Shown: positions 1-64,000 of the stretch, piece after piece
How positions within the stretch are numbered: position 1 is the first letter of the stretch
Layout of the letters: each line of letters opens with the position of its first letter
Source: Alphaproteobacteria bacterium
GTDB lineage: Bacteria > Pseudomonadota > Alphaproteobacteria > GCA-2731375
Length of the DNA stretch: 64,000 nt
NCBI GenBank assembly: GCA_041940205.1
Contig: JBGTSP010000001.1
Span: 245-64,244 of the forward strand
Reading direction: 5' to 3'
Position numbers and translations under genes: made by a program
The notes under the pieces: model-generated
What the model was told of the DNA's origin: nothing
Seen by the model: the letters and a program-made list of their open reading frames with translations, nothing else
Databases searched by the model: none

Positions 1-2
1 AG

Positions 3-275
3 GTGGCGAGCCGCGGCGAGGAGACCCTCTCCAGGCAGGCTTCCGACGCGCTCTATCACGTCACCACCGCCGCCCTGCTGGCCGGCGAAGGCGCCCGGCT
101 GGGCGCGGCCGGCGGCGATGCCGGCCGCCTGCTGCTGGCCCGCATGGTGCTCGATCACCGTCTCCGGCCGCAGGATCCGCTGGCGGCCGAGGATGGCGAC
201 GGCGCCATGATCGACGCCCTGCTGTCGCCGGAGCCGGTGTCGCTGGATCAGGCCCAGGCGCTGGTCTCGCACTGA
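3..275 (+). CDS. C-terminal fragment of a protein whose gene starts upstream of the window; function not assignable
   Basis: Open frame running from window edge to a stop at 275; no in-window start context. Confidence 0.3.
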   Translation: MASRGEETLSRQASDALYHVTTAALLAGEGARLGAAGGDAGRLLLARMVLDHRLRPQDPLAAEDGDGAMIDALLSPEPVSLDQAQALVSH

Positions 276-396
276 GACCCCGCGCCGGCGGGCGGCTTGC
301 CCGGGGGCGGGGCAGGGAGTAAGCCTCTATTCGACGCGCCCGACGGGGCGGCGGCGCATCGGGCGTCGCCGCCCCGCTGCCGTTCGGGGGAATCCG

Positions 397-1263
397 ATGT
401 CCGCCTCGCCGTTGCTCGCGGCCGCCTGGATGAGCGGCGCCCTGGTCTCGTTCGCCTCCATGGCGATCGCGGGGCGCGAGCTGTCGGCCGAGATCTCCCT
501 GTTCCAGGTGCTGTTCCTGCGCAGTTCGGTCTGCCTGCTGATCCTCGCGGTGCCGCTGTGGCGGGCCGGCCGGTCGGCGCTGCGCACCCCGCATCTGCGC
601 CTGCACCTGTTTCGCAACAGCCTGCATTATGGCGCCAGCTACTGCTGGTATGTCGGCGTGATCTCCATCCCGCTGGCGGAAGTCTTCGCGATCGAGTTCA
701 CGGCGCCGATCTGGACGGCGCTGCTGGCCGCCCTGTTCCTGGGCGAGCCGTTTTCGCGCCGCCGCGTTCTCGCCATCGCGCTGGGATTCTCGGGCCTGAT
801 GGTGATCCTGCGGCCGGGCCTCGAGATCGTGCATCCCGCCTCGCTGGTGGTGCTGCTGGCGGCGGTCGGCTACGGCTCGGTCTATGTCATCACCAAGCGG
901 CTGACCCGCGAGGATTCGCCGCTGGTGATCCTGGGCTGGATGAACCTGATCCAGCTCGCCATCGGGGCCGGTCCGACCCTTGCCGACTGGGTCACGCCCT
1001 CGCCATCGCTGTGGCCCTGGGCCCTCGTCGTCGGCCTGTCCGGCCTGACCTCGCACTACTGCATTGCCCGGGCGATGGTGCATGCGGACGCCATGGTGGT
1101 GGCGCCGCTGGATTTCCTGCGCCTGCCGCTGATCGCCGTGGTCGGTTTCTTCGCCTATGGCGAACCGCTCGACGCCTTCGTCTTCGTCGGCGCGCTGCTG
1201 GTGGTCGGCGGCAACCTGGTGAACATCGTCGGCGAACGGCTGCGCCTGCGCCGGCCGTCCTGA
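397..1263 (+). CDS. DMT/EamA-family inner-membrane transporter
   Basis: 288 aa, about 10 hydrophobic helices; two tandem EamA-like halves typical of drug/metabolite transporter family. Confidence 0.7.
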   Translation: MSASPLLAAAWMSGALVSFASMAIAGRELSAEISLFQVLFLRSSVCLLILAVPLWRAGRSALRTPHLRLHLFRNSLHYGASYCWYVGVISIPLAEVFAIEFTAPIWTALLAALFLGEPFSRRRVLAIALGFSGLMVILRPGLEIVHPASLVVLLAAVGYGSVYVITKRLTREDSPLVILGWMNLIQLAIGAGPTLADWVTPSPSLWPWALVVGLSGLTSHYCIARAMVHADAMVVAPLDFLRLPLIAVVGFFAYGEPLDAFVFVGALLVVGGNLVNIVGERLRLRRPS

Positions 1264-1382
1264 ACCGGCGGCCCGAACGGCATGTGGGACCGTCGCCGCG
1301 CCGGCGCTAGACTGTCTGCCCGCGGGCCCGGCCGGGCCCGCGATTCCCGTCCGTTCCGCCACGCTGCCGGAGAGCCGAGCCC

Positions 1383-2612
1383 ATGACCGTGACCATCGAA
1401 ACCCCGCTGACCCTGCCTTGCGGGGCGGTGCTCCGGAACCGCCTGATCAAGGCGCCGATGACCGAAGGCCTGGCCGATCCCATGAACCGGGCGACGGCGC
1501 GCCACGAGGTGCTCTACCGGGCCTGGTCCGCCGGTGGCGCGGCGGCGCTGATCACCGGCAACGTGCAGGTCGACCGGCGCTATCTCGAGCGGCCGGGCAA
1601 CGTGGTCGTCGACGGCAATGGCGGCGAGGAGGCCCTGGCCGCCTTCGCGCATGCCGGTACCGCCAACGACACCCATCTGTGGATGCAGATCGGCCATGCC
1701 GGCCGGCAAACCCCGCGGCGGGTCAACCCCGAGCCCGTGGCCCCTTCCGCGGTGCCGCTGGCGCTGCCGGAGAGCGCCTTCGGCGCACCCCGGGCCCTGA
1801 CCGGCGCGGAAGTCGAGGATGTCGTCGCCCGCTTCGCCCATGTCGCGGGGAAGGCCCGCCAGGCCGGCTTTACCGGCTTGCAGGTGCATGCGGCGCACGG
1901 CTACCTGATCTCCGAGTTCCTCTCGCCGCTGGCCAACCGGCGCGAGGACAAGTGGGGCGGGCCGCTGGAGAACCGGGCCCGGCTGCTGCGCGAGGTCGTG
2001 CGGGCCTGCCGGCACGCGGTCGGCGCCGATTTCCCGGTGACGGTGAAGCTCAATTCCTCGGACTTCCAGAAGGGCGGCTTCAGCCACGAGGACTGTCTGC
2101 AGGTGGTGCGCTGGCTCGAGGAGGACGGCGTCGACCTGCTGGAACTGTCCGGCGGCAACTACGAGAATCCGGCGATGATGGCGGGAACCCGCGGCGCGGA
2201 GGAGATCGCCGACAGCACGGTGGCGCGGGAGGCCTATTTCCTGCGCTATGCCCGCAGCGTGCGCGCCGCCACCACGGTGCCGCTGATGGTGACCGGCGGC
2301 TTCCGCAGCCGCGCGGCCATGGACCAGGCTCTGGCCGACGGCGACACCGATGCGATCGGCCTCGGGCGGCCGATGTGCGTGGAAACCGACCTGCCGAACC
2401 GGCTGCTGGCCTCGGCGGATGCGGAAGCGGTCTCCTGGGAGCGCGAGATCCGGCCGGCCAAGGGCGCGCTGGGCTGGTTCTGCCTGCAGCTCATCCGGAT
2501 CGCCGACGGCGCGGGCGCGGACCCGGCGATGAGCGGCGAGGACGCGATCCGCGACTATCTCGCGAACGAGGAGCGCACGGCGGCCGCGCTGGTCGAGCGG
2601 GCGCCGGCCTGA
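1383..2612 (+). CDS. NADH:flavin oxidoreductase, Old Yellow Enzyme family
   Basis: 409 aa; OYE signatures HAAHGYLISEFLSPLANRREDKWGG and TIM-barrel FMN-binding pattern. Confidence 0.8.
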   Translation: MTVTIETPLTLPCGAVLRNRLIKAPMTEGLADPMNRATARHEVLYRAWSAGGAAALITGNVQVDRRYLERPGNVVVDGNGGEEALAAFAHAGTANDTHLWMQIGHAGRQTPRRVNPEPVAPSAVPLALPESAFGAPRALTGAEVEDVVARFAHVAGKARQAGFTGLQVHAAHGYLISEFLSPLANRREDKWGGPLENRARLLREVVRACRHAVGADFPVTVKLNSSDFQKGGFSHEDCLQVVRWLEEDGVDLLELSGGNYENPAMMAGTRGAEEIADSTVAREAYFLRYARSVRAATTVPLMVTGGFRSRAAMDQALADGDTDAIGLGRPMCVETDLPNRLLASADAEAVSWEREIRPAKGALGWFCLQLIRIADGAGADPAMSGEDAIRDYLANEERTAAALVERAPA

Positions 2613-2800
2613 ACGGCGGGGCGCCCCGGCGGATCTGCCGCTTGGCCTGCGCGGGCAAGACTCCTATTCTGCCACCTTGTCGAGGGTTGGCACGGACTGC
2701 CCGCTTGGGTGGTCAGAAATTATGAGTTGCCTTATGTTTGTTCGCGAAGCACGTGTGCGGAGGCACCCCGAACAGTGCGCGTGATTGACGATCGGACGCG

Positions 2801-4030
2801 ATGAATCCGACGCTTGCCTTCCTGTCCCTGGCCGAGGAGGTCAAGTCGCTGCCGCGCGAGGCCGCGCTGGCGGCGATCCTCGCGCGCTGTGTGGAACTGG
2901 CCGGCGCCCGGGGCGGCGCGATCTACATGCTTTCGACCGAGGAAGAGAACCTGCTGGTCTGTACCGCCCAGCAGGGACCGGCGCTCGACCAGGACGGCCT
3001 GAACGCCATCGCCGAGGTCTGGCAGAGCGGCGGCGCGACGGCGACGGCGACGGCGCGGCTGTTCGCGGCGGGCGCCGAGGGCCAGCCGCCGAGCGCGATC
3101 GTCGCGGTGATCGAACCGGCCGCCGATGCCAAGGCGGATCTGGCCACGGCGATGCCGGTGCTCTCGACCATCATCGACCGGATCGCGGTCGACGCCGCAC
3201 CGCCGGTCGCCGGCGGGCCGGCCGAGGCGCCGCCGCCCTCGCCGGACGCGGACGCCGGCGATCTGCCCGACGGGGTCATGGACGTGCTCGTGGTCGAGGA
3301 CAACGTCATCAACCTGATGCTGGTCGAGACCGTGCTGAAGCGCGGCGGTCACAAGGTGACGTCGGTGGAGAACGGCCTGCTGGCGGTGAATACCGTGCGC
3401 GAGCATGTCTTCGACCTGATCCTGATGGACATCCACATGCCGGAAATGGACGGCCTGGAGGCAACCGCCCGGATTCGCGAGATGGAGGGCCCGCAGGCGG
3501 GCATACCGATAATCGCGGTCACCGCGAACGCCATGGAGGGCGACCGTGAGCGCTTCCTGGCCGGCGGCATGGACGACTATCTGCCGAAGCCGATCGACGC
3601 CGACAATCTGCTGCAGATGGTGCGCGACTACGGCCGCGGCGGCGCCCGTTCGGGCCCGTCGCCGCACGCCAGGAGCAATGGCGGCGGCGCGGTCGGCGTG
3701 CTGGACGAACGCGCGATCGGCGGCCTGATCGCCAAGGTCGGCGAGGCGGTGACCGGCAAGATGGTCGAAGCCTATGTCAACGACACGCCCCTGCGACTGC
3801 GCCGGCTGCTGGACGCGGTCTCGCGCAGCGATGCCGCGCGTGCGCGCAGCGAGGCGGAGGACCTGTCCTCGTCCTCGGCGGAACTTGGCGTGCCGGTCAT
3901 GCGCGATCTCGGCCTGAAGCTCTCGCAGGCCTGTGCCGGCAGCGACTGGGACGAGGCGCGCGCGCTGGGACCGCGCCTGCAGTCCAGCCTGGATGACGCC
4001 CTGGAAGCGCTACAGGCCCGGTTTTCCTGA
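2801..4030 (+). CDS. Response regulator with N-terminal GAF-like region, CheY-like receiver domain and C-terminal Hpt domain
   Basis: Receiver motif VLVVEDNVINLMLVE...DLILMDIHMPEMDGLE...IIAVTANAM...LPKPID; C-terminal Hpt-like helix bundle. Confidence 0.7.
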   Translation: MNPTLAFLSLAEEVKSLPREAALAAILARCVELAGARGGAIYMLSTEEENLLVCTAQQGPALDQDGLNAIAEVWQSGGATATATARLFAAGAEGQPPSAIVAVIEPAADAKADLATAMPVLSTIIDRIAVDAAPPVAGGPAEAPPPSPDADAGDLPDGVMDVLVVEDNVINLMLVETVLKRGGHKVTSVENGLLAVNTVREHVFDLILMDIHMPEMDGLEATARIREMEGPQAGIPIIAVTANAMEGDRERFLAGGMDDYLPKPIDADNLLQMVRDYGRGGARSGPSPHARSNGGGAVGVLDERAIGGLIAKVGEAVTGKMVEAYVNDTPLRLRRLLDAVSRSDAARARSEAEDLSSSSAELGVPVMRDLGLKLSQACAGSDWDEARALGPRLQSSLDDALEALQARFS

Positions 4031-4093
4031 AATCACGGGATTGGGGGACAGGCGGCCGGCCGGAAAGGCGGCCGGCGGCGACGAAGCCGTGCT

Positions 4094-4894
4094 TCAGTCC
4101 CGCGACGTGCGCAGGCGTTCGCGCTCCAGCCGCGCCTCGCGCAGCGCCTCGTAGCGTTTCTGCGCGGCCAGCCGGCGCTCGGTATAGACCCGGCGTCGCT
4201 CCTTGTGCCACAGGTCCATGATCTTCATGGCGTAGCTGCGTTTCCGGCTGCGGGTGGAGGAGTGATAGCGGCCCATGGCCTCGCTCCACGAGCGGGTCTC
4301 CTTGAACAGCCGGGTCAGCAGGTCGCCGGCATAGGCCACGTTCGAGGCCGGATCGAACGCGGTTTCGAGATCGTCGAAGGCATCGGGATGCCAGTGCAGG
4401 TTCACCTGCATGCAGCCGACGTCGATGTTGCGCACGCCCTTGCGCTTCAGCGCCCGGACTTCGCGGATGGCGCTCTGCTTGTCGCCGAAATAGCGCCCGC
4501 GCCCTTCGGCGTAGACCGTCCAGGGCCAGGGCCGGAGTTCCTTGCGTTTCTTGTCCCAGCGGCCCGACTCGGCGAGGCTGATGGCCGAGAGGAGCTGCGA
4601 GGGGATGCGCCGGGCGCGCTCTTCAAAGCTGATTGCGCTGCGGCACAGCAGGCCGTCATCGCCGGGCTTGCCGCCCTCGGTCGATGCCGCGGCGGGCAGG
4701 CCGGTCAGCAGGGCGGAAACGGCGATGGCGGCGAAGAGCGGGCCCGCCCGCGCGGCGGCGCGTGCCAGCATGGAACGCATCCGTTCGATCGCTTGCGTCA
4801 GCATGGCACGCATCATCCGGCCAGGCCCTTTCCACCGGGTTAACCATCTTCGCTTTCCGGTCGATTCCAGCATCATTCGTGCCAGCAGGGCCAC
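4094..4894 (-). CDS. Lytic transglycosylase (SLT-domain) protein with signal peptide
   Basis: N-terminal hydrophobic signal; SLT motif IPSQLLSAISLAESGR and conserved downstream AYN/Y region. Confidence 0.6.
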   Translation of the reverse strand: MALLARMMLESTGKRRWLTRWKGPGRMMRAMLTQAIERMRSMLARAAARAGPLFAAIAVSALLTGLPAAASTEGGKPGDDGLLCRSAISFEERARRIPSQLLSAISLAESGRWDKKRKELRPWPWTVYAEGRGRYFGDKQSAIREVRALKRKGVRNIDVGCMQVNLHWHPDAFDDLETAFDPASNVAYAGDLLTRLFKETRSWSEAMGRYHSSTRSRKRSYAMKIMDLWHKERRRVYTERRLAAQKRYEALREARLERERLRTSRD

Positions 4895-4910
4895 AATCCG
4901 GCCCGATGCC

Positions 4911-5798
4911 CTACTGGGCGGCCAGCGGCAGGCCCAGGTCGAGCGCGATCACCGTGTCGATCACCCGGGTCGCGTCCGCCACCACCAGGTCGAAGTCCGA
5001 GCGTTTCCTATAGCGGGTCTCTTCCATGTAGATCGCCCGGTTGATCTCGATCTGCAGGCTGTGCAGGCCCTCGCGCGGCTGGCCGTAATGGTAGGTCGAG
5101 AACCCGCCGGCATAGGGCACGTTGCGGGCCACCCGGTAGCCCAGCTGTCGCCAGGTCTGTTCGACCGCGTCGATCAGTTCTTCCGCGCAGGTGGTGCCGA
5201 AGCGGTTACCCAGCACGATGTCGGCGCGGCCGTCCGGCTCGTCCCGGCCGTTGGGCAGCGGCCGCGAGGGCATGGAATGGCAATCGATCAGCACGGCATG
5301 GCCGAACACCGTCATCGCCCGGTTGAGCAGGCCCCGGAGGGCACCGTGATAGGGCCGGTATAGCCCGCGAATCCGCGCCTCGGCCTCGGCCACGCGCAGC
5401 TTTCGCCGGTAGATCTCGAAGCCGTCGCCGACCAGCCGCGGCACCGTGCCCAGGCCGGCCGCGACCCGCAGCGAGGTCGTGTTGGCGTAGGCCGGCAGCC
5501 GGTCGGCGAACATCGCCGGATCGAGTTCGTAGGGTTCGCGATTGACGTCGAGCCAGATCCGCGCGTGCGTGGCCGAAAGCAGCGGCACGCCAAGCGCGGG
5601 CGCGGCGGCGAAGATCTCGTCGACGAAACTGTCCTCGGCCCGGCGCAGCTGGTCGCGCTTCAGGCGGCTGTCGCGGAACAGGGTGTCGGGATAGTGCTGG
5701 CCGGAATGCGGCGAGGCGAACACCGCCGGCGCCCGCAGATGCGCCGGCTCGCGCACCGTGAACGCCTCGGTTGCCGTTGCCTCGGGGCCTTCCGCCAT
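4911..5798 (-). CDS. N-formylglutamate amidohydrolase family protein
   Basis: Conserved FASPHSG...HARIWLDVNREPYELDP motif; start trimmed to internal Met (MAEGPE) from the longer ORF 4911..5912. Confidence 0.7.
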   Translation of the reverse strand: MAEGPEATATEAFTVREPAHLRAPAVFASPHSGQHYPDTLFRDSRLKRDQLRRAEDSFVDEIFAAAPALGVPLLSATHARIWLDVNREPYELDPAMFADRLPAYANTTSLRVAAGLGTVPRLVGDGFEIYRRKLRVAEAEARIRGLYRPYHGALRGLLNRAMTVFGHAVLIDCHSMPSRPLPNGRDEPDGRADIVLGNRFGTTCAEELIDAVEQTWRQLGYRVARNVPYAGGFSTYHYGQPREGLHSLQIEINRAIYMEETRYRKRSDFDLVVADATRVIDTVIALDLGLPLAAQ

Positions 5799-6019
5799 GC
5801 GCTGTCGATCCCTTTCCGTCGATCCCGGTTGACCGCGATGGTGCGCGGCGCGGCCCCCCGCGTCAATCGGCGGCGTCCCGCCGCGGCCGGGCCGATATGG
5901 CGAACAAGGCATTAACGATTTGAAAGAAACCGGCCACTATAGTTCCACTCTCCGGACGCGAAGGGCGGCCCGGGAACGGGATCGCCGGCGGCGAACCGGC
6001 GGCAGCGAGCGGGAGAACG

Positions 6020-6379
6020 ATGGCGCATATCCTTCTGGCCGAAGACGACGATTCGATGCGGAATTTCCTGCGCCGCGCGCTCGAACGCGCGGGCCACGTG
6101 GTGTTCGCCGTGGGCAGCGGCGCCGACGCCCTGCCGCTGCTGGCCGAGGGCGACTTCGACCTGCTGCTGGCGGACATCGTGATGCCGGAAATGGACGGAA
6201 TCGAGCTGGCGCGCCGCGCCGTCGCCGTCGACGCCGGCCTGCGGGTCATGTTCATCACCGGTTTCGCCGCGGTCGCGCTGGCCGGGCGGCACGCGGCGCC
6301 GCGCGACGCCCGCGTGCTCTCCAAGCCCTTCCACCTGCGCGAGCTGGTGGGCGAGATCGACCGGCTTCTGGCCGCCTGA
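6020..6379 (+). CDS. cpdR: Single-domain CheY-like response regulator, CpdR-like (ClpXP adaptor type)
   Basis: 119 aa; near-colinear with Caulobacter CpdR (ILLAEDDDSMR...LLLADIVMPEMDGIELARRA...VMFITGFAAVAL...RVLSKPFHLRELV). Confidence 0.65.
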   Translation: MAHILLAEDDDSMRNFLRRALERAGHVVFAVGSGADALPLLAEGDFDLLLADIVMPEMDGIELARRAVAVDAGLRVMFITGFAAVALAGRHAAPRDARVLSKPFHLRELVGEIDRLLAA

Positions 6380-6395
6380 AGGCGGAACCGCCGCT

Positions 6396-6983
6396 TCAGG
6401 ATCCCGTGTGCGCGAAGGCCTCGGCCGGGACGTAGTCGAACACTTCCTCGCCCGGTTTCTGCCAGTAGAGTTCCAGCGTGTTGGTGCCCTTGCGCTGGAA
6501 GTACAGCAGGTAGAGCGGGTACCAGCCGGGCGTCTCGACCTTCACGTGGGCATATTCCGAATAGCGGTCCTTGTGCACGTCGGGATCGTCGGCGATCACC
6601 TGCTCGCCGACGGTCAGCCGGATGCCGTCGTTGGAATTCATGGTCATGACGTAGGTGCCGGCCTGGGGAAACCTGAGGAAACCGGTGATGCGCGCCGCCA
6701 CGCCCTCGGTGTAGCTGCTGGTCAGCACTTCCTGGTCGCTGTTCGGCCAGTCGAGCGCCTCGATCGGCTCGCCACGCTTGCCCTTGCCCGCGATCTCGAT
6801 CTCGTCGACATGGCGGATGAAGATGTTGAGATATTCCACCGCCAATCCGGGCTTCAGCGTTTCGGCCGCCGGTTGCGGCGAGGCGGGCTTCAGGCCGCTG
6901 ACTTCAACCACGGCATGAGCCGGCGTCACCGCCAGCCCGAGCATCAGCCCCATCGCGGCCGCAAGGCCGGTCCATCGCATCAT
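6396..6983 (-). CDS. Secreted protein, PA14-like beta-sandwich domain (putative)
   Basis: Signal peptide MMRWTGLAAAMGLMLGLAVTPAHA then about 170 aa beta-rich domain; start trimmed to MMRW. Confidence 0.4.
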   Translation of the reverse strand: MMRWTGLAAAMGLMLGLAVTPAHAVVEVSGLKPASPQPAAETLKPGLAVEYLNIFIRHVDEIEIAGKGKRGEPIEALDWPNSDQEVLTSSYTEGVAARITGFLRFPQAGTYVMTMNSNDGIRLTVGEQVIADDPDVHKDRYSEYAHVKVETPGWYPLYLLYFQRKGTNTLELYWQKPGEEVFDYVPAEAFAHTGS

Positions 6984-7123
6984 CCGGGTCTCCCTTCTGG
7001 TACTGCGCATTCGCGTCGTTGTGCCCCGGGGCCGGACCTTAACGCGGACCGGCGACATTGGTGAGAAAAGTTGTAGGCGCTTGCTTGCCCCCGCGCCGCG
7101 ATTCGCCTATATCGGCGCGCTCC

Positions 7124-7200
7124 GGGTCCGTAGCTCAGTTGGTTAGAGCGCTGTCTTGACATGGCAGAGGTCACTGGTTCAAATCCAGTCGGACCCACCA
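7124..7200 (+). tRNA. tRNA-Val, anticodon GAC
   Basis: Cloverleaf folds by hand: acceptor GGGTCCG/CGGACCC, D-arm AGCTCAGTTGGTTAGAGC, anticodon stem CTGTC/GGCAG with loop TTGACAT, T-loop TTCAAAT, 3' CCA encoded. Confidence 0.9.
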
Positions 7201-7207
7201 CGTTTTT
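7152..7207 (+). repeat. attL: prophage attachment-site core (3' part of tRNA-Val plus about 8 nt)
   Basis: 56-bp stretch tgtcttgacatggcagaggtcactggttcaaatccagtcggacccaccacgttttt repeated at 47107-47162. Confidence 0.8.
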
Positions 7208-7280
7208 TCCCTGAATTCCGCCCTTTTCGACGCCTCGGTCGGTGGCTATGACACTGACTTGTGGGTCAAATCGTGGTTCA

Positions 7281-8420
7281 TCAGCCCTCGAGCGCGGCCG
7301 CGGCCGAGCGCAGGTAATCCGGGTGGTGGTGGCCATAGACCCGCTCGACCAGGCGGGTGTCGCGATGGCCGAGAAAGCCGGCGACGTCCCACAGGTTGAC
7401 GCCGCGCTGAGCCATCCAGGTCGCGGCCGTGTGGCGCAGCACGTGCGGCGAGACGCCCTCGAGGCCGGCCGCCGCGGCCGCACCGCGGATCCCCGTCTTG
7501 ACGTCCCGGATCGGCCGGCCGGCATACTCGATCACGTGATCGCTGATCGCGCCGCGCAGGGCTTCCTCGAGATGCCGGCGGGCGGTGTCCGTCATCGGCA
7601 CCAGCGACCGTCGCTTCGCGCCGAGGCGTCGCACCGGCGGCTGCAAGTCGATCCGGCCGGCCGTGAAGTCCACGCGGTCCCAGGTCAGCTCCAGCAGGGC
7701 TTCCTTGCGCGCGGCCGTGTGCAACGCCAGCACGATGAACAGCCGGACATGCGGGCTGCGGGCGGCCGCGACCAGGCGATCGGCCTCCTCGCGGGTGAGC
7801 CAGCGATCACGCGCCGCCGACTCGGGCGGGAGCTGCAGGGGGTCGACCCGGTCGTACAAGGGCGTGCCGTCGGGGTTCCTGAGAGCGCCTCCCAGGGCGA
7901 TCGCGGCGTTCAGGGTGGCGAGCTCCTTCCGGATGCTGCCATCGGCTCTGCCGATGCGCCTGCGGGCCGCCAGGTAAGCATCGCCGCGCTCGGGGGTGAC
8001 CTGGGTCGGCCGCAGGGCCGCGAAGGTTTTCTCGAGCGCACGGAAGGCATAGTCGATCCGCTGCACGGCCCGGATCGGCTGCTCGCGTCGCCGGCGGACA
8101 AGGGTCAGCAGCGCGAGGGCGCGGTCCGTGCGCGCGCTGCCGTAGACCTTGCGCATGTCGGCGGTCACGGTCTCGACCTGGCCGGGGTCGCGGCCGGCCA
8201 GCGAGCGCTCGAGGCGGTAGAGGGCGATCAGCTCTCCGACGGTGGGGACGGGCGCCTGATCTGCCTGAAGGTCGGAAACTGCGTCACAGAATTCGGCGAA
8301 CCGCCGTTCGGCTTCCTCCCTGGCGGCGGCGTCGACGCCGAGGCTTCGGCGGACGGTGCGTCCTTCGACGGTGTCGGTGGCGCACCAGGCGCCGCGGTAG
8401 AGCTTGAGCCGCCAGGCCAT
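7281..8420 (-). CDS. int: Phage tyrosine integrase
   Basis: 379 aa; C-terminal catalytic region HVLRHTAATWMAQRGVNLWDVAGFLGHRDTRLVERVYGH; adjacent to tRNA/attL. Confidence 0.9.
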   Translation of the reverse strand: MAWRLKLYRGAWCATDTVEGRTVRRSLGVDAAAREEAERRFAEFCDAVSDLQADQAPVPTVGELIALYRLERSLAGRDPGQVETVTADMRKVYGSARTDRALALLTLVRRRREQPIRAVQRIDYAFRALEKTFAALRPTQVTPERGDAYLAARRRIGRADGSIRKELATLNAAIALGGALRNPDGTPLYDRVDPLQLPPESAARDRWLTREEADRLVAAARSPHVRLFIVLALHTAARKEALLELTWDRVDFTAGRIDLQPPVRRLGAKRRSLVPMTDTARRHLEEALRGAISDHVIEYAGRPIRDVKTGIRGAAAAAGLEGVSPHVLRHTAATWMAQRGVNLWDVAGFLGHRDTRLVERVYGHHHPDYLRSAAAALEG

Positions 8421-8677
8421 CCTTCCCTCTCCTCGCTGTCGGGCGCCGGATCGGCCGGCGCGGTTTTCTCCGCGCGGTCCTCGCGCGCGGTCCCGGCGGC
8501 CGCCAGACCATCCTCGTACTCGGCGACGGCCTCGACCGGGATCCGGATCATCCGACCGATCGTGAAGTGCCGCAACGTGCCCGCCCGGCAGCGGGCCAGC
8601 ACGGCGGATTTCGAGCAGGCCCAGCGCTCGGCGAGCAGCTCCGGGGTATAGGGGCGAGGCGGGAGGGCCATGGTCAT
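8228..8677 (-). CDS. xis: Excisionase / AlpA-like HTH DNA-binding protein (putative xis)
   Basis: N-terminal HTH LLAERWACSKSAVLARCRAGTLRHFTIGRMIRI; directly upstream of int; low-complexity C-terminal tail overlaps int 5' end by about 190 bp, so its true extent is uncertain. Confidence 0.5.
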   Translation of the reverse strand: MTMALPPRPYTPELLAERWACSKSAVLARCRAGTLRHFTIGRMIRIPVEAVAEYEDGLAAAGTAREDRAEKTAPADPAPDSEEREGWPGGSSSTAAPGAPPTPSKDAPSAEASASTPPPGRKPNGGSPNSVTQFPTFRQIRRPSPPSES

Positions 8678-9930
8678 GATTTCAGGCGAACGGCGTTCGT
8701 CGGGAACGCGTCGTGCAGGACGCCATCAAGCAGCCGTCCGGCCGCTCTCTTGCCGACCCGCTGGAAAGTCGCGTGGCTCTCGTCACTGGCGACAAAGGAC
8801 AGGCCGTCCTCCCATCTTGGATCGGCGTCGAAGTCCGCGGGGAACAGGTTGTGCTTGTCCTCGACGCGGCCGTTCTGGCTCTTCCAGTAGGGGGCGGCAT
8901 CCGGCTCCCACGGCAGCCACTCGCCGATCTGTTTCAGCAGAAACGGGATTCCGGCGCTGGCGCACTGGTCGCGAATCCCGCGCGGCCAGTCGGGATGCAT
9001 CGGCCGGGCGTTGCGCCCGCTCTCGCCGCCGGCGACGACCCAATGCAGGCCTTTGCCCGGTGCCTTGCGGAAGGTGCGGCAATCGCACTCGTGGCAGCTT
9101 TGCGACACCCCGCCTGTGTTCGGGCAGCGGGTAAAGCCGTGACCGTGGCCGCACTGGCAACCGGCCGGATAGCCCGCACGCACCCCTAGCAGATAGCGGT
9201 GCATGTCCACCGGCCCCAGCAACGGCTCAGCCGAAATCCAGCGAACGGATGCCGGCGTCGCCAGCAGTTCGGGGATGCGCAGATCGGCCGTCTTCTGATC
9301 CTCGACCGACGTGCCGAGCCAGACGTTCGGGAGCGGCCAGTCCCAGCCCATCGCCTTGCACCGACCGGCCTCGGTCCAGAGCTTTTCGTTTGAAGGATCG
9401 GCAAGACCAAACGCATCGAGGAAAGGCTCACAGGCCTCCTCAATACGGACCCGGCGGCCCGTCTCTTTGCCGGCGGGAATGTGAATGCGGCAGACTTCAC
9501 GGGCCGGCGTCCCCTGCCACTTTTCCTCAAACCATGAGCGCATCCGTTCCGGCCGTTTCGTCAGCACCTGGAACGTGTGCTGCGGACAGAGCGCCATCAT
9601 CGCGAAGATCCGGTCGATCCACTCGTCCTCGACCCAATCGCCGAAAAGGTCGGTCATCGAACACACGAAAACCCTCCGGGGCCGGCGCCAGCGAAGCGGC
9701 TGGGTGAGCGCCTTCTCGTCGAGGAACAGGTCCACCTTGGCCCTGTCCTGGGCGGCGAAGCGGATCGGGTTCTGGAAGCGCGCCTGCCAGTCCTCGGAGT
9801 AGCAGTTCCGACAGGCCTCGGACGCGTGAACGCAGTAGTGACCTACTTTGCCGGTTGCGCGGTTGCGTGCTCGGAGTGGGTTCCAGGTGGCGTCCGTCCA
9901 TTCGATCTTCGATCGTTCAGCCATCGGCAT
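8674..9930 (-). CDS. Phage Gp37/Gp68-family protein (DUF5131, radical-SAM-related) with C-terminal extension
   Basis: Signature N-terminus MAERSKIEWTDATWNPLRA, Cys cluster CVHASEACRNC, later CQCGHGHGF...CHECDC; start trimmed to MPMAERS (RBS-less internal Met of ORF 8674..10182). ATGA overlap with xis. Confidence 0.7.
   Translation of the reverse strand: MPMAERSKIEWTDATWNPLRARNRATGKVGHYCVHASEACRNCYSEDWQARFQNPIRFAAQDRAKVDLFLDEKALTQPLRWRRPRRVFVCSMTDLFGDWVEDEWIDRIFAMMALCPQHTFQVLTKRPERMRSWFEEKWQGTPAREVCRIHIPAGKETGRRVRIEEACEPFLDAFGLADPSNEKLWTEAGRCKAMGWDWPLPNVWLGTSVEDQKTADLRIPELLATPASVRWISAEPLLGPVDMHRYLLGVRAGYPAGCQCGHGHGFTRCPNTGGVSQSCHECDCRTFRKAPGKGLHWVVAGGESGRNARPMHPDWPRGIRDQCASAGIPFLLKQIGEWLPWEPDAAPYWKSQNGRVEDKHNLFPADFDADPRWEDGLSFVASDESHATFQRVGKRAAGRLLDGVLHDAFPTNAVRLKS
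8686..8700. repeat. GC palindrome family copy 1 (gGCGAACGGCGTTCGt)
   Basis: Perfect 13-bp core CGAACGGCGTTCG; 9 bp upstream of xis start / just past Gp37-like stop. Confidence 0.6.
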
Positions 9931-10525
9931 CGCCTCGCATTTCGACCGGTACCTTGATGGCGTCGAGGTGGGCGAACTCGCGAGGGTGCGGCAGGATGAT
10001 GAGCGTTTTTTCCGAGAACCATACGCCCGCGTTGGCGAACACACCCCAGTGCGCTTTGTAAATTGGTGCGCCCCTGGTGTGGCGGACCCAGATCTTTGTT
10101 CCGTCCCGCGGCGCTGCCTGGATAGGTTGCCAAGGTAAGCCGCTTCTATCGTCCTTCCCCTGTTCCGAGTGTCGATGCGCAACGGCCTCGCTCGCGAGCT
10201 GGTTGTTCTTGGCCGTCAAGCGATTCTCGACGGCCCTTTGAAGGTCGATCTGGCCTTCGGGACACGTGGTGGCCATCCGAAGTGCGCAGATCACCATGTC
10301 GGCAACGTATTTCTCGACGTCGCCGCGTACCGTGAGATTGGCCCAGTCCACGCCCCCGTGTTCGGCATCGTTGAGGATCGAGGCCAGTTTTCCACCAGCC
10401 TTGTGGACGTGCAGAAGAGCGTGCGCGAAGTCCTTGTGGGTCATGGGCGTCGCCCTGAAGTCCCGGTGATAGTGGCCCGTCCAGGGCAGGCCGCTCTGCA
10501 GCTCGCGGATGGTCCTGTCGCTCAT
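9917..10525 (-). CDS. Hypothetical phage protein, C-terminal DUF551-like domain
   Basis: 202 aa; C-terminus LPWQPIQAAPRDGTKIWVRHTRGAPIYKAHW resembles DUF551 of prophage proteins; overlaps neighbours. Confidence 0.4.
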   Translation of the reverse strand: MSDRTIRELQSGLPWTGHYHRDFRATPMTHKDFAHALLHVHKAGGKLASILNDAEHGGVDWANLTVRGDVEKYVADMVICALRMATTCPEGQIDLQRAVENRLTAKNNQLASEAVAHRHSEQGKDDRSGLPWQPIQAAPRDGTKIWVRHTRGAPIYKAHWGVFANAGVWFSEKTLIILPHPREFAHLDAIKVPVEMRGDADG

Positions 10526-12465
10526 TCTGATACCTCCTCGTTCTTAATCTCCCCGAGCCGGGCCCGAACCGTCTTTTCGTCGGCGAAGTGCAGCTCCGGC
10601 GGGATCCAGCCCTGGCGGCGGTCGGGGTGGTCGAGGATCCACTTGACCGCGTCGCCCTTCTTCATCGCGTCGATCTCCGCCTTGGTGGTGGCGGGATCGA
10701 GGCCGTCGATCGCCTGGATGGCGACGCGGGCGAGCTGGGGCTTCGTCAGGGCCTTGAGATAGGCCTCCTCTAGAGTCCAGTCCCCGGGCTGCACCGCGGT
10801 GTCCGCCACGCGGGCGATCGCCGGGATCAGCGGATGGTCGCCCAGGCCCGTGTCGTGGCCGTTCCAGCTGCCGACCTGGGTGGCGATCAGTGCCGCGAAG
10901 ATCCTGTGCAGGCGCTCCTCGTCTTCCAGCAGCCAGTCGAGGCAGGCGCTCCAGTCGAAGCCGCTCTTGAAGTCACCGTGATAGCGATCCGCATCGAGCC
11001 GGCAGGCCTCCGGCATCTGCTCGAGGAGGTCGATCAGGATCTGCTGCTGCAGCAGTGTGGGCTGGTGGTCGAAGCCGCCGATCGGGTCTTTCAGCAGCCG
11101 CACCGGGCTGCGGCGCAGCAGGCCGATCACCACCAGGGCCACCGGCAGCGCGCGGTTTTCGGTGCGGGCGAGTTCGAGCTGCAGGGTCCAGGTCTTGGTG
11201 TTGCGGGCCTGCTTCTGCAGGGCCTTGGGGATCGGATCCTTCGGCCTTGCGTCCGCCTTGACGGTGGCGGTGGCGTCGGCGCGCTTCGGCTTGATCAGGC
11301 CGGTGTGGACCTTCAGCATTCGGAAGCGGTTCAGCTCGATGATGACGCCGGCACCATCGGCCTTCTTGCCCTTCTCGAATTCTCCTGCCCAAAACGTCGA
11401 GTATGTCTCGGCGCCGTCGCGGATCTCCACCCAGGCCCAGCCCGCCGCGCGAAGCTCGCCGGCCTGTCGTTCGGCCTCGGCGACCTGTGCCAGTTTGAAG
11501 GCGTCGGCGTCCTGAAAATACTCGTTGCCGTCGCCGTCGTTGAAGATCTCCAGGCCGGATTCAATGACGTCGAAGGCCGCGCGATCGACGGGGATCATGT
11601 CTCCGGTGATCATCTCGGTGACATCCTTCTCGTCGACGTTCTGGCCCCACTCCCTTTGGGTCACGATCCGGTCGAGCACATCCGCCTGTCGCGTCTCGGG
11701 TGCTCGCGCGAGGGCGCGGGCCTGGGCCAGGTTGATCTCTCCGGTCGCTAGGGCCTGCTTCGCCGGATCGGACAGGCCGCGGCAGAGCTGCACGCGCTGC
11801 TGTACCCAGCGACGGGTGCGGCCGATCTTCCTGGCGAGGTCCTCGGTGTCGACGCCGGCGTCGACCGCCGCCGCGAGCGCCGCGGCCTCCTCCAGCGGGG
11901 GCACTTCCTCGCGCTGCAGGTTCTCCACGATCGCCATCATCACGACGTCCTGATCGCTCAGGTCCTCGATCCGGGCAGGCACCGGCCAGGTCTCGTCGAC
12001 CGTCTCGCCACGGACGTCGCCGGCGGCCTCGGCCAGGAAGCACAGGGCGCGGAAGCGCCTGGCGCCGGCGACGATCTCGAAACGCCCGGGCTCGGCCGCG
12101 GGGCGCAACAGCAGGTTCTGCAGCAGGCCTTGGGCCGCGATGCTGGCGGCGAGCTGCTCGATGCTGTCCGGATCGAAGCTCTTGCGGGGATTGAGCGGGC
12201 ACTCGACCAGGTCCCGCAGTATCACGCCGGCCGTCCCGTCCGCGGTCGCGGCGGGGACGGCCGGCGTTGGATCCACGCCGATCAGGGCGGCCGCGGTGAT
12301 GTCGAGCGCACCGGCGAGCTTCTCGACCTGTTCCAGGGTGGGGGAGACTGCGCCATCGCGGATCCGTCGGATCGTGTCCCGCGAGACGCCGGATGTTTTC
12401 TCGAGCGCGCGGTTGCTGAGGCTCTGCGCGTCCATCGTGCCGGCGAGGGTTGTGGCGATCGTCAT
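10522..12465 (-). CDS. HTH(XRE)-ParB/Srx N-domain fusion protein with about 350-aa uncharacterised C-terminal region
   Basis: Start chosen at ATG 12465 preceded by GGAGG; HTH LSNRALEKTSGVSRDTIRRIRDG...; ParB box FDPDSIEQLAASIAAQGLLQNLLLRP...FEIVAGARRFRA. Confidence 0.7.
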   Translation of the reverse strand: MTIATTLAGTMDAQSLSNRALEKTSGVSRDTIRRIRDGAVSPTLEQVEKLAGALDITAAALIGVDPTPAVPAATADGTAGVILRDLVECPLNPRKSFDPDSIEQLAASIAAQGLLQNLLLRPAAEPGRFEIVAGARRFRALCFLAEAAGDVRGETVDETWPVPARIEDLSDQDVVMMAIVENLQREEVPPLEEAAALAAAVDAGVDTEDLARKIGRTRRWVQQRVQLCRGLSDPAKQALATGEINLAQARALARAPETRQADVLDRIVTQREWGQNVDEKDVTEMITGDMIPVDRAAFDVIESGLEIFNDGDGNEYFQDADAFKLAQVAEAERQAGELRAAGWAWVEIRDGAETYSTFWAGEFEKGKKADGAGVIIELNRFRMLKVHTGLIKPKRADATATVKADARPKDPIPKALQKQARNTKTWTLQLELARTENRALPVALVVIGLLRRSPVRLLKDPIGGFDHQPTLLQQQILIDLLEQMPEACRLDADRYHGDFKSGFDWSACLDWLLEDEERLHRIFAALIATQVGSWNGHDTGLGDHPLIPAIARVADTAVQPGDWTLEEAYLKALTKPQLARVAIQAIDGLDPATTKAEIDAMKKGDAVKWILDHPDRRQGWIPPELHFADEKTVRARLGEIKNEEVSE

Positions 12466-12869
12466 CGGGTGTCCTCCAGGCTGGTGGTGTCCGGCATCCG
12501 GATCTGTTGCTGGAAAATCCGCACGGCGCTGCACCCGTGCCTGGTGATCCGCACGAGGGTGCGGTCGGTCCGCGCGAACGGGCCGCCACCGATCCGGGCG
12601 GCCCAGCCGCGCCGCTCGCAGGCGGCCAGGGCGTCGGGATCGCAGGTCGCCAGCGGCAGCGGACCCATCCAGAGGGCGTCGAGCAGGTCCTCGACGCCGG
12701 GATCGGGCTGTTCGCCCGGCCAGGGCAGGTGCGGGACCGGCGCGGGCGGGCGAAACAGGCGAACGGTGTTCGCCAGGGACGGCCGCCCGCTCACGCGCCT
12801 GGTTCCGCATTGCCGGGCGGCAGGCCGCCCAGGCCGAGGTCGATGCGCACCCGGGAAGCGCCGGGCCAC
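12462..12869 (-). CDS. Hypothetical protein, GTG start with AGGAGG SD
   Basis: 135-aa frame; strong SD 10 nt upstream of GTG at 12869; stop overlaps ParB-like start (ATGA); overlaps 3' end of upstream gene by 79 bp so uncertain. Confidence 0.3.
   Translation of the reverse strand: MARRFPGAHRPRPGRPAARQCGTRRVSGRPSLANTVRLFRPPAPVPHLPWPGEQPDPGVEDLLDALWMGPLPLATCDPDALAACERRGWAARIGGGPFARTDRTLVRITRHGCSAVRIFQQQIRMPDTTSLEDTR
12768..12784. repeat. GC palindrome family copy 2, variant GGCGAACggtGTTCGCC
   Basis: 7-bp arms with 3-nt centre; at 3' end of 12791..13375 gene. Confidence 0.5.
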
Positions 12870-13375
12870 CTGGCCTCGACCTCCTCGAGGGTGTCGACGC
12901 TGTTGATCAGGGTGAGGCGGCGCTCGCGGGCGGTGTTGTACTTCTTCCGCTCGGCCTCGACGGCCTTGCGCAGGCGGCGAAGAGCGGTGCGGGCGCCGGT
13001 GTCGAGATGGTCATGCAGATCCCGGCCCTTCAAGTCGTGGGGGATCGCGTACTCGATGTGCCATTCCTTCGGCAGCTTGATCTGGTGGTTCGGACTGTAC
13101 GACCGTTCGGGATCGAAGCTGATCTCCTTCATCGTCCGGGTGGCGCCGAACCGGCGCAGGACGCCAAGATCCCTGGGCCTGCAGAGCGTTTTGGCCAGGC
13201 GGTCCAGTTCGATGGCGGCATCCAGCACAAGCGCCATGATCGTCGGCGGCGGATCGCCGGCGCGGATCGCCAGGTCGAGAGCCTCCGGCTCCGCCTTCGC
13301 CATGTCCGCCAGCTTCCGCCGCAGCTTCTGGGTGAGGCGGACGGGACGGCGGGTGGTCGATTTCTTCGCGGTCAT
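12791..13375 (-). CDS. Hypothetical phage early protein
   Basis: Start trimmed to MTAKKSTTRRP; charged/helical; no recognisable domain. Confidence 0.45.
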   Translation of the reverse strand: MTAKKSTTRRPVRLTQKLRRKLADMAKAEPEALDLAIRAGDPPPTIMALVLDAAIELDRLAKTLCRPRDLGVLRRFGATRTMKEISFDPERSYSPNHQIKLPKEWHIEYAIPHDLKGRDLHDHLDTGARTALRRLRKAVEAERKKYNTARERRLTLINSVDTLEEVEARWPGASRVRIDLGLGGLPPGNAEPGA

Positions 13376-13729
13376 CGCGGGTTCACCAGCCGGAGAGGCG
13401 GGATCCGCGTTGCCGACGGATCCCGCCCCGGTACGAATAGCCCCGCAAGGAGCTTTGCCGCTGGTGCCTCTTGTGCCCGTGGGCCCAGGGCCCCGGGGTG
13501 CGGCCGATGCCCGGCCGCGGGCTGGGCGTCGATCGCCCGTCACCGCCCCGCGCTCAGGTGGGACGGGAAGGGGCGATCGGCTGATCTGAGTCGGCCTCCG
13601 GATCCGGGTGATCAGACCCATTGACGCTCCAGTCTCGGTAGACGTTCTCCGGGACAGCGCGGATCTCTTCGACATTCCGGACCCGGCCGAGGACCGGTGG
13701 CTTGGGCCTTCCGGATACGTCACCGGTCA

Positions 13730-14077
13730 TCACGCGGCCTCGCTGGCCGGGCCGTGGCCCAGCAGCTCGGCCGCGCGGGCGACGGCCGCGTCGCCCTGGG
13801 CGGTGAGCTCCTCGGGGCTGAAGCCGTCCAGCAGCAGGTCGGCCTTGGTGACGCACCGCGCGCCGAGGCGGACGCGCCGCTCGATCGCCTGGGCCATGCG
13901 CTCGACGAGGGCCGGCCCGCGCCAGCGGCGCACGCGCAGCCGGCAGTGCGCCGGGGCGGGCATCGCCTTCGGGGGCTGCGGCATCATCTTGCGCACCGCG
14001 GCATAGACCTCGGGCGGGATGCGGCTGTCGGTGGAGAGCTGTAGGAGATCGATCGGGTCGGGACGGGTGAGGGACAT
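13730..14077 (-). CDS. Hypothetical phage early protein
   Basis: 115-aa ORF, first gene of leftward operon; no recognisable domain. Confidence 0.4.
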   Translation of the reverse strand: MSLTRPDPIDLLQLSTDSRIPPEVYAAVRKMMPQPPKAMPAPAHCRLRVRRWRGPALVERMAQAIERRVRLGARCVTKADLLLDGFSPEELTAQGDAAVARAAELLGHGPASEAA

Positions 14078-14681
14078 GCGGGCCTCCGGTGATTGGGAGG
14101 CGAAAAATTTCCACAGAAGATATTTCTAAGTCAACTTATTATTTTTCCGTAGGGGACACACTGCTGCGCCATGGCGTGTAGTGATCAGCGAAATCCTTTC
14201 CGCTACGGAACGATTCACACCGCTCAACAGCCATTCTTTTTCGCGGAAAACTGCGGCATTGACTCCACTGCCGGCTTTGGGAAGGGTGATCGACGGTGGC
14301 GACGGTGTTCGCCCTTCCTCCGCCTCCGGCCAGGTCGCGTCCTGATAGCCGGCGGGGCGCGTTCTGCGCTTCGGAGTGCCGGCCTCTTGCCGGTTTCGTG
14401 GAGGAAGTCATGGCCGGCCCGAAGATCGTCTTCGTGCGATCCTACATCCGGTTCCGGTGGGGGAAGTGGGAGCATGTCTGCGCCCACTTCCGTAGTCCAC
14501 CGAGGCAACTGAGTTTGCCGTTCTGACAGTGTTCACGCGCTTCGGAACGGTGACTCAGTAGCAGCGAACGCCGTCGCCACTGCCGCCATCCTGACCATTC
14601 CACTGGCGCGGTCAAGCGCATGCATCGCGGTGCCAGCGCGCCGGCCCGTCGCGCACCGGGTGCGCGGAAATCGCGATCGTC

Positions 14682-14698
14682 GGCGAACGCCGTTCGCC
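14682..14698. repeat. GC palindrome family copy 3 GGCGAACGCCGTTCGCC
   Basis: Perfect 17-bp palindrome abutting cI stop codon. Confidence 0.6.
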
Positions 14699-15408
14699 TA
14701 GTCGGCCGATGTCATCGGGCCCAGGGGACGCTCCGGCCGGTAGGAGGCGATCACCAGGGCGATCACGTGGATGTCTTCAATCGTTGAAAAACCGCCGTTT
14801 TCGTCGTGGTTGGGATCCGGCCGGGGCAGCCGGATCGGCACCCGGTGCTCTGGATTCGATGATCGCGGGGAGAGCCAGAACTTGCCGTACTTGTCGACCA
14901 CGAACTCCTTCACCGTGGCCTCGTATTCGCCCAGGTTGTTGCGGCGCTGCACGATCACCCGCTCGCCCGGTTCGGGCCAGCGCTCCAGCTCCACCATCGG
15001 CACGACGATCAGGATCGTGCCGTCGGGATACACCTCGTCCATCGAATCGCCGCGCACGAGGAAGCCGGAGACCGTGTGGTGCGCCCAGCGATCGTCCACC
15101 GGGGCGGCGATCGCAAAGCGCTCGAGCACCGGCCATTCCACGGCCTCGGCCCAGTGGCCGGCCTGGACGGCGCCGCGCACGGTGATCGATCTCATCCCCG
15201 GCAAGTCGTAAACCGGGTCCTCCTCCTTCAGGAGGTCCGCCTGACGGACGCCCAAGGCAGGAGCGATTCGTTTCAGCCAGTCGACGCTGAGTCGAATCGC
15301 GCCCGTTTCGAGCTTTTGAATTTGCGCATCGGTCGTTCCGACGGCTTCGGCCAGTTTGGCAAGCGTGAGGCCGCGTTCCTTGCGCCACTCGCGGATTCGG
15401 TTGTCCAT
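14698..15408 (-). CDS. cI: CI-like prophage repressor: XRE HTH plus S24 (LexA/UmuD-like) self-cleaving peptidase domain
   Basis: MDNRIREWRKERGLTLAKLAEAVGTTDAQIQKLETG HTH; C-terminal S24 fold with Ser (GDSM) and Lys (KEFVV...K) dyad region; start trimmed from ORF 14698..15621. Confidence 0.85.
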   Translation of the reverse strand: MDNRIREWRKERGLTLAKLAEAVGTTDAQIQKLETGAIRLSVDWLKRIAPALGVRQADLLKEEDPVYDLPGMRSITVRGAVQAGHWAEAVEWPVLERFAIAAPVDDRWAHHTVSGFLVRGDSMDEVYPDGTILIVVPMVELERWPEPGERVIVQRRNNLGEYEATVKEFVVDKYGKFWLSPRSSNPEHRVPIRLPRPDPNHDENGGFSTIEDIHVIALVIASYRPERPLGPMTSAD

Positions 15409-15502
15409 TTCGGCATTATTTCCGACATGGAAATCAATGGGATACGCCCGGAAAACATTTTCTCCTTGACTTAAAATGTCTTGAGAGGAAATTTTTTGAG
15501 CC
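15409..15502. promoter_or_regulatory. Divergent cI/cro switch region with AT-rich inverted repeats (candidate operators) and -35-like TTGACT
   Basis: atttccGACATggaaat, gGAAAAcaTTTTCtcc, TTGACTtaaaatgtcTTGAGAgg between divergent cI and cro starts; GC far below flanks. Confidence 0.5.
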
Positions 15503-15760
15503 ATGACGTTACGCGACTGGCTCTCCGCCCGCTCCTGGAAACAGGTCGACCTCCGGCGCGCGCTCGCCGACGGGGGCTGCACCCTTTCAGCATCAACCAT
15601 CAATCGCCTCGTTGCCGGCACCCGTCTGCCGAACCTGGATACGGCGGCGGCGATCGCGCGGGTGACCCGGGGTGCGGTGATGCCGAACGATTTCTACGGC
15701 CTGCAGCCGGCCGGCCGGCCGGTCGCGCAACCCCCGACCCGAAACGAGGAGGCCGCCTGA
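15503..15760 (+). CDS. cro: Cro/YdaS-like HTH regulator
   Basis: 85 aa, divergent from cI; YdaS/Cro-like pattern QVDLRRALADGGCTLSASTINRLVAGTRLPNLDTAAAIARVTRGAV. Confidence 0.6.
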   Translation: MTLRDWLSARSWKQVDLRRALADGGCTLSASTINRLVAGTRLPNLDTAAAIARVTRGAVMPNDFYGLQPAGRPVAQPPTRNEEAA

Positions 15761-16311
15761 TGGGCAAGGTCACATCCATGCCGACACCTTCGCGCGCAAA
15801 GGCGGGTGGTGTCTCCCGGAACGGTGGCGGCGGGTTCCGGGGGCAGAAGCCCCGCGATCCCGGCGTGCCGAAAGACGCGATCGCCCGCCTGGTCGATGCC
15901 TGCGGCGGCGTCGGCCCGGTGCAGCGCATCCTGGGCAGCGGCAAGACGGTGACCTACGCCTGGACCGACCAGCAGGCGCCGGACGAGATCAGCTTCGCGC
16001 GCGTCGCCGCGCTCGAGGAAGCCTGCCGCACGGGGATCGCCGCGGCCTACCTGGCGCAGCTCGCCGGCGGGATCTACGTGCCGGCCGCGCCGGGCAATGC
16101 CGAGGGCGCGCTGCCGGCCTGCCTCGCCAGCCTGGGCAAGGAGATCGCGGACGTGTTCGCCCGCGGGGCGGAGGCCCTGGCGGACGGCGTGTGCGAACCG
16201 CACGAGGCCCGCGCCCTGCTGCGCGAGGTGCTGGAGGCGAACGGCGCACTCGGCGCGCTGATCGCCGCGCTCAACGAGATCGCCTATCCGGAAACGGAGG
16301 ACGCGGGATGA
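15760..16311 (+). CDS. CII-like phage regulatory protein (putative)
   Basis: Position after cro, start overlaps cro stop (TGATG); helical DNA-binding-like core DAIARLVDACGGVGPVQRILGSGKTVTYAW...ISFARVAALEEA. Confidence 0.4.
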   Translation: MGKVTSMPTPSRAKAGGVSRNGGGGFRGQKPRDPGVPKDAIARLVDACGGVGPVQRILGSGKTVTYAWTDQQAPDEISFARVAALEEACRTGIAAAYLAQLAGGIYVPAAPGNAEGALPACLASLGKEIADVFARGAEALADGVCEPHEARALLREVLEANGALGALIAALNEIAYPETEDAG

Positions 16312-16433
16312 AGCGAACCCCTGGCCTCCGCCAGCTGCTCGACTGGATCGGCTCGGCCGTCTTGTTTCTGCTGGCGGTCCTGATCCTGTGGGGCACCGAT
16401 TTCCGCCTCGCCGGCCTGGTGCTGCAGCCATGA
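16308..16433 (+). CDS. Small hydrophobic peptide (41 aa)
   Basis: ATGA-coupled to both neighbours; single TM LLDWIGSAVLFLLAVLILWG. Confidence 0.3.
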   Translation: MKRTPGLRQLLDWIGSAVLFLLAVLILWGTDFRLAGLVLQP

Positions 16434-17038
16434 GCGAGGCGCGGGCGCTCGACGCCTGGGATCGCGCCCTGATCGGCACGGCCACCGGCCGGCTGGTGCA
16501 TCCGCTCCGGCTTTGCGAGGACGACATCCAGCTTCAGGACATCGTTGTCGCCCTGTCCCACACCGGGCGGTTCGCGGGTCACACGCGGGTCTTCTGGTCC
16601 GTCCTGCAGCATTCGATCGAGGTGTCGATCGAGGTGGAGCGTCTCGGCGGCGATGCGACGGACCAGATATGGGCCCTGCTTCACGATGCCGGCGAGGCCT
16701 ACCTGCTGGACATCCCCAGCCCGATCAAGCCGTTGCTGATGTTTGCGGCGCCCGGGCAGGGGGTGCCGGTCGAGTATGTCGAAGCGGAATTCGGAATCCT
16801 GCAACGCGTCGCGGAGCGCTTCGGCTTGCCCTTCCCGCTGCCGGGCATCGTGCACGAGGCCGACCATGCCGTGACCCAGGCCGAGGCGCTGCAGTTCATG
16901 CCGGGGGCGGAACGCTGGGCGGATGCCCAGGCGGCCGAACCGATCCGGACGCTTGAAGCGGCCGATCCGGAGACCGTGCGGTATCGCTTCCGGGCCCGCA
17001 TGGAAGAGCTCGCCTACAAGCGGATGGGTGGCGAATGA
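16430..17038 (+). CDS. HD-domain phosphohydrolase (YfbR-like 5'-nucleotidase family)
   Basis: H...HD motif region HSIEVS...LLHDAGEAYLLDIPSPIK; ATGA overlap upstream. Confidence 0.6.
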   Translation: MSEARALDAWDRALIGTATGRLVHPLRLCEDDIQLQDIVVALSHTGRFAGHTRVFWSVLQHSIEVSIEVERLGGDATDQIWALLHDAGEAYLLDIPSPIKPLLMFAAPGQGVPVEYVEAEFGILQRVAERFGLPFPLPGIVHEADHAVTQAEALQFMPGAERWADAQAAEPIRTLEAADPETVRYRFRARMEELAYKRMGGE

Positions 17039-17247
17039 GCACGAAACCCTGGGCCGCCATCCTCAACGGGCAGTTCGTCGGCCGGGCCTCGACCCGGCAG
17101 GCGGCGATGAACCTGATCGATCGGCCGTACCAGGCCGGTGCCGGCCGGATCGAACGGTCGCGCACGGGCGAGACCTGGCGGCGGCGCGGCGGGAGCTGGT
17201 TCCGCGTGGCCGCGTCGGCCGGTGTGAAGACGGGGGTGGCGGCATGA
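17035..17247 (+). CDS. Hypothetical small phage protein
   Basis: 70 aa, ATGA-coupled on both sides. Confidence 0.35.
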   Translation: MSTKPWAAILNGQFVGRASTRQAAMNLIDRPYQAGAGRIERSRTGETWRRRGGSWFRVAASAGVKTGVAA

Positions 17248-18491
17248 AACACCTGCTCTGCCTGCTGGGCCTGCACGACTGGCGGCTGATTCCTCACGGG
17301 CATCCGGGCGAATGCCTGTTCCTGTGCCCCCGATGTGGCGAGGCAGTGCGATTGTCACCGCCGCTCGACACGGCGATCGACGCGTCGATGGCGGCCGTAC
17401 TGCCGGCGCCGGCGCCCGCGCGTCGCCGGCCGCGGCTGAGCGTGGCGGTCGAACGGTCGGGACTGCGGCCGGCGGTAACCGCGGCGATGCCGGATGCGAA
17501 GAGGGCGCGGGCGATCGCGGGTGTGGAAGATTTCGCGCAGGCATTTGGCGGGCCGGCTCGCGCGCCGGTGCGCGGGCGCGACGAAGATTCGCGGGCGGCG
17601 TCGTCCGGAGGGACAGGACCCTCTCCGGATGCGTCCGCGGAGGCGGCCGTATCCGGGACACCGCGTCCTTCCGACACGGATCCGGTCGCCTCGGACATGC
17701 CGCCGGAGCGGGATAGGCCGCTGCCGCCAAAGCGCGCGGCGCTGCTGCGGTTGCTGATCGAGGCGCGGGGGCCGGATGGTATCTGTCGGGCGACCAACCG
17801 CGAACTCGGCAATGCGCTCGGCTGCTCAAACGGCGGTGTTGTTAAGCCTCTGGCCAAGCTGGAAACCGACGGCTGGATCGCGCGGACAGGCTCGACGAAG
17901 GCGCGGGAGATCCGCGTACTGTACAGCCCGCAAGCCCAAGTGCCGGCATCGCCGCCTGCGGCAGAACCGGAGCCGGAACCCGCGATCGCCGGGAGTGATG
18001 ACGAGGACCCACACCCGGTCCCGCTGTCACCGATGCTAGAGAACCTGCTGAACGAGATCATCTCGTTGACGGACGAGTCAGGGACGGCCCGTCCGACGAA
18101 TGCTGCGCTTGCCTCGGCTTTGGAGATGGAAGCCAACGCCGTGTCGGCGCGTTTGAAAATTCTCGACGACCGGGGCTATGTGGGTCGATCGCACGATGGC
18201 GAAGGCCGCGCGATCCATGTTCTCAGGTGGCCTGACGGTGAGCCGTTCGTGGCCGACGCCGAAGACCAGGACGATGAAGCGGAAGACGTCGTCGCGGAAC
18301 CCGAGCCGGAAGACGAGACGGACGGTGCCGAGGAGCTTCAGGCGCCTTCGAAGGTACGCGATCGGAACTGCCTGACCTGTGGAAAGGTCTTTCGATCGGA
18401 AGGACCGCACAACCGCATGTGCGGATCGTGTCGCCACAAGTCCGAAGACTCCGCCGGCGATCCCCATGTTCTGCACGGTGGGCGGCGATGA
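17244..18491 (+). CDS. Hypothetical DNA-binding protein: N-terminal Cys4 cluster, two winged-helix-like modules, C-terminal zinc ribbon (candidate replication initiator/regulator)
   Basis: CLFLCPRCGEAV; repeats LLRLLIEARGPDGICRATNRELGNALGCSNGGVVKPLAKLETDGWI and LLNEIISLTDESGTARPTNAALASALEMEANAVSARLKILDDRGYV; CLTCGKVF...CGSCRHK. Confidence 0.5.
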   Translation: MKHLLCLLGLHDWRLIPHGHPGECLFLCPRCGEAVRLSPPLDTAIDASMAAVLPAPAPARRRPRLSVAVERSGLRPAVTAAMPDAKRARAIAGVEDFAQAFGGPARAPVRGRDEDSRAASSGGTGPSPDASAEAAVSGTPRPSDTDPVASDMPPERDRPLPPKRAALLRLLIEARGPDGICRATNRELGNALGCSNGGVVKPLAKLETDGWIARTGSTKAREIRVLYSPQAQVPASPPAAEPEPEPAIAGSDDEDPHPVPLSPMLENLLNEIISLTDESGTARPTNAALASALEMEANAVSARLKILDDRGYVGRSHDGEGRAIHVLRWPDGEPFVADAEDQDDEAEDVVAEPEPEDETDGAEELQAPSKVRDRNCLTCGKVFRSEGPHNRMCGSCRHKSEDSAGDPHVLHGGRR

Positions 18492-19162
18492 CCCGGCAGA
18501 CCCGATCGGGCCGCGGCCAGCCCAGCGAGCCGGGCAGGGGCGGCCGTCCGAAATCCGATTTCTACGCGACGGACCCGGCGTACAGCAGCGCGCTGTTCGA
18601 GGCGCTCGCCTGGCGAAACCGGTTGCCGAAGAGCCTGTGGGAACCGGCCTGCGGCGACGGTGCGCTCGCCCGGGTGGCGGAGGCCTATGGCGTGACTGTG
18701 ATCGCCAGCAACCTGTACGGCCAGGGCTACGGCGAGGTCGGCGTCGATTTCTTGAAAGTCGAGAGCCTGGCCTGGCGATCGACGACGATCATCACCAATC
18801 CGCCCTGGTCGGGCCGGCGGGACAAGAACTTGCCGCTGCGCTTCCTGGAGCATGCCCAGCGGCTGGGGGCGAAGGAGATCTGGCTGCTGCTGCCGCTGGG
18901 CTGGATTGCCAGCGACTTCCGGCGGGAGCGGGTGTTCCCGGGCCTGGCCGATGTCTGGATCGTCAACAGCCGCGCGCCGATGTGGCCCTATGGCGTGGCG
19001 CCGCCGGATGCGCGGCCGAACCCGACGATGACGGAAGACTGCGCCTGGTTCGGCTGGCACGCAGGCGCGCGGTTCAGCGGGCCGCGGCTGGCTCTGATCG
19101 ATCCCGCGCCGGCCTATCAGGGTCGCGCCGGCGAACGGCGTTCGTCGGTAGAGGGGGCGTGA
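18488..19162 (+). CDS. Orphan N6-adenine DNA methyltransferase
   Basis: SAM motif I EPACGDG and catalytic motif IV NPPW; no adjacent restriction enzyme. Confidence 0.7.
   Translation: MTRQTRSGRGQPSEPGRGGRPKSDFYATDPAYSSALFEALAWRNRLPKSLWEPACGDGALARVAEAYGVTVIASNLYGQGYGEVGVDFLKVESLAWRSTTIITNPPWSGRRDKNLPLRFLEHAQRLGAKEIWLLLPLGWIASDFRRERVFPGLADVWIVNSRAPMWPYGVAPPDARPNPTMTEDCAWFGWHAGARFSGPRLALIDPAPAYQGRAGERRSSVEGA
19129..19149. repeat. GC palindrome family copy 4 ccgGCGAACGGCGTTCGtcgg
   Basis: Near-perfect 21-bp palindrome inside MTase 3' end, about 15 bp before stop. Confidence 0.6.
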
Positions 19163-19365
19163 TGAGCGGGTCGGACGAAACCACCTGGCGCCCATGTCCT
19201 GGTTCTCCAACCTCGTTCGTCGAGGTTGAGCTTCTGCCGGCCGCGACGGCGCCATGGCGCGCGACACCCGAACCGATTGAGATCGTGACGGTCGATCTCG
19301 GCAGCCAGGGCCTGGTCGCGGTGAAGGTGCTTCACAGCCTTCCCCGAACGGAGCGTGCTCGATGA
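19162..19365 (+). CDS. Hypothetical small phage protein
   Basis: 68 aa; start overlaps MTase stop (TGATG). Confidence 0.3.
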   Translation: MSGSDETTWRPCPGSPTSFVEVELLPAATAPWRATPEPIEIVTVDLGSQGLVAVKVLHSLPRTERAR

Positions 19366-19367
19366 CG

Positions 19368-19802
19368 TCAGGCGGCCTCGAATGTCGGCACCAGGCGCCG
19401 ACCCAGAACGGCGAGCGCGTCCTCGAGGCTGCCGATCTTGGTGGCGTGCCGCGGATCCAGCATGCGCCGAACCAGGGCCTCGTCGATCTCGAGACGTGCG
19501 GCAAGCGCGACCTTGGACAGGCCGTCCTCGCGCATCGCTTCGTAGAGCGCCGCCTTGGCCGCGATCGTGGCGCCCGGCGAGACCGTCGGGCGGCCGTCCG
19601 CCGGCGAAGGATGGGGGATGTCCTGCCGGTCGGCGATGCGGCCGGCCAGCACCTCGGCCAGGCAATCGGCTGCCATGGCAAGCGCATGGGCTTCGTCGTC
19701 GCCACAGGTCACGCCTTCCGGCAGGTCCGGGAAGGTGACGGTGAAGCCGCCGTCATCGGGCTCCGGATGGAGGGTGACGGGATAGGTGAAGGTGCGGGTC
19801 AT
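19368..19802 (-). CDS. hicB: HicB-family antitoxin
   Basis: N-terminal RNase-H-like HicB fold (TFTYPVTLHPEPDDGGFTVTFPDLPEGVTCGDDEAHAL) plus C-terminal DNA-binding region (LSKVALAARLEIDEALVRRML). Confidence 0.8.
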   Translation of the reverse strand: MTRTFTYPVTLHPEPDDGGFTVTFPDLPEGVTCGDDEAHALAMAADCLAEVLAGRIADRQDIPHPSPADGRPTVSPGATIAAKAALYEAMREDGLSKVALAARLEIDEALVRRMLDPRHATKIGSLEDALAVLGRRLVPTFEAA

Positions 19803-19820
19803 GGTCTGGTCCTTCCGGGT

Positions 19821-20027
19821 CTAGAGGTCCGCGTCGTCAAGGCCAAGCTGGGCGAGGATCGCTTTCAGCGTACCGGTCTTCAGCTGGCCGGACGGCACGG
19901 TGGCCTTGCGGTCGTTCCATGTGAACGTCTCGTGCGAGCCCTTGCCCTGCTTCGTGGAGACGGAGAAGTCCGCCCCGGTCTTTCGGGCGATCTTGCGAAG
20001 GCGGCGCTTGAGCTGTTCCCTGTTCAT
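19821..20027 (-). CDS. hicA: HicA-family mRNA interferase toxin
   Basis: 68 aa; HicA core GADFSVSTKQGKGSHETFTW...TVPSGQLKTGTLKAILAQLGL; immediately upstream of hicB. Confidence 0.8.
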   Translation of the reverse strand: MNREQLKRRLRKIARKTGADFSVSTKQGKGSHETFTWNDRKATVPSGQLKTGTLKAILAQLGLDDADL

Positions 20028-20102
20028 GCATTCTATATCGGACGTTTTTGTCCGATTTCAAGGGACGGATCGGATTTTTTTATCCGATTTTTCGATCCCT
20101 GC

Positions 20103-20119
20103 GGCGAACGGCGTTCGCC
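20103..20119. repeat. GC palindrome family copy 5 GGCGAACGGCGTTCGCC
   Basis: Perfect 17-bp palindrome 12 bp upstream of CHC2 primase start. Confidence 0.6.
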
Positions 20120-20131
20120 GGCGGGGGCGCG

Positions 20132-21148
20132 ATGAACCGGATTCCCGTTGGCGTGATCGACCAGGCGCGTGCCGTCGACCTTGCGGCTCTCGTGAGCGAG
20201 CGCGTGGCCCTGAAACAGCGCGGCCGGGAATATTCCGGCCTCTGCCCGTTCCACGAGGAGCGAACGCCCAGCTTCACGGTGCGTCCTGACAAGGGCTTCT
20301 GGCACTGTTTCGGCTGCGGCGCGCATGGCGGGGCGATCGACTGGGTGATGCACTGGGAAGGCTTGTCCTTCCCGCAGGCGGTCGAGCGGCTGTCAGGCTG
20401 GCGTCCTGATCCGAACCGGCCCGTGCGGAAGGAGCGGGCCCGGCCGGTGCGCGATCGGGATCGCGAGAACCGGATGATCGCCCTCGCGCGGGAATTCGTG
20501 CGCGCCGCACGGCCGCTGCGATCGGGCGATCCGGTCTGGCTCTATCTGCAGGACCGGGGGCTCGACCCCGAACGGTCCGGAGCATCGGTGGCGCTGCGGC
20601 ACCTGCCGGTGATGAAGATCTACGATGGCGGCCGGGACACCGGTCGCCGGGCGCCGGCGATGATCGGACCGGTGCGGAATGGACAGAGCGGGCGGATCGT
20701 CGCCGTGCACGTCACCTTCCTGGCGCTCGAGGCCGGTCGGTGGGTCAAGGCCGGACCGGCGCGGGCGCCCTCGCCGCGGATCATCCTGGGCCCGAAGGCG
20801 GGGGGCGCGGTGCGCCTGGGCCCGCCGCTGAGCCGGATCGACTATGCCGAAGGTCTGGAAACCGCGCTGTCGATCGTCCAGGCCCATGGCGGGCCGGACC
20901 GGATCTCGCTGTGGGCCTGTCTGACGGCCGAGAACCTGATGAAACAACCCGTGCAGCCGGGGCAGCGCGAAAGCCGGTTCTGGATGGACCTGGACCGCCC
21001 GCAGGACCGCCTCGGCGGGATCGGCGCCGGCGAGTATCACGCGTGCCGCGCGGCCGAGGCGCATGCGGCGGAAGGCCTTGCCGCCTCGCTCTGCCGGCCG
21101 CCGCGGCGCGGCGACTTCAACGACGTACTGCAGGGGTCGGCGGCATGA
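20132..21148 (+). CDS. DNA primase, CHC2 zinc-finger type
   Basis: CPFHEERTPSF...WHCFGCGAHGGAIDWV zinc finger; start trimmed to MNRIPV from ORF 20048..21148. Confidence 0.8.
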   Translation: MNRIPVGVIDQARAVDLAALVSERVALKQRGREYSGLCPFHEERTPSFTVRPDKGFWHCFGCGAHGGAIDWVMHWEGLSFPQAVERLSGWRPDPNRPVRKERARPVRDRDRENRMIALAREFVRAARPLRSGDPVWLYLQDRGLDPERSGASVALRHLPVMKIYDGGRDTGRRAPAMIGPVRNGQSGRIVAVHVTFLALEAGRWVKAGPARAPSPRIILGPKAGGAVRLGPPLSRIDYAEGLETALSIVQAHGGPDRISLWACLTAENLMKQPVQPGQRESRFWMDLDRPQDRLGGIGAGEYHACRAAEAHAAEGLAASLCRPPRRGDFNDVLQGSAA

Positions 21149-22629
21149 GCGGAGAAGACGATATCCGCGCGGCCGGCGAGACGGGGACACCGATTGCCGC
21201 GCCCGAACCGCTGCCCGAGGACCTGGCGCAGCTGTCCCGCAACGATCTGGGTAATGCCGAGCGGCTGATCCAGCGGCGGGGGCGGGATCTGCTGCACAAC
21301 CACTCGCTGGGCTGGATCGTCTGGGACGGCCGCCGGTGGCAGATGGATTCCTCCGCCAAGGCCTTCTCTCCGGCGGCGCGACTGGTTGCGCACGACGTGG
21401 CCGAGAGAATCGGCGAGGAAGTCCAGCACGTCGACGAGAATCAGAGGCGGGCGCATGCCAAGTGGGCGCTCGACAGCGGCAACAATGGCCGGCTGAACAA
21501 CATGCTCGAGTGCGCCGCGCCGCGGCTGCAGGTGAAGCCGGACGAGCTCGACGTCTCGCCGGATCTGCTCAATGTCGAAAACGGTACCCTCGAGCTCGGC
21601 CTGGATGCCGACGATCGGGCCACGGTGCGCCTGGCGCCGCATGCTCGGGCTGACCGGATCACCCACGTCGCGCCCGTGCGATACGATCCCGATGCGCCGC
21701 GGCCGGAGCGGTTCTGGTCGTTCTACCAGGAGATCCTGCCCGACCACGAGATCGGCCTGTTCGTGCAGCGGTGGCTCGGCTACTGCCTGACCGGCCATGC
21801 CAGCGAGCAGAAGATCGCCTGCTTCTGGGGTGGCGGCGCCAACGGGAAGTCGACACTGCTGTCGATCGTGCGACGGCTGATGGGCGATTACACCCGGACG
21901 CTGGAGTTCAGCTCTCTTGCCGCCAACGATCGCCGGAACGGCAGCCAGCCGACCCCGGACCTGGCGCGCCTGCTGAACGCGCGGATCGTCACGGCCGCGG
22001 AGCCGGACAAGAACACGAAGCTCTCCGAGAGCATGATCAAGTCGCAGACCGGCGGCGAGCCGATCCTGGTGCGGCCGCTCTTCCTGGCACCGTTCGAGTT
22101 CGTGCCGACCTACAAGCTGATCCTCAGTTTCAACAACAAGCCGGAGATCCGGGCCCAGGATCACGGCACCTGGCGGCGCGTGCTGCTGGTGCCGTTCACC
22201 CAGACGATTCCCGAACACAAGCGCATCGAGGACCTCGACCTGCAGCTGGTGGCCGAGGAAGGGCCGGGAATCCTCAACTGGTTGCTGGAGGGGTGGCAGC
22301 TCTGGCGCGACTTTGGCCTCGATCCACCCGAGGCGGTGCGCGCAGCAACAGCCGAGTATCAGCGGGAGAGCGATCCCCTGGCCGACTGGATCGGCGATCG
22401 CCTGGTCGCTCGGCCCGGCGCCAACGCGCCGGCGAAGCAGCTGCGCGACGACTACGTCAACTGGGCCGGTGAGAACGGCCAGGAGCCGATCAACGCGACC
22501 CGGTGGGGCAAGCTGATGGCGGAGCGCTATCGCAAGTACCGCTCGAACGGGGTGAAGTACGAGGGCGTGGCGATCGCCGGCCTGTCGGCCGAGGGCGAGG
22601 CCCTGGCCCCCCGCGGCCCCCCGGTCTGA
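21145..22629 (+). CDS. Phage/plasmid primase P4-family C-terminal domain, D5-type NTPase/helicase
   Basis: Walker A FWGGGANGKST, Walker B-like region, P4 alpha/D5 architecture; ATGA overlap with CHC2 primase. Confidence 0.8.
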   Translation: MSGEDDIRAAGETGTPIAAPEPLPEDLAQLSRNDLGNAERLIQRRGRDLLHNHSLGWIVWDGRRWQMDSSAKAFSPAARLVAHDVAERIGEEVQHVDENQRRAHAKWALDSGNNGRLNNMLECAAPRLQVKPDELDVSPDLLNVENGTLELGLDADDRATVRLAPHARADRITHVAPVRYDPDAPRPERFWSFYQEILPDHEIGLFVQRWLGYCLTGHASEQKIACFWGGGANGKSTLLSIVRRLMGDYTRTLEFSSLAANDRRNGSQPTPDLARLLNARIVTAAEPDKNTKLSESMIKSQTGGEPILVRPLFLAPFEFVPTYKLILSFNNKPEIRAQDHGTWRRVLLVPFTQTIPEHKRIEDLDLQLVAEEGPGILNWLLEGWQLWRDFGLDPPEAVRAATAEYQRESDPLADWIGDRLVARPGANAPAKQLRDDYVNWAGENGQEPINATRWGKLMAERYRKYRSNGVKYEGVAIAGLSAEGEALAPRGPPV

Positions 22630-22639
22630 AGGCCTTCAG

Positions 22640-22800
22640 GGAAGAAGTCGTCCAACCCGTCCGCAACCCGTCCGTCTGGAATGGCAGAAATCTGCCGATC
22701 CGGACCAGTCCGGACCAGTTGGAACAGTTTTCGCCATACCTCACACATGCGCAGGCGGGTGTGTGAGTAACACAACAACTAGTCCAACTAGTCCAAGTGG
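22640..22800. repeat. Low-GC intergenic region with three short tandem duplications and an inverted repeat (candidate ori iterons / late promoter)
   Basis: caacccgtccg x2, ccggaccagt x2, caactagtcc x2 (approx), cacacaTGCGCAGGCGGGtgtgtg hairpin. Confidence 0.5.
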
Positions 22801-22809
22801 TCAGAACCC

Positions 22810-23448
22810 ATGAGATATCAGAGCCTTAAGCCCGGACCAGTCGCCTCCTCGGCCGTCCGTCAGGCGTCCGCCGATACCAGGCGGCCGATCGATATCGAGG
22901 ACCTGCTGATCTGGACCTATGCGGACCAGCGCGTCGCTGCATGCACGGCCTACGGGCTGTCACCGTCGATCACCAGCACGGCCGTGATCGAGCGCGTCGG
23001 CACCCTGGGCTGTCGTGTCGACGGTGGGGGAGCAGGCAGCGGCAAGGCGCATCCCGATGCGGTCACGATCGACTGCGCCCTGATGGCGACCGCCGCGCGC
23101 GGGCTGCTGATCCACTATGCCTGCCTCCGGGGGCGTCCGGACATTCTCCAGTGCCGGGTGATCCCGGACCGCTGTCCGCGAAGCGGCCGGGTGGGCAGGC
23201 TCTATGACGACAGTCGCCACTGGATCGGTTGTCATGTGCGCCTGACCGCGGCGCCGGAAGCTGTCGAGAGGTCGAAGCAGATCTATACCGACTGGTGGAC
23301 AGGACTTCGCTCGGCCCGCCTTCTGCTGGCCGATTCGCGTCTACGCGACTTCATGATTACCGGCCCCCGGGCATCTCGCACGCCATGGAGCCGGCCGGTA
23401 TCCCGCGTTTTGCCTACGCTTCAGGCCGATCAGATCATCGACGCTTGA
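22810..23448 (+). CDS. Hypothetical phage protein (position of late regulator / packaging accessory)
   Basis: 212-aa ORF after low-GC gap, upstream of terminase; no recognisable domain. Confidence 0.45.
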   Translation: MRYQSLKPGPVASSAVRQASADTRRPIDIEDLLIWTYADQRVAACTAYGLSPSITSTAVIERVGTLGCRVDGGGAGSGKAHPDAVTIDCALMATAARGLLIHYACLRGRPDILQCRVIPDRCPRSGRVGRLYDDSRHWIGCHVRLTAAPEAVERSKQIYTDWWTGLRSARLLLADSRLRDFMITGPRASRTPWSRPVSRVLPTLQADQIIDA

Positions 23449-23709
23449 CCGTTTGCGAAACGCTGCCTACGAATCTGCTACTGCTCACGCGAGGTGCGCC
23501 CGGACCGAGAAATCGGCCCGGGCGCTTTCGTTTGGACATGTGCACCACAGACCCCGGCGGCTGCTGTTCGTCAGTCGCCGGGGGCCAAGGCAAACGGGCC
23601 AACGGGTCCTTCCACGACCCTCGCGCGCGATACGGTGCGGTAGCGCGGCGCGTGCGTGTCACCCCGGGATTTTTCCCCCGCGGGATTGTTGTCATGAATG
23701 GGAATCGGA

Positions 23710-24271
23710 GATGTCGCGCGTCGTCAACATGACGGAGCTTTCGGAAGTCGTGGGCCTGAGCCCCAACACGCTCAGCGCGATTTTCCGGAAGCACGACGAC
23801 GCCCCGATCATTCAGCGGGGATCGAACGGGGTTCCCTACGAGATCGATCTCGACGCCTTCAGCACCTGGCTGCAGGCGAACCGGGAACGGGTCGACCAGG
23901 CCGAGGACGAGCGGCGCGAGCAGCTCTCGATGTGGGCGAAGGAATTCGCCGGCGCCGAGGAGGGTGAAGCGGCGGGCATGAAACCGGCTGAACGCCGGGC
24001 CCTCGCCGAGGCCGTTCGCGCCGAGGACTATGTCCGGCAGAAGCGCGGCCAGCTGGTCGATCGCGCCGCCCTGGAAGCCGACCTGCAGATGGCGATCATC
24101 GAGCTGCGCACCCAGCTGCTGCAGATGCCGGTGCAGCTGGCAAAGCGGTACGACCTGTCGCGGGAAGCGCGGCTGGAGCTGGAGCGGATGATCGCAGACC
24201 AGCTCAACGGCCTGGCGGACCGCCTTGGCACGGCCGGGTTCTACTCGGACGGCAATGCAGCCGCAGCCTGA
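23710..24271 (+). CDS. Terminase small subunit, lambda Nu1-like (N-terminal HTH)
   Basis: GGAG RBS; N-terminus MSRVVNMTELSEVVGLSPNTLSAIFRKHD...GSNGVPYEIDLDAFSTWL parallels Nu1; directly upstream of TerL. Confidence 0.6.
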
Positions 24272-26264
24272 ACCGGCTCCGTTCTATCCTGCCGCGGCGG
24301 TCGTGGCGGATGCGTTCGCTCTGCTCGAGGTGCCCGAGCGACTGAGCGTCAGCGAGGCGGCGGAGCGATACCGTGTCCTGGAGAACCGCGGCGGCGGCGT
24401 CTCCGGGCCCTGGACGTTCGACCTGCTGCCGTTCCTGCGGCGGCCGATGGACTGTCTTGGACCGGACAACAGCTACGCCACGGTGGCGGTGATCGGACCT
24501 GCCCAGACGGGCAAGTCGTCAATCGGCGACAACTGGCTGCTCTACTCGGCGATTTGCGATCCGGCGGACATGCTGATGCTGGGGCCGGACAAGGCGATCA
24601 TGCGGGACTACTCGGTCTCGCAGATCGACCGCATGGTGAGATCGTGCCCGGAGCTGCGCCGCCGTCTGCGGCCGGTGCCGAGCGCGGACAACATCTTCTC
24701 GAAGCTGTTCCAGGGGATGGCGTTCTTCATCGCCTGGCCGGTGGCGAGCCAGTTGCGGGCGCGACCGGTACCGCGGTGCCGGATCGATGATTACGACGCG
24801 GTGCCAGAGGACATCGATGGCGAGGGCAACGCCCTGGTGCTGATGTCCGGCCGACAGACGACGTTCGAGGGATTCGAGAAGACCTACGTGAACTCCTCGC
24901 CGGCGCTTGGCGCCGACCGGGGGATCGAGGCTGTCGTGGCCTCGGGCACGGACGAGCGATGGACGGTGCGCTGCCTGCAGTGCGATCACCCGTTCGCGCT
25001 CGACTGGGATCACGTGAGTTACCACGCAACCGGGACGCCGGAAGAGGCTGCCGAGAGCGTGTGCGTGGTCTGCCCGGACTGCGGTCACCCGCATGCACCG
25101 GGCGACAAGCGGAAGCTGATGGCCCGTGGCGCCTATGTCGGCGCCGGCCAGGAGATGCAGCCGGACGGCAGGATCGTCGGGGAACTTCGTCGCACGTCGA
25201 TCGCGTCGTTCCGCTGGGACGGCCTTATCGGTCTCGCAAGCTGGGGTCGCCTGGCCGAGCTGGCGCGTCGGGCCGAGCAGACGTTCGAGGCGACGCAGGA
25301 CGAGGACGAGCTGCGGGCCTTCATGACCGCGCGAGTCGGCCGGAACTTCGTCTCCCGCCTGGCGGGGGCGAAGCCGGTCACGTCGGATGCCCTGGTCGCC
25401 CGCGCCGAGGCGGGCGGTCATGTTCCGGGTGAGGTGCCGGATTGGGCGATCTGCCTGACGGCGGCCGTCGACGTCCAGGCCAACCGGTTCGAGGTCATGG
25501 TCATGGCCTGGGGACCGGGCCTGGAAGCGGCAATCGTCGATCGGTTTCCGATCCTGGCCCTCGAGGACGGAACGGAAGCGATGGATCCCGCCGGCCGGGT
25601 CGAGCACTGGGCGGTGCTGCTGCCCAAGGTGATGCTGAGGCGCTACCCGGTGGCCGGTCAGCCGCACCGGTCGCTCGCGATCGTCAACACGGCGATCGAC
25701 ACTGGCGGACTGGAAGGCGTGACCGACAACGCCTTCAGCTTCTGGCACACGGTCTATGGCAGCCGAGGGCGCGCCGGCCTGACCTCGCTGACGCTGGTGA
25801 AGGGCGGCAGCAATCCGAGGGGCCGGATGCTGCCGCCGCCGACCGTCGACACGAAGCGGCGACTGAAGGGGCATCCGGACCCCGAGCTGTTCGTGCCGAA
25901 CGTGAACCGGGTGAAGGACATGTTGAACGGCCGTCTCCACCGCGAGGAGCCGGGCCCGCTGTTCCTTCACCTGCCGCGGGGCATGGAGCCCACGCATATC
26001 GCGGAACTGACGGCCGAGCAGAAGGTGAACGGGCTCTGGGTCCGCAAACCGGGCGAGGCCAACGAGACATGGGATCTGTGGGTCTACAACGCCGTGGCGC
26101 TGATGCGCCATGGCGCGTCCGACCCGACTCTGAACTGGGTGCCTGACTGGGCCCGGCCGCAAGACAAGCCGGCCGGCGAACCGCGTTCGCCGGAAATCGA
26201 GGTCAAACAGGTGCGCGCGGGGCCGCGGCGGAAGCTGCGGACACGGGTGCGAGGGAGACGCTGA
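24255..26264 (+). CDS. Terminase large subunit, lambda gpA family
   Basis: 669 aa; gpA-family layout with ATPase Walker A GPAQTGKS and C-terminal nuclease; start trimmed to MQPQPE. Confidence 0.9.
   Translation: MQPQPEPAPFYPAAAVVADAFALLEVPERLSVSEAAERYRVLENRGGGVSGPWTFDLLPFLRRPMDCLGPDNSYATVAVIGPAQTGKSSIGDNWLLYSAICDPADMLMLGPDKAIMRDYSVSQIDRMVRSCPELRRRLRPVPSADNIFSKLFQGMAFFIAWPVASQLRARPVPRCRIDDYDAVPEDIDGEGNALVLMSGRQTTFEGFEKTYVNSSPALGADRGIEAVVASGTDERWTVRCLQCDHPFALDWDHVSYHATGTPEEAAESVCVVCPDCGHPHAPGDKRKLMARGAYVGAGQEMQPDGRIVGELRRTSIASFRWDGLIGLASWGRLAELARRAEQTFEATQDEDELRAFMTARVGRNFVSRLAGAKPVTSDALVARAEAGGHVPGEVPDWAICLTAAVDVQANRFEVMVMAWGPGLEAAIVDRFPILALEDGTEAMDPAGRVEHWAVLLPKVMLRRYPVAGQPHRSLAIVNTAIDTGGLEGVTDNAFSFWHTVYGSRGRAGLTSLTLVKGGSNPRGRMLPPPTVDTKRRLKGHPDPELFVPNVNRVKDMLNGRLHREEPGPLFLHLPRGMEPTHIAELTAEQKVNGLWVRKPGEANETWDLWVYNAVALMRHGASDPTLNWVPDWARPQDKPAGEPRSPEIEVKQVRAGPRRKLRTRVRGRR
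26174..26194. repeat. GC palindrome family copy 6, variant ccGGCGAACcgcGTTCGCCgg
   Basis: 9-bp arms around CGC; in TerL 3' end about 70 bp before stop. Confidence 0.55.
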
Positions 26265-26265
26265 C

Positions 26266-26487
26266 ATGGCGGGGATCACGCTGGCGGTGGCGGAGGCGAA
26301 GCTCACGACCTGGCTGAACGCCAACGACCGGATCGCCGCCGGCCAGTCCTACAGGATTGGCGAGCGGATTCTCACCCGCGCTGACCTCGGCGAGGTCCGC
26401 AAGGAGATCGAGTACTGGCAGAGCTGGGTCGAGAAGCTCAGCGCGAACCGCGGCCGGACCCGCGCCCGGCTGGCGAGGCCGATATGA
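26266..26487 (+). CDS. Head-tail joining protein, lambda gpW-like
   Basis: 73 aa between TerL and portal; gpW-like helical pattern LTTWLNA...AAGQSYRIGERILTRADLGEVRKEIEYWQSWV. Confidence 0.55.
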   Translation: MAGITLAVAEAKLTTWLNANDRIAAGQSYRIGERILTRADLGEVRKEIEYWQSWVEKLSANRGRTRARLARPI

Positions 26488-28103
26488 GCCGTCGCAAGCC
26501 GGCCCGTCCGACGCTGCTCGACCGTGCGATCGCCTGGGTCGACCCTGCCGCTGGCGCGCGCCGCCTTGCGGCCCGTACCACGTACAACGCGCTGTCCGGT
26601 GGCTACCAGGGCGCCCGACGAGACCGCCGCCAGACCGGTCGGTGGACGCCGGGCGGTGGCAGCGCGGACGCCGACATTCTGCCGGATCTTCCGGAACTTC
26701 GGGAGCGGACCCGGGACGCCGTTCGCAACACGCCGATCGCGACCGCAGCTCTTGGGCGGGCTACGACGCTGACGGTGGGGCAGGGGCTGACGGTGCTGCC
26801 ACAAATCGACCGCCTGGTGCTCGGCATCGAAGACGACGCCGCCGAAGCCTGGGAGGATCGCGCGCAGCGCGAGTTCCGGTTGTGGGCCGACAACCTGCGC
26901 TGCGACGCCAGCCGGGTGCAGGACTTCGCCGGCCTGCAGGATCTGATGTTCTTCTCGGCGCTGGAGTCGGGTGACGTGTTCGCCGTGTTCCGTCGCCTCG
27001 ACCAGCCGGGCTGGCCGTTCCGGCTCGCGCTGCAGATCTACGAGGGCGACCAGATCTCGCAACCGGGCAGCCTGCGCGACGGCGCCCGGCATGCTGAGAG
27101 CGGCAACCGGGTAGCCGGCGGCATCGAAACGGACGATCGCGGGGCGCCGTTGGCCGTGCACGTTCAGGCGGTGCACCCCGGCAACGTCGCCGGCGAAGCG
27201 GGTCGGCAATGGGTGCGTCTGCCTGTGTACGGCTCCGAGAGCGGCCGGCGCCAGGTGCTTCACGTGTTCCATCGTCGTCGCCCGGGCCAGACCCGTGGTG
27301 TGCCGTTCCTGGCGCCGGTCATCGAGCAGCTGAAGCAGCTCGCCGACTATACCGAGGCGGAGCTCTTCGCGGCTGTGATCAGCGCGATGATCACGGTGGT
27401 GCACAAGGGCGGCAGCGAGGACCTCGCGAACATCGACCCGGCGAACGAGATCTCATCGTCGGTTCCGGATCGCGAATACAAGATGCAGGCCGGCACGATC
27501 TACGAGATCGAAGGCGACGACGAGATCGAAGTGCCGCAGCTCGGCCGACCGAATCCGGCCTTCGATCCGTTCTTCGTCTCGATCGTCCGGCAGATCGGCG
27601 CGGCGATCGAAGTGCCCTTCGAGGTGCTGATCATGCACTTCACGGCCAGCTACTCGGCCAGTCGGGCGGCGCTCGAAATGGCTGCGCAGTTCGTGCGTGT
27701 TCGCCGCTCCTGGCTGGTACGGCAGTTCTGCCAGCCGGTCTACGAGGCGCTCATCACGGAAGCGGTCGCCCAGGGTCGACTGGATGCGCCCGGATTCTTC
27801 AACGACCCGCTGGTTCGCAAGGCCTGGCTGGGCGCGGAATGGATCGGCCCGGCGCGGATCTCGCTCGATCCGCTGAAGGAAAACAAGGCCGACGAGATCG
27901 CCGAGGACCGAGGCTGGAAGACGGCGTCGGAAATCACGGCCGAGCGCACCGGTGGCGACTGGGAGCGGAAGGCCAGGCAGCGTGGCCGAGAACAGACAAC
28001 GAGGGATCAGGCCGGCGTCGGTTCCCCGAACCGGTCGCCAGCTGAACCTGAAGAAAATCAGGACGGCTCCGACAAGGAGGAGGCAGACGATGCGAGGGCT
28101 TGA
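26484..28103 (+). CDS. Portal protein, lambda gpB family
   Basis: 539 aa; lambda-type portal N-terminus and order W-B-C. Confidence 0.85.
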   Translation: MSRRKPARPTLLDRAIAWVDPAAGARRLAARTTYNALSGGYQGARRDRRQTGRWTPGGGSADADILPDLPELRERTRDAVRNTPIATAALGRATTLTVGQGLTVLPQIDRLVLGIEDDAAEAWEDRAQREFRLWADNLRCDASRVQDFAGLQDLMFFSALESGDVFAVFRRLDQPGWPFRLALQIYEGDQISQPGSLRDGARHAESGNRVAGGIETDDRGAPLAVHVQAVHPGNVAGEAGRQWVRLPVYGSESGRRQVLHVFHRRRPGQTRGVPFLAPVIEQLKQLADYTEAELFAAVISAMITVVHKGGSEDLANIDPANEISSSVPDREYKMQAGTIYEIEGDDEIEVPQLGRPNPAFDPFFVSIVRQIGAAIEVPFEVLIMHFTASYSASRAALEMAAQFVRVRRSWLVRQFCQPVYEALITEAVAQGRLDAPGFFNDPLVRKAWLGAEWIGPARISLDPLKENKADEIAEDRGWKTASEITAERTGGDWERKARQRGREQTTRDQAGVGSPNRSPAEPEENQDGSDKEEADDARA

Positions 28104-29517
28104 TGCGATTCTGAGACAGCCTTGGGCAATCGTCCCGGAGTGGCTGCACACGATCGTCGAAGTCGCCCAGCGCCATGTCGACCTCGAGGTCGTGGCGGAG
28201 CGTCATGCAACAACGCCCGAAGCGTTGTCGGCCCGGATCGGCGCTCGCAACGAATGGGGCATCCAGGTGCGCGACGGTATCGCGATCGTCCCGGTGACCG
28301 GACCGATCTTTCCGCGCGCAAACCTGATGACCCAGTATTCCGGCGCGACGTCCCTCGACATGCTGGCGTATGGACTGCAGAGCGTGATCGATGACGACGC
28401 GGTGAAGGCGATCCTGCTGGATGTCGACAGCCCCGGCGGCGTCGCGTTCGGGATCGGCGAGATGGCCGAGATGATCCGGGGCGGAACCAAGCGCAAACCG
28501 ATCACGGCCTATGTCGCGGGGCTGGGCGCCTCTGCCGCCTACTGGATTGCCTCGGCGGCCAGCGAGATCGTCATGCATCCGACAGCGATGGTCGGAAGTA
28601 TCGGCGTCGTCACGGGCGTACCGGTGCAGGAGCAGCCGGACAATCAGGGCGTGCGGACGATCGAAGTGGTCTCGACGAACGCGCCGAACAAGCGACCCGA
28701 CCCTCGGACCGAGGAGGGGATCGAGGTCATTCGAAAGACTCTCGATGATCTCGAAGCGCAGTTCATCGACAACGTTGCCCGGCATCGCGAAGTCTCCCGC
28801 GACGTCGTTCTGGCCGACTTCGGGCAGGGGAGCCTGAAGGTGGGCGAGCAGGCCGTCGCTGTCGGCATGGCCGATCGGTTGGGCACGTTCGAGGAAACAC
28901 TCGCCGGACTGTCCGGCGGTGAGGATGCCGCGGAACCGTCGCGGCTCAGAGCCAGCAAAGGAAACGCCAAGATGACGCTGATCTCCGCAGAGACGATTGC
29001 CGCGGACCACCCCGAGGTGGCCGAGGCGCTGCGCAATGAAGGCCGTGCCGAAGCCCAGGAAGCGGCGCGCCAGGCCGGTCACGAGGCCGGCCGTGCCGAG
29101 GGCGAGAGGGCCGGCGCGGAAGCAGAGCGGTCGCGGATCGCCGCGCTCGAGTCGGCCGCGCTGCCGGGTTACGAGGCGATGCTCGAGGAGCACAAGGCCG
29201 ACGGGAGCAAGACGGACGTCGACCTGATGCGGGCCCAGACGGCCGCGCAGAAGAAGGCGGGCGTCACCGTGGCGGCGCAGCTCGCCGACGACGAGAAGGC
29301 GCTGACGGATCTGCCGGCACCGGGCGCCAGCGCCGCGGGCCCGGGCGCCTCGTCCGGCGGTTCGAACCCCCTGAAGCCGCCCGCGGGCCTGACCGGCGAC
29401 GATCTGAGGTCGTGGGCGCAGGAGCGCTGGGCCGCCAGCGAGGAGACGCGCGGCGAGTTCAAGCGGTTCGACGCCTACCTCGGCTACCTGAAGTCGCCGG
29501 CGGCCCAGGCCGCCTGA
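28090..29517 (+). CDS. Prohead protease (S49/ClpP-like, lambda gpC) fused to scaffold-like C-terminal region (Nu3-like)
   Basis: GGAGG RBS; S49 catalytic region LDVDSPGGVAFGIGEMAEMI...AYVAGLGASAAYWIASAASEIVMHPTAMVGSIGV; coiled-coil A/E-rich C-terminus. Confidence 0.8.
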   Translation: MRGLDAILRQPWAIVPEWLHTIVEVAQRHVDLEVVAERHATTPEALSARIGARNEWGIQVRDGIAIVPVTGPIFPRANLMTQYSGATSLDMLAYGLQSVIDDDAVKAILLDVDSPGGVAFGIGEMAEMIRGGTKRKPITAYVAGLGASAAYWIASAASEIVMHPTAMVGSIGVVTGVPVQEQPDNQGVRTIEVVSTNAPNKRPDPRTEEGIEVIRKTLDDLEAQFIDNVARHREVSRDVVLADFGQGSLKVGEQAVAVGMADRLGTFEETLAGLSGGEDAAEPSRLRASKGNAKMTLISAETIAADHPEVAEALRNEGRAEAQEAARQAGHEAGRAEGERAGAEAERSRIAALESAALPGYEAMLEEHKADGSKTDVDLMRAQTAAQKKAGVTVAAQLADDEKALTDLPAPGASAAGPGASSGGSNPLKPPAGLTGDDLRSWAQERWAASEETRGEFKRFDAYLGYLKSPAAQAA

Positions 29518-29619
29518 TCACCGGCGCCCTGGCGGCGCCGCCCACCGCGTACCCGCGTTTTCCCGACGGCCCGGCCCTAGCGCCGGGCCGATTTCGTTTC
29601 ACGCTCGAAGGAGACCATC

Positions 29620-30387
29620 ATGACCACACTCGCTGCCGACAAGCCGCGCAGCTTTCACGTCGGGGAATTCCTCGACCTGCCGGTGATCGCGTCCGACCGC
29701 ATCTACCAGGGCGCCGCCGTTGGCGACAACGGATCGGGCTACATGCGCCCGCTGCAGTCCGGCGATCCGTTCCGTGGCTTCGCCGACTTCGGTGTCGACA
29801 ACAGCTCCGGCTCGGCCGGCGACAAGGACGTTCGCCTGCGCCAGAAGGGGCTGGCGACGTTGTCCATCTCCGGTGTCGCGATCACCGACGTCGGCCGGCC
29901 GGTCTATGCGACGGACGACGACACCTTCGTCCTGACCGGCGCCGGTACCAAGGTTGGCCGTGTTGCCGCCTACGTGTCGTCCGGCGTCGCGCTGGTGGAA
30001 TTCGACGCCCGCGGCCTGGAGGAGGCGGTCAAGGAGTGGGTGATCCCGATCTCCCTGGCCACGATCACCGGCGCCGGCGACGTCCTCTCCGCCCATACCC
30101 CGGGCCACTGGGGTCGCGTCCTCTCGCTGGACTTCTTCGTCGGTACGCCGGTCACCACGGCCGCGAAGCTGGCGACGCTGAACGCGGAGATCGGCGCGAC
30201 CAACCTGACGGGCGGCACGGTCGCCCTGACGTCGGCCAACTGCACGCCGCTCGGCGCGAAGGTCGCCGGCGCGGCCGTGACCGCGGCCAACGTGTTCGGG
30301 CCCAGCGACACGATCTCGATCGAGGCCGCCAGCGTCACCGCGTTCGCCGAGGGCGACGGCGCGCTGATCGTTCGCCTGGGCTTCTGA
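29620..30387 (+). CDS. Head structural protein at decoration-protein (gpD) position
   Basis: 255 aa G/A/T/V-rich beta-type protein between protease/scaffold and major capsid; assignment by synteny only. Confidence 0.4.
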   Translation: MTTLAADKPRSFHVGEFLDLPVIASDRIYQGAAVGDNGSGYMRPLQSGDPFRGFADFGVDNSSGSAGDKDVRLRQKGLATLSISGVAITDVGRPVYATDDDTFVLTGAGTKVGRVAAYVSSGVALVEFDARGLEEAVKEWVIPISLATITGAGDVLSAHTPGHWGRVLSLDFFVGTPVTTAAKLATLNAEIGATNLTGGTVALTSANCTPLGAKVAGAAVTAANVFGPSDTISIEAASVTAFAEGDGALIVRLGF

Positions 30388-30402
30388 GCGAACGCCGTTC
30401 GC
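30388..30402. repeat. GC palindrome family copy 7 GCGAACGCCGTTCGC
   Basis: Perfect 15-bp palindrome starting 1 bp after stop of 29620..30387. Confidence 0.6.
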
Positions 30403-30473
30403 CACCCTTCCCGTGACCCCGGCGCCATGGAGCGCCTCATGGCCCGTCGGGCCGAGACAAGGAGACCCCCACA

Positions 30474-31463
30474 ATGACCGGAGCAAACCCCATCACCGAG
30501 CGTGCCGTGTTCGGCATGTTCTATGAGCGCCTGATGCAGGCGCAGGCGCAGAGCTGGCTGGACGCGATCTGCACACCGGCGTTCCGGTCCGACCAGGACA
30601 GCGAGGACTATGCCTGGCTGGGCCAGGTCCCGCAGATGTCCCAGCTGATCGGATCGAAGAAGTTCACCCAGCTTCGCCAGGTGCCGTGGACCGTCGTCAA
30701 CGAGATGTACCAGTCCGGCCTGTCGATCCCCGAGAAGCATGTTCTCTACGACAAGACGGACCAGATCGACATCCGCGTCTCCGAGCTCGCCGAGAGGACG
30801 ATGTCCCACTGGTGGAAACTGGTGGCCGATCTGATCGTCGCCGGACCGAGTGCGGCCTGCTACGACGGCCAGTACTTCTTCGATACCGATCACTCCGAGG
30901 GTGACTCGGGCGCCCAGGACAACGACATCTCGGTCGATATCTCGGCCCTGCCGGTCGATGCGCACGGATCGGTCTCGGCGCCGTCGGCGGGCGAGATGGT
31001 GCATTCGATCATGACCGGCATCAATCAGATGCTGGCGTTCAAGGACGACAGGGGCGAGTACGTCAACGAGAACCTGACGGACTTCCTGGTCATGGTTCCG
31101 ACGTCGCTCTCGATCGCCGCGATGTCCGCGCTCCGCGCGCGTTCGATCGACGGTGGCGACAGCAACATCCTGATCGAGCAGGACAGCTTCCGCCTCAGGC
31201 TGGCCTCGACGCCGCGGCTGTCGAGCTGGACCGACAAGCTGGCGATCTTCGCGATCAACGGCACGCAGAAGCCGTTCATCCGGCAGCAGCGGTTCCCGAA
31301 CCAGGCGGCCAGCGGGTTCGATGCCGAGGGGCTGCGCTACTGGTCCCTGTGGACGGACAGCGAGCACTGCAAGAAGGAAGCGGAGTGCCTCGTGAACGTC
31401 GAGAGCGAACGCGCCGCGGCCTACGGGGATTGGAAGAAGGCCTGTCTGATCACCCTCACCTGA
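30474..31463 (+). CDS. Major capsid protein
   Basis: 329 aa at the gpE position following protease/scaffold and decoration gene; strong RBS (aggagaccccc). Confidence 0.6.
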   Translation: MTGANPITERAVFGMFYERLMQAQAQSWLDAICTPAFRSDQDSEDYAWLGQVPQMSQLIGSKKFTQLRQVPWTVVNEMYQSGLSIPEKHVLYDKTDQIDIRVSELAERTMSHWWKLVADLIVAGPSAACYDGQYFFDTDHSEGDSGAQDNDISVDISALPVDAHGSVSAPSAGEMVHSIMTGINQMLAFKDDRGEYVNENLTDFLVMVPTSLSIAAMSALRARSIDGGDSNILIEQDSFRLRLASTPRLSSWTDKLAIFAINGTQKPFIRQQRFPNQAASGFDAEGLRYWSLWTDSEHCKKEAECLVNVESERAAAYGDWKKACLITLT

Positions 31464-31554
31464 CGCGGGCAACCGCGTTCCGAGCGTGACGGCCGGGCGG
31501 CTCTTGCTGCCCGGCCGGGTCACACCATCCCGAATCCAACCGAAGGAGGCAGCC

Positions 31555-32091
31555 ATGCAGATGGTTCGCGTGATCGCAGACTATTTCCCGGTGAACCCGG
31601 GCGAACTGGTGCAGCTCAATGGCGACCAGGCCGATGCCCGGGCGTTTGCCCTGAAAGTCCGGCCGGACATCGCCGACAACGTGTTCGAGGTCCTGCGCCG
31701 GACCGGCTTCAAGCGCGGAGAGACGTTCGGATATGGCAGTACGCCGGACAAGCAGCGCCTGGCGGCGATCGTCGATCCCGAAAGCGGCCGGGCGTTCGAC
31801 CTGGCGGCGTTCCGGGTAGAGGTCGCGGAGACGCCGGCGGAAGAGCTGGACGACGAACAGCTCGCGGCCGTCGCCCTCGCGATCGCCGGGATGGACCCCG
31901 ACGACGAGAGCCAGTTCACCAAGTCCGGCAAGCCGGATGCGAAGGTGTTGACCGAGGCCGTCGGGTTCACCGTGACGGCGAAAGCGCGGGATGCCCTCTG
32001 GGCGGCGCACCAGGCCGTAGTGAGCGCCACCACCGCCGCCGAGGGCGAAGGCGCCGACGGGAGTGACGGCGGACCGGGTTCGCTGGTCTGA
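31555..32091 (+). CDS. Hypothetical head-completion / DNA-packaging accessory protein (gpFI position)
   Basis: 178 aa; GAAGGAGG RBS; synteny only. Confidence 0.35.
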   Translation: MQMVRVIADYFPVNPGELVQLNGDQADARAFALKVRPDIADNVFEVLRRTGFKRGETFGYGSTPDKQRLAAIVDPESGRAFDLAAFRVEVAETPAEELDDEQLAAVALAIAGMDPDDESQFTKSGKPDAKVLTEAVGFTVTAKARDALWAAHQAVVSATTAAEGEGADGSDGGPGSLV

Positions 32092-32093
32092 AC

Positions 32094-32411
32094 ATGGCCC
32101 TGGATACGGCGGCCGACCTGGCCGGGTTCTTCGACACCGACGAGCACGGACAGGCCGCCAGCTATGACGACGGCGGTGGCGGCGTGTCGGTCACCGTGAT
32201 CCTGGATTACGATTCCGCGGCGACCGATGCCGGCGGCTTCGCCGTCGCGAGTGGTCAGCCGGTGGTGCGGATCCGGCAGAGCGAAGCCTCACGGCCGGTG
32301 CAGGGCCACGCTTTCACCATCGACGGAACGGTCTACACCGTCGTTTCGGCGATCCCTGACGCGAGCGGCGGTGTGTGGGTATGCCGTTGCCGCAAGTCGG
32401 CGCCGGCCTGA
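32094..32411 (+). CDS. Head-tail joining protein (gpFII-like)
   Basis: 105 aa at FII position; beta-rich. Confidence 0.4.
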   Translation: MALDTAADLAGFFDTDEHGQAASYDDGGGGVSVTVILDYDSAATDAGGFAVASGQPVVRIRQSEASRPVQGHAFTIDGTVYTVVSAIPDASGGVWVCRCRKSAPA

Positions 32412-33136
32412 TGACCGGGATCCGCGTCGATATCCTCGCGGTGGCCCGAAGGGGCATCGAACCGTTCAGCGGACGCGACGTTCGAGGCATCGCCACTGAA
32501 CGCGGGTTTCGCGCTGCGGGCCTGGGTCCGCTTGCGCAGCTGATGCAGGAAGACCTGCAGGCTTTCGACGAGGCGCGCCAGGCGGCCCTGATCGGCGAGG
32601 GCGAGGATCTGAAGCAGGAGATGCGCCGGCAGACCGTCGCCGGTGGGCTCGGCCGGAAGATGGCGCAGTCCTGGCAGCGCTCGAAGCCACGGGGGTCGAA
32701 CCAGCACAGGCAGCGCCCGGTGTCGTACATCCACGTGTTTACCCGGGCCCGCAAGGCGATGGCCCTGGCGGAGACCGGGGGAACGGTTCGGCCGCGCTCG
32801 GCTGGCCTGCTGGCGATCCCGACCAAGGCCGCGGGCACGAAACCGAACACCGCGTTCGGCGGTGGTGGTCGCGGCTCGCCGCGCCAGCGCAAGACGCTGG
32901 AGGACTACATCCGCCCGGGCCAGCCGCATGGCCCAGGCGGGAACATCCATTTCGTTCCGATCGCCGGCGGCCGGCGCTTCGTCGTCGTTCGCCGAACGAG
33001 GACCCGCTCCACGGTGCTTTTCATCCTGGCGCGCGCGACACGTCACCGTCGGCGCATTGACTTCGCGGGCGCCGCCGATCGGGCCCTGGCCTCGCTGCCG
33101 GGTCGCCTGGTGGTGGAATGGGAGAAGCGGACATGA
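32411..33136 (+). CDS. Tail completion / virion morphogenesis protein (gpZ position)
   Basis: ATGA-coupled; basic R/K-rich C-terminal half; synteny. Confidence 0.35.
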   Translation: MTGIRVDILAVARRGIEPFSGRDVRGIATERGFRAAGLGPLAQLMQEDLQAFDEARQAALIGEGEDLKQEMRRQTVAGGLGRKMAQSWQRSKPRGSNQHRQRPVSYIHVFTRARKAMALAETGGTVRPRSAGLLAIPTKAAGTKPNTAFGGGGRGSPRQRKTLEDYIRPGQPHGPGGNIHFVPIAGGRRFVVVRRTRTRSTVLFILARATRHRRRIDFAGAADRALASLPGRLVVEWEKRT

Positions 33137-33576
33137 CGACGACGCGACGCGAGCAGGTGCTGGCGGCCGTCGCCACCCAGCTCGATACGATCGCCGACCT
33201 CACCGTGCTCCGGGACCCGCAGTTCGATCCGAACAGCCAGGCGCTGCCTGCGGCGGTGATCGGCGATGCCGGTCATGTCCTGGCCGACGTGCAGAGCTCG
33301 GGCGGGGACCGCTTCGTCCTGTCGGTTGAGATCGTCTTGCTGCTGGCGGCGGACTCCGCCCCGGGCACGGCCGCGGATGCGGTCTACCGGGACGTGACCG
33401 GGGCCCTGCTGCCGGTGCCGTACTTCGGAGCGTCCGGTCTGATCGACCACGTGGCGGAGATCGAGCTGGGCCCGCTTGTCACCGACACGGCCGAGTACGG
33501 CTTTGTTCACCAGACCCTGGAGGTCGCGATCGAGTTCGAAACGGACGAGTTCGATCGCACCGCCGCCCCGTCCTGA
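33133..33576 (+). CDS. Tail terminator protein (gpU position)
   Basis: 148 aa, ATGA-coupled to Z-position gene, precedes major tail protein. Confidence 0.4.
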   Translation: MTTTRREQVLAAVATQLDTIADLTVLRDPQFDPNSQALPAAVIGDAGHVLADVQSSGGDRFVLSVEIVLLLAADSAPGTAADAVYRDVTGALLPVPYFGASGLIDHVAEIELGPLVTDTAEYGFVHQTLEVAIEFETDEFDRTAAPS

Positions 33577-33595
33577 CGACAGAGAGGAAAACATC

Positions 33596-33751
33596 ATGTC
33601 CAGCGAACGCCGTTCGCCGAAGAAGACGCTTGCCCGCCGCACCGGGGGCAGCACCACGATCGAGCAGCCGCCGCCGGCGCCGGTCGAGGCCGACGACGAC
33701 AAGCCGGCCGCGGCGCCGCCTCGCAAGCGCAAGGCCGCGGCGGCCGACTGA
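33596..33751 (+). CDS. Small basic protein (51 aa), uncertain
   Basis: GAGAGG RBS; palindrome GCGAACGCCGTTCGC sits at codons 3-7; may be non-coding. Confidence 0.25.
   Translation: MSSERRSPKKTLARRTGGSTTIEQPPPAPVEADDDKPAAAPPRKRKAAAAD
33603..33617. repeat. GC palindrome family copy 8 GCGAACGCCGTTCGC
   Basis: Perfect 15-bp palindrome 27 bp after gpU-position stop. Confidence 0.6.
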
Positions 33752-33797
33752 GCGGCAGAACCACCCCTTCGCATCACCCCATCGGGAGACCTGATCC

Positions 33798-34973
33798 ATG
33801 GCCGACTATCGCGAGCGCGCAAAGATCTTCGCCTTCGAAATCGAAGGCACGTCGGGAACCGAGGAGGCGCCGAGCGTCTCCGCCGACGCCATCCGGGCCG
33901 AAGGGCTCGGCTGGGACCCCCAGTTCGAGGTCGAGCAGACCAATGAACACACGGGCAGCCTGGACGGCGACGCTCCGATCGTCGGCGCTGGGTATGCGCA
34001 GGTCCGGGGCGAGTGCCTGCTGAAGGGCGACGGCGCCGGCGGCACGGCGCCGGAGTTCGGCGACCTGCTGCGCGCGGCCGCGATGTCCGAGACCCTGCTG
34101 GCTTCGGACGAGAGCGGTACCGCGCAGACTGGCACCAGCTCGACGATCACCCTCGCGGCGTCCGGTCCGAGTTCGACCGACGACGTCTACAACGGCGCAG
34201 TGATCGTCACGACCGGTGGCACCGGCAGCGGGCAGACCCGGGTGATCACCGACTACAACGGCACCTCGAAGGTGGCGACCGTTTCGCCGGACTGGGACAC
34301 CGATCCGGACAACACCACGACCTACACGATCTACGCGCACGCCAAGTACCAGCCCGTTTCCTCCGGGCTGGAAACCGGCACCGGCTACCTCTGGGACCAG
34401 CACACCGGCAGCGGCAGCTCGCGCCTGCGCAAGGTGATCGGCGCGGTTTGCGCGCCCCAGTTCCGGTTCCCGGCCGGTCGGGTGGGCCGTATGCCGTGGA
34501 CGGTGATGGGCAAGATCCCCGCCAACCCCACGGACGTCAGCGATCCCGGCGATCCGACCTACGACTCGGTGACCGCGGGGCCGTTCCTGGGCGCGACGAT
34601 CAAGATCGGCGGGGTCGACGTGAAGCCCACCGAGATCAGTTTCGACCTCGGCATCAACGGTGTGATGGACGTCGACCCGACCGAGTCCCTGGGCTACGAC
34701 GCCGCCAGCGTGGCCAGCCGGCGCATCACGGGCGAGATCAACCCGCGGCAAAGCGCGCTGTCGGGTCGCAACGCGTTCGCCGACTTCGTCGCCGGAACCG
34801 AACGGGACCTGTGGGTGAACTACGGCAGTACGGCGGGCAACCGCATCAGCATCTACTGCCCGGCGATCCGCTACACCGGCGCCCAGCCGACCAACAACGA
34901 CGGCATCCTGGCCGAGCGGCTGCCCTTCGAGGTGATCGGCCAGGACACCGGCATCATCGTCTGCTTCTACTGA
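33798..34973 (+). CDS. Major tail protein (tube) with extra central domain
   Basis: 391 aa at gpV position immediately upstream of G/GT chaperones and tape measure; Thr/Gly-rich beta protein. Confidence 0.55.
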   Translation: MADYRERAKIFAFEIEGTSGTEEAPSVSADAIRAEGLGWDPQFEVEQTNEHTGSLDGDAPIVGAGYAQVRGECLLKGDGAGGTAPEFGDLLRAAAMSETLLASDESGTAQTGTSSTITLAASGPSSTDDVYNGAVIVTTGGTGSGQTRVITDYNGTSKVATVSPDWDTDPDNTTTYTIYAHAKYQPVSSGLETGTGYLWDQHTGSGSSRLRKVIGAVCAPQFRFPAGRVGRMPWTVMGKIPANPTDVSDPGDPTYDSVTAGPFLGATIKIGGVDVKPTEISFDLGINGVMDVDPTESLGYDAASVASRRITGEINPRQSALSGRNAFADFVAGTERDLWVNYGSTAGNRISIYCPAIRYTGAQPTNNDGILAERLPFEVIGQDTGIIVCFY

Positions 34974-35590
34974 TGGCCCTGCTGACGCGCGCGGGCGCGA
35001 CCGAACGGGTGGAACCGGCCGACCAGGCCGAACTGCCCGAAGACGATCGGGTGTCCTACCTGATCGCGCATCCGACCGAAGCCCTCCGGGACGCCTGGCA
35101 GCGGGACATCGCCAGGCGGACCGCCCGGCTGACGGCCGAGCTGGGAATCGACGAGGGCCTGAAGGTTCGCCTGCAGGGTGATCTCGTCTCGTTGGCGCGG
35201 GAAGAGATCGGCCGCCTGGTCGACCCCTCCCAGCATGGAACGCTGTTCGAGGTGCTGGATGCCTGGGCCGAGCATCTCGAGGAAAACCCCGACGGGGCGG
35301 CGTTGCCCGAGGACCTGTCCGAGGAGATCGGCCAGGTGCAGTCGTTCCTGCGCCGGAACTCCGACATCTGGCAGGACGCCGAGGAGGACAACGGCCTGAT
35401 GGTCGGGGTGATGATCGACTCGGCTGTCGCGCGGTTCGTGCTGGAGATCGAAAATGGTCCGCCGGCGAACCGCGTTCGCGGGCGTCTCACGGCCGAGACG
35501 CTTGATGCGATCCCCGACGCGCACAAGGGCGAGATCTACGCCGCCGCGATGCGGCTTCTCCGGCCCACGGAGCAAGAGGCAAAAAACTGA
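34973..35590 (+). CDS. Tail assembly chaperone (gpG analogue)
   Basis: Acidic 205-aa protein between major tail and TMP ending at slippery A_AAA_AAC. Confidence 0.65.
   Translation: MALLTRAGATERVEPADQAELPEDDRVSYLIAHPTEALRDAWQRDIARRTARLTAELGIDEGLKVRLQGDLVSLAREEIGRLVDPSQHGTLFEVLDAWAEHLEENPDGAALPEDLSEEIGQVQSFLRRNSDIWQDAEEDNGLMVGVMIDSAVARFVLEIENGPPANRVRGRLTAETLDAIPDAHKGEIYAAAMRLLRPTEQEAKN
35465..35479. repeat. GC palindrome family copy 9, variant GCGAACcgcGTTCGC
   Basis: Inside gpG-analogue, about 100 bp upstream of slippery site. Confidence 0.5.
35581..35587 (+). promoter_or_regulatory. Programmed -1 ribosomal frameshift slippery heptamer A_AAA_AAC
   Basis: X_XXY_YYZ heptamer in G frame 3 nt before its stop; the -1 frame continues open to 35940. 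Confidence 0.6.
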
Positions 35591-35940
35591 TCCTCGCCGT
35601 GTGGTGGGTGCTCCGCCCGGCGGAGTTCGCCCACGGCGAGGATTACACGCCGGACAGCCCTGTCCCGGCGAATCAGCCCGATGAAGGCTGGTCGCCGGGC
35701 CTGCTGTTCCCGCAGCACTGGCGCGAGGGCGAGATCGTCCGCGTGCATCCGCAATACACGCTGCCGCCCGATTTCTGGCAGGCCCTCGAGGTCTGGCGGT
35801 GGTGCCACAACGACACCGGCATGGCCCGGTCGCCCGATCCGGGCGGCTTCTGGGACCAGGCCTCGGCAACGCTCGCGACGCTTCGGATCATTTCCGACGT
35901 CCGGACCAGGGTGAACAGGCAGGACGATGGCGGCGCGTAA
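35587..35940 (+). CDS. Frameshift extension of tail assembly chaperone (gpT analogue; made as G-T fusion 34973..35940)
   Basis: ORF 35599..35940 lacks its own ATG/RBS and lies in -1 frame relative to G. Confidence 0.55.
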   Translation: MILAVWWVLRPAEFAHGEDYTPDSPVPANQPDEGWSPGLLFPQHWREGEIVRVHPQYTLPPDFWQALEVWRWCHNDTGMARSPDPGGFWDQASATLATLRIISDVRTRVNRQDDGGA

Positions 35941-38900
35941 TCTCAACATCCGGCTGGCGGTCGATAACACCGGGCAGGTCGTGGGCGAGTTTCGCCGGAT
36001 CGGCGAAGCCGGCGAAAAGAACCTGGACCGAATCCGCCGCAAGTCGGGCGAGACGTCGAAACAGCTCGAGGCGGCGTCGCGCCAGGCGGCGATCCTTCGG
36101 GCCCGGTTCCTGGCCCTGGCCGCCGTCGCGGCGGCGGTGGCGACGGCAATGGCGTTCGACCGGGCCGTCCGCGACGCGGCGAACTTCGCTGCGGCGATCG
36201 GCGAAACCGCCGACAAGCTGGGCATCGCTGCCGATCGCCTGCAGGAGTACCGCTTCGCGGCGGCGTCAGTCGACGTCAGCCAACAGACGCTGGATCTCAG
36301 CCTTCAGCGCTTCATCCGCCGGGTGGGCGAGGCTGGCGCCGGCACGGGCGAGCTGAAGGGCACGCTTGAGCAGTACGGGATCGCGGTGCGCGACTCGAAC
36401 GGCCGGATGCGCGAGAGCTCGGACATCCTGGCGGATCTTGCCGAAGCGACGAAGGGCGCAGGCAGCCAGCAGGAGAAGCTGCGTATCGCGGTGAAGGCCT
36501 TCGACAGCGAAGGCGCCGGCATGGTGAAGCTGCTGGTACAGGGCGCCGATGGCATGCGGGCGCTGATGGAACAGGCCCGGGAGATGGGCGCTGTTCTGGA
36601 CGAGGGCGTGATCAAGCGCGCACAGGAAGCGCAGACGGTGCTGACCCAGCTTGCGCTGGTGCAGGAGACCAAGGTCAGCGCGGCGATGCTGAACTTCCTG
36701 CCCATCCTGGAGCGGCTCTCGGCGCGTTGGGTCGAGTTTCTCGAGAAGTCCGGTCACTTCATGCAGTTGGCGGAGTTCCTGATCGAGGGATTCGAGGACC
36801 TGGGCAAACGCAGCGACGTCCGGCTGCAGTTCGACTTCGACGAGATCATGGTCGAATTACAGGGTCTGAACGAGGAGTTGGCGAAGACGGAAGGGCAGCT
36901 TGCCCGGTTCGGATCGCGCGGTCAGACATCGACCTACTTCGCCGAGCGTGCGGCGAGGCTCCGACTCGATATCGCCGAACTCGAGAAGCAACTGGCCGAG
37001 ATCAATGCCGAGTTCGATCGTCGCCAGCGCGGTGCGGACGGCCGGACCCAGATCGAGATCGGGGCGCCTGCCGAGTCGGCGCAGCAGCGGCAGGCTCGCG
37101 AGAAGGCGGCCACGGCGCTGGCGCGTCTGCGCGGCGAACTGGAGCCCGCGACCGAGGCCACGCAGAAACTCGCCGAGGCCCGCAAGGTTCTGAACGAGGC
37201 CTTCGCCCAGAAGGTGATCGATGAAAGCGAGCTGGAGCTGCTGCGCGGCCTGGCGGAACTGGAGTTCACGCCGCCGGGCCAGGGATACGGTCCGATCGAG
37301 CTGCAGGTGGCGCAGGCCGCCCAGGCCGCCGCCGAGCTCGAAGCGACGCGCGGCGAGCAGCTCGATGCGCGGATCCGGAGCATGGAGCGCGAGGCCGACC
37401 TGGCGGGCCGGACAGTGCGCGAACAGGAACACCTCACGGACCTGACGGCGGCAGAGGCGGAGATCGGTCGGAGGCTGACGGCCGAGGAAGAGGCCCGCCT
37501 TCGCCTTGCCCGCGATCTCGTGACCGCGCGGACCCGTGAACGGGCGGCGCTCGACCAGCTCGAGTCAGACGTCAAGGCGCTCGCCCAGGGCACCAGCGGA
37601 GCGCTTCGGGACGCCTTCCGGGACGGGCTGGAGGATGGCGACTTCCTGACCGGCTTCCTGGACCGGATGCGCACCGGCCTGCTGGACGTGGCGGCGGACT
37701 TTGTCGAGGCGATGGTGATCCAGCCGGCCCTGGGATCCCTGGTGCAGGGCGTGGCCCCAGGCGTGTTCGGGGCGGGTGGATCCAGTCCGCTCAACCTGAT
37801 CGGCGCCGGCAGCAGCGTGGCGCAGCTCTTCGGTGCGCCCTCGCCGCTGGCCGGCGTGGGCCAGAAGATCATGGCGTCGATCGGTCTCGGCGGCGCCGCC
37901 ACGCCGGCGGCCGCCGCCGGCTATCTCGGCGCGGGCGAGACGATTGTCGCCCTGGGGGGCGGGTCGGCGGCGACGGGCGGCCTTGGCGCCGGCCTGGCCG
38001 CTGCCGCGCCTATCGCCCTGCCGCTTGCAGGTATTGCGCTCGCTGCCGGGAGCGGCCTGTTCGGCAAGGAGAAGACGCCTTCGGCCGGCGCGCGACTGGG
38101 GATCGCAAACGGCCGCGCCTTCATGAAGACGACGGGCGTCGCGGGCGCCGGCAATCTGTCTGGTGTGATGGCCGAGGTTGAATTCGCGATCGATGTCCTG
38201 AACAGCCTGGCGGACGCAGGGGCGCGACTTTCCCTGGACGGCATCCCGGGGGATTCGGTGCGCCTCGCCGTCGGCGAGGTCGCGGGAAACCGGGACAACA
38301 CGGGCGCCCAGATCGTCCGCGACCTGTTCCGGGTGGGCGGTATCCGCGGCATCGACGAGGGGGCGGTCGAGGCCGCCCTGACCGGTCGCGATATCGGCGA
38401 AGCGATGGCGTCGGCGATGCGCGAGGAACTGGCGCCGGCTCTCGACGAAGCGACGTCTGCCCTGGCGCTTTACACCCAGGGTGTGACGGACGCGAGCCGG
38501 GAGGCTTCGCGTGCGGCCGACCGCTATCGCGACGTGGGGCAGACCCTGCTGGCAGCGGCGTCGCGCTTGCCGATCGGTGATCTGTCGCCCCTGGATCCGG
38601 CCGCGCGGCTGACGGCCGCCCGTGGCCTGTTCACCAGCCAGGCCGCCAGTGCGCGCCAGGGCGACCTGGAAGCGCTGTCCGACCTGCCGTCCCTGGCGGA
38701 TGAGCTGCTGCAGGCTTCGGCGGCCTTCCACGGGGCCACGCCGCTCTATGCGCAAGATTTCGACGCCGTGGTCGCCGAGCTGGAAGCGCTCGGCGCGCTG
38801 TCCGGCACGCTGGCGTCCGAGGCGGATGCCCAAATGACTGCCCTGTCGGAACAGTCCGATCTGCTGGCCGGGATCCGGGCCCTGCTCGAAGCGCCGGAGG

Positions 38901-39496
38901 GGCCGAACGCCGATATTCTCCGGGCCCAGCTGCAGACCCTCGAGGCCATCGCCACGGGCGACGTCTCGGCCGTTGTCGCCGGCGTCGGTACCGTGGCGGA
39001 CCAGGCGGCGGCGATCGTGGCGGAGCGTGCCGCGGCCGCCGCAGGAGGCGGATCGAACCTGGTGCCCATGCCGACGATCGGCACGGCCAAGGACGCCTCG
39101 GCGGCGGTCTCCCGGGGGGCAGGTGGCAAGGTGTTCACGCCCGACGTGCTCAATACCTTCGGCAGCATCGAGGCGGCGGTGCAGAACGGTTACGACGTCC
39201 CGCTGTCGCTGCAGTTCGGTGGGCGTGCGGCCGCCAACTACCTGCCCGGATATGCCGAAGGTGGCATCACGGATGGACTGTCGATCGCCGGCGAGGCCGG
39301 GCCGGAGGCGGTTATCCCGCTCTCGGGCGGTCGACGCATCGGTGTGGCCCGGGTCCCGGGAATCGACGGGCTTCGCGCGGAGATGGCGGCCCTGCGCCGG
39401 CAGGTGCAGCACCTGACGGACCTGACGGCTGAGGGCGTCGAGGAGTCTCGACGGACCAGCCTGGCGACATCCCGCATGGCAAAGAGAGGGCGCTGA
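35927..39496 (+). CDS. Tail tape measure protein
   Basis: 1189 aa, extensive coiled-coil A/E/R/L-rich N-half, Gly-rich segment, downstream of G/GT. Confidence 0.9.
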   Translation: MAARNLNIRLAVDNTGQVVGEFRRIGEAGEKNLDRIRRKSGETSKQLEAASRQAAILRARFLALAAVAAAVATAMAFDRAVRDAANFAAAIGETADKLGIAADRLQEYRFAAASVDVSQQTLDLSLQRFIRRVGEAGAGTGELKGTLEQYGIAVRDSNGRMRESSDILADLAEATKGAGSQQEKLRIAVKAFDSEGAGMVKLLVQGADGMRALMEQAREMGAVLDEGVIKRAQEAQTVLTQLALVQETKVSAAMLNFLPILERLSARWVEFLEKSGHFMQLAEFLIEGFEDLGKRSDVRLQFDFDEIMVELQGLNEELAKTEGQLARFGSRGQTSTYFAERAARLRLDIAELEKQLAEINAEFDRRQRGADGRTQIEIGAPAESAQQRQAREKAATALARLRGELEPATEATQKLAEARKVLNEAFAQKVIDESELELLRGLAELEFTPPGQGYGPIELQVAQAAQAAAELEATRGEQLDARIRSMEREADLAGRTVREQEHLTDLTAAEAEIGRRLTAEEEARLRLARDLVTARTRERAALDQLESDVKALAQGTSGALRDAFRDGLEDGDFLTGFLDRMRTGLLDVAADFVEAMVIQPALGSLVQGVAPGVFGAGGSSPLNLIGAGSSVAQLFGAPSPLAGVGQKIMASIGLGGAATPAAAAGYLGAGETIVALGGGSAATGGLGAGLAAAAPIALPLAGIALAAGSGLFGKEKTPSAGARLGIANGRAFMKTTGVAGAGNLSGVMAEVEFAIDVLNSLADAGARLSLDGIPGDSVRLAVGEVAGNRDNTGAQIVRDLFRVGGIRGIDEGAVEAALTGRDIGEAMASAMREELAPALDEATSALALYTQGVTDASREASRAADRYRDVGQTLLAAASRLPIGDLSPLDPAARLTAARGLFTSQAASARQGDLEALSDLPSLADELLQASAAFHGATPLYAQDFDAVVAELEALGALSGTLASEADAQMTALSEQSDLLAGIRALLEAPEGPNADILRAQLQTLEAIATGDVSAVVAGVGTVADQAAAIVAERAAAAAGGGSNLVPMPTIGTAKDASAAVSRGAGGKVFTPDVLNTFGSIEAAVQNGYDVPLSLQFGGRAAANYLPGYAEGGITDGLSIAGEAGPEAVIPLSGGRRIGVARVPGIDGLRAEMAALRRQVQHLTDLTAEGVEESRRTSLATSRMAKRGR

Positions 39497-39499
39497 TCA

Positions 39500-40201
39500 G
39501 TGGGCGATATCGTCTGGGCCGACATGGTCGGCGAAACCACCGCCAAGGCCGGTACGGGGAACGACTACGACCTTGAGGGCACCTTTGCGGATTTCCGGAC
39601 TTTCGCGGATGGCGTCGGGGACACCTACGACTGCTACGTGCGGGTTTCCGACGGTATTGCCGACTGGGAGATCATGCGCGTCACTGTCGACGAAGGCGGC
39701 GGCGCGGGCGGGAAGGACCAGCTGGAGGTCGTTTCCCGGATCGCAACGACGAACGGCGGGTCGGCCGTCAACTGGGCGTCGTCCGGCACCCGCCAGGTGG
39801 TCGCCGTCACACCGGCCAGCATCGTCGAGGAACTGGCCGGGAAGGGCCAGTTCAAGATGGGGACCTTCTCCCGGAACATGACGACCGCCTCCGGCGATCA
39901 GGCGATCACAGGCGTGGGCTTCCAGCCGTCCGCGGTGCTGGTGATTGCCGCGGACGCCGGCACTGCCGCGTTCAGCATCGGCTTCAGTGACGGGTCCAGC
40001 GAGGGGCATCTCTTCGACGCGCACAACAACTCGGCCAACACCTGGGACGCCAGCTCGGGCTCGATCTACATGGCGACCGGCTCGAACAACGACTACAGCG
40101 GCAGCATCTCGTCCCTCGATAGCGACGGATTCACGATCACGTGGACCCGAACCAACACGCCGACGGGCACCATCGACGCCCGCTACTTCGCGTTCAGATA
40201 G
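39500..40201 (+). CDS. Minor tail protein (distal tail candidate)
   Basis: GTG start right after TMP stop; 233 aa beta-rich. Confidence 0.45.
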   Translation: MGDIVWADMVGETTAKAGTGNDYDLEGTFADFRTFADGVGDTYDCYVRVSDGIADWEIMRVTVDEGGGAGGKDQLEVVSRIATTNGGSAVNWASSGTRQVVAVTPASIVEELAGKGQFKMGTFSRNMTTASGDQAITGVGFQPSAVLVIAADAGTAAFSIGFSDGSSEGHLFDAHNNSANTWDASSGSIYMATGSNNDYSGSISSLDSDGFTITWTRTNTPTGTIDARYFAFR

Positions 40202-40211
40202 GGAGGGGAGA

Positions 40212-40745
40212 ATGCGGGTCTGCGTCGTCAAGGCGACCGGAGAGCTCATCGAGGCGCAGTCGGGCGATCAGGCGCCGCTGGACGTCCTGGTTCAGAACGC
40301 CCTCACTGCCGGTCATGCGCTCGAGGACATCGAGGCCAAGGTGGTCAGCTCGGCGGAATATGCCGCCTTGCGCACACCTTCGCTTGCGGACGCCAAGATC
40401 CGGGCGCGCCGCAGGATCGATACCGCGGCCGAGGCGGCGCGCCTCGCCTATGTCACCGATGGCGCCGCGATGGCCCTGGTGTACCGACAGAAGTACGCCG
40501 AGGCGCTGGCATGGCAGGCCGACAACGAACAGGTCGGCCCGCTGCTGCAGGCGGAGGCCGCGCGCACCGGCTCGGCGGCCGCCGACATCGTGGCAACCTG
40601 GTCGGCCAAGGCGTCGGCCTGGCTGTCGGCGGCGGCTGCGATCGAGACCATCCGCCACGACGCTCTGGATGCAATAGAAACGTCTGGTGATGTGCAGGCC
40701 GTGCAGGCCGTGCTTGACACCCTGCCGGCATGGCCGTCGCCATGA
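40212..40745 (+). CDS. Hypothetical tail protein
   Basis: GGAGGGGAG RBS; 177 aa helical. Confidence 0.45.
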   Translation: MRVCVVKATGELIEAQSGDQAPLDVLVQNALTAGHALEDIEAKVVSSAEYAALRTPSLADAKIRARRRIDTAAEAARLAYVTDGAAMALVYRQKYAEALAWQADNEQVGPLLQAEAARTGSAAADIVATWSAKASAWLSAAAAIETIRHDALDAIETSGDVQAVQAVLDTLPAWPSP

Positions 40746-42382
40746 TGGGACATGCGGCGGTCGGCGAGATCGCGATCTCCGGCTGGCGGGCGGCAGACGA
40801 TGTCACCGTGCCGAGCAACTACCAAGCTCTGCTGGCGGATCCTGATGCGCCGCGGATCTACCTGGTGGAGGCCTCACCCTACGATCCGGACACGGCCGGC
40901 GTGGTGACCAGGCGGTGGTCGACGTCGGGGTACGAGTCCGGACCATCGGACACGCCCGCGAACACGCACTTCCAGCCACGTGTGTCCCAGCCCCTGGCCT
41001 TTGGCCGGGAGATCAGTCGCGGCGGATTGCCGGACGGTCGCGCCCGATCGACCTCGGCCGAGATCGTGCTGACGAATGGCGACGGTGACCTCGATGCACT
41101 GCTCGATTGGGATTGGAAGGGCCGTGTGGTGACCGTGAAGATGGGGGCTCCCGGCTTTGCCTACGCGGACTTCGGGACCGTGTTCAGCGGCACGGCCGCC
41201 GGTGTGAGCGGTACCGAGGACGAGTTCACGATCCGGATCCGGGACTTCGCCGCGGCCCTGGAAACGCCGATCCAGTCGACCACCTATGCCGGCACCGGGG
41301 CCGAGGAAGGCGGCGATGACGTCAAGGGCTTGCCGAAGCCGCGCTGTTTCGGCCGGGTGCGCGAGGTGCCTGCGGTTCTGGTCGAGGCGGGCACGCTGCT
41401 CTACCAGGTGAACGACGGCGCCGTCTCGGCGATCACGGCCGTGTACGACAACTCGGCCTCGGGGATGACGGATGGCGGCGATCACGCCACGGTCGCGGCC
41501 CTGCGGGCGGCGAGCCTATCGGCCGGGACCTTCGAGACCTGCGAGGCCGAAGGGTATTTCCGGATCGCCGGCGTCGGTGGCAAGCCGACCGGTCAGATCA
41601 CGGCCGACGTCGACGGGGCGAAGTTCGGCGGTACCTTCTACAGCGACCCCGGGACGCTGATCCGGAAGATCGCCGTCACCTATGGCGGCCTGACGGATCC
41701 CGATGACTTCGACAGTGCGGCGTTCTCGAGCTTCGAAGCGGCCGTCACCGGCGTTGTGGGCCTGTGGGTTGGTCCGCAGGAAGTCACGACGGCCGAGGTC
41801 CTGGACAGGATCGCCGGCGGTGTCTTCGCCGCCTGGGGTGGCAACCGGCTTGGCGAACTGACAATCACCCGTTTCGCGAAGGCGACCGGCGCCGCTGCCC
41901 TGACGCTGACCGCGGCGGACATCCTCGAGGTCGAGCGGCTGGAGAGCGAGGAGCCGTACGACACGGCAGCAGAGGCGCTGCGGGTCGGCTACCGGCGTAT
42001 CTGGCATGTGCCGGATCAGCAGGCGATCGCCGGCAGCGTGTCGGCCGATCGGCAGGGATACCTGGCCCGGGAGTATCGACGGGTCGAATACACGGCCAGC
42101 CCGACCGGTGTGGCGGAGCCGGCGACGATCGAGGCGAACAGCATCTTCGACACGGAAGCCTCAGCGCAGGCGGAGGCCGACCGGCTGGGCCCGGTGTTCG
42201 CCGCCGGACCGGGCGCCTGGCGGATCGTCGCCAACGAGAGGCCCTTCAGTTTGGAAGCGGGCCAGGTGGTGTTCGTGACCTATAGCCGTCTCGGCCTCGC
42301 CGACGGCCATCGTCTGCGCGCGCTTGCGGTCGAGGACGACGGGGCCGAGGGGCGCATCGAGCTGATCGTCTGGGGAGAGTGA
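40730..42382 (+). CDS. Large tail-tip / host-specificity-type structural protein
   Basis: 550 aa beta-rich; in baseplate/tip position after TMP. Confidence 0.5.
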   Translation: MAVAMMGHAAVGEIAISGWRAADDVTVPSNYQALLADPDAPRIYLVEASPYDPDTAGVVTRRWSTSGYESGPSDTPANTHFQPRVSQPLAFGREISRGGLPDGRARSTSAEIVLTNGDGDLDALLDWDWKGRVVTVKMGAPGFAYADFGTVFSGTAAGVSGTEDEFTIRIRDFAAALETPIQSTTYAGTGAEEGGDDVKGLPKPRCFGRVREVPAVLVEAGTLLYQVNDGAVSAITAVYDNSASGMTDGGDHATVAALRAASLSAGTFETCEAEGYFRIAGVGGKPTGQITADVDGAKFGGTFYSDPGTLIRKIAVTYGGLTDPDDFDSAAFSSFEAAVTGVVGLWVGPQEVTTAEVLDRIAGGVFAAWGGNRLGELTITRFAKATGAAALTLTAADILEVERLESEEPYDTAAEALRVGYRRIWHVPDQQAIAGSVSADRQGYLAREYRRVEYTASPTGVAEPATIEANSIFDTEASAQAEADRLGPVFAAGPGAWRIVANERPFSLEAGQVVFVTYSRLGLADGHRLRALAVEDDGAEGRIELIVWGE

Positions 42383-43191
42383 TGGCGCGACACATCCTGC
42401 TGGGAAAGAGAAACCTGACGGACCTGTCGGCGGCGGCCTTCACTGCCAGCCACGAGTCTGGCGGCCTGGTGGTCGAGAACCTCCAGACGGTCGACGTGAC
42501 CGAACGCTGGCGGGCCGGCGCCGTATCGAGCGTCTCCCTGGAAACCGACCTTGGCGCGGCCTACGACGTCGGCCTGCTGGCCCTGATCAATTCGAACATC
42601 ACCAGCGCGGCAACGGGGCGGGTGCGCGGGGCGACCAGCCAGGCCAATCTGACCGCGGCTCCCGGCTATGACAGCGGCGCGGGGATCTCGCTCTGGCCGG
42701 CAGACACGTCCACGGCCATCCGCGGCTATGTCAACATCGTGCATATCCCCTCGACGGTTCAGAGCTACCGCTGGTGGCGTTGGGATCTCGACGACGCCGG
42801 CAATGGCGATGGCTACCTGACGGCGGGCCGGTCGGTGATCCAGGAGGTGGTGGAGCCCGACCGCAACTTCGCACGCGGAGCGATGCACGGTCACCGCGAT
42901 CCGTCGGTGGCGCGGCGCAGTCGTGGCGGCCAACCGACCTGGCGCACCGAAACGAAGTCGCGGATTCGCTCCTTCGAACTGCCGGCGCTGACGGCGGCCG
43001 AGGCGGATGCGTTGGACGACATCGATGCGCTGCACGGCCGGACGCTGGACCGGGCGATCTGCCTGCAGCCCGACGACACCGACCGGATGTACCGGCATTT
43101 CATGTGGGGTCCGGTGACCGAGCTCGCTCCCTTCGAGGACGTCCGGCACCAGAGGTCGGTGCGTCGGTTCAGCCAGGAGGAAAGACTGTGA
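42382..43191 (+). CDS. Hypothetical tail-tip protein
   Basis: 270 aa, ATGA-coupled to previous gene. Confidence 0.45.
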   Translation: MARHILLGKRNLTDLSAAAFTASHESGGLVVENLQTVDVTERWRAGAVSSVSLETDLGAAYDVGLLALINSNITSAATGRVRGATSQANLTAAPGYDSGAGISLWPADTSTAIRGYVNIVHIPSTVQSYRWWRWDLDDAGNGDGYLTAGRSVIQEVVEPDRNFARGAMHGHRDPSVARRSRGGQPTWRTETKSRIRSFELPALTAAEADALDDIDALHGRTLDRAICLQPDDTDRMYRHFMWGPVTELAPFEDVRHQRSVRRFSQEERL

Positions 43192-43574
43192 GATCCGGAA
43201 CGCTTCTTCCGATCGCGGCCGCCGTTCTGGCGGCCGTTTTCGTTTCGGGCTGCACCGGGCCCGGCCGGCCGGCGAACGTCGTCACCGAGCCGTTCCCGAA
43301 CAGGCTCGACTGCACCGGCCCGGGCGATGTCGCGGCCGTGATGCTGGCCCGCTGGCCCGACGCGACAGGCTATGTGCTGGGCCCGGCGATGCGGGAAGCC
43401 ATCCTCCAGGACATCGCGCTGTTCAGGGGCTTCCGTCCGGACGCGGACATGGTGGTCGCCTGGGCGGACGCCGCCCCGAATGTCGTGCCCCTGCACCTGT
43501 TCAAGGCCGGCTGCCACGTCTTCGCGACGGGCGTCGACCTTGAACGTATCCGTCCGGTCGGCGAGCCGACCTGA
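43188..43574 (+). CDS. Phage-encoded lipoprotein (GTG start)
   Basis: Signal peptide plus lipobox LAAVFVSGC; proline-rich mature N-terminus. Confidence 0.5.
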   Translation: MRSGTLLPIAAAVLAAVFVSGCTGPGRPANVVTEPFPNRLDCTGPGDVAAVMLARWPDATGYVLGPAMREAILQDIALFRGFRPDADMVVAWADAAPNVVPLHLFKAGCHVFATGVDLERIRPVGEPT

Positions 43575-43607
43575 CCCCACCGGCGAACGAAGTACCCGGG
43601 AGACACC

Positions 43608-43844
43608 ATGGAACATAGCAACGAGACGAGGATCGCGCTGCTCGAGCAGGAGCTCGCGAACACACGCCAGAGCCTGGCGAAAACCCAGGAGCAGGTCAGC
43701 CGGCATGACCAGGTCCTCCACATGGCCAGTGGCGGAAAGCGGTTGGTCATGCAGCTCCTCGGCGTCCTCGTCTCGATGACGGTGCTCGCCGGCGCCGTCT
43801 GGGCTTCGGTGAAGTACCTGGTGCAGCTCGGGGCTGGAAAATGA
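43608..43844 (+). CDS. Small membrane protein, N-terminal coiled coil plus C-terminal TM (lysis-region; holin/antiholin candidate)
   Basis: GAGACACC RBS-like; TM LVMQLLGVLVSMTVLAGAVWA. Confidence 0.4.
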   Translation: MEHSNETRIALLEQELANTRQSLAKTQEQVSRHDQVLHMASGGKRLVMQLLGVLVSMTVLAGAVWASVKYLVQLGAGK

Positions 43845-44368
43845 ACATCTCAACCGCTCGCGGGCTGTGGGCCGCGTTCAACCAGGCGGCCCTTCGGACG
43901 GCGGGCTGGGGGTTCCTCGCGATCTGCGCGGCAATCGCCTTCGGAGTCGGGACCGTGGGACCGGTTTTCACGATCGAGGCAGGCCTGGATCGGCCGGTTC
44001 GCGATGGACGACCTGTCGGCGTCGTGCGCCCGGGCGATCGGGTGTTCCGGCAGGTGACCTACGAGGTGCACTACCGTCATTGCGGCACGCTCAGGCACAC
44101 GCTGCATGCCGGCTCCGCGGTGATCTATCTGCCGGACATCGGCGCGGTCTGCTCGGATCCCGGACGCTACGAACGCCGCCTCTTCCCCATCCCGATCGAA
44201 GCGCTCGAAGGCGTGCCTGCGGGCCCGGTGATCTACGACAGCCGGATCGACTATCCGCCCCGCCACCCGGTGCTTCTCGGCCTGCGCCTGCCGCTGCGGA
44301 TCGCGCCGCCGGCGCCGGCGATTCCACCGGTGCGGTTCAGGTGGGAGCCGGAGGTCGACGCGCCATGA
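43841..44368 (+). CDS. Membrane-anchored protein with proline-rich C-terminus (spanin-like candidate)
   Basis: N-terminal TM WGFLAICAAIAFGVGTVGPVF; ATGA-coupled. Confidence 0.35.
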   Translation: MNISTARGLWAAFNQAALRTAGWGFLAICAAIAFGVGTVGPVFTIEAGLDRPVRDGRPVGVVRPGDRVFRQVTYEVHYRHCGTLRHTLHAGSAVIYLPDIGAVCSDPGRYERRLFPIPIEALEGVPAGPVIYDSRIDYPPRHPVLLGLRLPLRIAPPAPAIPPVRFRWEPEVDAP

Positions 44369-44574
44369 TCGAGAAGATTCCCCGCCCACGAGTTCCCGAG
44401 AAGCATGCCGGTACGGCCGCCGGCGTGATCACCACTGCCATCTTCGCCGCTCTCGACTGGCTCACCGATCTGCCGCCGGCGCCACCCGAGCTGGTCGGCT
44501 CGACCGTCGTCATCACCAGCTGGGCGGTGGGATGGCTGCGGGCCTGGTGGCGCAAAAGGACCCACTACCGATGA
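44365..44574 (+). CDS. Small hypothetical protein (69 aa)
   Basis: ATGA-coupled between membrane protein and endolysin. Confidence 0.3.
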   Translation: MIEKIPRPRVPEKHAGTAAGVITTAIFAALDWLTDLPPAPPELVGSTVVITSWAVGWLRAWWRKRTHYR

Positions 44575-45077
44575 ACGCTGCAATCGATGCCCTCGAGGCC
44601 CGCCGGGCCCTAGATCCCCACCGACGTCTCTCGAAGAACTTCACCCTGCGCGAGGCCATGCGCAGCCAGCTCGCACTGCGCCACGGGATCGACAACTGCC
44701 CCTCGGCCGAGCTGGTGCCGGCGCTCGAGGCCGTGGCCGCACACGTGTTGCAGCCGGTGCGGGACTTCTACGCCCGGCCCTTCACACCCTCGAGCTGGTA
44801 CCGGTGTCTCGACCTCAATCGCCGCCTCGGCAGCCGCGACAGCAGCCAGCACGTGCGCGGCCAGGCGGTGGATTTCGAGGTGCCGGGGATCTCAAACGTT
44901 GAGGTCGCCATGTGGTGTCGCGACCGTCTCGAGACCTTCGACCAGCTGATCCTCGAGTTCCACACGCCCGGCGATGCGACGAGCGGCTGGGTGCACTGCA
45001 GCTGGGTGAGCCCGGCCGACAACCGCGGCGAGGTTCTCACCATCTCGGCGAACGGCGTTCGCCGGGGATTGCCCTGA
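44571..45077 (+). CDS. Endolysin, peptidase M15 (zinc D-Ala-D-Ala carboxypeptidase-like) family
   Basis: Zn-binding motifs SQHVRGQAVDF and ...LILEFH plus D; start trimmed to MNAAIDAL. Confidence 0.75.
   Translation: MNAAIDALEARRALDPHRRLSKNFTLREAMRSQLALRHGIDNCPSAELVPALEAVAAHVLQPVRDFYARPFTPSSWYRCLDLNRRLGSRDSSQHVRGQAVDFEVPGISNVEVAMWCRDRLETFDQLILEFHTPGDATSGWVHCSWVSPADNRGEVLTISANGVRRGLP
45047..45063. repeat. GC palindrome family copy 10 GGCGAACGGCGTTCGCC
   Basis: Perfect 17-bp palindrome 15 bp before endolysin stop. Confidence 0.6.
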
Positions 45078-45090
45078 AGGAGACAACAGC

Positions 45091-45679
45091 GATGGACCAG
45101 GTCCTGCAATTCCTCGCGAAGGCCTCGCCGGTCATCGGAACGGCCCTGGGCGGTCCCGTCGGCGGACTCATCGGCTCCGGTGTGCGGGTGGCGGCGGAGA
45201 TGCTGACGGGTGAAAGCGAGCCCGAGGCCGTGATCGCCAACCTCACCGGCAACCCGGAGCTGCTCGCGCAGCTCGAGGAGAAGTCGATCGAGCTGGAGCG
45301 CACGAGGCTGATCGAGGAGACGAAGCGGCTGCAGTCGGTGAACGAGACCATGCGGGCCGAGACGCAGTCCGAGGATCCCTATGTCCGCCGGTGGCGGCCG
45401 ACCTGGGGCTACGTGACCTGCCTGGTCTGGGGGGCCCAAGGTCTGGCGCTGGCCTGGGTGATCGGTGACGCTCCGGAGAAGGCGCCGGCGGTGATCTCCG
45501 CGATGGCGGCCATGACCGGTATCTGGGCGATCGCTCTGGCGGTGCTGGGTGTGAGCATCTGGAAGCGTTCGGACGACAAGAAGGTGAAGGCCGGCCTGGT
45601 GGCCGGTACCGGAGGTGGCCTCGGGGAGGTGATCGGCCAGATCATCGGCAGGAAAGCGGGACTGCAGCCGCCAGGCTAA
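45091..45679 (+). CDS. Holin, 3-TM GTA-release type (putative)
   Basis: Gly-rich N-terminus LGGPVGGLIGSG, central helix, then RRWRPTWGYV followed by hydrophobic helices; immediately after endolysin. Confidence 0.5.
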
Positions 45680-45879
45680 GGCGAACCGGGTTCGCGCCAT
45701 CGGATCACCCTGCTAGTATGGGTGTCGGGCGATTTGCTCGGCGCCTTCCTGGTCGGAGTTGATACCGTCAGGGGAGTATCCCTGTTCACCGGCTTAGAAA
45801 CGGGGTCAGGGATTCTCGACGCCGCGTGTATCGAATCCGCCCAACGACATTTCCCGGCGTCGGCCGGGATGGAGGATAG

Positions 45880-46530
45880 ATGTCACAGGATCGAGGCGGC
45901 ATCATCCGTGCCTTTAGCGAGGACCAGGTGTCCCGCCTTGCCGGCTTGTCCAAGGGGCAGTTGCGGGCCTGGGACCGACGGGGTTTCTTCAGGCCAGATT
46001 ACGCTCATGAAGACAGGCGACTGCCATACAGTCGCGTGTACTCGTTCAAGGACGTCGTCGGCCTGCGAGCGATCTCGATACTGCTGAAAGATCACCGTAT
46101 CGCGCTCGCCAAGTTGCGGAAGGTGGCCGACGAGCTCGAGAAGCGCGGCTTCGAGCATTGGGCGGACGTCAAGCTCTACATTCTCAAGCGAGAAGTACAC
46201 TTCAGGCCCCCGCAGTCGAAAGACGTGGAAGGCGTCTGGTCTGGGCAGCTCGCCATGCTCGAGGTGGTGGACGTGATCAACGACATCAGCGAGCGAGTGG
46301 ACGAGTTGCAGAAGCGCAAACCGGATCAGGTTGGACAGGTGGAGCGCCACCGGTTCGTTGCCCGCAATGCCGCCGTGATCTCCGGAACGCGCATTCCCAC
46401 ATCCGCAATCCGCCGGTATCACGAGGCGGGATACTCGACTGCCCGGATCCTCGCCGAGTATCCGTCACTGACGAAAGACGATGTTCGCGCTGCAATCGAA
46501 TTCGAGGAAAGACTGACACGCACCGCGTGA
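45880..46530 (+). CDS. MerR-type HTH fused to DUF433 domain (putative antitoxin/regulator)
   Basis: N-terminus IIRAFSEDQVSRLAGLSKGQLRAWDRRGFFRP (MerR HTH); C-terminus AAVISGTRIPTSAIRRYHEAGYSTARILAEYPSLTKDDVRAAIEF (DUF433). Confidence 0.7.
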   Translation: MSQDRGGIIRAFSEDQVSRLAGLSKGQLRAWDRRGFFRPDYAHEDRRLPYSRVYSFKDVVGLRAISILLKDHRIALAKLRKVADELEKRGFEHWADVKLYILKREVHFRPPQSKDVEGVWSGQLAMLEVVDVINDISERVDELQKRKPDQVGQVERHRFVARNAAVISGTRIPTSAIRRYHEAGYSTARILAEYPSLTKDDVRAAIEFEERLTRTA

Positions 46531-46549
46531 GTGTCCATAATCCCCGTCC

Positions 46550-46930
46550 ATGCGTTTCCTGTTGGACGAGAATGTCCCGCATCCGGTGATTCAGGTCCTG
46601 AAGGATCGCGGGCATACCGTAGACACGGTACTGGATCACACTGTTCCAGGAACACCAGATCCCGTCGTTGCCGCTCTTGTCGAGGAACTGGAGGCAGTCC
46701 TTGTCACGTTCGATGGCGATTTCGAGAAGGCAAGGAAGTTCAGCAGAAGCGAGCGGCGGCGCATGCAGCGTATCGACTGCATTCTTATGAGTTGCTTTGA
46801 GGGAATCGCTGCGTCACGTCTCTCGGAAACTCTTTCGCTGATCGAGTTCGAGTACAAGCAGGCCCAGGCGCAGGGCGGCCGCCAGGTCAGGGTCTGGCTT
46901 ATGAAGGAATACATCCGATTTCAGCGATAG
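46550..46930 (+). CDS. DUF5615 (PIN-like / Mut7-C RNase-like) protein, putative toxin partner of DUF433
   Basis: MRFLLDENVPHPVIQVLKDRGHTVDTV...VLVTFDGDF; 19 bp downstream of DUF433 gene. Confidence 0.7.
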   Translation: MRFLLDENVPHPVIQVLKDRGHTVDTVLDHTVPGTPDPVVAALVEELEAVLVTFDGDFEKARKFSRSERRRMQRIDCILMSCFEGIAASRLSETLSLIEFEYKQAQAQGGRQVRVWLMKEYIRFQR

Positions 46931-47106
46931 CAGGCCGCCGTTCGTTGCCATGCCACCGGCGAGCCGGTTTCCCACAGTTGAGCTATGACAGTGCTTACTG
47001 GTTCATATGAACCAGATCGCCATGAACAGGCGGGGAACATCGCCCGTCGAAGGCAGTAAACCGGCGATTTCGATCCCTGAAAAACCGCAGAAAACCGCCA
47101 GTTTCG

Positions 47107-47162
47107 TGTCTTGACATGGCAGAGGTCACTGGTTCAAATCCAGTCGGACCCACCACGTTTTT
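47107..47162 (+). repeat. attR: duplicated 3' end of tRNA-Val (no 5' half)
   Basis: Identical 56 bp to 7152-7207; no acceptor 5' arm upstream. Confidence 0.8.
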
Positions 47163-47225
47163 CCCGAAAATCCGCGACTTTCGAAAGCCGGCAAGAGACC
47201 GTCGCCGCGGTCGCCGCGCCTGCCT

Positions 47226-48041
47226 TCAGGCGCCCGCAGACCAGGCCAGCGGGAATTCCGGACCGCCCATCGGCGCGCCGTCCGCGAGGGCCGGATCACA
47301 AAGCGGCTTGCTGGTGCCCGGCCGGGCGCTGTAGCGCGCGTCGTCGCCGGTATAGCGCACGGTGTAGCCGCGCCGGCGCAGGTCGTGGCGCCGGTTGCCG
47401 CCGGCGCCGTGCACCACCATGGCCTGGAAGGCGATCACGTCTCCGGGCTGCATGTCCCAGGCGACGATGTCGTAATCCCCGCGGGCGGCCTCGATGTCGG
47501 GAATCGGCTCGTAGTCCGGATTCTGCTCGTAGCCCGAGGCCGTGGTCTCGCCGAAGGGTTCGGGCTGGAACCAGCGGTCCCAGCGATGGCTGCCGCGGAC
47601 GAACTCCAGGCGGCCGTTGTCCTCGCCGACCGGGTCGAGCGCCAGCCAGAACGAGGCGACCTGCCAGCCGCTCACCGGCCAGTAGGGCTGGTCGTTGTGC
47701 CAGCGCGTCCGGTTGGTCGTGCCCGGCTCCTTGACGAAGAGCTGGTCGTAGAGCAGCCGAACCTCCCGCGTGCCGGCGAACAGTTCGGCGGCCAGCGCGG
47801 GCAGGGGCGATTCGAGGCAGAACTCCCGGAACACCGGATCGTTCTGCCAGATCTTCAGGTTGCCGTGAAAGCGACCTTCGCCGTTCTGCGGCACGTAGGC
47901 ATGACAGAACGGGCCGGGCGCCGCGATGTCCCGCTCGATCGCCGCGGCCAGCCGCTCCAGCCAGTCCGCCGAGACGACGCCCGGCAGCAGGACCGCGCCG
48001 TCGCGGTCATAGGCCTCGCGCTGTTCGCTCGTCAGCCCCAT
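47226..48041 (-). CDS. Phytanoyl-CoA dioxygenase (PhyH) family Fe(II)/2OG oxygenase
   Basis: 271 aa; PhyH-type HxD...H pattern (RWHNDQPYW ... VHGAGGN). Confidence 0.7.
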   Translation of the reverse strand: MGLTSEQREAYDRDGAVLLPGVVSADWLERLAAAIERDIAAPGPFCHAYVPQNGEGRFHGNLKIWQNDPVFREFCLESPLPALAAELFAGTREVRLLYDQLFVKEPGTTNRTRWHNDQPYWPVSGWQVASFWLALDPVGEDNGRLEFVRGSHRWDRWFQPEPFGETTASGYEQNPDYEPIPDIEAARGDYDIVAWDMQPGDVIAFQAMVVHGAGGNRRHDLRRRGYTVRYTGDDARYSARPGTSKPLCDPALADGAPMGGPEFPLAWSAGA

Positions 48042-48133
48042 GCTTGCCTCCCCTGTCTTGCGGTCGCAGCATATCGCGATCCCGCGTTCCGGGCAGCAGG
48101 TCCGGGCGCACCAGACCGCAGGAGAGATCGCGC

Positions 48134-48598
48134 GTGAGCCTGACCATTGCCCCGGAAGATCCCGAGACGCCGGACCTCGCGGAACTGATCCGCACCCACC
48201 TGTTCGTGATGTCGGACCAGTCGCCGGAGGAGAGCGTGCATGCGCTCGACATTGCCGGCCTGCAGGCGCCGTCGGTGACGGTCTGGAGCGTGCGCGACGG
48301 TCCGGACCTGCTGGGCTGCGGCGCGCTGAAGCAGATCGGCCCCGATCACGGCGAGATCAAGTCGATGCACACCGCGGCGGCGCATCGCGGCCGGGGCGTC
48401 GCCCGGCGGCTGCTCGAACATCTCCTGGACGAAGCCCGCCGCCGCGGCTACGCGCGTCTCAGCCTCGAGACCGGTTCGATGGACAGTTTCCGCCCCGCGC
48501 GGGCGCTGTATGCGGGCTATGGCTTCACCGCCTGTCCCCCGTTTGCCGAGTATGGCGAGGATCCCAACAGCGTGTTCATGACCCTGCGGCTTGCATAG
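48134..48598 (+). CDS. GNAT-family N-acetyltransferase
   Basis: Acetyl-CoA motif HRGRGVARRLLEHLLDEARRRGYARLSLET; probable GTG start VSLTIAPEDPE. Confidence 0.7.
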   Translation: MSLTIAPEDPETPDLAELIRTHLFVMSDQSPEESVHALDIAGLQAPSVTVWSVRDGPDLLGCGALKQIGPDHGEIKSMHTAAAHRGRGVARRLLEHLLDEARRRGYARLSLETGSMDSFRPARALYAGYGFTACPPFAEYGEDPNSVFMTLRLA

Positions 48599-48738
48599 GG
48601 CCGCCTCTCCGGCTTTTCTCTCGCCCGGCAGCGTGTATGATTATTCGTATGGTTTGGAGAAAGACTTGGTGTGCGCCAATGTGTTCAATAAGACTCATAA
48701 AATTGGAGTTTTTTCATTTGCAATTGACATTGAATTAG

Positions 48739-49224
48739 ATGGAATTTGACGAAAATCTCCTTGCGAAGTCGACCGCAAACCTGCGCTCGCTCTATGCCTA
48801 CTGGAAGGAGTGTTGCGGCGATCGGCGCATGCCGAGTCGCCGGGATTTCGATCCGATGCACCTTCCCCGGCTGCTGCCGGGGGTCCTGCTGATCGATGTC
48901 GAGGCTCCCGACGAAAGCGGGCGTCCGGTCTTCCGCTACCGGGTGGTCGGCGGCTGGGAAGTCGATGCACGCGGCCACAATCCCACCGGCAAGACCGTCG
49001 ACGAGGGCTTTCACGGGGAATCGCTCGAATCCGCGCGACGGGACTACGAGACGGTCTGCCGCATGCGCGCACCGCTGTACGGGCCGCTCGATTTCGTCGA
49101 CCGGCGCGGCGTCCGCTTCTTCCAGGATTCGATCGTCCTGCCGCTGTCCGAGGACGGCGAGACCGTGAGCCAGATCCTGGTCTATTCCGAACGCCGCGAC
49201 TGGCAGGATTCAACGCTCTACTGA
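48739..49224 (+). CDS. PAS-domain protein (alphaproteobacterial single-PAS family)
   Basis: 161 aa preceded by AT-rich promoter-like region (TTGACATTGAAT). Confidence 0.55.
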   Translation: MEFDENLLAKSTANLRSLYAYWKECCGDRRMPSRRDFDPMHLPRLLPGVLLIDVEAPDESGRPVFRYRVVGGWEVDARGHNPTGKTVDEGFHGESLESARRDYETVCRMRAPLYGPLDFVDRRGVRFFQDSIVLPLSEDGETVSQILVYSERRDWQDSTLY

Positions 49225-49349
49225 ACCGGTCACGAGGATGTTTCGCTGGCCCGGTTGAGTGGCGGGGCCCGGCGCGCCAGACTTGTGCCCCGGGCGCGCG
49301 CCGGCATGGCGGGACCCGCTTTCATCCGATCGAAAAGGATCTGCGCGAC

Positions 49350-50144
49350 ATGGCGAACGATATCGGCGCGACCTTCCGCGCGCTGCACGAGGCGGACGAG
49401 ATTTTCCTGATCCCCAATCCCTGGGATGCCGGCTCGGCGAAGATGCTGCACGGCATGGGTTTCAAGGCGCTGGCCACGACCAGCGCCGGTTTCGCCGCCG
49501 CGATCGCGAAAAAGGACGGCCGGACCAGCCGCGACGAGGCGCTGGAGAACTGCCGCCAGATCGCCCGGGCAACCCCGCTGCCGGTGAACGGCGATCTGGA
49601 GAAGGGCTATGGCGACAGCCCGGAGGATGCGGCCGAGACGGTGCGGCTTGCCGCCGAGGCCGGGCTCGCGGGCTGCTCGATCGAGGATTTTTCCGGCGAG
49701 GGGATCTACGACTTCGAGCACGCGGTCGAGCGGATCGCAGCCTCGGTGGAGGCGGCGCGGTCGCTGCCCGGCGATTTCGTGCTGACGGCCCGCTCGGAAA
49801 ACCTGATCCGCGGCCGCATCGACCTGGACGACACGATCCGGCGCCTGCAGGCCTTCGAGGCGGCGGGAGCCGACGTGCTCTACGCGCCGGGACTGCGCGA
49901 TCTGGACCAGGTTCGCTCGGTCACCGGCGCGGTCTCCCGGCCGGTCAACGTGCTGGTGGGCGGGACCAGCCCGATGACCCTGGACGAACTCGCCGCCGCC
50001 GGCGTCAAGCGTGTCAGTACCGGCGCCGGGCTCACCTGGGTTGCCTACGGTGCCATGCTGAAAGTCGCGCGGGGCATGCTGGAGGAAGGCCGGTTCGACT
50101 ACGGCGACACGCCGGGCATGCGCGGGATCGCCGAACTGCTGTAG
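49350..50144 (+). CDS. Isocitrate lyase/PEP mutase superfamily enzyme (2-methylisocitrate lyase / carboxyvinyl-carboxyphosphonate phosphorylmutase-like)
   Basis: PNPWDAGSA...ATTSAG...GDLEKGYGD...EDFSG family signatures. Confidence 0.75.
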   Translation: MANDIGATFRALHEADEIFLIPNPWDAGSAKMLHGMGFKALATTSAGFAAAIAKKDGRTSRDEALENCRQIARATPLPVNGDLEKGYGDSPEDAAETVRLAAEAGLAGCSIEDFSGEGIYDFEHAVERIAASVEAARSLPGDFVLTARSENLIRGRIDLDDTIRRLQAFEAAGADVLYAPGLRDLDQVRSVTGAVSRPVNVLVGGTSPMTLDELAAAGVKRVSTGAGLTWVAYGAMLKVARGMLEEGRFDYGDTPGMRGIAELL

Positions 50145-50586
50145 CGGGAGGCGCGGGCGCGCCGGCGCCCGGGCGTCATCAGATCCGGTTGTCGGGACGC
50201 GGAAGGACGACGGGGAACGAACGCGACATGTGCGGGTGCGGGGAGCGGCTTTCGGCGCCGCGCAGGAACAGCAGCGCGGTCATCAGCGCCATGGCAAGGC
50301 CGGCGATGCCCAGGGGGCCCAGGGCGCCGAGGGCGTCGATCAGCCAGTTCACCGCATGTTCCATCGTTCTGCATCCCGTTCTGGCACAGTCTCGAAACGA
50401 TTAAGCTTTTATTAGCAAGAACGGTTCCAGTTGGGCCGATCGATCGGTTTCACCCTCCGGCGGCGGGCGAACGGCCTGAAACCGCGCGGTTTTCGCACCC
50501 GAATGACGCCCGGGTCCGGCCCGCGCGAACGCCGGGCGCGGCGGGACATGCGCCCCGGGGCGTATCGACACGGGATTCGAAGCGGC

Positions 50587-51783
50587 TCAGACGATCTGCT
50601 GGCCCCTGTCGTCGACCCCGGCGTAGAGCCACTCCACGCCCTGGTAGGGACCTTGCGGGTTGGGCCGCGAGAACATCTGCCGCCGCAGGTCCGCGGTGGC
50701 GCCTTCGGCGTGATAGACATCGCCATAGAGCCGGGCCGTGAGCTGCACCCGCGCGGTCCGCAGGTAGCGCAGGCGCTGGTAGGCCTGGAAGGCGGCGCCG
50801 AAGTCGTCGCCCGCGGCCTCGACCTGGTTGGCGAGACAGACCGCGTCCTCGATCGCCATGCAGGCGCCCTGGGCGAGATATTGCAGCATGGGGTGCGCGG
50901 CATCACCCAGCAGGGTGAGCGCGCCGCGGCTCCATTCGCGGATCGGTTCGCGATCGCACAGCACCCACATGCGCCAGGATTCGATGCGCGAAAGCAGTTC
51001 CAGCACGTCGGGATGCTCCCCGCGGAAGCGCAGGTTCAGTTCCTCGGGATCGCCGAATTCGTTCCAGCCCTCCTCGTAGCGGTCGGAATGGAACACCGCG
51101 ACCAGGTTGAAGATCTCGCCGCGGTGCAGCGGGTACTGCACCAGGTGGGTCTTCGGGCCGGCCCACAGCACGACCCGGGGCAAGCGCAGATGTTCCGGCA
51201 TCTCCGACGTCGGCAGCACGGCCCGGTAGGCGATGTGACCCGACACCCGGGGCGCGCCGTCGCCGACCATCCAGTTGCGCACCCGCGACCACAGGCCGTC
51301 GGCGCCGATCAGCGCCGGGCCCTCGAGGCGACGCCCGTCGGCGGTTTCCGCCCAGGCGCCGCCGTTCGCGCCTTCGCCCACCGCGGTGATCGCGACGCCG
51401 GTCTCGAGCCGGACGGCGGGCTCCGCCTCGACCGCCCGCAACAGGGCGGCATGCAGTTCGGGCCGGTAGATCACGGCATAGGGGAAGCCGAAATGGGTCT
51501 CGAACGGCGTCCCCAGCGGCACCGTGACGATGCTCGAGCCGTCGAGCGCATCGCGCATCTCCAGCGCCTCGGGCCGGACCGCGACGGCATCGATGGCCTC
51601 CGTCAGGCCCAGCGTGGCGAACATCCGGAAGACGTTGGGTCCCAGCTGGATGCCGGCGCCCACCTCGCCGAACGCGTCCGCCTGCTCCAGCACGTGCACG
51701 GCCCGTCCCTTGCGCGCCAGCGCCAGGGCGGCGGCGATCCCGCCGATGCCGCCGCCGGCCACAAGTATCGGATCGTCGCTCAT
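50587..51783 (-). CDS. FAD-dependent aromatic monooxygenase (salicylate/3-hydroxybenzoate hydroxylase-like)
   Basis: GGGIGG dinucleotide fold, GADGLWS, GDAAHPM motifs; start trimmed to MSDDPILV. Confidence 0.8.
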   Translation of the reverse strand: MSDDPILVAGGGIGGIAAALALARKGRAVHVLEQADAFGEVGAGIQLGPNVFRMFATLGLTEAIDAVAVRPEALEMRDALDGSSIVTVPLGTPFETHFGFPYAVIYRPELHAALLRAVEAEPAVRLETGVAITAVGEGANGGAWAETADGRRLEGPALIGADGLWSRVRNWMVGDGAPRVSGHIAYRAVLPTSEMPEHLRLPRVVLWAGPKTHLVQYPLHRGEIFNLVAVFHSDRYEEGWNEFGDPEELNLRFRGEHPDVLELLSRIESWRMWVLCDREPIREWSRGALTLLGDAAHPMLQYLAQGACMAIEDAVCLANQVEAAGDDFGAAFQAYQRLRYLRTARVQLTARLYGDVYHAEGATADLRRQMFSRPNPQGPYQGVEWLYAGVDDRGQQIV

Positions 51784-51887
51784 CGTCGCCTCTCTCCGCT
51801 CGCCTCTTCCGGTCGTATTCGTGCCACACTCGCTTGGCAAGCCGGCGAACGTCCGGCCCGCGAAGGCCGCCAGCAATCGGGTGTTTC

Positions 51888-52613
51888 ATGCGACCGCGTC
51901 ACTTTCTTTCCGCCTTCCTCGTCTTCGCGATCGGCCTCGCCGCCGCCTCGGCCGCCCATGCCGAGCGTCCGGAGCGCCGGGCGATCCTGACCGTTACCGG
52001 CAGCGGCGAGGTCAGCGCGGTGCCCGACCAGGCCCGGATCGGGGCCGGCGTCGTGCGCGAGGCCCCGAGCGCCGGCGCGGCGCTTGCGGCCAACAGCCAG
52101 GCGCTGGGCAACGTCCTCGCGGCATTGCGCCAGGCCGGGATCGAGGATCGCGACATCCGCACCCGCCAGGTCAGCCTCTCGCCGGTCTACGATCCCAAGC
52201 CGACGCGCGGACAGCCGCGGGCCATCGTGGCCTACCGGGCCAGCAACCAGCTCTCGATCCGGGCCCGCAAGCTGGAGGATCTGGGCGCGCTGATGGATGC
52301 GCTGGTGGTCGCCGGGGCGACCAATCTGAACGGCCCGCATTTCATGCATGGGGAACCCCGGCCGCTTCGCGACGAGGCGCGCCGCCGGGCGGTCGCCGAT
52401 GCGCGCGACAAGGCGGCGCTCTACGCCGAGGCCGCGGGAGTCGAGCTGGTCCGGGTGTTGCGGATCGACGAGGGCGCCGTGTCCGCGCCCCGGCCGCAGC
52501 GGATGATGGCCGTGCGCCTGGAGGCGGCGGATGCCGGCCGCGCGCCGGTCCCGATCGCGGCCGGCGAGGACACGATCGCGGCGAGCGTGACCCTGGTCTG
52601 GGAGATCCGCTGA
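51888..52613 (+). CDS. SIMPL-domain (DUF541) periplasmic protein
   Basis: Signal peptide then SIMPL pattern ...TVTGSGEVSAVPDQARIG...; start trimmed to MRPRHF. Confidence 0.65.
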   Translation: MRPRHFLSAFLVFAIGLAAASAAHAERPERRAILTVTGSGEVSAVPDQARIGAGVVREAPSAGAALAANSQALGNVLAALRQAGIEDRDIRTRQVSLSPVYDPKPTRGQPRAIVAYRASNQLSIRARKLEDLGALMDALVVAGATNLNGPHFMHGEPRPLRDEARRRAVADARDKAALYAEAAGVELVRVLRIDEGAVSAPRPQRMMAVRLEAADAGRAPVPIAAGEDTIAASVTLVWEIR

Positions 52614-52634
52614 ACCGGCGCCGGCCGCGCCGGC

Positions 52635-54500
52635 CTACAGCGCGCGGGTAATCACCGCAGACAGCCGGCGGGCGAAGGCGGCGGGGTCGTGGACGGCTTC
52701 GCCTTCGAGAATGCGCGCCTGGTCGAGCAGCAGGTGCGCCGCGTCCTCGATCGCGTCCGCCCCGCCGCCGTCCTTCAGCCGGCCGGCGAGGCCGCGGATC
52801 AGGTCGTGGCGGGGATTGAGCTCCAGGATCGGCGCGCTGGCGGTGCCGAGCTGGTTGTGCGCCTTCAGCATGCGCTGCAGGTGCATGTCCATTTCCCCCT
52901 CGTCCACGACCAGGCAGACCGGGGATTCGCGCAGCCGCGCGGATTCGCGCACGTCCTTGACCGCTTCGCCCAGATGCTGGCGGACCGCCGCGATCAGGGT
53001 GGCGAGCTCGGCGTCGCGCACCGGCGGGTTGTCCCCGTCCTCGCCGGTGTCGGCATCCTCCGCGGCGATCGCGTCGAGATCGGCGGCGCCGCGGCTGACC
53101 GAACGGAACGGCTTGCCGTCGAAGGCGTCGACGGAAGACAGCCAGAAATCGTCGACCGCGTCGGTCATCAGCAGCACCTCGACGCCGCGGGCGCGATAGC
53201 CCTCCAGCAGCGGGCTGCGCAGCAGCGCCTCGCGGGATTCGCCGGTCAGGTAGTAGATCGCCTCCTGGCCGTCCTTCATGCGTCCGACATAGTCGGCAAG
53301 CGCGGTCCGGCTTTTGCCGGCCGACGTGTGGAAACGGGCGAGCTTCAGCAGCTCGTCGCGCCGCTCGGTATCCTCGTAGATCCCTTCCTTGATGACGGCG
53401 CCGAAGGCGTCCCAGAAGGTGGCGAAGGCCTCGGGCTCCTTCTCGGCCTTGCGCGCCAGCTCGCGCACGACCCGTCCGGCGACTGCCTGGCGGATCCGCG
53501 CCAGCACCGGGCTCGACTGCAGCATCTCGCGGGAGATGTTGAGATCGATGTCCTCGGAATCGACGACGCCGCGCAGGAAGCGCAGCCAGGGCGGGATCAG
53601 GCCCTCGCAATTGTCGGTGATGAAGACCCGCTTCACGTAGAGCTTCACTCCGTGCGCGCGGGCCGGATCGAACAGGTCGAATGGACGCATCGTCGGCACG
53701 AACAGCAGGGCCGAATACTCGATCTTGCCCTCGGCCCGGAAGTGCAGGGTCAGCCAGGGATCGTCAAAGCCGCGGCCGACATGGCGGTAGAACTCCCGGT
53801 ACTGTTCCTCGCTGACGTCGCTCTTCGCGCGCATCCACAGGGCCGAAGCCTCGTTGACCGCGGCCTCGTCCTCGCCCAGCCGGATCGGCAGGGCGATGTG
53901 ATCGGAGTAGGTCTTGATCACCTGGCGCAGGCGGGCTTCGTCGAGCCATTCGTCCTCGCCCTCGCGCAGGTGCAGGGTGATCGCGGTGCCGCGCGCGGCG
54001 TCTTCCTGCTCGGCGACGGTGAAGGCGCCCTTGCCGTCCGAGCGCCACAGCCAGCCCTGCTCCTCGCCGGCCTTGCGGGTCACGACATCGACCCTGTCGG
54101 CAACCATGAATACGGCATAGAAGCCCACGCCGAACTGGCCGATCAGGTCGACATCGCCGTTCTCGCGGGCCTGTTTCGCCTGCTCGAGGAAGCGGGCCGT
54201 GCCCGAGCGGGCGATGGTTCCCAGGTCGTTGACCAGGTCTTCCCGGTTCATGCCGATACCGTTGTCGGCAATGGTGAGGGTACGGGCCTCGCGGTCGATG
54301 GCGATATGCACCCGAAGGTCGCCGTCGCCGTCGGTCAGTTCGGGGCGGGTGATGGCTTCGTAGCGCAGCTTGTCGCAGGCGTCGGAGGCGTTCGAGATCA
54401 GTTCCCGCAGGAAGACTTCCTTGTCGGAATAGACCGCGTTGACCATCAGGTCGAGCAGCCGGGACACCTCCGCCTGGAATGTCAGCGTTTCTTCAGCCAT
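52635..54500 (-). CDS. htpG: Molecular chaperone HtpG (Hsp90)
   Basis: GHKL ATPase N-terminus ...FLRELISNASDACDKLRY...ADNGIGM...GQFGVGFYA; about 621 aa after trimming from 799-aa ORF. Confidence 0.9.
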   Translation of the reverse strand: MAEETLTFQAEVSRLLDLMVNAVYSDKEVFLRELISNASDACDKLRYEAITRPELTDGDGDLRVHIAIDREARTLTIADNGIGMNREDLVNDLGTIARSGTARFLEQAKQARENGDVDLIGQFGVGFYAVFMVADRVDVVTRKAGEEQGWLWRSDGKGAFTVAEQEDAARGTAITLHLREGEDEWLDEARLRQVIKTYSDHIALPIRLGEDEAAVNEASALWMRAKSDVSEEQYREFYRHVGRGFDDPWLTLHFRAEGKIEYSALLFVPTMRPFDLFDPARAHGVKLYVKRVFITDNCEGLIPPWLRFLRGVVDSEDIDLNISREMLQSSPVLARIRQAVAGRVVRELARKAEKEPEAFATFWDAFGAVIKEGIYEDTERRDELLKLARFHTSAGKSRTALADYVGRMKDGQEAIYYLTGESREALLRSPLLEGYRARGVEVLLMTDAVDDFWLSSVDAFDGKPFRSVSRGAADLDAIAAEDADTGEDGDNPPVRDAELATLIAAVRQHLGEAVKDVRESARLRESPVCLVVDEGEMDMHLQRMLKAHNQLGTASAPILELNPRHDLIRGLAGRLKDGGGADAIEDAAHLLLDQARILEGEAVHDPAAFARRLSAVITRAL

Positions 54501-54609
54501 CGTTGTCCTTCTCGCCAGCGTGATAAGCGGATGCGGTGGCGATATAGGAGCGGGCGCGAGCGGGTCAAGGCCGACCCGGGCCGGCCGCCGCCGCAATCGG
54601 GGGAAGTTC

Positions 54610-55350
54610 ATGAGCAAGCCGCACACCGCCTTTGTTTCCGGCGCGGGCCAGAATATCGGCCGCGCCATCGCGCTCCGCCTGGCCGCTGCCGGCTGCCGCG
54701 TCGTCGTCAACGGATCGCGCGACCAGCAGGCGATCGACAGGGTGGCGGGCGAGATCACGCAAGCCGGCGGCGAGGCGCTGGCGCTGAAGGGCGACGTCGG
54801 CCGCCCGGCCGACATCACGGCCATGGCGGAGGCCGCGCTGGCGCGCTTCGGGACGGTCGACATCGTCGTCAACAACGCCGCGATCCGACCCGCCACGCCG
54901 TTTCTGGAGATGAGCGACGAGGAATGCCGGCGGGTGCTGGACATCGACCTGATGAGCGCGATCTGGACGGCGCGGGCCTTCCTGCCCGGCATGGTCGCGA
55001 ACGGCTGGGGCCGGATCGTCAACCTGACCGGCATGAACGCGATCCACGGCTATGCCGGCCGGGCGCCGGTCTCGGTCGCCAAGCACGGCCTGTGGGGTCT
55101 CAGCAAGTCCCTGGCCAAGGAGTTCGGGCCGCAGGGCGTGACGGTCAACGCGATCTCGCCCGGGCCGATCGCCGCGGACGATCCCGACAGCGCGGTGGGT
55201 CGCCATGCCAGCGAACAGCTCGCCCGCATCCCCGTCGGCCGCCTCGGCCGGCCCGACGACATCGCCGCCATGGTCGCCCTGCTGGCCTCCGAGGACGGTG
55301 GTTTCGTGAACGGCCAGATGATCGCGGTGAACGGCGGCGCCCAGACCTGA
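54610..55350 (+). CDS. SDR-family oxidoreductase
   Basis: TGAGQNIGRAIA Rossmann motif, NNAA, catalytic YxxxK-like region. Confidence 0.8.
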   Translation: MSKPHTAFVSGAGQNIGRAIALRLAAAGCRVVVNGSRDQQAIDRVAGEITQAGGEALALKGDVGRPADITAMAEAALARFGTVDIVVNNAAIRPATPFLEMSDEECRRVLDIDLMSAIWTARAFLPGMVANGWGRIVNLTGMNAIHGYAGRAPVSVAKHGLWGLSKSLAKEFGPQGVTVNAISPGPIAADDPDSAVGRHASEQLARIPVGRLGRPDDIAAMVALLASEDGGFVNGQMIAVNGGAQT

Positions 55351-55418
55351 GCGGCTTGTCGGCGGGGTGACGGCGTGTTAATTCAAGTGAATTAGACGGG
55401 TGGCGCCGGGAGGGCGAG

Positions 55419-56264
55419 ATGGGTGATGCGGGGGTGAACGTACGGCCGACCGACGGTGGCGTGGGGGCCTTCGTCGAGGGCATCGATCTGGCCGCGGGCG
55501 TCGGCGACAATACCGCGGGCCTGCTGCGCGAGGCGCTGGGGGCGCACGGCGTGCTGTTCTTCCGCGACCAGGCGATCACGCCGCAGCAGCACATCGCCTT
55601 CGCCGAGCGCTTCGGCGCGATCAACGTCAATCGTTTCTTCGCCGCCGTCGACGGCCATCCGCAGATCGCCGAAGTGCGCAAGGAGGCCGACCAGAAGGCC
55701 AATATCGGCGGCGACTGGCACACCGACCATTCCTACGACACCGAGCCGGCGCTGGGTTCGGTCCTGCTGGCGCGGGACGTGCCGCCGCGTGGCGGCGATA
55801 CCGTGTTCGCCAACATGTACGCCGCCTACGAGGCGCTTTCCGATGGCCTGAAGACGACCCTCGAGGGCCTGTCGGCGGTGCACAGCAGCCGCCGCGCCTT
55901 CGGCGGCGAGTCGCAATATGCCGCGGACCTGAAAGGGCGCATCGGCAATCCCGAGGCGGCGACCCAGGACGCCGTGCATCCCGCGGTGATCCGGCATCCG
56001 ATCAGCGGTCGCAAGGCGCTCTACGTCAATCGCGCCTTCACCCTGCGTTTCGAGGGCTGGAGCGAGGCCGAGAGCGTGCCGCTGCTGCAGTATCTCTACC
56101 AGCATGCGACCCGCCCGGAATTCACCTACCGTTTCCAGTGGGCGCCGAATTCGATCGCCTTCTGGGACAACCGGGCGACCTGGCACTATGCCGTCAACGA
56201 CTATCACGGCGCCCGCCGGCTGATGCACCGCATCACGATCGAAGGCGGCCCGCTCGCCGCTTAG
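55419..56264 (+). CDS. TauD/TfdA-family Fe(II)/2-oxoglutarate dioxygenase
   Basis: WHTDHSYDTEPALGSVL...HxD...H...R pattern. Confidence 0.8.
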   Translation: MGDAGVNVRPTDGGVGAFVEGIDLAAGVGDNTAGLLREALGAHGVLFFRDQAITPQQHIAFAERFGAINVNRFFAAVDGHPQIAEVRKEADQKANIGGDWHTDHSYDTEPALGSVLLARDVPPRGGDTVFANMYAAYEALSDGLKTTLEGLSAVHSSRRAFGGESQYAADLKGRIGNPEAATQDAVHPAVIRHPISGRKALYVNRAFTLRFEGWSEAESVPLLQYLYQHATRPEFTYRFQWAPNSIAFWDNRATWHYAVNDYHGARRLMHRITIEGGPLAA

Positions 56265-56274
56265 AGCATGTGGT

Positions 56275-57324
56275 TTAGCGGGCCAGCAGCTCGTCGATCG
56301 TCGCGCTGCCGCCCAGCAGCACCCTGAGAACGATGCCCGCGCGCCGCCACTGCCGGCGGCGCAGGCGGTTGAGCAGCGTCGCCAGCAGCGCCAGCCAGGC
56401 CGCCGGCAGGAACCAGGGAAAGTGGCGGGCGGTGAAGCGCAGCCGGTTCTTGGCGATGTAGTACTCGGCCACCGGGCTGCGCTCGCGGCGGCCGGCATGC
56501 ACGCCGATGGTCGCGCCGTGCTTGTGGAAGACGGTGCTGTCCGCGGCATAGGTCAGGGCGATGCCCGCCTTGCGGGCGCGCACGCCCCAGTCGGCTTCCT
56601 CGTAGTACAGGAAATAGCCCTCGTGCATCAGGCCGACCGTTTCCAGGAAACGGCGGCTGGCAAGCGCGGCGGCGCCGGCGACATAGTCGAGTTCCGCGCG
56701 GATCTCCGCTTCGGGGCGCAGGTCGGCGGCGGGCCGGTCGGCGCCCAGGTTACGGGTCTGGCCGGCGAAGGCCAGCAGTCGGCCGCCGCCCTGCATCTGC
56801 ACCGTGGCGGGATCGTCATAGTAGCGCAGCGTGCTGCCGCACAGGCCGGCGCCGGAATCCGCCTCCAGCGCGGCGACCGCGCGGGCGAGCGCATCGGCCG
56901 CCACCACGGTGTCGTTGTTCAGCACCCACGCGTAGCGCATGTCGGGGCGGGCGAGGGCATAGCGCAGGCCGACATTGTTGCCGCCGGCATAGCCCAGGTT
57001 GCCGCCGGTGCGGACCAGCACCAGCGGCGTGGCCGGGCCCTCTCCGCGCTCGGCGGCCGCGCGATCGAGCAGGGTGCAGGCCACCGGTTTGGCAAGCGGC
57101 GGCTGCACCAGCGCGGCCAGCGCCGGGTCGTCCGGAACCGGCGCGGCCTCGCGTCCTTCGGCCCAGTCGCGGATGCGCTCCAGCGAGCCGTCGCCCGAGT
57201 CGTTGTCGCAGACCACGACGGTGAGTTCGACATTCTCGCTGCGCAGCACGCTTTCCAGGCATTCCAGCGTGTCGGCCCAGCCGTTGAAGTTCAGCAGGAC
57301 GACGTAGACCCGGCCGTCGGCCAT
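56275..57324 (-). CDS. Glycosyltransferase family 2
   Basis: VLLNFNGWADTLECLESV...VVCDNDSGDGS and DXD region. Confidence 0.75.
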   Translation of the reverse strand: MADGRVYVVLLNFNGWADTLECLESVLRSENVELTVVVCDNDSGDGSLERIRDWAEGREAAPVPDDPALAALVQPPLAKPVACTLLDRAAAERGEGPATPLVLVRTGGNLGYAGGNNVGLRYALARPDMRYAWVLNNDTVVAADALARAVAALEADSGAGLCGSTLRYYDDPATVQMQGGGRLLAFAGQTRNLGADRPAADLRPEAEIRAELDYVAGAAALASRRFLETVGLMHEGYFLYYEEADWGVRARKAGIALTYAADSTVFHKHGATIGVHAGRRERSPVAEYYIAKNRLRFTARHFPWFLPAAWLALLATLLNRLRRRQWRRAGIVLRVLLGGSATIDELLAR

Positions 57325-57326
57325 GG

Positions 57327-59066
57327 TCAGGCGGACAGGGCCCCGGGCAGGTCCAGGCCCGCCGGTGCGGCGCGCGCGCCGCGAATGAGCCGGCCGGGCA
57401 GGGTGCCGGTGAAGACGCCGTCCGCCATCACCTCCTGGCCGGCGACGAAGGTGTGGCGGTAGCCGTCGGCCCGCTGGATCAGGCGCCGCCCGCCCGCCGG
57501 CAGGTCGTGCACGACCTCGGGCAGCCGCAGGGCCAGCGCGTCGAAGTCGATGACGTTGAGGTCCGCGCGCAGCCCCGCCAGCAGGGCGCCGCGATCGCCG
57601 AGCCCGTAGACCCGCGCCGTCGCCCGCGTCTGCTTGTGCACCAGGAAGGGCAGGGGCAGGCGCGGCCCGCGGGTCCGGTCCCGGCCCCAGTGGGTCAGCA
57701 GGCTGGTCGGTGCGCTGGCATCGCAGATCAGGCCGACATGGGCGCCCGCGTCGGCCACGCCGCAGACCGCGTTGGGATCCTCCAGCATGCGCTGCACCAC
57801 GTTCAGGTTGCCCTCGAAATAGTTCTCGAAGGGATGCAGCAGCAGGGTACGCCCGCCATTCGCCAGCATCATCTCCAGCGCCAGATCGACGGGATCGCGC
57901 CCGGCCGCGCGGGCCCGCGCGGCGATCGCGTCCCCGGGATCGGGTTCGTAGTCGACCGGATCGACCAGCGCGAAGGTGCGCTCGAGCACCGCGTCCATCC
58001 AGCGGCCGTGACCGTCCTTCGGCCGCTCGGCAACCAGGGCGCGGCGCAGCGCCGGGTCGTTCTCGATGCGGGCGATGCGCGCCGCGTGCGACAGGTCCGA
58101 CAGCGCCGTCCAGGCCGGATGGGTCAGGAAGGGATGGATCGAGGCCTCGAGGCCGATCAGGATGCCGATCGGCCGGGAACCGACCTGGGCGGTGCAGTCG
58201 AGGCCCGCGGCGGCGGCCTCGCCGACCTGCGCCAGGGTCTCGGCCCAGAGATCGGGATGCTTGTCGACCTGCACCAGCAGCACCGACAGCGGTCGGCCGG
58301 CCAGTTCGGCCACTTCCCGCATGATCTCGAACTCGCCGGGTCCGAAATCGGAATTGACTTCGATCACGCCGCGCCCGGCGCGGCGCATCGCCCGGGCGAG
58401 GCCGGCCAGTTCCGGTTCGCGGGCGCTCAGGCTGGGCGTGAGCCGGCCGTCGGCGGCGCGATGCTTGATCGTGCGCGACGTGGTGAAGCCCAGCGCGCCG
58501 GCCGCCAGGGCGTCTTTCAGTTCCCGCCCCATCGCCGCGATCTCGTCTTCCGTGGGCAGCGATTCATGGTCGGCGCCGCGCGCGCCCATGGCGAAGAAGC
58601 GCAGCGCGGCATGCGGCACCTGGGCGCCGATGTCCATGATCCGGGGCGTGCTGTCGAGCAGGTCGAGATATTCGGCGAAATTCTCCCAGCTGAAGTCGAT
58701 GCCTTCCGACAGCACGCTTTCGGGGATGTCCTCGACGCCTTCCATCAGGTTGATCAGGTAGCGCTCGCTGCCGGCACGCACCGGGGCGAATCCGACGCCG
58801 CAATTGCCGAACACGGCCGTGGTCACGCCGTGCCAGGAGGACGGCGTGAGATAGGGATCCCAGGTGGCCTGGCCGTCGTAGTGGGTATGGATGTCGACCC
58901 AGCCCGGGGTCACGAGAGCGCCGTCGGCGTCGATCTCCCGCCTGGCCGGACCGGCGCGGCCGTCGGCCGAGACGATCAGGCCGTCGTCGACGGCAATATC
59001 GGCCGTGCGCTCCGGCGCGCCCGTCCCGTCGACCACCCGGCCGCCGCGGATTACCAGATCATGCAT
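57327..59066 (-). CDS. D-aminoacylase / N-acyl-D-amino-acid deacylase family amidohydrolase
   Basis: MHDLVIRGGRVVDGTG...PGWVDIHTHYDGQ; start trimmed from 700-aa ORF. Confidence 0.8.
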   Translation of the reverse strand: MHDLVIRGGRVVDGTGAPERTADIAVDDGLIVSADGRAGPARREIDADGALVTPGWVDIHTHYDGQATWDPYLTPSSWHGVTTAVFGNCGVGFAPVRAGSERYLINLMEGVEDIPESVLSEGIDFSWENFAEYLDLLDSTPRIMDIGAQVPHAALRFFAMGARGADHESLPTEDEIAAMGRELKDALAAGALGFTTSRTIKHRAADGRLTPSLSAREPELAGLARAMRRAGRGVIEVNSDFGPGEFEIMREVAELAGRPLSVLLVQVDKHPDLWAETLAQVGEAAAAGLDCTAQVGSRPIGILIGLEASIHPFLTHPAWTALSDLSHAARIARIENDPALRRALVAERPKDGHGRWMDAVLERTFALVDPVDYEPDPGDAIAARARAAGRDPVDLALEMMLANGGRTLLLHPFENYFEGNLNVVQRMLEDPNAVCGVADAGAHVGLICDASAPTSLLTHWGRDRTRGPRLPLPFLVHKQTRATARVYGLGDRGALLAGLRADLNVIDFDALALRLPEVVHDLPAGGRRLIQRADGYRHTFVAGQEVMADGVFTGTLPGRLIRGARAAPAGLDLPGALSA

Positions 59067-59137
59067 GTTCGAAGCCCTCCCGGGCGCAGGATGCCACCGC
59101 CGCCCGCGCCCTGCCAAGCGGCGCGGCGCGGCCGATG

Positions 59138-60325
59138 TCAGCCCGCGATCACGCCCTCGGCGCGCAGCTGGCCGCGTTCCTCGGACGAGAATCCGGCTTC
59201 CTCCAGAATCTCGTCGCTGTGCTGGCCCAGCTGCGGCGCCCCGAAGCGGTGTTCCGGCGTCGTGGCGCTGTAGCGCGCCGCGGCGCGGGCCTGGCGCAGT
59301 CGGCCGGCGACGGGATGATCGTTCTCGGTGACGATGCCGCTGGCGACGATCTGCGGGTGCTCGATCATCGCGGAGCGGGTCAGTACCGGGGCGCAGGGCA
59401 CGCCATGGTCGGTCAGGATCTCCATCCATTCATCCGTTGTCCGCGTCCGCAGCACCGACTGGATCAGTTCGAGGCGGGCATCGATGTTGAGATCGCGCAG
59501 CTCGGTTGTCTTGAAGCGCTCGTCCTCCAGCCATTCCGGCGTGCCGAAGGCCCGGGTGAGCGCCTGCCACTGCGCGTCGGTCATCACCGCGACGCTCATG
59601 TGTCCGTCGGCGGTCTCGTAGATCAGGTCGATGAAGCTGGCCGCGCGCTGCTGGCTGACCTGCTTGCCGACATAGGTCTGCCCGCCCATGTCGGAGGACC
59701 ACAGAAAGGCGGTCACGGCGTCCAGCATCGACAGGCGGACGTGCTGGCCCTCGCCGCTGCGCTCGCGCGCCAGCAGCGCCGCCGTGATCGCCTGCGAGGC
59801 GGTGATCGCCGTGACCTTGTCGGGCACGATGGTGCGGATCAGCCGCGGCCGGTTCCGGTCCGAGCCGCCCTGGACCGAGGCCAGGCCCGAGAGCGCCTGG
59901 ACGATGGGATCGTAAACCGGCTTGTCGGCGAACGGTCCGGTCTCGCCGAAACCGCTGATCGAGACATAGACGATGTCCTCGCGGACGGCCCGCAGGTCGG
60001 CTTCGCCGATCCCCATGCGCTCGACCACGCCCGGCCGGAAATTCTGCACCACGCAGTCGCAGGTCGCGGCCAGCCGCTTGAGCACGGCGATGCCCTGCGG
60101 GTTCTTCAGGTCGAGGCAGATCGAGCGCTTGTTCCGGTTGTTGTTCAGGAACGAGGCCGACATCCCGTTGCTCTTGTTGCCGGCCGCCCGGGTGAAGTCG
60201 CCCCGGCCCGGCGGCTCGACCTTGATGACGTCGGCACCCTGGTCGGCGAGGATCATGGTGGCGAAGGGGCCTGAGATGACGGCACTCAGGTCGAGGATGC
60301 GAAATCCGTGCAGGGGACCGGGCAT
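59138..60325 (-). CDS. CoA-transferase family III (CaiB/BaiF)
   Basis: LHGFRILDLSAVISGPFATMILADQGADVIKVEPP N-terminal signature. Confidence 0.8.
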   Translation of the reverse strand: MPGPLHGFRILDLSAVISGPFATMILADQGADVIKVEPPGRGDFTRAAGNKSNGMSASFLNNNRNKRSICLDLKNPQGIAVLKRLAATCDCVVQNFRPGVVERMGIGEADLRAVREDIVYVSISGFGETGPFADKPVYDPIVQALSGLASVQGGSDRNRPRLIRTIVPDKVTAITASQAITAALLARERSGEGQHVRLSMLDAVTAFLWSSDMGGQTYVGKQVSQQRAASFIDLIYETADGHMSVAVMTDAQWQALTRAFGTPEWLEDERFKTTELRDLNIDARLELIQSVLRTRTTDEWMEILTDHGVPCAPVLTRSAMIEHPQIVASGIVTENDHPVAGRLRQARAAARYSATTPEHRFGAPQLGQHSDEILEEAGFSSEERGQLRAEGVIAG

Positions 60326-60441
60326 GGCGGGCTCGTGCTGACAGGCCGGCTGCACGTCTGGAGACGGGCGCCGACGGTGAACGGGCCCGCTATCCTGCCG
60401 TCTTGTCCGGATTCCGCAAGGCGCGGTGTCTGCCGGCGTTC

Positions 60442-61680
60442 TCAGACCGCGTGTCGGCGCTTGTCCCGTCCGGCATCGAGGAAGGCGCGGGCGTCCTCGA
60501 AGGCAAGCGGCCTGGCGAAATGGTAGCCCTGGCCCAGGCCGCAGCCCAGGCGGTGCAGGATTTCCGCCTGGCTGGCTTCCTCGATCCCCTCGGCGACCAG
60601 CGACAGGCCGAGGTCGTTGCCGAGATTGACCAGCGAGCGCACGATGCTGGCCGACAGCGTGTCCTGCTCCATCGCCATGACGAAGGAACGGTCGATCTTC
60701 ATCGCGTCGATCGGGAAGCGGTGCAGGTAGCTGAGACTGGAATAGCCCGTGCCGAAATCGTCCAGCGCGATGCTGGCGCCGAGGCCGCGGCAGTCGTTCA
60801 GGGCCTGCACCACCTTGCCCTGGTCGGCGACGAAGGCGGATTCCGTGATCTCGATCTTCATCGCTTCGGGCGAGATGCCGGCGCGTGCGCAGGAATCCCG
60901 GAACTGGTCGACGAATCCCGGATCGGCGAGATCCTTGGGCGAGCAGTTGACGGCGACGAACGGCGGCGCCTCGGGGAGCTCGTCGCGGAAGCGCGCGGCC
61001 GCGCAGCAGGCGGTGCGCATCACCCAGGAATCGAGCTTCTTGATCAGGCCGGAATTCTCGGCCAGTGGAATGAACACGTTGGGCGGGACCATGCCGCGAT
61101 CGGGGTGGCGCCAGCGCACCAGGGCCTCGAAGCCGGCCGGGCGATGGTCGTCGAGCCGCACGATCGGCTGGTAGGCGAGTTCCAGCGCATCCTGCTCGAT
61201 CGCCAGGCTGAGTTCCTGTTCCAGGCGCACCTCGCCCATCGCGGCGATGGCGGCGCGGCGGGTATAGGCCGGCCGCTCGGCGACGAGCGGCAGCGGGATC
61301 GGCTCGTCCGAAGTATCGCTGCCGACGCCGAAACCGGTCTTCATGATGTCGCGAAAGCGTTCCATCAGCACATCGACGCACAGCCGCAGCACCGGATCGG
61401 CCTGCTTGAGACGGCCGGCGATCTGCTGGCGGGTGATCACCAGGAGTTCGCAATCGCCCACGGCCCGGGCGGTGGCGGAACGCGGCTTGTCGTCGAGGAT
61501 GGCCATCTCGCCGACCATCTCGCCCTTGCCCGGGCGGGCCAGAACAATGTTCACCCCGTCGCGCACCACCGATATCTCCACCTCGCCACGCTCGATGGCG
61601 TAGGCGTGGTGGCCGGAATCACCTTCCTGGAAGATCACTTCACCGTCCCGGTAAAGCACGGTGCCGAGCTGCGACGGCAT
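60442..61680 (-). CDS. Cyclic-nucleotide-binding domain plus EAL phosphodiesterase protein
   Basis: cNMP-binding fold (FQEGDSGHHAYAIERGEVE...GEMAILD...RSATARA) then EAL motifs EALVRW, DDFGTGYSS, QGY. Confidence 0.8.
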   Translation of the reverse strand: MPSQLGTVLYRDGEVIFQEGDSGHHAYAIERGEVEISVVRDGVNIVLARPGKGEMVGEMAILDDKPRSATARAVGDCELLVITRQQIAGRLKQADPVLRLCVDVLMERFRDIMKTGFGVGSDTSDEPIPLPLVAERPAYTRRAAIAAMGEVRLEQELSLAIEQDALELAYQPIVRLDDHRPAGFEALVRWRHPDRGMVPPNVFIPLAENSGLIKKLDSWVMRTACCAAARFRDELPEAPPFVAVNCSPKDLADPGFVDQFRDSCARAGISPEAMKIEITESAFVADQGKVVQALNDCRGLGASIALDDFGTGYSSLSYLHRFPIDAMKIDRSFVMAMEQDTLSASIVRSLVNLGNDLGLSLVAEGIEEASQAEILHRLGCGLGQGYHFARPLAFEDARAFLDAGRDKRRHAV

Positions 61681-61918
61681 GACCGGATCTCCGCTCTGGT
61701 CTGCGGGGGGCTGTTCAACGCTCAAGTGTCCCTCACGCGGGTTAAAGTTTCGCCAATGCCCTCGCTTTGTGCTTTTCTTTGGAGAAGTCGGGCGCCTGCA
61801 CACGGCCACCCGCCCGTGTTTACGCGAACATTCTCATTTTAGATGACCACCGGAGATTGTGACAGGGCCGATTTGCCCGCTTCGCGGCGAACCGCGGGCG
61901 CTCCTGTTCGGCTCCGCG

Positions 61919-63559
61919 TCAGACCGGCGCCGCCTCCGGCGGTTCCCGGCCCAGGATCAGGTCGGCGGCCTTTTCCGCGATCATCATGGTCGCGGCGTTG
62001 GTGTTTGCCGACGGCATCGTCGGCATGATCGAGGCATCCGCGATGTGCAGGCCGTCCAGTCCGTGCAGGCGCAGGCGGTCGTCGACGACGGCCGACGGAT
62101 CGCTGGCGGGTCCCATGCGGCAGGTGCCCATCAGGTGGAACATGGTGGTGCCGCGCCGGCGGGCGAAGTCGAGCACCTCGTCGTCGCTTTCCACCCCCGG
62201 ACCGGGCAGTTCCTCGCCCGCGTAATAGGGCGCGAGCGCGGGCGTCGACAGCAGCCGGCGGGCGAGGCGGACCCCGCCGATTGTCGTCTGCCGGTCGCTC
62301 TCGTGGGCCAGGTAGTTGGGCTGGATCTCCGGCGCCTCGCGCGGATCGGCGGCGCGAATGCGCACATGTCCGGTGCTTTCGGGGCGGTGCGGCCAGGGCG
62401 CGCAGGTCATGCCGGGAAAGTCGTCGAGCCGGGCCTGCACGCCCTCCTTGTAGCTCGCGGGCGTGAAGGTCATTTGCAGGTCCGCCTGGTCGAGGCCCTC
62501 GCGCGATTTCCAGAAACAGAACACCAGGGACGGCTGCAGGGTCAGGATGCTTTGCGCGCCGAGAAAATACTTGCCGATCTCGGCCGCCAGCGCGAGACCG
62601 CGGGCGCGTTCGTTGAGGGTTTTCTGATCGCGCACCCGCGCGACCACGCGGGGACCGAAATGGTCGCGCAGGTTCTCGCCCACGCCCGAGAGCGCATGGC
62701 GCACCGGGATGCCGCGCTCGCGCAGCAGCGCCTCCGGGCCGATGCCCGAAAGCTGCAGCAGTTGCGGCGAGTTCACGGCGCCGCCGCTCAGCACGACCGA
62801 GCGTCGCGCCGTCACCGTCTCCTCGCGGCCGCCCCGCAGATAGCGCACGCCGGTGACGCGGCCCTCGTCGATCTCCAGCGCGCCCGCCAGCGCGTGGGTA
62901 CGGATTTCCAGGTTGGCGCGGCCGCGCGCCGGCGCGAGGAAGGCGGTGGCGGCGCTGATCCGCCGGCGACCGTGGATCGCCCGCTGGAAATAGCCGACGC
63001 CGTCCTGGTGGCCGCTGTTGTAGTCGGGATTGCGCGGGATGCCCGCCGCGACAGCGCCCGCGATGAAGGCCTCGCACAGGGGATGATGCCATTCCAGGTC
63101 GGTGACCGGCAGCTCGCCGTCCGATCCGCGCAGTTGCGGGTCCGCAGCGGCTTCGCCGGCGCCGACGATGCGCCGTTCGAAGCGCCTGAAATAGGGCACC
63201 ACGTCGGCGAAACCCCAGCCGCGATTGCCGCGCTGGGCCCAGCCGTCGAAATCCAGCCGCTGTCCGCGATTGATGATGTGTCCGTTGATGGCGCTGGAGC
63301 CGCCCAGCACCTTGCCGCGCGGCGCGTGGATCGAGCGGCCCGCGATCCCGGCGCCGGGTTCCGTGGCATAGAGCCAGTTCATGGAGGTGCCGGTCAGGGT
63401 CTTCATGAAGCCCGCCGGAATGTGCAGGTAGGGATGCCAGTTCGAGCCGCCGGCCTCCAGCAGGCAGACGGTGTGCCGGCCGTCGGCGCTCAACCGGTTG
63501 GCCAGGATGCAGCCGGCTGTGCAGGCGCCGACGATGACGTAATCGAAACTCTCGGACAT
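61919..63559 (-). CDS. GMC-family oxidoreductase (choline dehydrogenase-like)
   Basis: FDYVIVGACTAGCILANRLS FAD fold, GMC signatures, C-terminal catalytic H. Confidence 0.85.
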   Translation of the reverse strand: MSESFDYVIVGACTAGCILANRLSADGRHTVCLLEAGGSNWHPYLHIPAGFMKTLTGTSMNWLYATEPGAGIAGRSIHAPRGKVLGGSSAINGHIINRGQRLDFDGWAQRGNRGWGFADVVPYFRRFERRIVGAGEAAADPQLRGSDGELPVTDLEWHHPLCEAFIAGAVAAGIPRNPDYNSGHQDGVGYFQRAIHGRRRISAATAFLAPARGRANLEIRTHALAGALEIDEGRVTGVRYLRGGREETVTARRSVVLSGGAVNSPQLLQLSGIGPEALLRERGIPVRHALSGVGENLRDHFGPRVVARVRDQKTLNERARGLALAAEIGKYFLGAQSILTLQPSLVFCFWKSREGLDQADLQMTFTPASYKEGVQARLDDFPGMTCAPWPHRPESTGHVRIRAADPREAPEIQPNYLAHESDRQTTIGGVRLARRLLSTPALAPYYAGEELPGPGVESDDEVLDFARRRGTTMFHLMGTCRMGPASDPSAVVDDRLRLHGLDGLHIADASIMPTMPSANTNAATMMIAEKAADLILGREPPEAAPV

Positions 63560-63648
63560 GGCGGACCTCCCGGCCCTGACCTATCCGAGAATGACGGCGC
63601 TGTCTCGCCGTGTCGCCCGCGCGTCTGCGCGGACGGCCGGATGGCCGC

Positions 63649-64000
63649 TCAGGCGGCCGCCTGGCGCAGGTCCTGGACCACCCGGTCGACGCTGCCCTGC
63701 AGTTCGTTCAGCCGTTCGACCACGCTCTCGGTGGCCGAGCGCATCTCCTGCGTCAGGCTGGTCGTGTGGGCCGACTTGTCGACCACGGTGCGGATCGACT
63801 CGGTCATCGTGCGGTTGCCCTGGGTGACCACGCCGACCGCGCGGCCGATCTCGTCGGCGGCGCTGTTCTGTTCGTCCATCGCCTCGGCGATCGAGGTGGA
63901 GACGCTGTCCATGTCGGCGATCGTGCCGCTGATCGACTGAATCGCCTCGACGACGCTGGCGATCGTGTCCTGCACCTCGTTGATCTGGGTGCGGATGTCC
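63649..64000 (-). CDS. Methyl-accepting chemotaxis protein, C-terminal signalling domain (gene continues beyond window end)
   Basis: MCP signalling helices with EQNSAADEIGRAV-type highly conserved region; open to window edge. Confidence 0.6.
   Translation of the reverse strand, partial: DIRTQINEVQDTIASVVEAIQSISGTIADMDSVSTSIAEAMDEQNSAADEIGRAVGVVTQGNRTMTESIRTVVDKSAHTTSLTQEMRSATESVVERLNELQGSVDRVVQDLRQAAA

Follow-up and report, generated by a model that had tools for sequence, protein, structure and literature searches.

The window, i.e., the whole stretch of 64,000 nucleotides analyzed here, carries a prophage of about 40 kb bounded by a 56-bp direct att repeat that corresponds to the 3' part of tRNA-Val. 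The prophage entered via its integrase at tRNA-Val, and the empty integration site is present in contig L116. A GC-rich palindrome of 15–17 bp is dispersed over the element. The relevant features are as follows (strand is given for genes only).

7152..7207: attL, 56-bp core repeat, 3' part of tRNA-Val (7124-7200)
7281-8420, minus strand: integrase gene, following attL
8685..8701: palindrome copy 1, GGCGAACGGCGTTCGTC, within the final codons of the DUF5131 gene; a xis-like ORF starts about 9 bp downstream
10522..12465, minus strand: orphan ParB-family protein of 647 aa, proposed reader of the palindrome
12758..12774: palindrome copy 2, GGCGAACGGTGTTCGCC, at the 5' end of a small ORF preceding parB; the parB-proximal site, separated from the downstream parB start by 293 bp and found at a homologous position in relatives
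14682..14698: palindrome copy 3, GGCGAACGCCGTTCGCC, 15-mer adjoining the stop codon of cI (HTH + S24)
14698..15408, minus strand: cI-like repressor (HTH + peptidase S24)
19130..19146: palindrome copy 4, GGCGAACGGCGTTCGTC, 17 bp ahead of the stop of a methyltransferase-like gene
20103..20119: palindrome copy 5, GGCGAACGGCGTTCGCC, in the divergent hicA/primase intergenic region
26175..26191: palindrome copy 6, GGCGAACCGCGTTCGCC, 74 bp ahead of the stop of the large terminase gene, within the part for its variable C-terminal tail
30387..30403: palindrome copy 7, AGCGAACGCCGTTCGCC, adjoining the decoration-protein stop and preceding the major capsid gene
32068..32084: degenerate palindrome, GGCGGACCGGGTTCGCT, with a single mismatch to the 15-mer, 8 bp ahead of a gene stop
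33602..33618: palindrome copy 8, AGCGAACGCCGTTCGCC, at a gene junction where a 51-aa ORF also starts
35464..35480: palindrome copy 9, GGCGAACCGCGTTCGCG, 111 bp ahead of the stop codon in the gene preceding the tape-measure region
45047..45063: palindrome copy 10, GGCGAACGGCGTTCGCC, 15 bp ahead of the peptidase M15 stop and 29 bp ahead of a holin-like gene
45680..45696: palindrome copy 11, GGCGAACCGGGTTCGCG, 1 bp past the stop of the holin-like gene, at the end of the late operon
47107..47162: attR, second copy of the 56-bp core

Number and placement of the palindromes

The core pattern CGAACNNNGTTCG, CGAAC-N3-GTTCG, had 11 exact matches in the window, compared to 0.18 ± 0.41 expected from 100 dinucleotide-preserving shuffles of the window, none of which (0/100) contained 11 or more. 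The full 17-mer GGCGAAC-N1-3-GTTCGCC matched 5 times (0.00 expected). Thus, it was confirmed that the dispersed palindrome described in a first-pass annotation of this DNA is real. The 15-mers start at positions 8686, 12759, 14683, 19131, 20104, 26176, 30388, 33603, 35465, 45048 and 45681; with the one-mismatch copy at 32069 as a twelfth, 11–12 copies span 8.7–45.7 kb. Among the positions listed previously, '12768' had to be corrected to 12758/12759 and '26174' to 26175/26176, and the copies at 45681 (GCGAACCGGGTTCGC, 1 bp past the holin-like gene stop) and 32069 (GCGGACCGGGTTCGC) had been overlooked. The description as a perfect palindrome fails for the copies at 8686 and 19131, whose outer arm is GTTCGT, so that they are not perfect 17-mers. 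Two supposed half-sites (31466 and 46930) are weak resemblances and were given no weight. As had been stated before, the palindrome is confined to the prophage: within the window, all copies lie between the att repeats.

All copies (11/11) were located 0–111 bp from a gene boundary according to the gene calls of this analysis, in agreement with the earlier description of sites near gene ends. One copy adjoins the cI stop and another that of the decoration gene; a third precedes an in-frame ATG in the primase gene by about 13 bp, and a fourth precedes the xis-like ORF start by about 9 bp, in agreement with what was previously noted. Across 106 sites of the window and its relatives, 50% lay within 50 bp of a gene boundary, compared to 17% of random positions. 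This bias is most simply explained by selection, since a fixed sequence of 15–17 bp is tolerated only between genes or in unconstrained protein termini. Copies within ORFs are read in differing frames (ANAVR, GERRS and GEPRSP), again as described before. The sites are symmetric dyads whose center triplets show neither orientation relative to transcription nor strand bias, and the flanks are not conserved past 17 bp. Some copies occupy promoter-like junctions (between hicA and primase, ahead of xis, after cI and ahead of the parB operon), and most lie inside the late operon, far from an obvious promoter; a sigma-70 consensus scan was uninformative in this 69% GC DNA. The late-operon sites far from promoters are not accounted for by a purely operator-like role.

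The orphan ParB protein

The ParB-family protein consists of an XRE-type HTH (residues 3-62), a ParB N-terminal CTPase fold (about 84-184) with the conserved nucleotide-binding boxes, a ParB-type HTH DNA-binding domain following it (about 187-270) and an uncharacterised C-terminal region (290-647). By sequence and by structure, the latter predicted with an alignment of database homologues as input, the closest relatives of the ParB module are Spo0J (E = 3e-24) and Noc (E = 6e-20). Box II reads GARR, not GERR, and CTP hydrolysis may depart from that of canonical ParB. No ParA-like family was found in Pfam scans of the early-region ORFs or in the Pfam list for the late genes, and the LG(R/K)GL ParA-binding peptide was not seen in the protein, whose N-terminus is the XRE HTH. 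With neither a ParA partner nor a ParA-interaction peptide found, the module does not belong to the type I ParABS partition systems. All database hits of this protein are annotated as 'ParB/RepB/Spo0J family partition protein'. ParB-like genes lacking a ParA partner are common in prophages, with largely unknown roles (2025 survey, PMC12704722).

Association of the palindrome with one ParB clade

In IMG/VR, 115 stretches contained the 17-mer. Of the ten contigs richest in the motif, each with 5–8 copies, nine encoded a homologue of the window ParB. As an independent sample, 80 viral loci were fetched by ParB-domain homology alone, using a trimmed six-sequence ParB-domain alignment as the query; the single window ParB sequence had given no match in the search for related loci. 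In a neighbor-joining tree of these 80 loci, the motif-bearing loci grouped in a single ParB clade together with the window protein. At least one copy was present in 16/17 clade members, but in only 1/63 loci outside the clade (Fisher p = 1e-14). The motif density was 0.163 per kb within and 0.001 per kb outside the clade, and the gap was also seen among loci with a GC content of at least 0.6; phages with other ParB types had a single copy in 37 high-GC loci (638 kb). Co-occurrence with ParB and covariation (see below) are in part due to the common descent of related phages.

Three named prophages found through ParB alone, those of Reyranella, Azospirillum Sh1 and Magnetospirillum UT-4, carry 5, 7 and 2 copies, respectively, one copy in Magnetospirillum lying 14 bp ahead of the parB start. 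In ParB/parS systems, the site is often found in or beside the parB gene. In 11 loci, the parB 5' end has a copy no more than about 100 bp away; this placement is usual but not universal, with the nearest copy 711 bp upstream in L327 and 2.4 kb upstream in L328. The site in the terminase (terL) tail has kept its position in 12 distant relatives whose proteins are 22–50% identical. Since it is read there in two frames (GERRSP and ANAVR), conservation acts at the DNA level. A conserved-peptide motif was rejected on the same ground.

Besides ParB, no early protein of the prophage is common to the motif-bearing phages, which are mosaic and differ in their structural and replication modules. Homologues of cI, cro, CII and primase were found in 5/17, 2/17, 4/17 and 8/17 clade loci, and the 2x winged-helix ORF as well as g11, g13, g14 and g15 had no homologues in about 200 loci. 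Phages whose ParB homologues lack the N-terminal XRE domain have the motif all the same, which makes the ParB HTH the probable reader of the palindrome. Contig L063, one of several such examples, carries 6 copies in 12.6 kb with no ParB in its readable part. The named hosts of the clade belong mostly to the Alphaproteobacteria (Reyranella, Azospirillum, Magnetospirillum, Vineibacter and Glycocaulis). The pair of ParB and motif is also present in a Thermoanaerobaculia MAG, an assignment that rests on binning.

A contig scan with the 17-mer returned at least 120 stretches from very diverse taxa, including unrelated repeat families of other bacteria (at least 7 loci in the cyanobacterium Aetokthonos). 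No cultured phage with this ParB clade was found in the INPHARED collection, a DNA-level search of cultured phages gave weak structural-gene similarity only, and the motif string was not found in a literature text search.

The site variants changed together with the recognition helix of ParB. Helices of the type T-QR[F/Y]-VQQR occur with GCGAACG-S-CGTTCGC, S-DRF-VAQR with CCGAACG-S-CGTTCGG, and CT-QRH-IQQR with CGAACC-S-GGTTCG (two loci). In Azospirillum, KSSRH-VQLR is accompanied by an A/T center, and in L252, K-LRY-VQQR is accompanied by five copies of GGCGCACGCCGTGCGCC, two of them immediately upstream of parB. A distant ParB (L331) occurs with four copies of CGCGGC-N4-GCCGCG, and clade members with altered helices (L249 and L282) have 0–1 copies. 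At least five such combinations of helix and site were thus seen, in a qualitative comparison that ignores kinship. Since the variants are concerted within a phage and differ between phages, a trans-acting reader is implied.

Interpretation of the palindromes

Taken from sequence comparison, the palindromes are probably parS/OB-like cognate sites of the orphan ParB encoded on the minus strand at 10522-12465. The HTH-ParB fusion protein was the first-named candidate binder of the earlier annotation, and it is favored by the comparative co-occurrence. A ParB dimer would recognize the 15–17 bp dyad GGCGAACG-S-CGTTCGCC via its ParB-type helix-turn-helix, and, by analogy to ParB, KorB, Noc and BisD, would then bind CTP, close as a clamp and slide to neighboring DNA. 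With 11–12 loading sites over 37 kb, the entire phage genome could be loaded with ParB. The copy located 5' of the parB operon may serve autoregulation or act as a 'home' site. By analogy, the most likely outcome would be genome-wide control of phage transcription in the lysogeny/lytic switch, either by silencing, as for KorB, or by activation, as for BisD/VirB; organization or protection of replicating phage DNA would be the alternative outcome.

Instead of ParB, a conserved host protein might read the palindrome, or the palindrome might be a host REP-like element, and the link to ParB would then reflect a shared host group. This would fit the named hosts of the ParB clade, which are mainly Rhodospirillales and other Alphaproteobacteria, and the occurrence of the 17-mer in the repeat families of Aetokthonos. 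However, the palindrome was absent from the host DNA examined, namely the 24 kb flank and contigs L116-L121 and L323-L326, which include the empty site; this sample, too small to exclude a low genome-wide density, speaks against a host REP element. Moreover, the motif is nearly missing from high-GC phages with other ParB types, its variants go with the helix of the phage ParB and not with a host factor, and the pair recurs, subject to binning, in the Thermoanaerobaculia MAG. A host reader or host element is thus improbable.

It is also quite improbable that the palindrome acts as an RNA hairpin that ends, stabilizes or processes transcripts at gene junctions, a role that had been suggested before as transcript punctuation. 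A stable hairpin is predicted (7-bp stem, 3-nt loop, about -9 to -12 kcal/mol), and the enrichment at gene boundaries would suit it. However, the sequence is conserved beyond its pairing ability, without compensatory variation within a genome, the center triplet is unoriented relative to transcription, and copies flank divergent promoters on both sides and also precede genes. Nothing at the RNA level explains why the sites covary with the ParB helix. Intrinsic terminators were rejected, since the terminator scan was at chance, its few overlaps with the palindromes being on the opposite strand, and no sense-strand T-run (U-tract) follows any copy.

The location at gene junctions and the mosaicism of the motif-sharing phages might indicate hotspots of recombination or module exchange, or remnants of a small mobile palindromic element, and the repeats of Cluster O mycobacteriophages are found at deletion endpoints (PMC4351075). 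Against this, flank conservation ends at 17 bp, the terL-tail and parB 5' positions were kept over long divergence, and the concerted variant switches imply a trans-acting reader. This origin is very unlikely, and recombination could be a side effect of the palindromes.

Operators of another phage regulator (CI, Cro, a CII-like protein or the 2x winged-helix protein), distributed like stoperators, are the least probable of these explanations. The prophage encodes several HTH proteins, and one copy adjoins the cI stop. However, the motif is unchanged in relatives in which cI, cro and CII are mostly missing, and the winged-helix ORF is without homologue. The cI-cro intergenic region (15409-15502) contains AT-rich dyads, e.g., TTTCCGACATGGAAA at 15419, none of which resembles the GC-rich palindrome, as was already recognized when the palindromes were judged probably not to be CI operators. 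In addition, relatives have separate, phage-specific clustered palindromes 1–4 kb from parB, which would fit immunity operators, and stoperators are asymmetric and oriented, whereas the palindromes are neither. Overall, among the interpretations offered before, ParB as the binder, the analogy to KorB operators and the distinction from CI operators were supported, while the stoperator analogy, the Cro/CII-like binders and the RNA stem-loop were not.

Two further candidates were discarded. For LexA/Cheo-type boxes, the Gram-positive form is CGAAC-N4-GTTCG and the alphaproteobacterial one GTTC-N7-GTTC, whereas the palindrome has inverted arms with an N3 spacer and is linked to ParB. A Chi-like or restriction-type motif was dismissed because the palindrome is too long and too symmetric.

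Returning to ParB as the reader, a tentative and rather doubtful extension is that a clade of orphan ParB-CTPases in alphaproteobacterial temperate phages uses about 5–12 sites to coat the whole phage chromosome with sliding clamps, i.e., as phage 'chromatin'. Such a layer would time early and late genes, or mark and organize phage DNA for replication or packaging, and it would be for this purpose that sites are kept in place, e.g., in the terminase tail and at the parB promoter. The fused XRE HTH might serve as a built-in KorA-like latch.

Comparison with known systems

Dispersed operators of ParB-family proteins are already established for KorB, Noc and BisD. New here are the cis element for one orphan ParB clade, with 5–12 dispersed sites per genome, its conserved placement and its natural specificity variants, which turn a vague partition-protein annotation into a testable system. 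If the ParB reading is true, gene control by sliding clamps of the KorB/BisD type would reach tailed temperate phages, beyond plasmids and ICEs, and the natural ParB/site pairs would be usable for specificity engineering.

Noc of Bacillus subtilis has many dispersed palindromic sites (NBS). Noc and ParB are chromosomal, act in nucleoid occlusion and segregation, and use even palindromes of 14–16 bp, whereas the prophage system is phage-borne, its dyad is odd-centered (7+3+7), and no ParA gene or LG(R/K)GL peptide was found. The OB site of KorB is odd-centered as well, with 12 dispersed copies on RK2, and the KorB-operator analogy drawn previously is backed by the comparative evidence. However, the window ParB is not a KorB orthologue: its match to KorB is weaker (E = 6.5e-9) than those to Spo0J/Noc (1e-24 to 1e-20), and it has an extra N-terminal XRE HTH and an unrelated C-terminal region of 350 aa. 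In RK2, KorB acts with the ParA partner IncC and the co-repressor KorA, whereas the Pfam scans of the prophage revealed no ParA-like family, and a KorA counterpart was not noted. RK2 is an IncP plasmid (PMC11790492), while the element described here is an integrated tailed prophage.

KorB (PMC11790492) and BisD (PMC12409273), both CTP clamps of the ParB family, have palindromic sites and belong to mobile elements. BisD, a ParB-like CTP clamp of ICEclc from Pseudomonas, is an orphan like the prophage protein and is also encoded by an integrated mobile element; its site bisS, GAGCTATCCCCnGGGGATAGCTC, is likewise an odd-centered palindrome (PMC12409273). BisD loads at bisS, spreads over tens of kb and controls distant ICEclc promoters (PMC12409273). 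ICEclc has two bisS copies, 2 kb apart and within genes, compared to the 11–12 copies over the whole prophage; BisD requires its partner BisC, and its C-terminal activator domain has no detectable similarity to the window ParB.

The stoperators of L5 and other Cluster A phages are likewise many copies of one short site spread through a temperate phage genome, often at junctions. They are 13-mers without symmetry that follow the direction of transcription and are the targets of the immunity repressor (summarised in PMC4351075), whereas the prophage sites are symmetric, unoriented and not co-distributed with the cI homologue.

The repeats of Cluster O mycobacteriophages such as Corndog, TGTTCGGNNNCCGAACA, share the architecture of two 7-bp arms and a 3-bp center (17 bp), and are also dispersed, many in short intergenic gaps and at gene ends, without orientation bias (PMC4351075). 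Their function is unknown, and the ParB-like Corndog gp90 is among the authors' candidate DNA binders (PMC4351075). They differ in sequence, copy number (more than 30 per 70-kb genome) and actinobacterial host, and BLASTP detected no similarity between gp90 and the window ParB. With architecture and distribution matching, and sequence, copy number and ParB unrelated, the Cluster O repeats are an analogue rather than members of the same family, and the same coating logic might lie behind both.

A dispersed palindrome confined to the prophage

The window, with a base composition of 69% GC, contained 11 matches to the core CGAAC-N3-GTTCG, compared to 0.18 expected from dinucleotide-preserving shuffles, and 5 matches to GGCGAAC-N1-3-GTTCGCC, compared to 0.00 expected. 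Thus, the palindrome noticed in the first-pass annotation was enriched over shuffled sequence. The copies listed there were real, with two coordinates (12768 and 26174) being slightly off and the copy at 45681 having been overlooked; its two "half-sites" were insignificant. As claimed, the copies were confined to the prophage, with none in 24 kb of flanking host DNA and none in the short host contigs fetched. Besides the bases that the search pattern prescribes, G/C was conserved at -1/+1 (77-87%), as was the outer GG/CC (82-91% in the window), and sequence conservation ended at 17-19 bp. A GGC-centred copy is a GCC-centred copy seen from the opposite strand.

Features of the window
7124-7200, tRNA-Val
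7152-7207 and 47107-47162, 56-bp direct repeat bordering the ~40-kb prophage
8674-9735 (-), DUF5131 (phage Gp37/Gp68) gene
10522-12465 (-), HTH-ParB gene (parB), 647 aa
17244-18491 (+), long ORF with two winged-helix (MarR-like) domains, missed by the gene caller
19368-20027, HicAB pair
46036-46530 and 46550-46930 (+), DUF433 gene, then DUF5615/PIN-like gene
8686, 12759, 14683, 19131, 20104, 26176, 30388, 33603, 35465, 45048 and 45681, start positions of the 15-mer palindrome
32069, palindrome copy with one mismatch

On the metagenomic contig L116, both flanks (99-100% identical) were joined without the insert. Our own gene calls and profile searches gave an integrase, a xis-like ORF, DUF5131, HTH-ParB, cI (HTH and S24), cro-like and CII-like genes, an HD phosphohydrolase, the ORF with two winged-helix domains, a methyltransferase-like gene, HicAB, a primase and a D5-type helicase. 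These are followed by the small and large terminase, portal, S49 protease, decoration protein, Mu-gpT-like capsid protein, tail genes, peptidase M15 and holin. The ORF at 17244-18491 is probably a replication initiator. The DUF433 and DUF5615/PIN-like genes, which resemble either a moron or a toxin-antitoxin pair, directly adjoin attR on its inner side, where the prophage is most AT-rich.

The proximity of the copies to gene ends and starts, noted on first reading, was borne out: all 11 lay 0-111 bp from a gene boundary, as did about 31-33% of random positions (chance of 11/11 ~5e-6). Among 106 sites of the window and its relatives, for which the figures rest on our own, crude gene calls, 50% were no more than 50 bp away from a boundary (17% of random positions) and 43% were intergenic (20% of random positions). 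In two nearly complete relatives, 8 copies were scattered genome-wide over early, replication and structural regions.

Sites were also kept in related phages. The copy at the 5' end of parB retained its position over deep divergence in 11 loci. In the variable C-terminal tail of the large terminase (terL), 46-114 bp before the stop, a copy was present in 12 loci (L002, L009, L010, L013, L014, L016, L017, L048, L092, L101, L104 and L109; 26175-26191 in the window), with terL being only 22-50% identical and the motif being translated in two separate frames (GERRSP, ANAVR). The gene-end bias can most simply be read as a fixed 17-mer being tolerated nowhere but at low coding constraint; this alone does not explain the conserved position in the terL tail.

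Co-occurrence with a clade of HTH-ParB proteins

The window ParB carries the Pfam domains HTH_3, ParB_N and HTH_ParB, and a PDB sequence search matched it to Spo0J (E = 3e-24), Noc (6e-20) and KorB (6.5e-9). Its nucleotide-binding boxes are conserved. Box II (residues 134-137) reads GARR, compared to GERR in most members of its clade, GGRR in locus L248 and GSRR in locus L252. The Box II glutamate is required for CTP hydrolysis in canonical ParB, and the window ParB may therefore form long-lived clamps. A ParA gene and a ParA-binding peptide were looked for in the prophage and neither was found, which makes the protein an orphan ParB of a phage that integrates.

The exact 17-mer was present in 115 IMG/VR stretches; core copies numbered 5-8 (0.2-0.45 per kb) on many contigs. 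The motif-rich contigs were mosaic, some with and others without the window's lambda-like terminase and portal module, and 9 of the 10 richest encoded a homologue of the window HTH-ParB. Typically, a copy in these loci lay 25-100 bp upstream of parB or within its first codons; it reads GERRSP when ORFs are over-extended.

As an independent sample, 80 viral loci were fetched by ParB-domain alignment alone and the motif was counted afterwards. Neighbour joining of the ParB domains placed every motif-bearing locus in one clade with the window ParB. At least one copy was found in 16 of the 17 clade members (maximum 8 copies in 16 kb) versus 1 of the 63 loci outside (Fisher p = 1e-14), and in 10/11 clade loci on contigs not previously found by the motif (p = 2e-10). 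The density was 0.163 per kb inside the clade versus 0.001 per kb outside, with a single copy in the 638 kb of non-clade loci of GC >=0.6.

A protein database search returned 51 homologues, each annotated merely as "ParB/RepB/Spo0J family partition protein". Three in named genomes were looked up and lay in prophages, namely of Reyranella sp. (5 copies), Azospirillum sp. Sh1 (7) and Magnetospirillum sp. UT-4 (2, one being 14 bp before the parB start). In the window and in the Reyranella (L327, 13435-14547) and Azospirillum (L328, 13467-14402) prophages, a DUF5131 gene is located a few genes downstream of parB, and DUF5131 was within 10 kb of parB in 19/80 viral loci. This may reflect a functional pairing, perhaps with a DNA-modification partner, or mere synteny.

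The same 17-mer was also seen in unrelated settings: an 87-bp tandem repeat of 4.3 copies, its spacers being AT-rich (L144, 2691-3065; MAG STE_202), and at least 7 loci of the cyanobacterium Aetokthonos hydrillicola (including L137, L157, L177, L180, L185 and L200). Thus, the sequence has been independently recruited in other settings. In the Thermoanaerobaculia MAG bins.484 (Acidobacteriota), contigs L136, L163 and L239 each carry a ParB homologue (40-44% identity) alongside the 17-mer, owing either to contamination of the bin or to a system that extends across phyla.

Candidate readers of the palindrome

Variants of the ParB recognition helix were accompanied by variants of the site, a covariation that is qualitative and uncorrected for phylogeny.

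ParB helix and associated site (helix; site; occurrence)
T-QR[F/Y]-VQQR; GCGAACG-S-CGTTCGC; main subclade
S-DRF-VAQR; mostly CCGAACG-S-CGTTCGG; second subclade
CT-QRH-IQQR; CGAACC-S-GGTTCG; L245 and, independently, L332
KSSRH-VQLR; centre A/T in 6/7 copies; Azospirillum prophage
K-LRY-VQQR (two-residue insertion); GGCGCACGCCGTGCGCC, 5 copies, two just upstream of parB; L252
distant ParB of an ICE-like element; CGCGGC-N4-GCCGCG, 4 copies around the gene; L331

A concerted, symmetric change across all dispersed copies of a genome implies a trans-acting reader with changed specificity. Two further clade members with altered helices (L249, L282) had 0-1 copies. Since homologues lacking the N-terminal XRE domain still have the motif, the ParB HTH, and not the XRE HTH, is the likely reading head. 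In the window, GCGCACCGGGTGCGC at 14651-14665, 18 bp before the third copy, has GCGCAC/GTGCGC arms as in the L252 variant; being a single instance, it may be a coincidence.

Of the binders proposed on first reading, HTH-ParB was favoured by the clade co-occurrence and the helix/site covariation. On sequence evidence, the palindromes are probably parS/OB-like and the cognate sites for the ParB of this phage. Recognition by a host factor is very unlikely, and keeps its small probability because very little host DNA was examined. The Cro- and CII-like proteins were not supported, since homologues within 10 kb of parB occurred in only 2 (cro) and 4 (CII) of the 17 clade loci (cI, 5; primase, 8); for the winged-helix ORF and the window genes g11, g13, g14 and g15, no homologue was found among ~200 loci. 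The cI-cro intergenic region has AT-rich dyads of another kind, as had been stated. Eight loci (L244, L247, L249, L253, L264, L291, L294 and L329) each had their own cluster of three AT-richer palindromes (e.g., ATTGCG-N3, TGTCAC-N5, AATCCA-N3) near repressor genes, 1-4 kb from parB; these are probably immunity operators separate from the shared GC-rich palindrome. Terminators were rejected, as no copy had a T-run after it on the sense strand and terminator-like matches were at shuffle level; the suggested transcript-punctuating RNA stem-loop is very unlikely. Transcription-oriented sites were likewise rejected, the centre triplet having no orientation relative to transcription.

Proposed role and known systems

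By analogy with KorB (PMC11790492) and BisD (PMC12409273), the phage ParB would load at the palindromes as a CTP-dependent clamp and spread across the phage genome. A transcriptional role is the leading, if tentative, proposal, in view of the parB operon having a site and of further copies lying in promoter-like junctions; alternatively, the outcome might be DNA organisation or protection. parB lies in a leftward early operon, downstream of the AT-rich region beside cI, so that ParB production probably accompanies infection or induction and does not occur in the quiescent lysogen.

Dispersed palindromic sites for ParB-family clamps on mobile elements are already known for KorB (PMC11790492) and BisD (PMC12409273), and the concept likewise for Noc. 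Prophage orphan ParBs were described as functionally unexplored in a 2025 survey (PMC12704722). The clade was not found in any cultured phage of the INPHARED collection, and the motif string was absent from the searchable papers. An orphan-ParB clade of tailed temperate phages whose 5-12 sites are spread over the genome, the conserved positions of these sites and the natural specificity-variant pairs all appear to be undescribed. Strikingly similar repeats exist in Cluster O mycobacteriophages, which carry >30 copies of a still unexplained 7+3+7 dyad and encode the ParB-like gp90 (PMC4351075). In Mycobacterium phage Corndog (L330, 38000-69777), GTTCGG-N3-CCGAAC occurred 25 times in the right 32 kb, with one repeat separating gp92 from the gp91-gp90 (ParB-like) operon and another 150 bp after gp90. 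In Cluster O phages, too, ParB and the repeats may be linked.

Follow-up and report, generated by a model that had tools for sequence, protein, structure and literature searches.

A ParB-like gene in the early operon of a tRNA-Val prophage

We analysed a 64-kb stretch of DNA (hereafter the window) that contains a 40-kb prophage (7152–47162), a temperate phage integrated at tRNA-Val in a GC-rich bacterial genome. The prophage encodes an integrase and Xis and carries attL (7152–7207, plus strand), a 56-bp repeat of the tRNA-Val 3' end, and its partner repeat attR (47107–47162, plus strand, 56 bp), both intact. The XRE-ParB-HerB-like gene (10522–12465, minus strand) lies between the genes for a CI-type repressor (HTH_3 plus Peptidase_S24) and Xis/Int, all on one strand, with homologues of Cro and CII transcribed divergently. 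Two AT-rich stretches that are inverted copies of each other and carry a TTGACT -35-like hexamer occur at 14103–14134 and 15466–15496, positions that match those of lambda PL and PR. The 14103–14134 copy (minus strand), which repeats the cI-cro intergenic sequence at 15466–15496 in inverse orientation, probably represents a PL-like promoter/operator region, and a scan of 12400–15800 for sigma-70 promoters and intrinsic terminators returned nothing. The co-orientation with CI, Xis, and Int, the divergent Cro and CII, and the paired inverted copies bear out the early-left operon placement in the original prediction.

The gene call combines the ORF, ribosome-binding site, overlaps with both neighbours, Pfam and NCBIfam domains, and an AF2 model. 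The ORF comprises 648 codons including the stop and yields a product of 647 aa; the length of 648 aa given previously had counted the stop codon. The RBS support claimed for the start was confirmed, with GGAGGacacccg (GGAGG) 5' of the ATG at 12465. The start shares bases with the stop codon of the upstream ORF (cccgATGAcg), as does the stop with the start codon of the gene that follows (gaATGAgc), so these ATGA overlaps at both ends indicate translational coupling within the operon. The absence of a ParA partner also held, as the window contained zero deviant Walker-A motifs (KGGxGK[ST]) in any frame. No PRTRC partner genes were found near the ParB-like gene, whose neighbours are phage genes, and no separate KorA was identified for the element.

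Domain architecture and homology to HerB

The AF2 monomer model of the 647-aa protein had a mean pLDDT of 90.3 and the protein comprises an XRE HTH (aa 1–65), a ParB CTP-binding domain (D1, aa 84–184), a ParB HTH (D2, aa 187–270), and a 370-aa C-terminus. Matches to HTH_3, ParB_N, and HTH_ParB in Pfam and to parB_part in NCBIfam show that the XRE and ParB calls had been correct. The XRE/Cro-C1-type HTH (12271–12465, minus strand) matched HTH_3 at aa 13–58 (E 8.4e-6; 26.2 bits against a cut-off of 23) and was modelled as five helices with pLDDT 95–98, placing it in the XRE/Cro-C1 family, and Foldseek superposed it on C.BclI, C.AhdI, and DdrO at 0.9–1.5 Å rmsd. Kinship to the CI or Cro of the prophage, which would have hinted at shared operators, was dropped after only generic similarity was seen. 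The same N-terminal XRE-like HTH was present in 55 of 183 family members examined (~30%, local jackhmmer), so the XRE-ParB fusion is recurrent and calling it unusual was an overstatement. The linker (aa 66–80) had low pLDDT, and the segment coding for the region between the XRE and ParB_N domains includes a very stable hairpin (12224–12267, minus strand) with 21-nt arms that are 90% complementary (RNA fold -48.4 kcal/mol, z -6.8). A 14-mer from this hairpin (ACGCCGGCCGTCCC) was rejected as a dispersed family, with 49 matches against 43 expected.

D1 (11914–12216, minus strand) matched ParB_N (PF02195; E 4e-16) and contains Box I LAASIAAQGLLQNLLLRP, Box II GARRFRA, and Box III ENLQRE; the motifs LLQNLLLRP, GARRFRA, and ENLQRE identify it as an N-domain of the ParB/Srx CTPase superfamily. 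The peptide FDPDSIEQLAASIAAQGLLQNLLLRP...FEIVAGARRFRA, quoted earlier as the ParB-box segment, was found in the translation. The adjacent D2 (11656–11907, minus strand) matched HTH_ParB (PF17762; E 4e-10), carries the recognition helix IGRTRRWVQQRVQL, and superposed on the DNA-binding domains of ParB-parS, Noc-NBS, and KorB-operator complexes at 2.4–3.3 Å (Foldseek). The ParB-box call was thus not spurious: besides the ParB_N match, parB_part scored 90.9 bits against a cut-off of 58.45, and PDB sequence matches of D1-D2 were to Spo0J, Noc, ParB, and KorB (8qa8/8qa9). Residues 74–290 were closest in both sequence and fold to Spo0J, Caulobacter ParB, and Noc (E 2.7e-24 to Spo0J).

Box II reads GARR, with Ala135 aligned to the Glu of GERR, a candidate catalytic residue that corresponds to Caulobacter E102. 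The Caulobacter ParB E102A variant binds CTP without hydrolysing it and is clamp-locked (PMC8367383), and by analogy GARR is predicted to be a natural equivalent of this hydrolysis-dead state. The family carries GARR, GYRR, GNRR, and GGRR at this position, and since the Glu is so variable its loss may also be neutral. The CTP-binding motifs are intact, which is consistent with the suggestion of a CTP switch acting in the manner of KorB and does not suggest a nuclease.

The C-terminal region had zero Pfam or PHROG matches and matched no solved structure (best Foldseek E 1.5). Neither ParB_C nor KorB_C (Pfam) was detected in the protein, and the canonical ParB C-terminal dimerisation domain is therefore absent; a weak Pfam match to bDLD3 (E 0.07) was dismissed as noise. 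The C-terminal 350 aa had been described as lacking any recognisable match, but hmmsearch and hhalign showed homology to D3 and D4 of YfjB/HerB of the F plasmid. HerB (YfjB/ParB2), whose gene lies in the leading region of the F plasmid, resembles ParB, binds CTP, and dimerises through a novel dome (Virolle et al., bioRxiv July 2026, PMC13370423). The C-terminus matched HerB by profile at E 1.3e-16 (hmmsearch), and C-terminal profiles aligned by hhalign at 99.2% (E 1.6e-19) over 313 colinear columns, covering template positions 22–433 of 441. BLAST aligned aa 80–358 with HerB 37–322, that is D1, D2, and the start of D3, at 30% identity. An alpha/beta domain corresponding to D3 (aa ~277–400; 11266–11637, minus strand) was colinear with the HerB group at 99.2% (hhalign) and modelled with pLDDT above 90. 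It is followed by a D4-like helical domain (aa ~414–640; 10546–11226, minus strand) that both hmmsearch and hhalign matched to HerB and that ends in a four-helix module bearing a KKGD motif. In the monomer models this helical D4 and its last module agree with the published description of HerB D4.

Membership of the HerB family has been defined as at least 80% coverage of each of D1–D4 using jackhmmer (PMC13370423). By BLAST and hhalign, rather than the authors' jackhmmer, our protein has all four domains, with D1 coverage borderline at ~81%. In HerB, D4 mediates dimerisation and associates with DNA non-specifically, the homodimer forms a V-shaped dome, and a crystal structure of D1D2 bound to CTPgammaS is available (PMC13370423). 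Only three phage homologues of HerB were found in the preprint, all of them in cyanophages (PMC13370423). A single-protein search of genome contigs for related loci found no relative, and an exhaustive profile search found the C-terminus to be common to 2,429 protein clusters. The known range of the HerB family now takes in, besides plasmids, many temperate phages whose hosts are GC-rich bacteria. As to the host of this prophage, relatives indicate Rhodospirillales/Azospirillaceae.

A dispersed palindrome and its association with the ParB recognition helix

The dispersed palindrome family of the original prediction exists. It is a 15-bp palindrome, GCGAACG-N-CGTTCGC (core GCGAAC-N3-GTTCGC), with 11 copies dispersed over the prophage. 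The exact sequence GCGAACNNNGTTCGC occurred nine times against 0.02 expected, always within the prophage, and near-matches brought the count to 11; allowing up to three mismatches to the 17-mer gave 12 matches against 2.56 expected. No copy was found in 24 kb of host flanks. The predicted target of the ParB-like protein can be written as GCGAACGNCGTTCGC or GGCGAACGGCGTTCGCC.

Most sites lie at gene boundaries. Site 1 (GGCGAACGGCGTTCGTC, 8685–8701) is just 5' of the xis start; site 2 (12758–12774) falls within the operon itself, in an intergenic gap ~300 bp 5' of the parB-like start; and site 3 (14682–14698) abuts the cI stop codon. Site 4 (19130–19146), which has one mismatch, is at a gene 3' end, and site 5 (20103–20119) is in a divergent intergenic region 13 bp 5' of the primase gene. 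Site 6 (26175–26191) falls at the 3' end of a 653-aa P-loop gene (24303–26264) that is putatively terminase-large-like by position. Site 7 (30387–30403) directly follows a stop codon 5' of the next structural gene, site 8 (33602–33618) is at the start of a small ORF, site 9 (35464–35480) is in a gene 3' region, site 10 (45047–45063) is at a gene junction, and site 11 (45680–45696) directly follows a stop codon. The replicon carries palindromes that look centromere-like, but they are dispersed rather than clustered.

We compared the presence of the palindrome with the ParB recognition helix across 87 distinct ParB loci. Exact sites were present in 17/21 loci whose helix matched R[HFYW][VI]Q[QLK]R[LVI], an expression defined after the data had been seen, versus 3/66 of the others (Fisher p ~1e-11), and those three had near-variant helices. 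When loci were instead split a priori by the C-terminal HMM, sites were found in 11/15 versus 4/65. A relaxed core, CGAAC-N3-GTTCG, occurred once in 977 kb of helix-negative viral loci, against 0.99 expected. In the reverse scan, such a ParB was found in 5/24 multi-site viral stretches versus 2/96 single-site stretches. Two loci with a similar helix (L008 and L016) had zero sites in their available DNA. High-GC loci with other helices had zero sites and L054, at 50% GC, had two. The helix of HerB itself (RHVQRML) differs, and the F leading region contains no palindrome. The palindrome core also recurs in homologue loci that have almost nothing else in common with this prophage, and at many loci the parB start has a site at -21 to -34 or no more than a few hundred bp away.

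Presence of the palindrome therefore followed the recognition helix and not the C-terminus or the XRE domain. This co-occurrence argues for the proposal that the ParB-like protein reads the palindrome, and shared host ancestry among the metagenomic loci could contribute to it, although the site-free high-GC loci with other helices and the two sites of L054 speak against this. The extra HTH had been thought to alter DNA specificity, but the XRE-less relatives P0004/L011, L014, L020, L033, and L060 contain this palindrome too and loci with and without XRE do not differ in site consensus, so judging by sequence the XRE HTH is probably not what sets palindrome specificity. A search for a second motif flanking the palindromes, as a target for XRE, found none.

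Proposed mode of action and relation to known systems

We think it rather probable that the gene encodes a phage-borne ParB-type CTP switch of the HerB (YfjB) branch that loads at the 11 phage palindromes and acts in cis as a genome-wide organiser or transcription modulator. Two monomers would be joined through the C-terminal D4, each with a flexible leg made of the CTP-binding ParB N-domain, the ParB HTH, and, in this sub-family, the extra XRE HTH. The ParB HTH would recognise the 15-bp palindrome, whose copies on the phage genome would be loading sites by analogy with ParB, KorB, and BisD. Engagement of the N-domains induced by CTP would then turn the dimer into a closed clamp that slides along DNA and spreads to nearby phage sequence. 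Because GARR replaces GERR, CTP is predicted to be bound and only poorly hydrolysed, and such clamps would stay long on DNA. The position of the gene in a PL-type leftward early operon leads us to expect expression right after infection or induction, when the protein, like KorB, would exert its effect in cis, on the phage DNA. A role as an adaptor for ParA-driven partition would not be expected.

A tentative elaboration is that the protein forms a phage counterpart of the KorA/KorB circuit on a HerB scaffold, in which a hydrolysis-deficient GARR clamp with eleven sites coats or silences the whole phage genome soon after entry and the XRE domain serves as a KorA-like latch or a second reading head. 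If so, this clade would supply the missing loading site of the HerB family, and ParB-type clamps would serve phages as cis-acting regulators of the whole genome.

Action in trans on the host is less likely in our view, despite the precedent within the family. The protein would then be a HerB-like reprogrammer that remodels host transcription and metabolism after infection or induction, associating broadly with the nucleoid through D4 and its HTHs, and the phage palindromes would be secondary (autoregulation) or unrelated. HerB binds 156 chromosomal regions with no consensus motif, does not bind plasmid F itself, and reprograms host transcription and metabolism; its nucleoid foci depend on the HTH and on CTP binding, and its gene lies in the zygotically induced leading region of conjugative or mobilisable plasmids (PMC13370423). 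With its targets on the host chromosome and not on the plasmid (PMC13370423), HerB sets a family precedent for trans action, which is also favoured by the colinear homology to HerB D1–D4 and an early-operon position analogous to the zygotically induced leading region. Against this stand the 11 cognate-looking sites on the phage with none in 24 kb of host flank, the tracking of the site with the ParB helix across elements, and the different helix of HerB together with its site-free leading region.

We regard it as improbable that the palindromes are read by a host factor or another phage protein, or act as RNA hairpins at gene ends, with the link to ParB reflecting common phage descent and the ParB-like protein having some other role such as anti-defence or a nuclease. 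A start or stop codon lies no more than ~35 bp from eight of the 11 sites, which fits an element acting at the RNA level, and all 11 could fold into a GC-rich stem of 7 bp. An RNA hairpin would not require an identical sequence in elements sharing no other detectable genes, however, and the T-tract signature of a terminator is absent. The 15-bp dyad is also as long as the sites that ParB, KorB, and Noc bind, the palindromes cluster at parB 5' regions, and their presence tracks the recognition helix. Nucleases, Osa among them, do occur among ParB/Srx folds (cited in PMC13370423), but the intact CTP-binding motifs speak against that role.

A partition or centromere protein, with parS-like palindromes and segregation of an extrachromosomal phage form through host ParA or SMC, or with ParA lost here, is likewise improbable. 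Phage N15 is an example of an element whose centromere sites are dispersed. A full-length close relative (P0004, locus L011) is directly downstream of ParA with two palindromes 5' of the parA-parB pair, another relative is on an Azospirillum thermophilum replicon with RepA and phage structural genes, and parB_part scored above its cut-off; however, integrase and Xis genes and intact 56-bp att repeats are all present on this element, its ParB-like protein has no canonical ParB C-terminal domain, and the ParA motif is missing both from the window and within ~10 kb of parB in 16–17 of 19 site-positive loci. Of silencing, partition, and anti-defence, the roles initially suggested, classical partition ranks last in likelihood, given an integrating element with no ParA.

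ParB-type CTP clamps are turning up well beyond chromosome segregation, as in Noc, KorB, BisD, VirB, and HerB. Many resistance plasmids have a conserved HerB in their leading regions, and no motif was found that would explain how it loads onto DNA. By combining the HerB four-domain scaffold with a conserved 15-bp palindrome, the prophage clade makes loading and specificity directly testable, and its family's natural Box II variants provide material on the role of CTP hydrolysis.

Among known systems, the best-scoring NCBIfam model was the PRTRC-system ParB (TIGR03734; E 1.4e-37), which at ~555 aa also has a long C-terminus, but the score of 129.5 bits is far below the cut-off of 278.6 and the PRTRC neighbours are missing here. 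Like Spo0J, Caulobacter ParB, and Noc, our protein has recognisable Boxes I–III, and the cognate site of those proteins is likewise a dyad, of 14–16 bp. It differs from these canonical ParBs in having no ParA, no canonical C-terminal domain, GARR for GERR, sites dispersed over the element rather than clustered, and an XRE HTH in place of the ParA-stimulating peptide.

KorB of the IncP plasmid RK2 is a CTP-dependent sliding clamp and a global repressor together with KorA. It shares with our protein a ParB-type D1-D2, regulation that needs no ParA, and about a dozen palindromic operators dispersed over 40–60 kb, some linked to promoters and some distant. The matches between the two cover D1-D2 only; KorB has a different C-terminal dimerisation domain (no KorB_C here) and operator sequence, and RK2 encodes IncC/ParA. 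KorB works with the small HTH repressor KorA, whereas here an XRE HTH is fused in cis, for which a KorA-like function is speculation by analogy. BisD of ICEclc is described as a ParB-like CTP clamp that activates distant promoters (PMC12409273). As far as that description goes, it resembles our protein as a CTP clamp of a mobile element that would serve gene regulation and not partition, and it is a functional analogue by description only.

The closest relative in architecture is HerB, even though identity is only ~28–30%. The gene here is in the PL-type early operon of a prophage and not in a plasmid leading region, an analogous context; the protein has an extra N-terminal XRE HTH and lacks the coiled-coil insertion of HerB D3; and its element carries a clear palindrome, whereas HerB is motif-less and does not bind F. 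The two nevertheless share four colinear domains D1–D4, no ParA partner, a Box II without Glu (GGRR in HerB, GARR here), and an "NPR" variant of P-motif 1, and both would be among the first genes expressed after entry or activation of the element.

[quoted passage not shown]

The ParB-like gene (window 10522-12465, minus strand) begins with an ATG at 12465, preceded by GGAGG at a 7-nt spacer. The original prediction described the ORF and its domains accurately except for length, as the 648 codons include the stop and give a 647-aa product. Pfam matched HTH_3 at residues 13-58 (26.2 bits, cut-off 23), ParB_N at 84-184 (E 4e-16), and HTH_ParB at 187-270 (E 4e-10). The NCBIfam model parB_part passed its cut-off, while the best hits, PRTRC_parB and Noc, were both below theirs. 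PDB sequence matches to Spo0J (E 2.7e-24), Noc, the Caulobacter, Bacillus, and Myxococcus ParBs, and KorB all fell over residues 74-290, and residues 280-647 had no match in Pfam or PHROGs. AF2 models were confident (pLDDT 90.3 for the full length, 89.7 for the C-terminus alone). In them D3 (277-400) is alpha/beta and D4 (414-640) is helical, closing with a four-helix module, and the linkers at residues 66-80 and 400-413 are flexible. In Foldseek searches the ParB domains D1-D2 resembled Noc, Spo0J, ParB, and KorB, and the XRE head resembled C.BclI, C.AhdI, and DdrO. The original prediction had proposed a structural comparison of the C-terminus, which returned no match among solved structures (best E 1.5) and only large viral ParBs in BFVD. 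The stretch coding exactly the linker between the XRE HTH and ParB_N is a near-perfect 44-bp palindrome (12224-12267; RNA hairpin on the minus-strand mRNA -48.4 kcal/mol, z -6.8) with an SD-like GGGACGG in its 3' arm and a GUG codon (Val81) directly after it. This hairpin may mark an internal start for an XRE-less isoform or a gene-fusion scar.

The closest relatives shared only 30-37% identity with the window protein, several of them aligning end to end. An exhaustive search with a profile built from seven C-termini retrieved 2,429 clusters with E<=1e-3, 329 of them with E<=1e-30. Nearly all matches covered ~200-300 to ~600 in proteins of 560-800 aa, which is behind ParB D1-D2. Searching plasmids with tblastn matched at least 5,000 records, mostly conjugative Enterobacterales plasmids. 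E. coli F-type plasmids were among the matches listed, the hit being a 652-aa 'ParB/RepB/Spo0J' gene that is flanked by ssb and psiB within the leading region of the one record inspected. This protein is YfjB/ParB2 (PMC8406263), renamed HerB in a July-2026 preprint (PMC13370423). In HerB, the ParB domain D1 binds CTP (crystal structure with CTPgammaS), D2 is the ParB HTH, and D4 forms a V-shaped domain-swapped dimer and is nucleoid-associated; foci require the HTH, R94, and E130 (PMC13370423). The window family profile matched HerB at E 1.3e-16, and hhalign of the family C-termini against HerB and three relatives gave 99.2% and E 1.6e-19 over 313 colinear columns spanning D3-D4, with HerB having an additional coiled-coil insertion in D3. 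The C-terminus, previously considered to lack a recognisable match, is thus assignable by profile homology to a known, very recently described module, HerB D3-D4. The leading region of the F-type plasmid pSF-468-1 (L007) had a different dyad, GCGACCG-N3-CGGTCGC, at 4436, 7699, and 13093, and these copies may belong to ssDNA promoter (Frpo/ssi) repeats.

Box I and Box III (ENLQRE) of the CTP-binding domain were intact. Box II reads GARRFRA, and its Ala aligns with chain position 92 of Caulobacter ParB (6t1f), which is E102 (chain positions +10, making the QPR Gln Q58). Caulobacter E102A binds CTP and entraps DNA without hydrolyzing CTP; it is 'clamp-locked', its release being slowed about 15-fold (PMC8367383). 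From this behavior and the Ala at the equivalent position, we predict that CTP hydrolysis by the window protein would be slow or absent. Among the eight closest full-length relatives, Ala occurred here in the window protein only; elsewhere in the family the position was Y, N, S, H, or G, including GGRR in HerB. The GERR Glu was repeatedly replaced in mobile-element ParBs of the family (L012, L014, L022, L054, and L007, with GYRR, GNRR, GSRR, GHRR, and the GGRR of F HerB), all of which also had NPR rather than QPR as P-motif 1.

Fusion of an XRE head to ParB, which the original prediction considered unusual, is recurrent: 55/183 collected family proteins had an XRE-like HTH upstream of ParB_N (local jackhmmer, seed residues 1-70), and among the top 41 homologues a dozen carry a precomputed Pfam HTH_3 annotation. 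The head had no specific relationship to the prophage CI and Cro.

Prophage setting and homologue neighborhoods

The last 56 nt of a tRNA-Val (7124-7200) recur at 47107-47162, which places the prophage at 7152-47162. Read left to right, its early region runs from integrase through Xis (HTH_17), DUF5131, a 202-aa gene, the ParB-like gene, and three small genes to a 620-bp gap, followed by CI (HTH_3 and Peptidase_S24), a divergent Cro-like HTH, CII (CP76), a dNMP-phosphatase-like gene, primase, and primase-helicase. The ParB-like start overlaps the stop codon of the small ORF before it (ATGA) and its stop overlaps the ATG of the 202-aa gene (PHROG 27761). The gene thus lies inside an operon with translational coupling. 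Two AT-rich segments flank the cI region, one at 14103-14134 and one at 15466-15496. Each is an inverted copy of the other (23 nt, 83%), and they have a TTGACT hexamer. Placed as PL and PR are in lambda, they resemble a lambda-type PL/PR pair whose operators are related. With this gene order, the term 'early-left operon' used in the original prediction is a reasonable, if inferred, reading, and the reported absence of a ParA partner was borne out by a scan of all window frames, which found no ParA-type Walker motif.

Homologues elsewhere occupied similar places: between cI/cro-like regulators and integrase in two metagenomic prophages (L002, L012), where prophage meets host DNA in Arenibaculum (L009), together with ArdC in the leading region of a plasmid (L005), and adjacent to genes for DUF5131 and a DNA methylase in Azospirillum sp. 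Sh1-type prophages (L001, L010). DUF5131 (phage Gp37/Gp68) lies two genes downstream of parB both in the window (8674-9930, minus strand) and in these Azospirillum prophages (L001 13467-14402, L010 12810-13745), where a C5 DNA methylase follows. The window copy has 418 aa for a 243-position profile, indicating a large insertion. The 54.9-kb Azospirillum thermophilum 'plasmid unnamed5' (L008, NZ_CP029360.1) encodes a 701-aa XRE-ParB-D3 protein and no ParA, together with terminase, tail tube, tape measure, lysozyme, RepA, and two integrases, and looks like a phage or phage-plasmid.

A dispersed palindrome and its probable reader

A repeated-dyad scan found GGCGAACG-N-CGTTCGCC. As a 17-mer with <=3 mismatches it occurred 12 times in the window (2.56 expected; 0/100 shuffles reached 12), and the exact core GCGAACNNNGTTCGC occurred nine times (0.02 expected). 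The eleven good sites span 8685 to 45696; all fall within the prophage, and the host flank (24 kb) has none. Eight have a start or stop codon no more than ~35 bp away. One site directly adjoins the cI stop, another precedes the primase gene by 13 bp, and another precedes the ParB-like start by ~300 bp. No second motif was found flanking the palindromes. The 620-bp gap that separates the cI stop from the putative PL also holds a 22-nt inverted repeat (14291-14312 and 14564-14585, 86%) with 251 bp between its arms, each of which includes a half-site of the palindrome (GCGAACGCCGT and ACGGTGTTCGC). Site 5 adjoins an unusually AT-rich stretch at 20068-20131 (gatcggatttttttatccgatttttcgat), in the divergent intergenic region preceding primase and primase-helicase, that could be a promoter or replication origin.

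Comparison loci were fetched solely for encoding a homologue of the window protein, and the core occurred in L001 (7 copies), L010 (5), L011 (4), L012 (4), and L009 (1) and was absent from L002-L008. A weak DUF5131 match was the only other gene shared by L001 and the window in tblastx. Among 80 further viral contigs, each encoding a ParB D1-D2 relative, the exact site was present in 11/15 loci positive for the a-priori C-terminal HMM vs 4/65 negative loci. Every site-bearing locus had a D2 recognition helix that matched R-[HFYW]-[VI]-Q-[QLK]-R-[LVI] or came close to it (RWVQQRV in the window). Exact sites occurred in 17/21 loci with this helix vs 3/66 without it across 87 distinct loci (Fisher p about 1e-11, descriptive, as the expression was defined post hoc). 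Relaxing the core to CGAAC-N3-GTTCG recovered sites in three of the four helix-positive loci that had lacked them, and gave one site in 977 kb of helix-negative viral loci vs 0.99 expected. Sites were often at -21 to -34 relative to the start of parB, or a few hundred bp away at most. Scanning in reverse with the site yielded 120 stretches, and such a ParB was encoded in at least 5/24 with multiple sites vs at least 2/96 with one, lower bounds because each stretch covers just part of its contig.

The site is the same in relatives that lack the XRE head, with a consensus identical between XRE+ and XRE- members, and the ParB HTH (D2) rather than the XRE head is therefore the probable reader by these sequence comparisons. 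The original proposal that the fusion protein reads the palindromes thus gained support for the protein and lost it for the XRE HTH. In the metagenomic element L011 (8556-8611 and 8627-11228), two palindromes lie 30-70 bp upstream of a parA, which itself comes immediately before, and overlaps with, an XRE-less full-length HerB-like parB, so at least one clade member looks like a classical parABS locus.

Proposed action and relation to known systems

We propose that the early-left operon would produce a HerB-type clamp, dimerized by D4 and gated by CTP, that would load at the phage's own palindromes and act in cis in the manner of KorB, as a genome-wide organizer or regulator. Action on the host chromosome has a precedent within the family, since HerB bound 156 chromosomal regions with no motif and reprogrammed host transcription (PMC13370423), but seems unlikely here given that the sites are concentrated on the phage. 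A role in partitioning an episomal form, for which the ParA of L011 and the relative on a phage-plasmid-like replicon could be cited, is improbable for an element that integrates and, like most relatives, lacks ParA. That a different factor reads the palindromes, or that they act at the RNA level, is hardly probable given their conservation across otherwise unrelated elements, their match to the helix, and their clustering at parB 5' ends.

For the cis-acting clamp, the ParB CTPase fold is already known, as are the D3-D4 domains of HerB since July 2026, with 429 HerB homologues reported on plasmids and only three in cyanophages (PMC13370423). The temperate-phage clade and the recurrent XRE fusion are new, as is the conserved, putatively cognate palindrome dispersed on the element, which would give the HerB family a testable DNA-loading site.

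Follow-up and report, generated by a model that had tools for sequence, protein, structure and literature searches.

In the SaPI/PICI satellites the replication origin consists of 6–12 iterons immediately 3′ of rep, which are arranged in opposed sets about an AT-rich centre and recognized by a winged helix (PMC9371898, PMC6092414). Likewise, the C-terminal winged helix of the P4-family helicase (P4 alpha) binds short origin repeats, after which the protein unwinds and primes (PMC4234260). The non-coding gap described here, at 22630–22809, lies directly 3′ of a helicase gene in a complete prophage. On comparative grounds, i.e. homology of architecture, this gap is likely to be the origin of lytic replication of the prophage. 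The origin would probably be of the type in which a self-loading SF3 helicase is combined with downstream iterons. SaPI/PICI satellites provide the known examples of this type, which is related to that of P4.

The window, meaning the whole 64 kb stretch of DNA analysed, holds a complete temperate prophage of ~40 kb that carries terminase, portal, protease, capsid and tail genes of its own. The sequence points to a high-GC bacterium as the host, and homologues point to the Alphaproteobacteria. An identical stretch (0 mismatches) is present in assembly GCA_041940885.1 (contig L003). The features of the prophage that bear on the gap are:

7124–7200: tRNA-Val
7281–8420, minus strand: integrase, adjoining the tRNA-Val
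10522–12810: ParB-like protein of 762 aa with ParB_N and HTH_ParB domains
14698–15621, minus strand: CI-like HTH/S24 repressor
17244–18491: wHTH protein, a called gene, with weak 'O-like' PHROG matches
19368–20027, minus strand: HicAB pair
20048–21148, plus strand: DnaG-type primase, the 'pri' of the module, with CHC2 zinc ribbon, DUF7146 and Toprim_3 (Pfam, PHROG)
21145–22629, plus strand: SF3 helicase of the D5/P4 family, 494 aa, with D5_N and DUF5906 (Pfam/PHROG)
22630–22809, no strand: non-coding gap of 180 nt, the proposed replication origin
22810–23448, plus strand: ORF212, 212 aa, phrog_9306, of an uncharacterised family that usually closes phage replication modules
23496–23537, plus strand: terminator-like hairpin with a U-rich tail, which ends the replication/ORF212 unit
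23538–23710: second gap, 173 nt, directly upstream of terS, with its own hairpin and direct repeat
23711–24271, plus strand: small terminase terS (DUF1441), the true start of the packaging module
24225–26264: lambda-family gpA large terminase

Downstream of gpA are a gpW-like adaptor, a lambda-family portal, an S49 protease and a capsid gene. A 1189 aa ORF in the tail region has no family match and is likely the tape measure.

The end of the primase gene (21148) overlaps the start of the helicase gene (21145), and the primase is also called as a gene in the identical contig L003. An earlier, sequence-only reading of this DNA took the gene upstream of the gap to be a P4-type primase-helicase. 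The assignment to D5/P4 helicases stands, but the primase is a separate, preceding gene of the DnaG type. Sequence matches of the helicase in the PDB are ASFV C962R (3.9e-15), SaPI5 PriRep5 (7ola; a weak but significant similarity, E = 3.6e-4) and the RFX1 wH (0.23). The protein also matches poxvirus D5/E5 by sequence, and the best Foldseek matches are the D5-like helicases of ASFV and MPXV. In the AF2 model (pLDDT 93.6), residues 413–477 form a helix, a strand, two helices and a beta-hairpin, and residues ~410–478 (nt ~22372–22578) are predicted to constitute a C-terminal winged helix. An RFX_DNA_binding match to this C-terminal region is weak. Many homologues at 40–49 % identity carry Pox_D5 or RFX matches, and homologues in this range are named 'phage/plasmid primase, P4 family'. 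No close relatives of the helicase were found by scans of genome contigs, which returned only 33–40 % matches, or of viral contigs, which returned no match. The helicase is proposed to be the initiator.

Between the helicase stop codon and the 5′ end of ORF212 the following elements are found:

22645–22673, plus strand: iteron array 1, consisting of AAGTCGTCC, AACCCGTCC and AACCCGTCC, with starts at 22645, 22654 and 22665
22674–22705, no strand: spacer with the inverted repeat GTCTGGAATGGCAGA / TCTGCCGATCCGGAC, ~48 % GC
22702–22729, minus strand: iteron array 2, consisting of GACTGGTCC, AACTGGTCC and AACTGTTCC, with copies at 22702, 22712 and 22721
22740–22767, between arrays 2 and 3: near-perfect 28 nt palindrome with alternating purine–pyrimidine tracts (CACACATGCGCA ... 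TGTGTG)
22777–22803, plus strand: iteron array 3, consisting of AACTAGTCC, AACTAGTCC and AAGTGGTCA, with starts at 22777, 22786 and 22795
22834–22842, minus strand: isolated reverse iteron, GACTGGTCC, within the 5′ end of ORF212, which is not conserved

The arrays are made of ~10 copies of AACNNGTCC, spaced 9–11 bp within arrays, which is about one helical turn. Along the sequence there are three forward copies, three reverse copies, the palindrome, three more forward copies and, within the next gene, a single reverse copy. The first iteron begins 16 nt past the helicase stop codon, and the repeats come as close as 6 nt to the start codon of ORF212. Three perfect repeats are recognized by TRF, namely CAACCCGTCCG (2.0 copies, 22653–22674), TCCGGACCAG (2.1 copies, 22699–22719) and CAACTAGTC (2.3 copies, 22776–22796). 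These had been described beforehand as three different tandem duplications; all of them are present, but rather than being different they are copies of the one degenerate 9-mer. The unit of the third had been given as a decamer and is in fact 9 nt long, the two 'caactagtcc' copies overlapping by one base. Within array 3, which sits in the lowest-GC stretch of the gap, the copy at 22795 (AAGTGGTCA) has two mismatches. Arrays 1 and 2 are head to head, and an inverted-repeat search and DNA folding place the spacer at 22674–22705 midway between them.

A hairpin of the form cacaca-N12-tgtgtg, already seen in the sequence-only reading, is present and longer than was described, extending over the 28 nt near-palindrome at 22740–22767 with arms CTCACACATGCGC / GCGGGTGTGTGAG. 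Folded as single-stranded DNA, this hairpin has an energy of −9.5 kcal/mol (z = −2.8). This palindrome is a candidate core or melting element. The same reading's observation of a GC content below that of the flanks also holds, at 0.56 for the gap vs 0.68 for the 1.5 kb upstream; the lowest GC over 40 nt within the gap is 0.42, at 22759.

The repeat cluster in the gap is beyond chance. Perfect tandem duplications with units of 9–12 nt number nine in the 64 kb window, and three of the nine fall within the 180 nt of the gap; across the whole 64 kb, no 180 nt window outside the gap holds more than one. Among 5000 dinucleotide shuffles of the gap, 4996 contained no tandem duplication and four contained one. 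Five exact and five one-mismatch matches to AACNNGTCC are found in 22645–22842, one of the 10 being the opposite-strand reading of the copy at 22702. On both strands of the whole 64 kb there are 212 matches at ≤1 mismatch and 14 exact matches, 5 of the 14 lying in the gap. The densest 200 nt window at ≤1 mismatch is that of the gap, with 10 matches vs ~0.7 expected, an enrichment that is partly post hoc because AACNNGTCC was derived from the gap region itself; the tandem-duplication test is not post hoc. No AACNNGTCC cluster occurs outside the gap in the 64 kb, all of the densest windows being located in it. Unbiased counting of exact k-mers fails to pick out the gap, the iteron copies being degenerate against a background made up mainly of GC-rich k-mers. 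An Rfam search of the gap returned no match, and no convincing DnaA boxes, IHF sites or CcrM sites are present in it.

Conservation of the repeats in homologous elements, on which the sequence-only reading had made its proposal depend, is borne out by alignment. The gaps of the prophage, L021 and L010 can be aligned over their full length, and the three arrays stay in register; the L021 helicase is 49 % identical to that of the prophage, and the C-terminal domain of the L010 helicase ~36 %. In this three-way alignment, 43 of 84 array columns are invariant vs 10 of 96 other columns, the former divided as 15/29 in array 1, 13/28 in array 2 and 15/27 in array 3. Comparison with L015, whose ORF212 is 98 % identical, reveals a single mismatch in 22617–22914 (298 nt), vs 6 mismatches in 123 nt at the 3′ end of the helicase gene and 22 in 639 nt of ORF212. 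From these alignments the repeats appear to be under selection.

Relatives of the locus were gathered via ORF212 homologues, for which the smaller alignment was used (the broad one being too diverse for a locus scan), and further relatives via helicase homologues and from cultured phages. A gap after a helicase of this or a related type is present in 13 relatives, and in each of the 13 it contains short repeats specific to the element. The gaps begin at the helicase stop, are 160–540 bp long and contain repeat units of 6–10 nt:

L004: GGTTAC, 12 of 12 copies inside the gap
L006: AACCCTCGC, with the same layout in its near-identical copy L007
L010: AACTGTCC
L011: GCGCTG
L013: CTGTGAG, 11 of 11 copies inside the gap
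L016: AAGGTCT
L017: ACTGTCCGGA
L018: ACTGAAC
L019: TTGGAGG
L020: GGGAGG
L021: AACNNTCC
RcapNL: GGGACG
phi105: GTTACT

Both orientations of the repeat occur in 12 of the 13, L011 having forward copies only. The repeats usually flank a low-GC and/or alternating purine–pyrimidine core. The linkage to the helicase type is strict: L012 and L014, which have an ORF212 homologue but a DnaB-type helicase and a separate initiator, show no such repeat gap. Conversely, L016, RcapNL and phi105 have the repeats without an ORF212 homologue, and ORF212 appears on this comparison to be dispensable for the presence of iterons. In RR1-A, a cultured relative, no gap follows the helicase gene. RcapNL gp01 was considered as an ORF212 homologue and rejected. 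In L008 and L009 the iterons run into the 5′ end of the gene homologous to ORF212.

The packaging modules beyond these gaps differ, being gpA/DUF1441 or Terminase_4/PF03354, with or without HNH, and in L010, L017 and L019 no terminase gene is present in the 2–3.5 kb of downstream sequence. Two cultured phages resemble the prophage in having a homologous helicase, 34–36 % identical to that of the prophage over ~90 % of the protein, and short repeats in inverted sets immediately behind it. In Bacillus phage phi105, the gap after the helicase-primase gene ORF11 has inverted GTTACT/AGTAAC sets around an AT-rich core of ~60 nt. In Rhodobacter phage RcapNL, the gap after gp64 has GGGACG/CGTCCC sets with a 16 nt alternating purine–pyrimidine tract. 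The stretches of the GenBank records that cover these two gaps carry no origin annotation.

Alternating purine–pyrimidine tracts are significantly long in 6 of 10 gaps tested. The tract measures 15–26 nt in L004, L006, L016 and L017 (p < 0.001) and 10 nt in L018 (p = 0.046), and tracts are also visible in L020, L021 and RcapNL. The run in the prophage gap is 12 nt (shuffle p = 0.016).

The repeats could also be sites for the small terminase, similar to the R sites of lambda cosB, in which case the gap would be the cos region at which concatemers are cut. The lambda-family gpA large terminase indicates that the phage is probably a cos packager, and the gap does sit between the replication genes and the packaging side. 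Additionally, the GenBank record of RcapNL annotates a 26 nt cohesive overhang within the repeat region, with more repeat copies beyond it, and contigs L005, L008 and L009 begin and L021 ends inside the equivalent gap. However, those four are short metagenomic contigs whose breaks could be either real ends or assembly breaks at tandem repeats, which alone can break short-read assemblies. The ends of RcapNL are likewise contradictory; a later survey lists this phage as circularly permuted (PMC8601537), in conflict with the cohesive overhang of its record. A lambda-type cos adjoins the 5′ side of the small terminase gene, and its terminase-binding repeats are on the terS side of the nick site. 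The repeats of the prophage are instead separated from terS by ORF212, by a mosaic junction and by a hairpin that strongly resembles a terminator (23496–23525; −33.4 kcal/mol, z = −4.8 on folding), homology with L015 stopping just past the hairpin, where L015 has an HNH gene. The second gap of 173 nt then intervenes directly upstream of terS; it is not part of the origin and is a better candidate for both cos and the late promoter. The cosB pattern of lambda also differs from 10–12 copies in alternating triplets. Across the relatives, the repeat layout is kept with three terminase types and in the three loci that have no terminase gene within 2–3.5 kb downstream. In phi105, cos is annotated at the record ends, adjoining terS, whereas the iteron/AT-rich gap is 5.2 kb and nine genes away. 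Retention of the repeats whatever the terminase or downstream gene, together with the distance to cos in phi105, argues that the repeats travel with the helicase and not with cos. A cos function of the prophage gap is thus unlikely, and in some relatives the packaging site could share the gap region.

The gap might instead contain a promoter or operator for ORF212 or the late genes, with the repeats as sites for a phage regulator and replication starting elsewhere. No terminator separates the helicase gene from ORF212, the repeats come to within a few nucleotides of the ORF212 start with one copy inside its 5′ end, and origins often overlap promoters, so that a regulatory side-effect is plausible. 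However, a scan for sigma-70-like promoters, other promoter types being outside its scope, found neither such a promoter nor a terminator in 22400–23000. Promoter and terminator scans gave nothing in either gap, the terminator past ORF212 being recognized by folding only. The repeats also persist in L016, RcapNL and phi105 despite an unrelated downstream gene and are absent before the ORF212 homologues of L012 and L014. The sequence-only reading had offered a late promoter or activator site as its alternative, on the view that the next gene starts the packaging region. That view does not hold, ORF212 belonging to the replication module; as ORF212 is followed by the terminator and the mosaic junction and packaging begins only at 23711, the gap is not the head of a late operon and the alternative is weakened. 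Control of ORF212 or the late genes as the main role of the gap is accordingly quite improbable. Repeat arrays are also common in centromeres, and the 762 aa protein with ParB_N and HTH_ParB domains raises the possibility of a partition site serving a plasmid-prophage stage. However, the integrase beside tRNA-Val marks an integrated prophage, no ParA was found among the genes examined, and the ParB-like gene lies on the opposite strand at a distance of 10 kb. In the relatives the repeats stay beside the helicase, and no separate partition protein was seen among the genes scanned beside the gaps; L010 has a ParB_N-methylase fusion downstream of its gap. A centromere-like role is highly improbable.

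An origin of replication agrees best with the SaPI/PICI layout, the repeats of the relatives, the aligned gaps and the predicted winged helix, all of which support the original suggestion of an iteron-containing origin beside a D5/P4-type helicase. After induction, both the D5/P4-family helicase and the DnaG-type primase would be made from the early operon. Subunits of the helicase would bind the 9 bp iterons AACNNGTCC through the C-terminal winged helix, and the opposed triplet arrays would seed hexamer assembly at both flanks of the palindromic core of low GC content, at ~22674–22776. The duplex may then open at the core without DnaA, the primase would prime and the host polymerase would take over. 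Iteron binding, melting and initiation by the helicase are inferred here by analogy with the satellite systems. Against an origin, the core is of only moderately low GC content (42–56 %) and not truly AT-rich, RR1-A lacks a gap at the corresponding place, and the cohesive overhang annotated in RcapNL lies among its repeats.

The resemblance to the SaPI/PICI origins (SaPI1, SaPIbov1, SaPI5 PriRep5 and E. coli EcCICFT073) extends to a primase, an SF3 helicase with a winged helix and an origin immediately 3′. The ~10 short iterons in opposed sets and the lack of DnaA boxes are likewise shared. However, the iterons are 9-mers here and penta- or hexamers there, and three arrays are present instead of two. 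In the SaPI/PICI type, at least two iterons flank each side of a central AT-rich region; the centre here is of lowered GC content, being a GC-containing, alternating purine–pyrimidine palindrome in a 42–56 % GC stretch of a 68 % GC genome and no clear AT-rich block. The element itself is a complete ~40 kb temperate prophage and no satellite, PICIs being small, helper-dependent elements that lack most structural genes; it is the origin type that is shared with the PICIs and not the class of element. With P4 alpha the prophage shares the helicase family, as reflected in the P4-family names and Pox_D5 matches of the homologues. In P4, the alpha protein fuses primase, helicase and origin-binding domains, and ori and crr are separated cis sites with the same iterons. 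The prophage encodes primase and helicase in two genes and has another repeat sequence, and a single repeat cluster is present in the 64 kb window with no second, distant crr-like site.

A lambda O-type origin likewise combines iterons with a low-GC region, and the prophage encodes the weakly 'O-like' wHTH protein. In contrast to that type, the repeats of the prophage are intergenic and follow the helicase gene, and none lie inside the wHTH gene. An origin within the wHTH gene (17244–18491) was considered and rejected, there being no iteron array and no GC dip; the surrounding interval, 16300–20000, contains no repeat family with more than two copies and no GC dip. The wHTH protein could nevertheless be the real iteron binder.

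If the reading as an origin is correct, the gap would represent a known origin type in a new host element. A literature search of partial coverage turned up no description of such an origin for complete phages of the group. The locus provides an origin annotation that can be tested, in a prophage whose host is a high-GC bacterium, and alphaproteobacterial phage origins have rarely been mapped. Recurrence of the pri-rep-iteron layout after homologous helicases in complete phages and prophages indicates that it is not limited to satellites. Phage origins could be predicted simply by looking for an array of short repeats immediately behind a D5/P4-type helicase gene.

A broader proposal, tentative and rather doubtful when taken as a whole, regards the helicase-iteron gap not as a hallmark of PICIs but as the type example of an origin module that is widespread among complete temperate phages, with members from Alphaproteobacteria to Bacillus. 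The core of such a module would often (in about half of the examined cases) be a long alternating purine–pyrimidine tract prone to cruciform or Z-DNA formation, beside or in place of an AT-rich unwinding element. The usual coupling to ORF212, whose 5′ end overlaps the iterons, might reflect a new origin-associated factor, and in some members, such as RcapNL, the origin may share its region with a cohesive-end site. The recurrent alternating purine–pyrimidine core and the linked orphan protein ORF212 are small questions that can be addressed at this locus.

Eight sequences were compared for covariation between the recognition helix of the predicted winged helix and the iteron sequence. A Thr is common to the four loci whose iterons are of the ACTG type; L016 and L019 are without it, but L006 has it too. 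The model of ORF212 has a pLDDT of 84.6 and no fold match. The ORF212 family comprises at least 339 clusters at 50 % identity and keeps a constant position at the end of the replication module.

Many putative origins of this set are centred on a long alternating purine–pyrimidine tract of the CACA/CGCG/TGTG type. Within the helicase-downstream gaps of the window, the comparison loci and the Rhodobacter phage RcapNL record (L022), such tracts are located as follows:

22740-22767, window
3858-3883, L004
5181-5201, L016
5125-5139, L017
3664-3678, L006
~4210-4235, L020
~3331-3346, L022

The tract is significant relative to shuffles in 6 of the 10 gaps tested, and is absent from the L010, L011, L013 and L019 gaps. 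An AT-rich unwinding element might be replaced or supplemented by these tracts. L020, a 10.2 kb Logan contig (SRR30015103), carries in order an integrase, an AlpA-like protein, a D5-type helicase, a 541-bp repeat gap, an S78 protease and a capsid gene; this compact element looks like a PICI-like satellite. Its putative origin has the same layout as that of the window, with GGGAGG iterons and an alternating tract of ~25 nt.

The gene following the gap belongs to an uncharacterised family:

22810-23448, + strand, ORF212 (phrog_9306)

The family comprises at least 339 representatives at 50% identity clustering and retains the motifs DIExLLxW, HPDAE, RPDW and TGPxAPxxPW. Its gene closes phage replication modules on the 3′ side, preceded by an SF3 or DnaB-type helicase. 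The 5′ end of the gene is variable and often overlaps the iterons. ORF212 has no match in Pfam, and its confident AlphaFold model (pLDDT 84.6) has no significant match in the PDB or BFVD.

Four short metagenomic contigs start or end within the helicase-downstream repeat gap:

nt 1, L005
nt 1, L008
nt 1, L009
nt 3354, L021

In RcapNL, a 26-nt cohesive overhang is annotated within the repeat region (GenBank record, with L022 and L025 as the record ends); however, this phage is given as circularly permuted (PMC8601537). The ends in the repeat gap either are true virion ends beside the putative origin or arose where tandem repeats broke the assembly. In the window, a cos site and late promoter are more likely to be placed in the second gap, between a strong terminator-like hairpin and terS:

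23496-23537, terminator-like hairpin 3′ of ORF212 (RNA fold −33.4 kcal/mol, z = −4.8)
23538-23710, second gap, 173 nt
23552-23583, hairpin
23592-23609, two adjacent iteron-like 9-mers, AAACGGGCC-AACGGGTCC
23662-23690, direct repeat, CCCCGGGATTTTT / CCGCGGGATTGTT

One 9-mer of the iteron-like pair is an exact AACNNGTCC match, and the pair could be a chance occurrence or a weak secondary site. Homology with L015, a 98%-related contig, stops just past the terminator-like hairpin, beyond which L015 has an HNH endonuclease gene.

Further features lie upstream in the window:

10522-12810, − strand, 762-aa protein with HTH_3, ParB_N and HTH_ParB domains, in the prophage early-left region
19368-20027, − strand, HicA/HicB toxin-antitoxin pair
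22605-22623, GGCCCCCCGC x1.9, a fourth short, perfect duplication, within the 3′-terminal part of the helicase coding sequence

The GGCCCCCCGC duplication does not match the iteron motif and encodes part of the low-confidence C-terminal tail of the helicase (residues 487-494). The HicA/HicB pair is inserted between replication genes and runs against them on the other strand. The palindrome ATCGGA-N7-TCCGAT occurs twice, 32 bp apart (20037-20058 and 20069-20090), in the divergent region overlapping the annotated primase start; the two copies look like an operator pair. A HicB-like gene is also present in the early region of Bacillus phage phi105.
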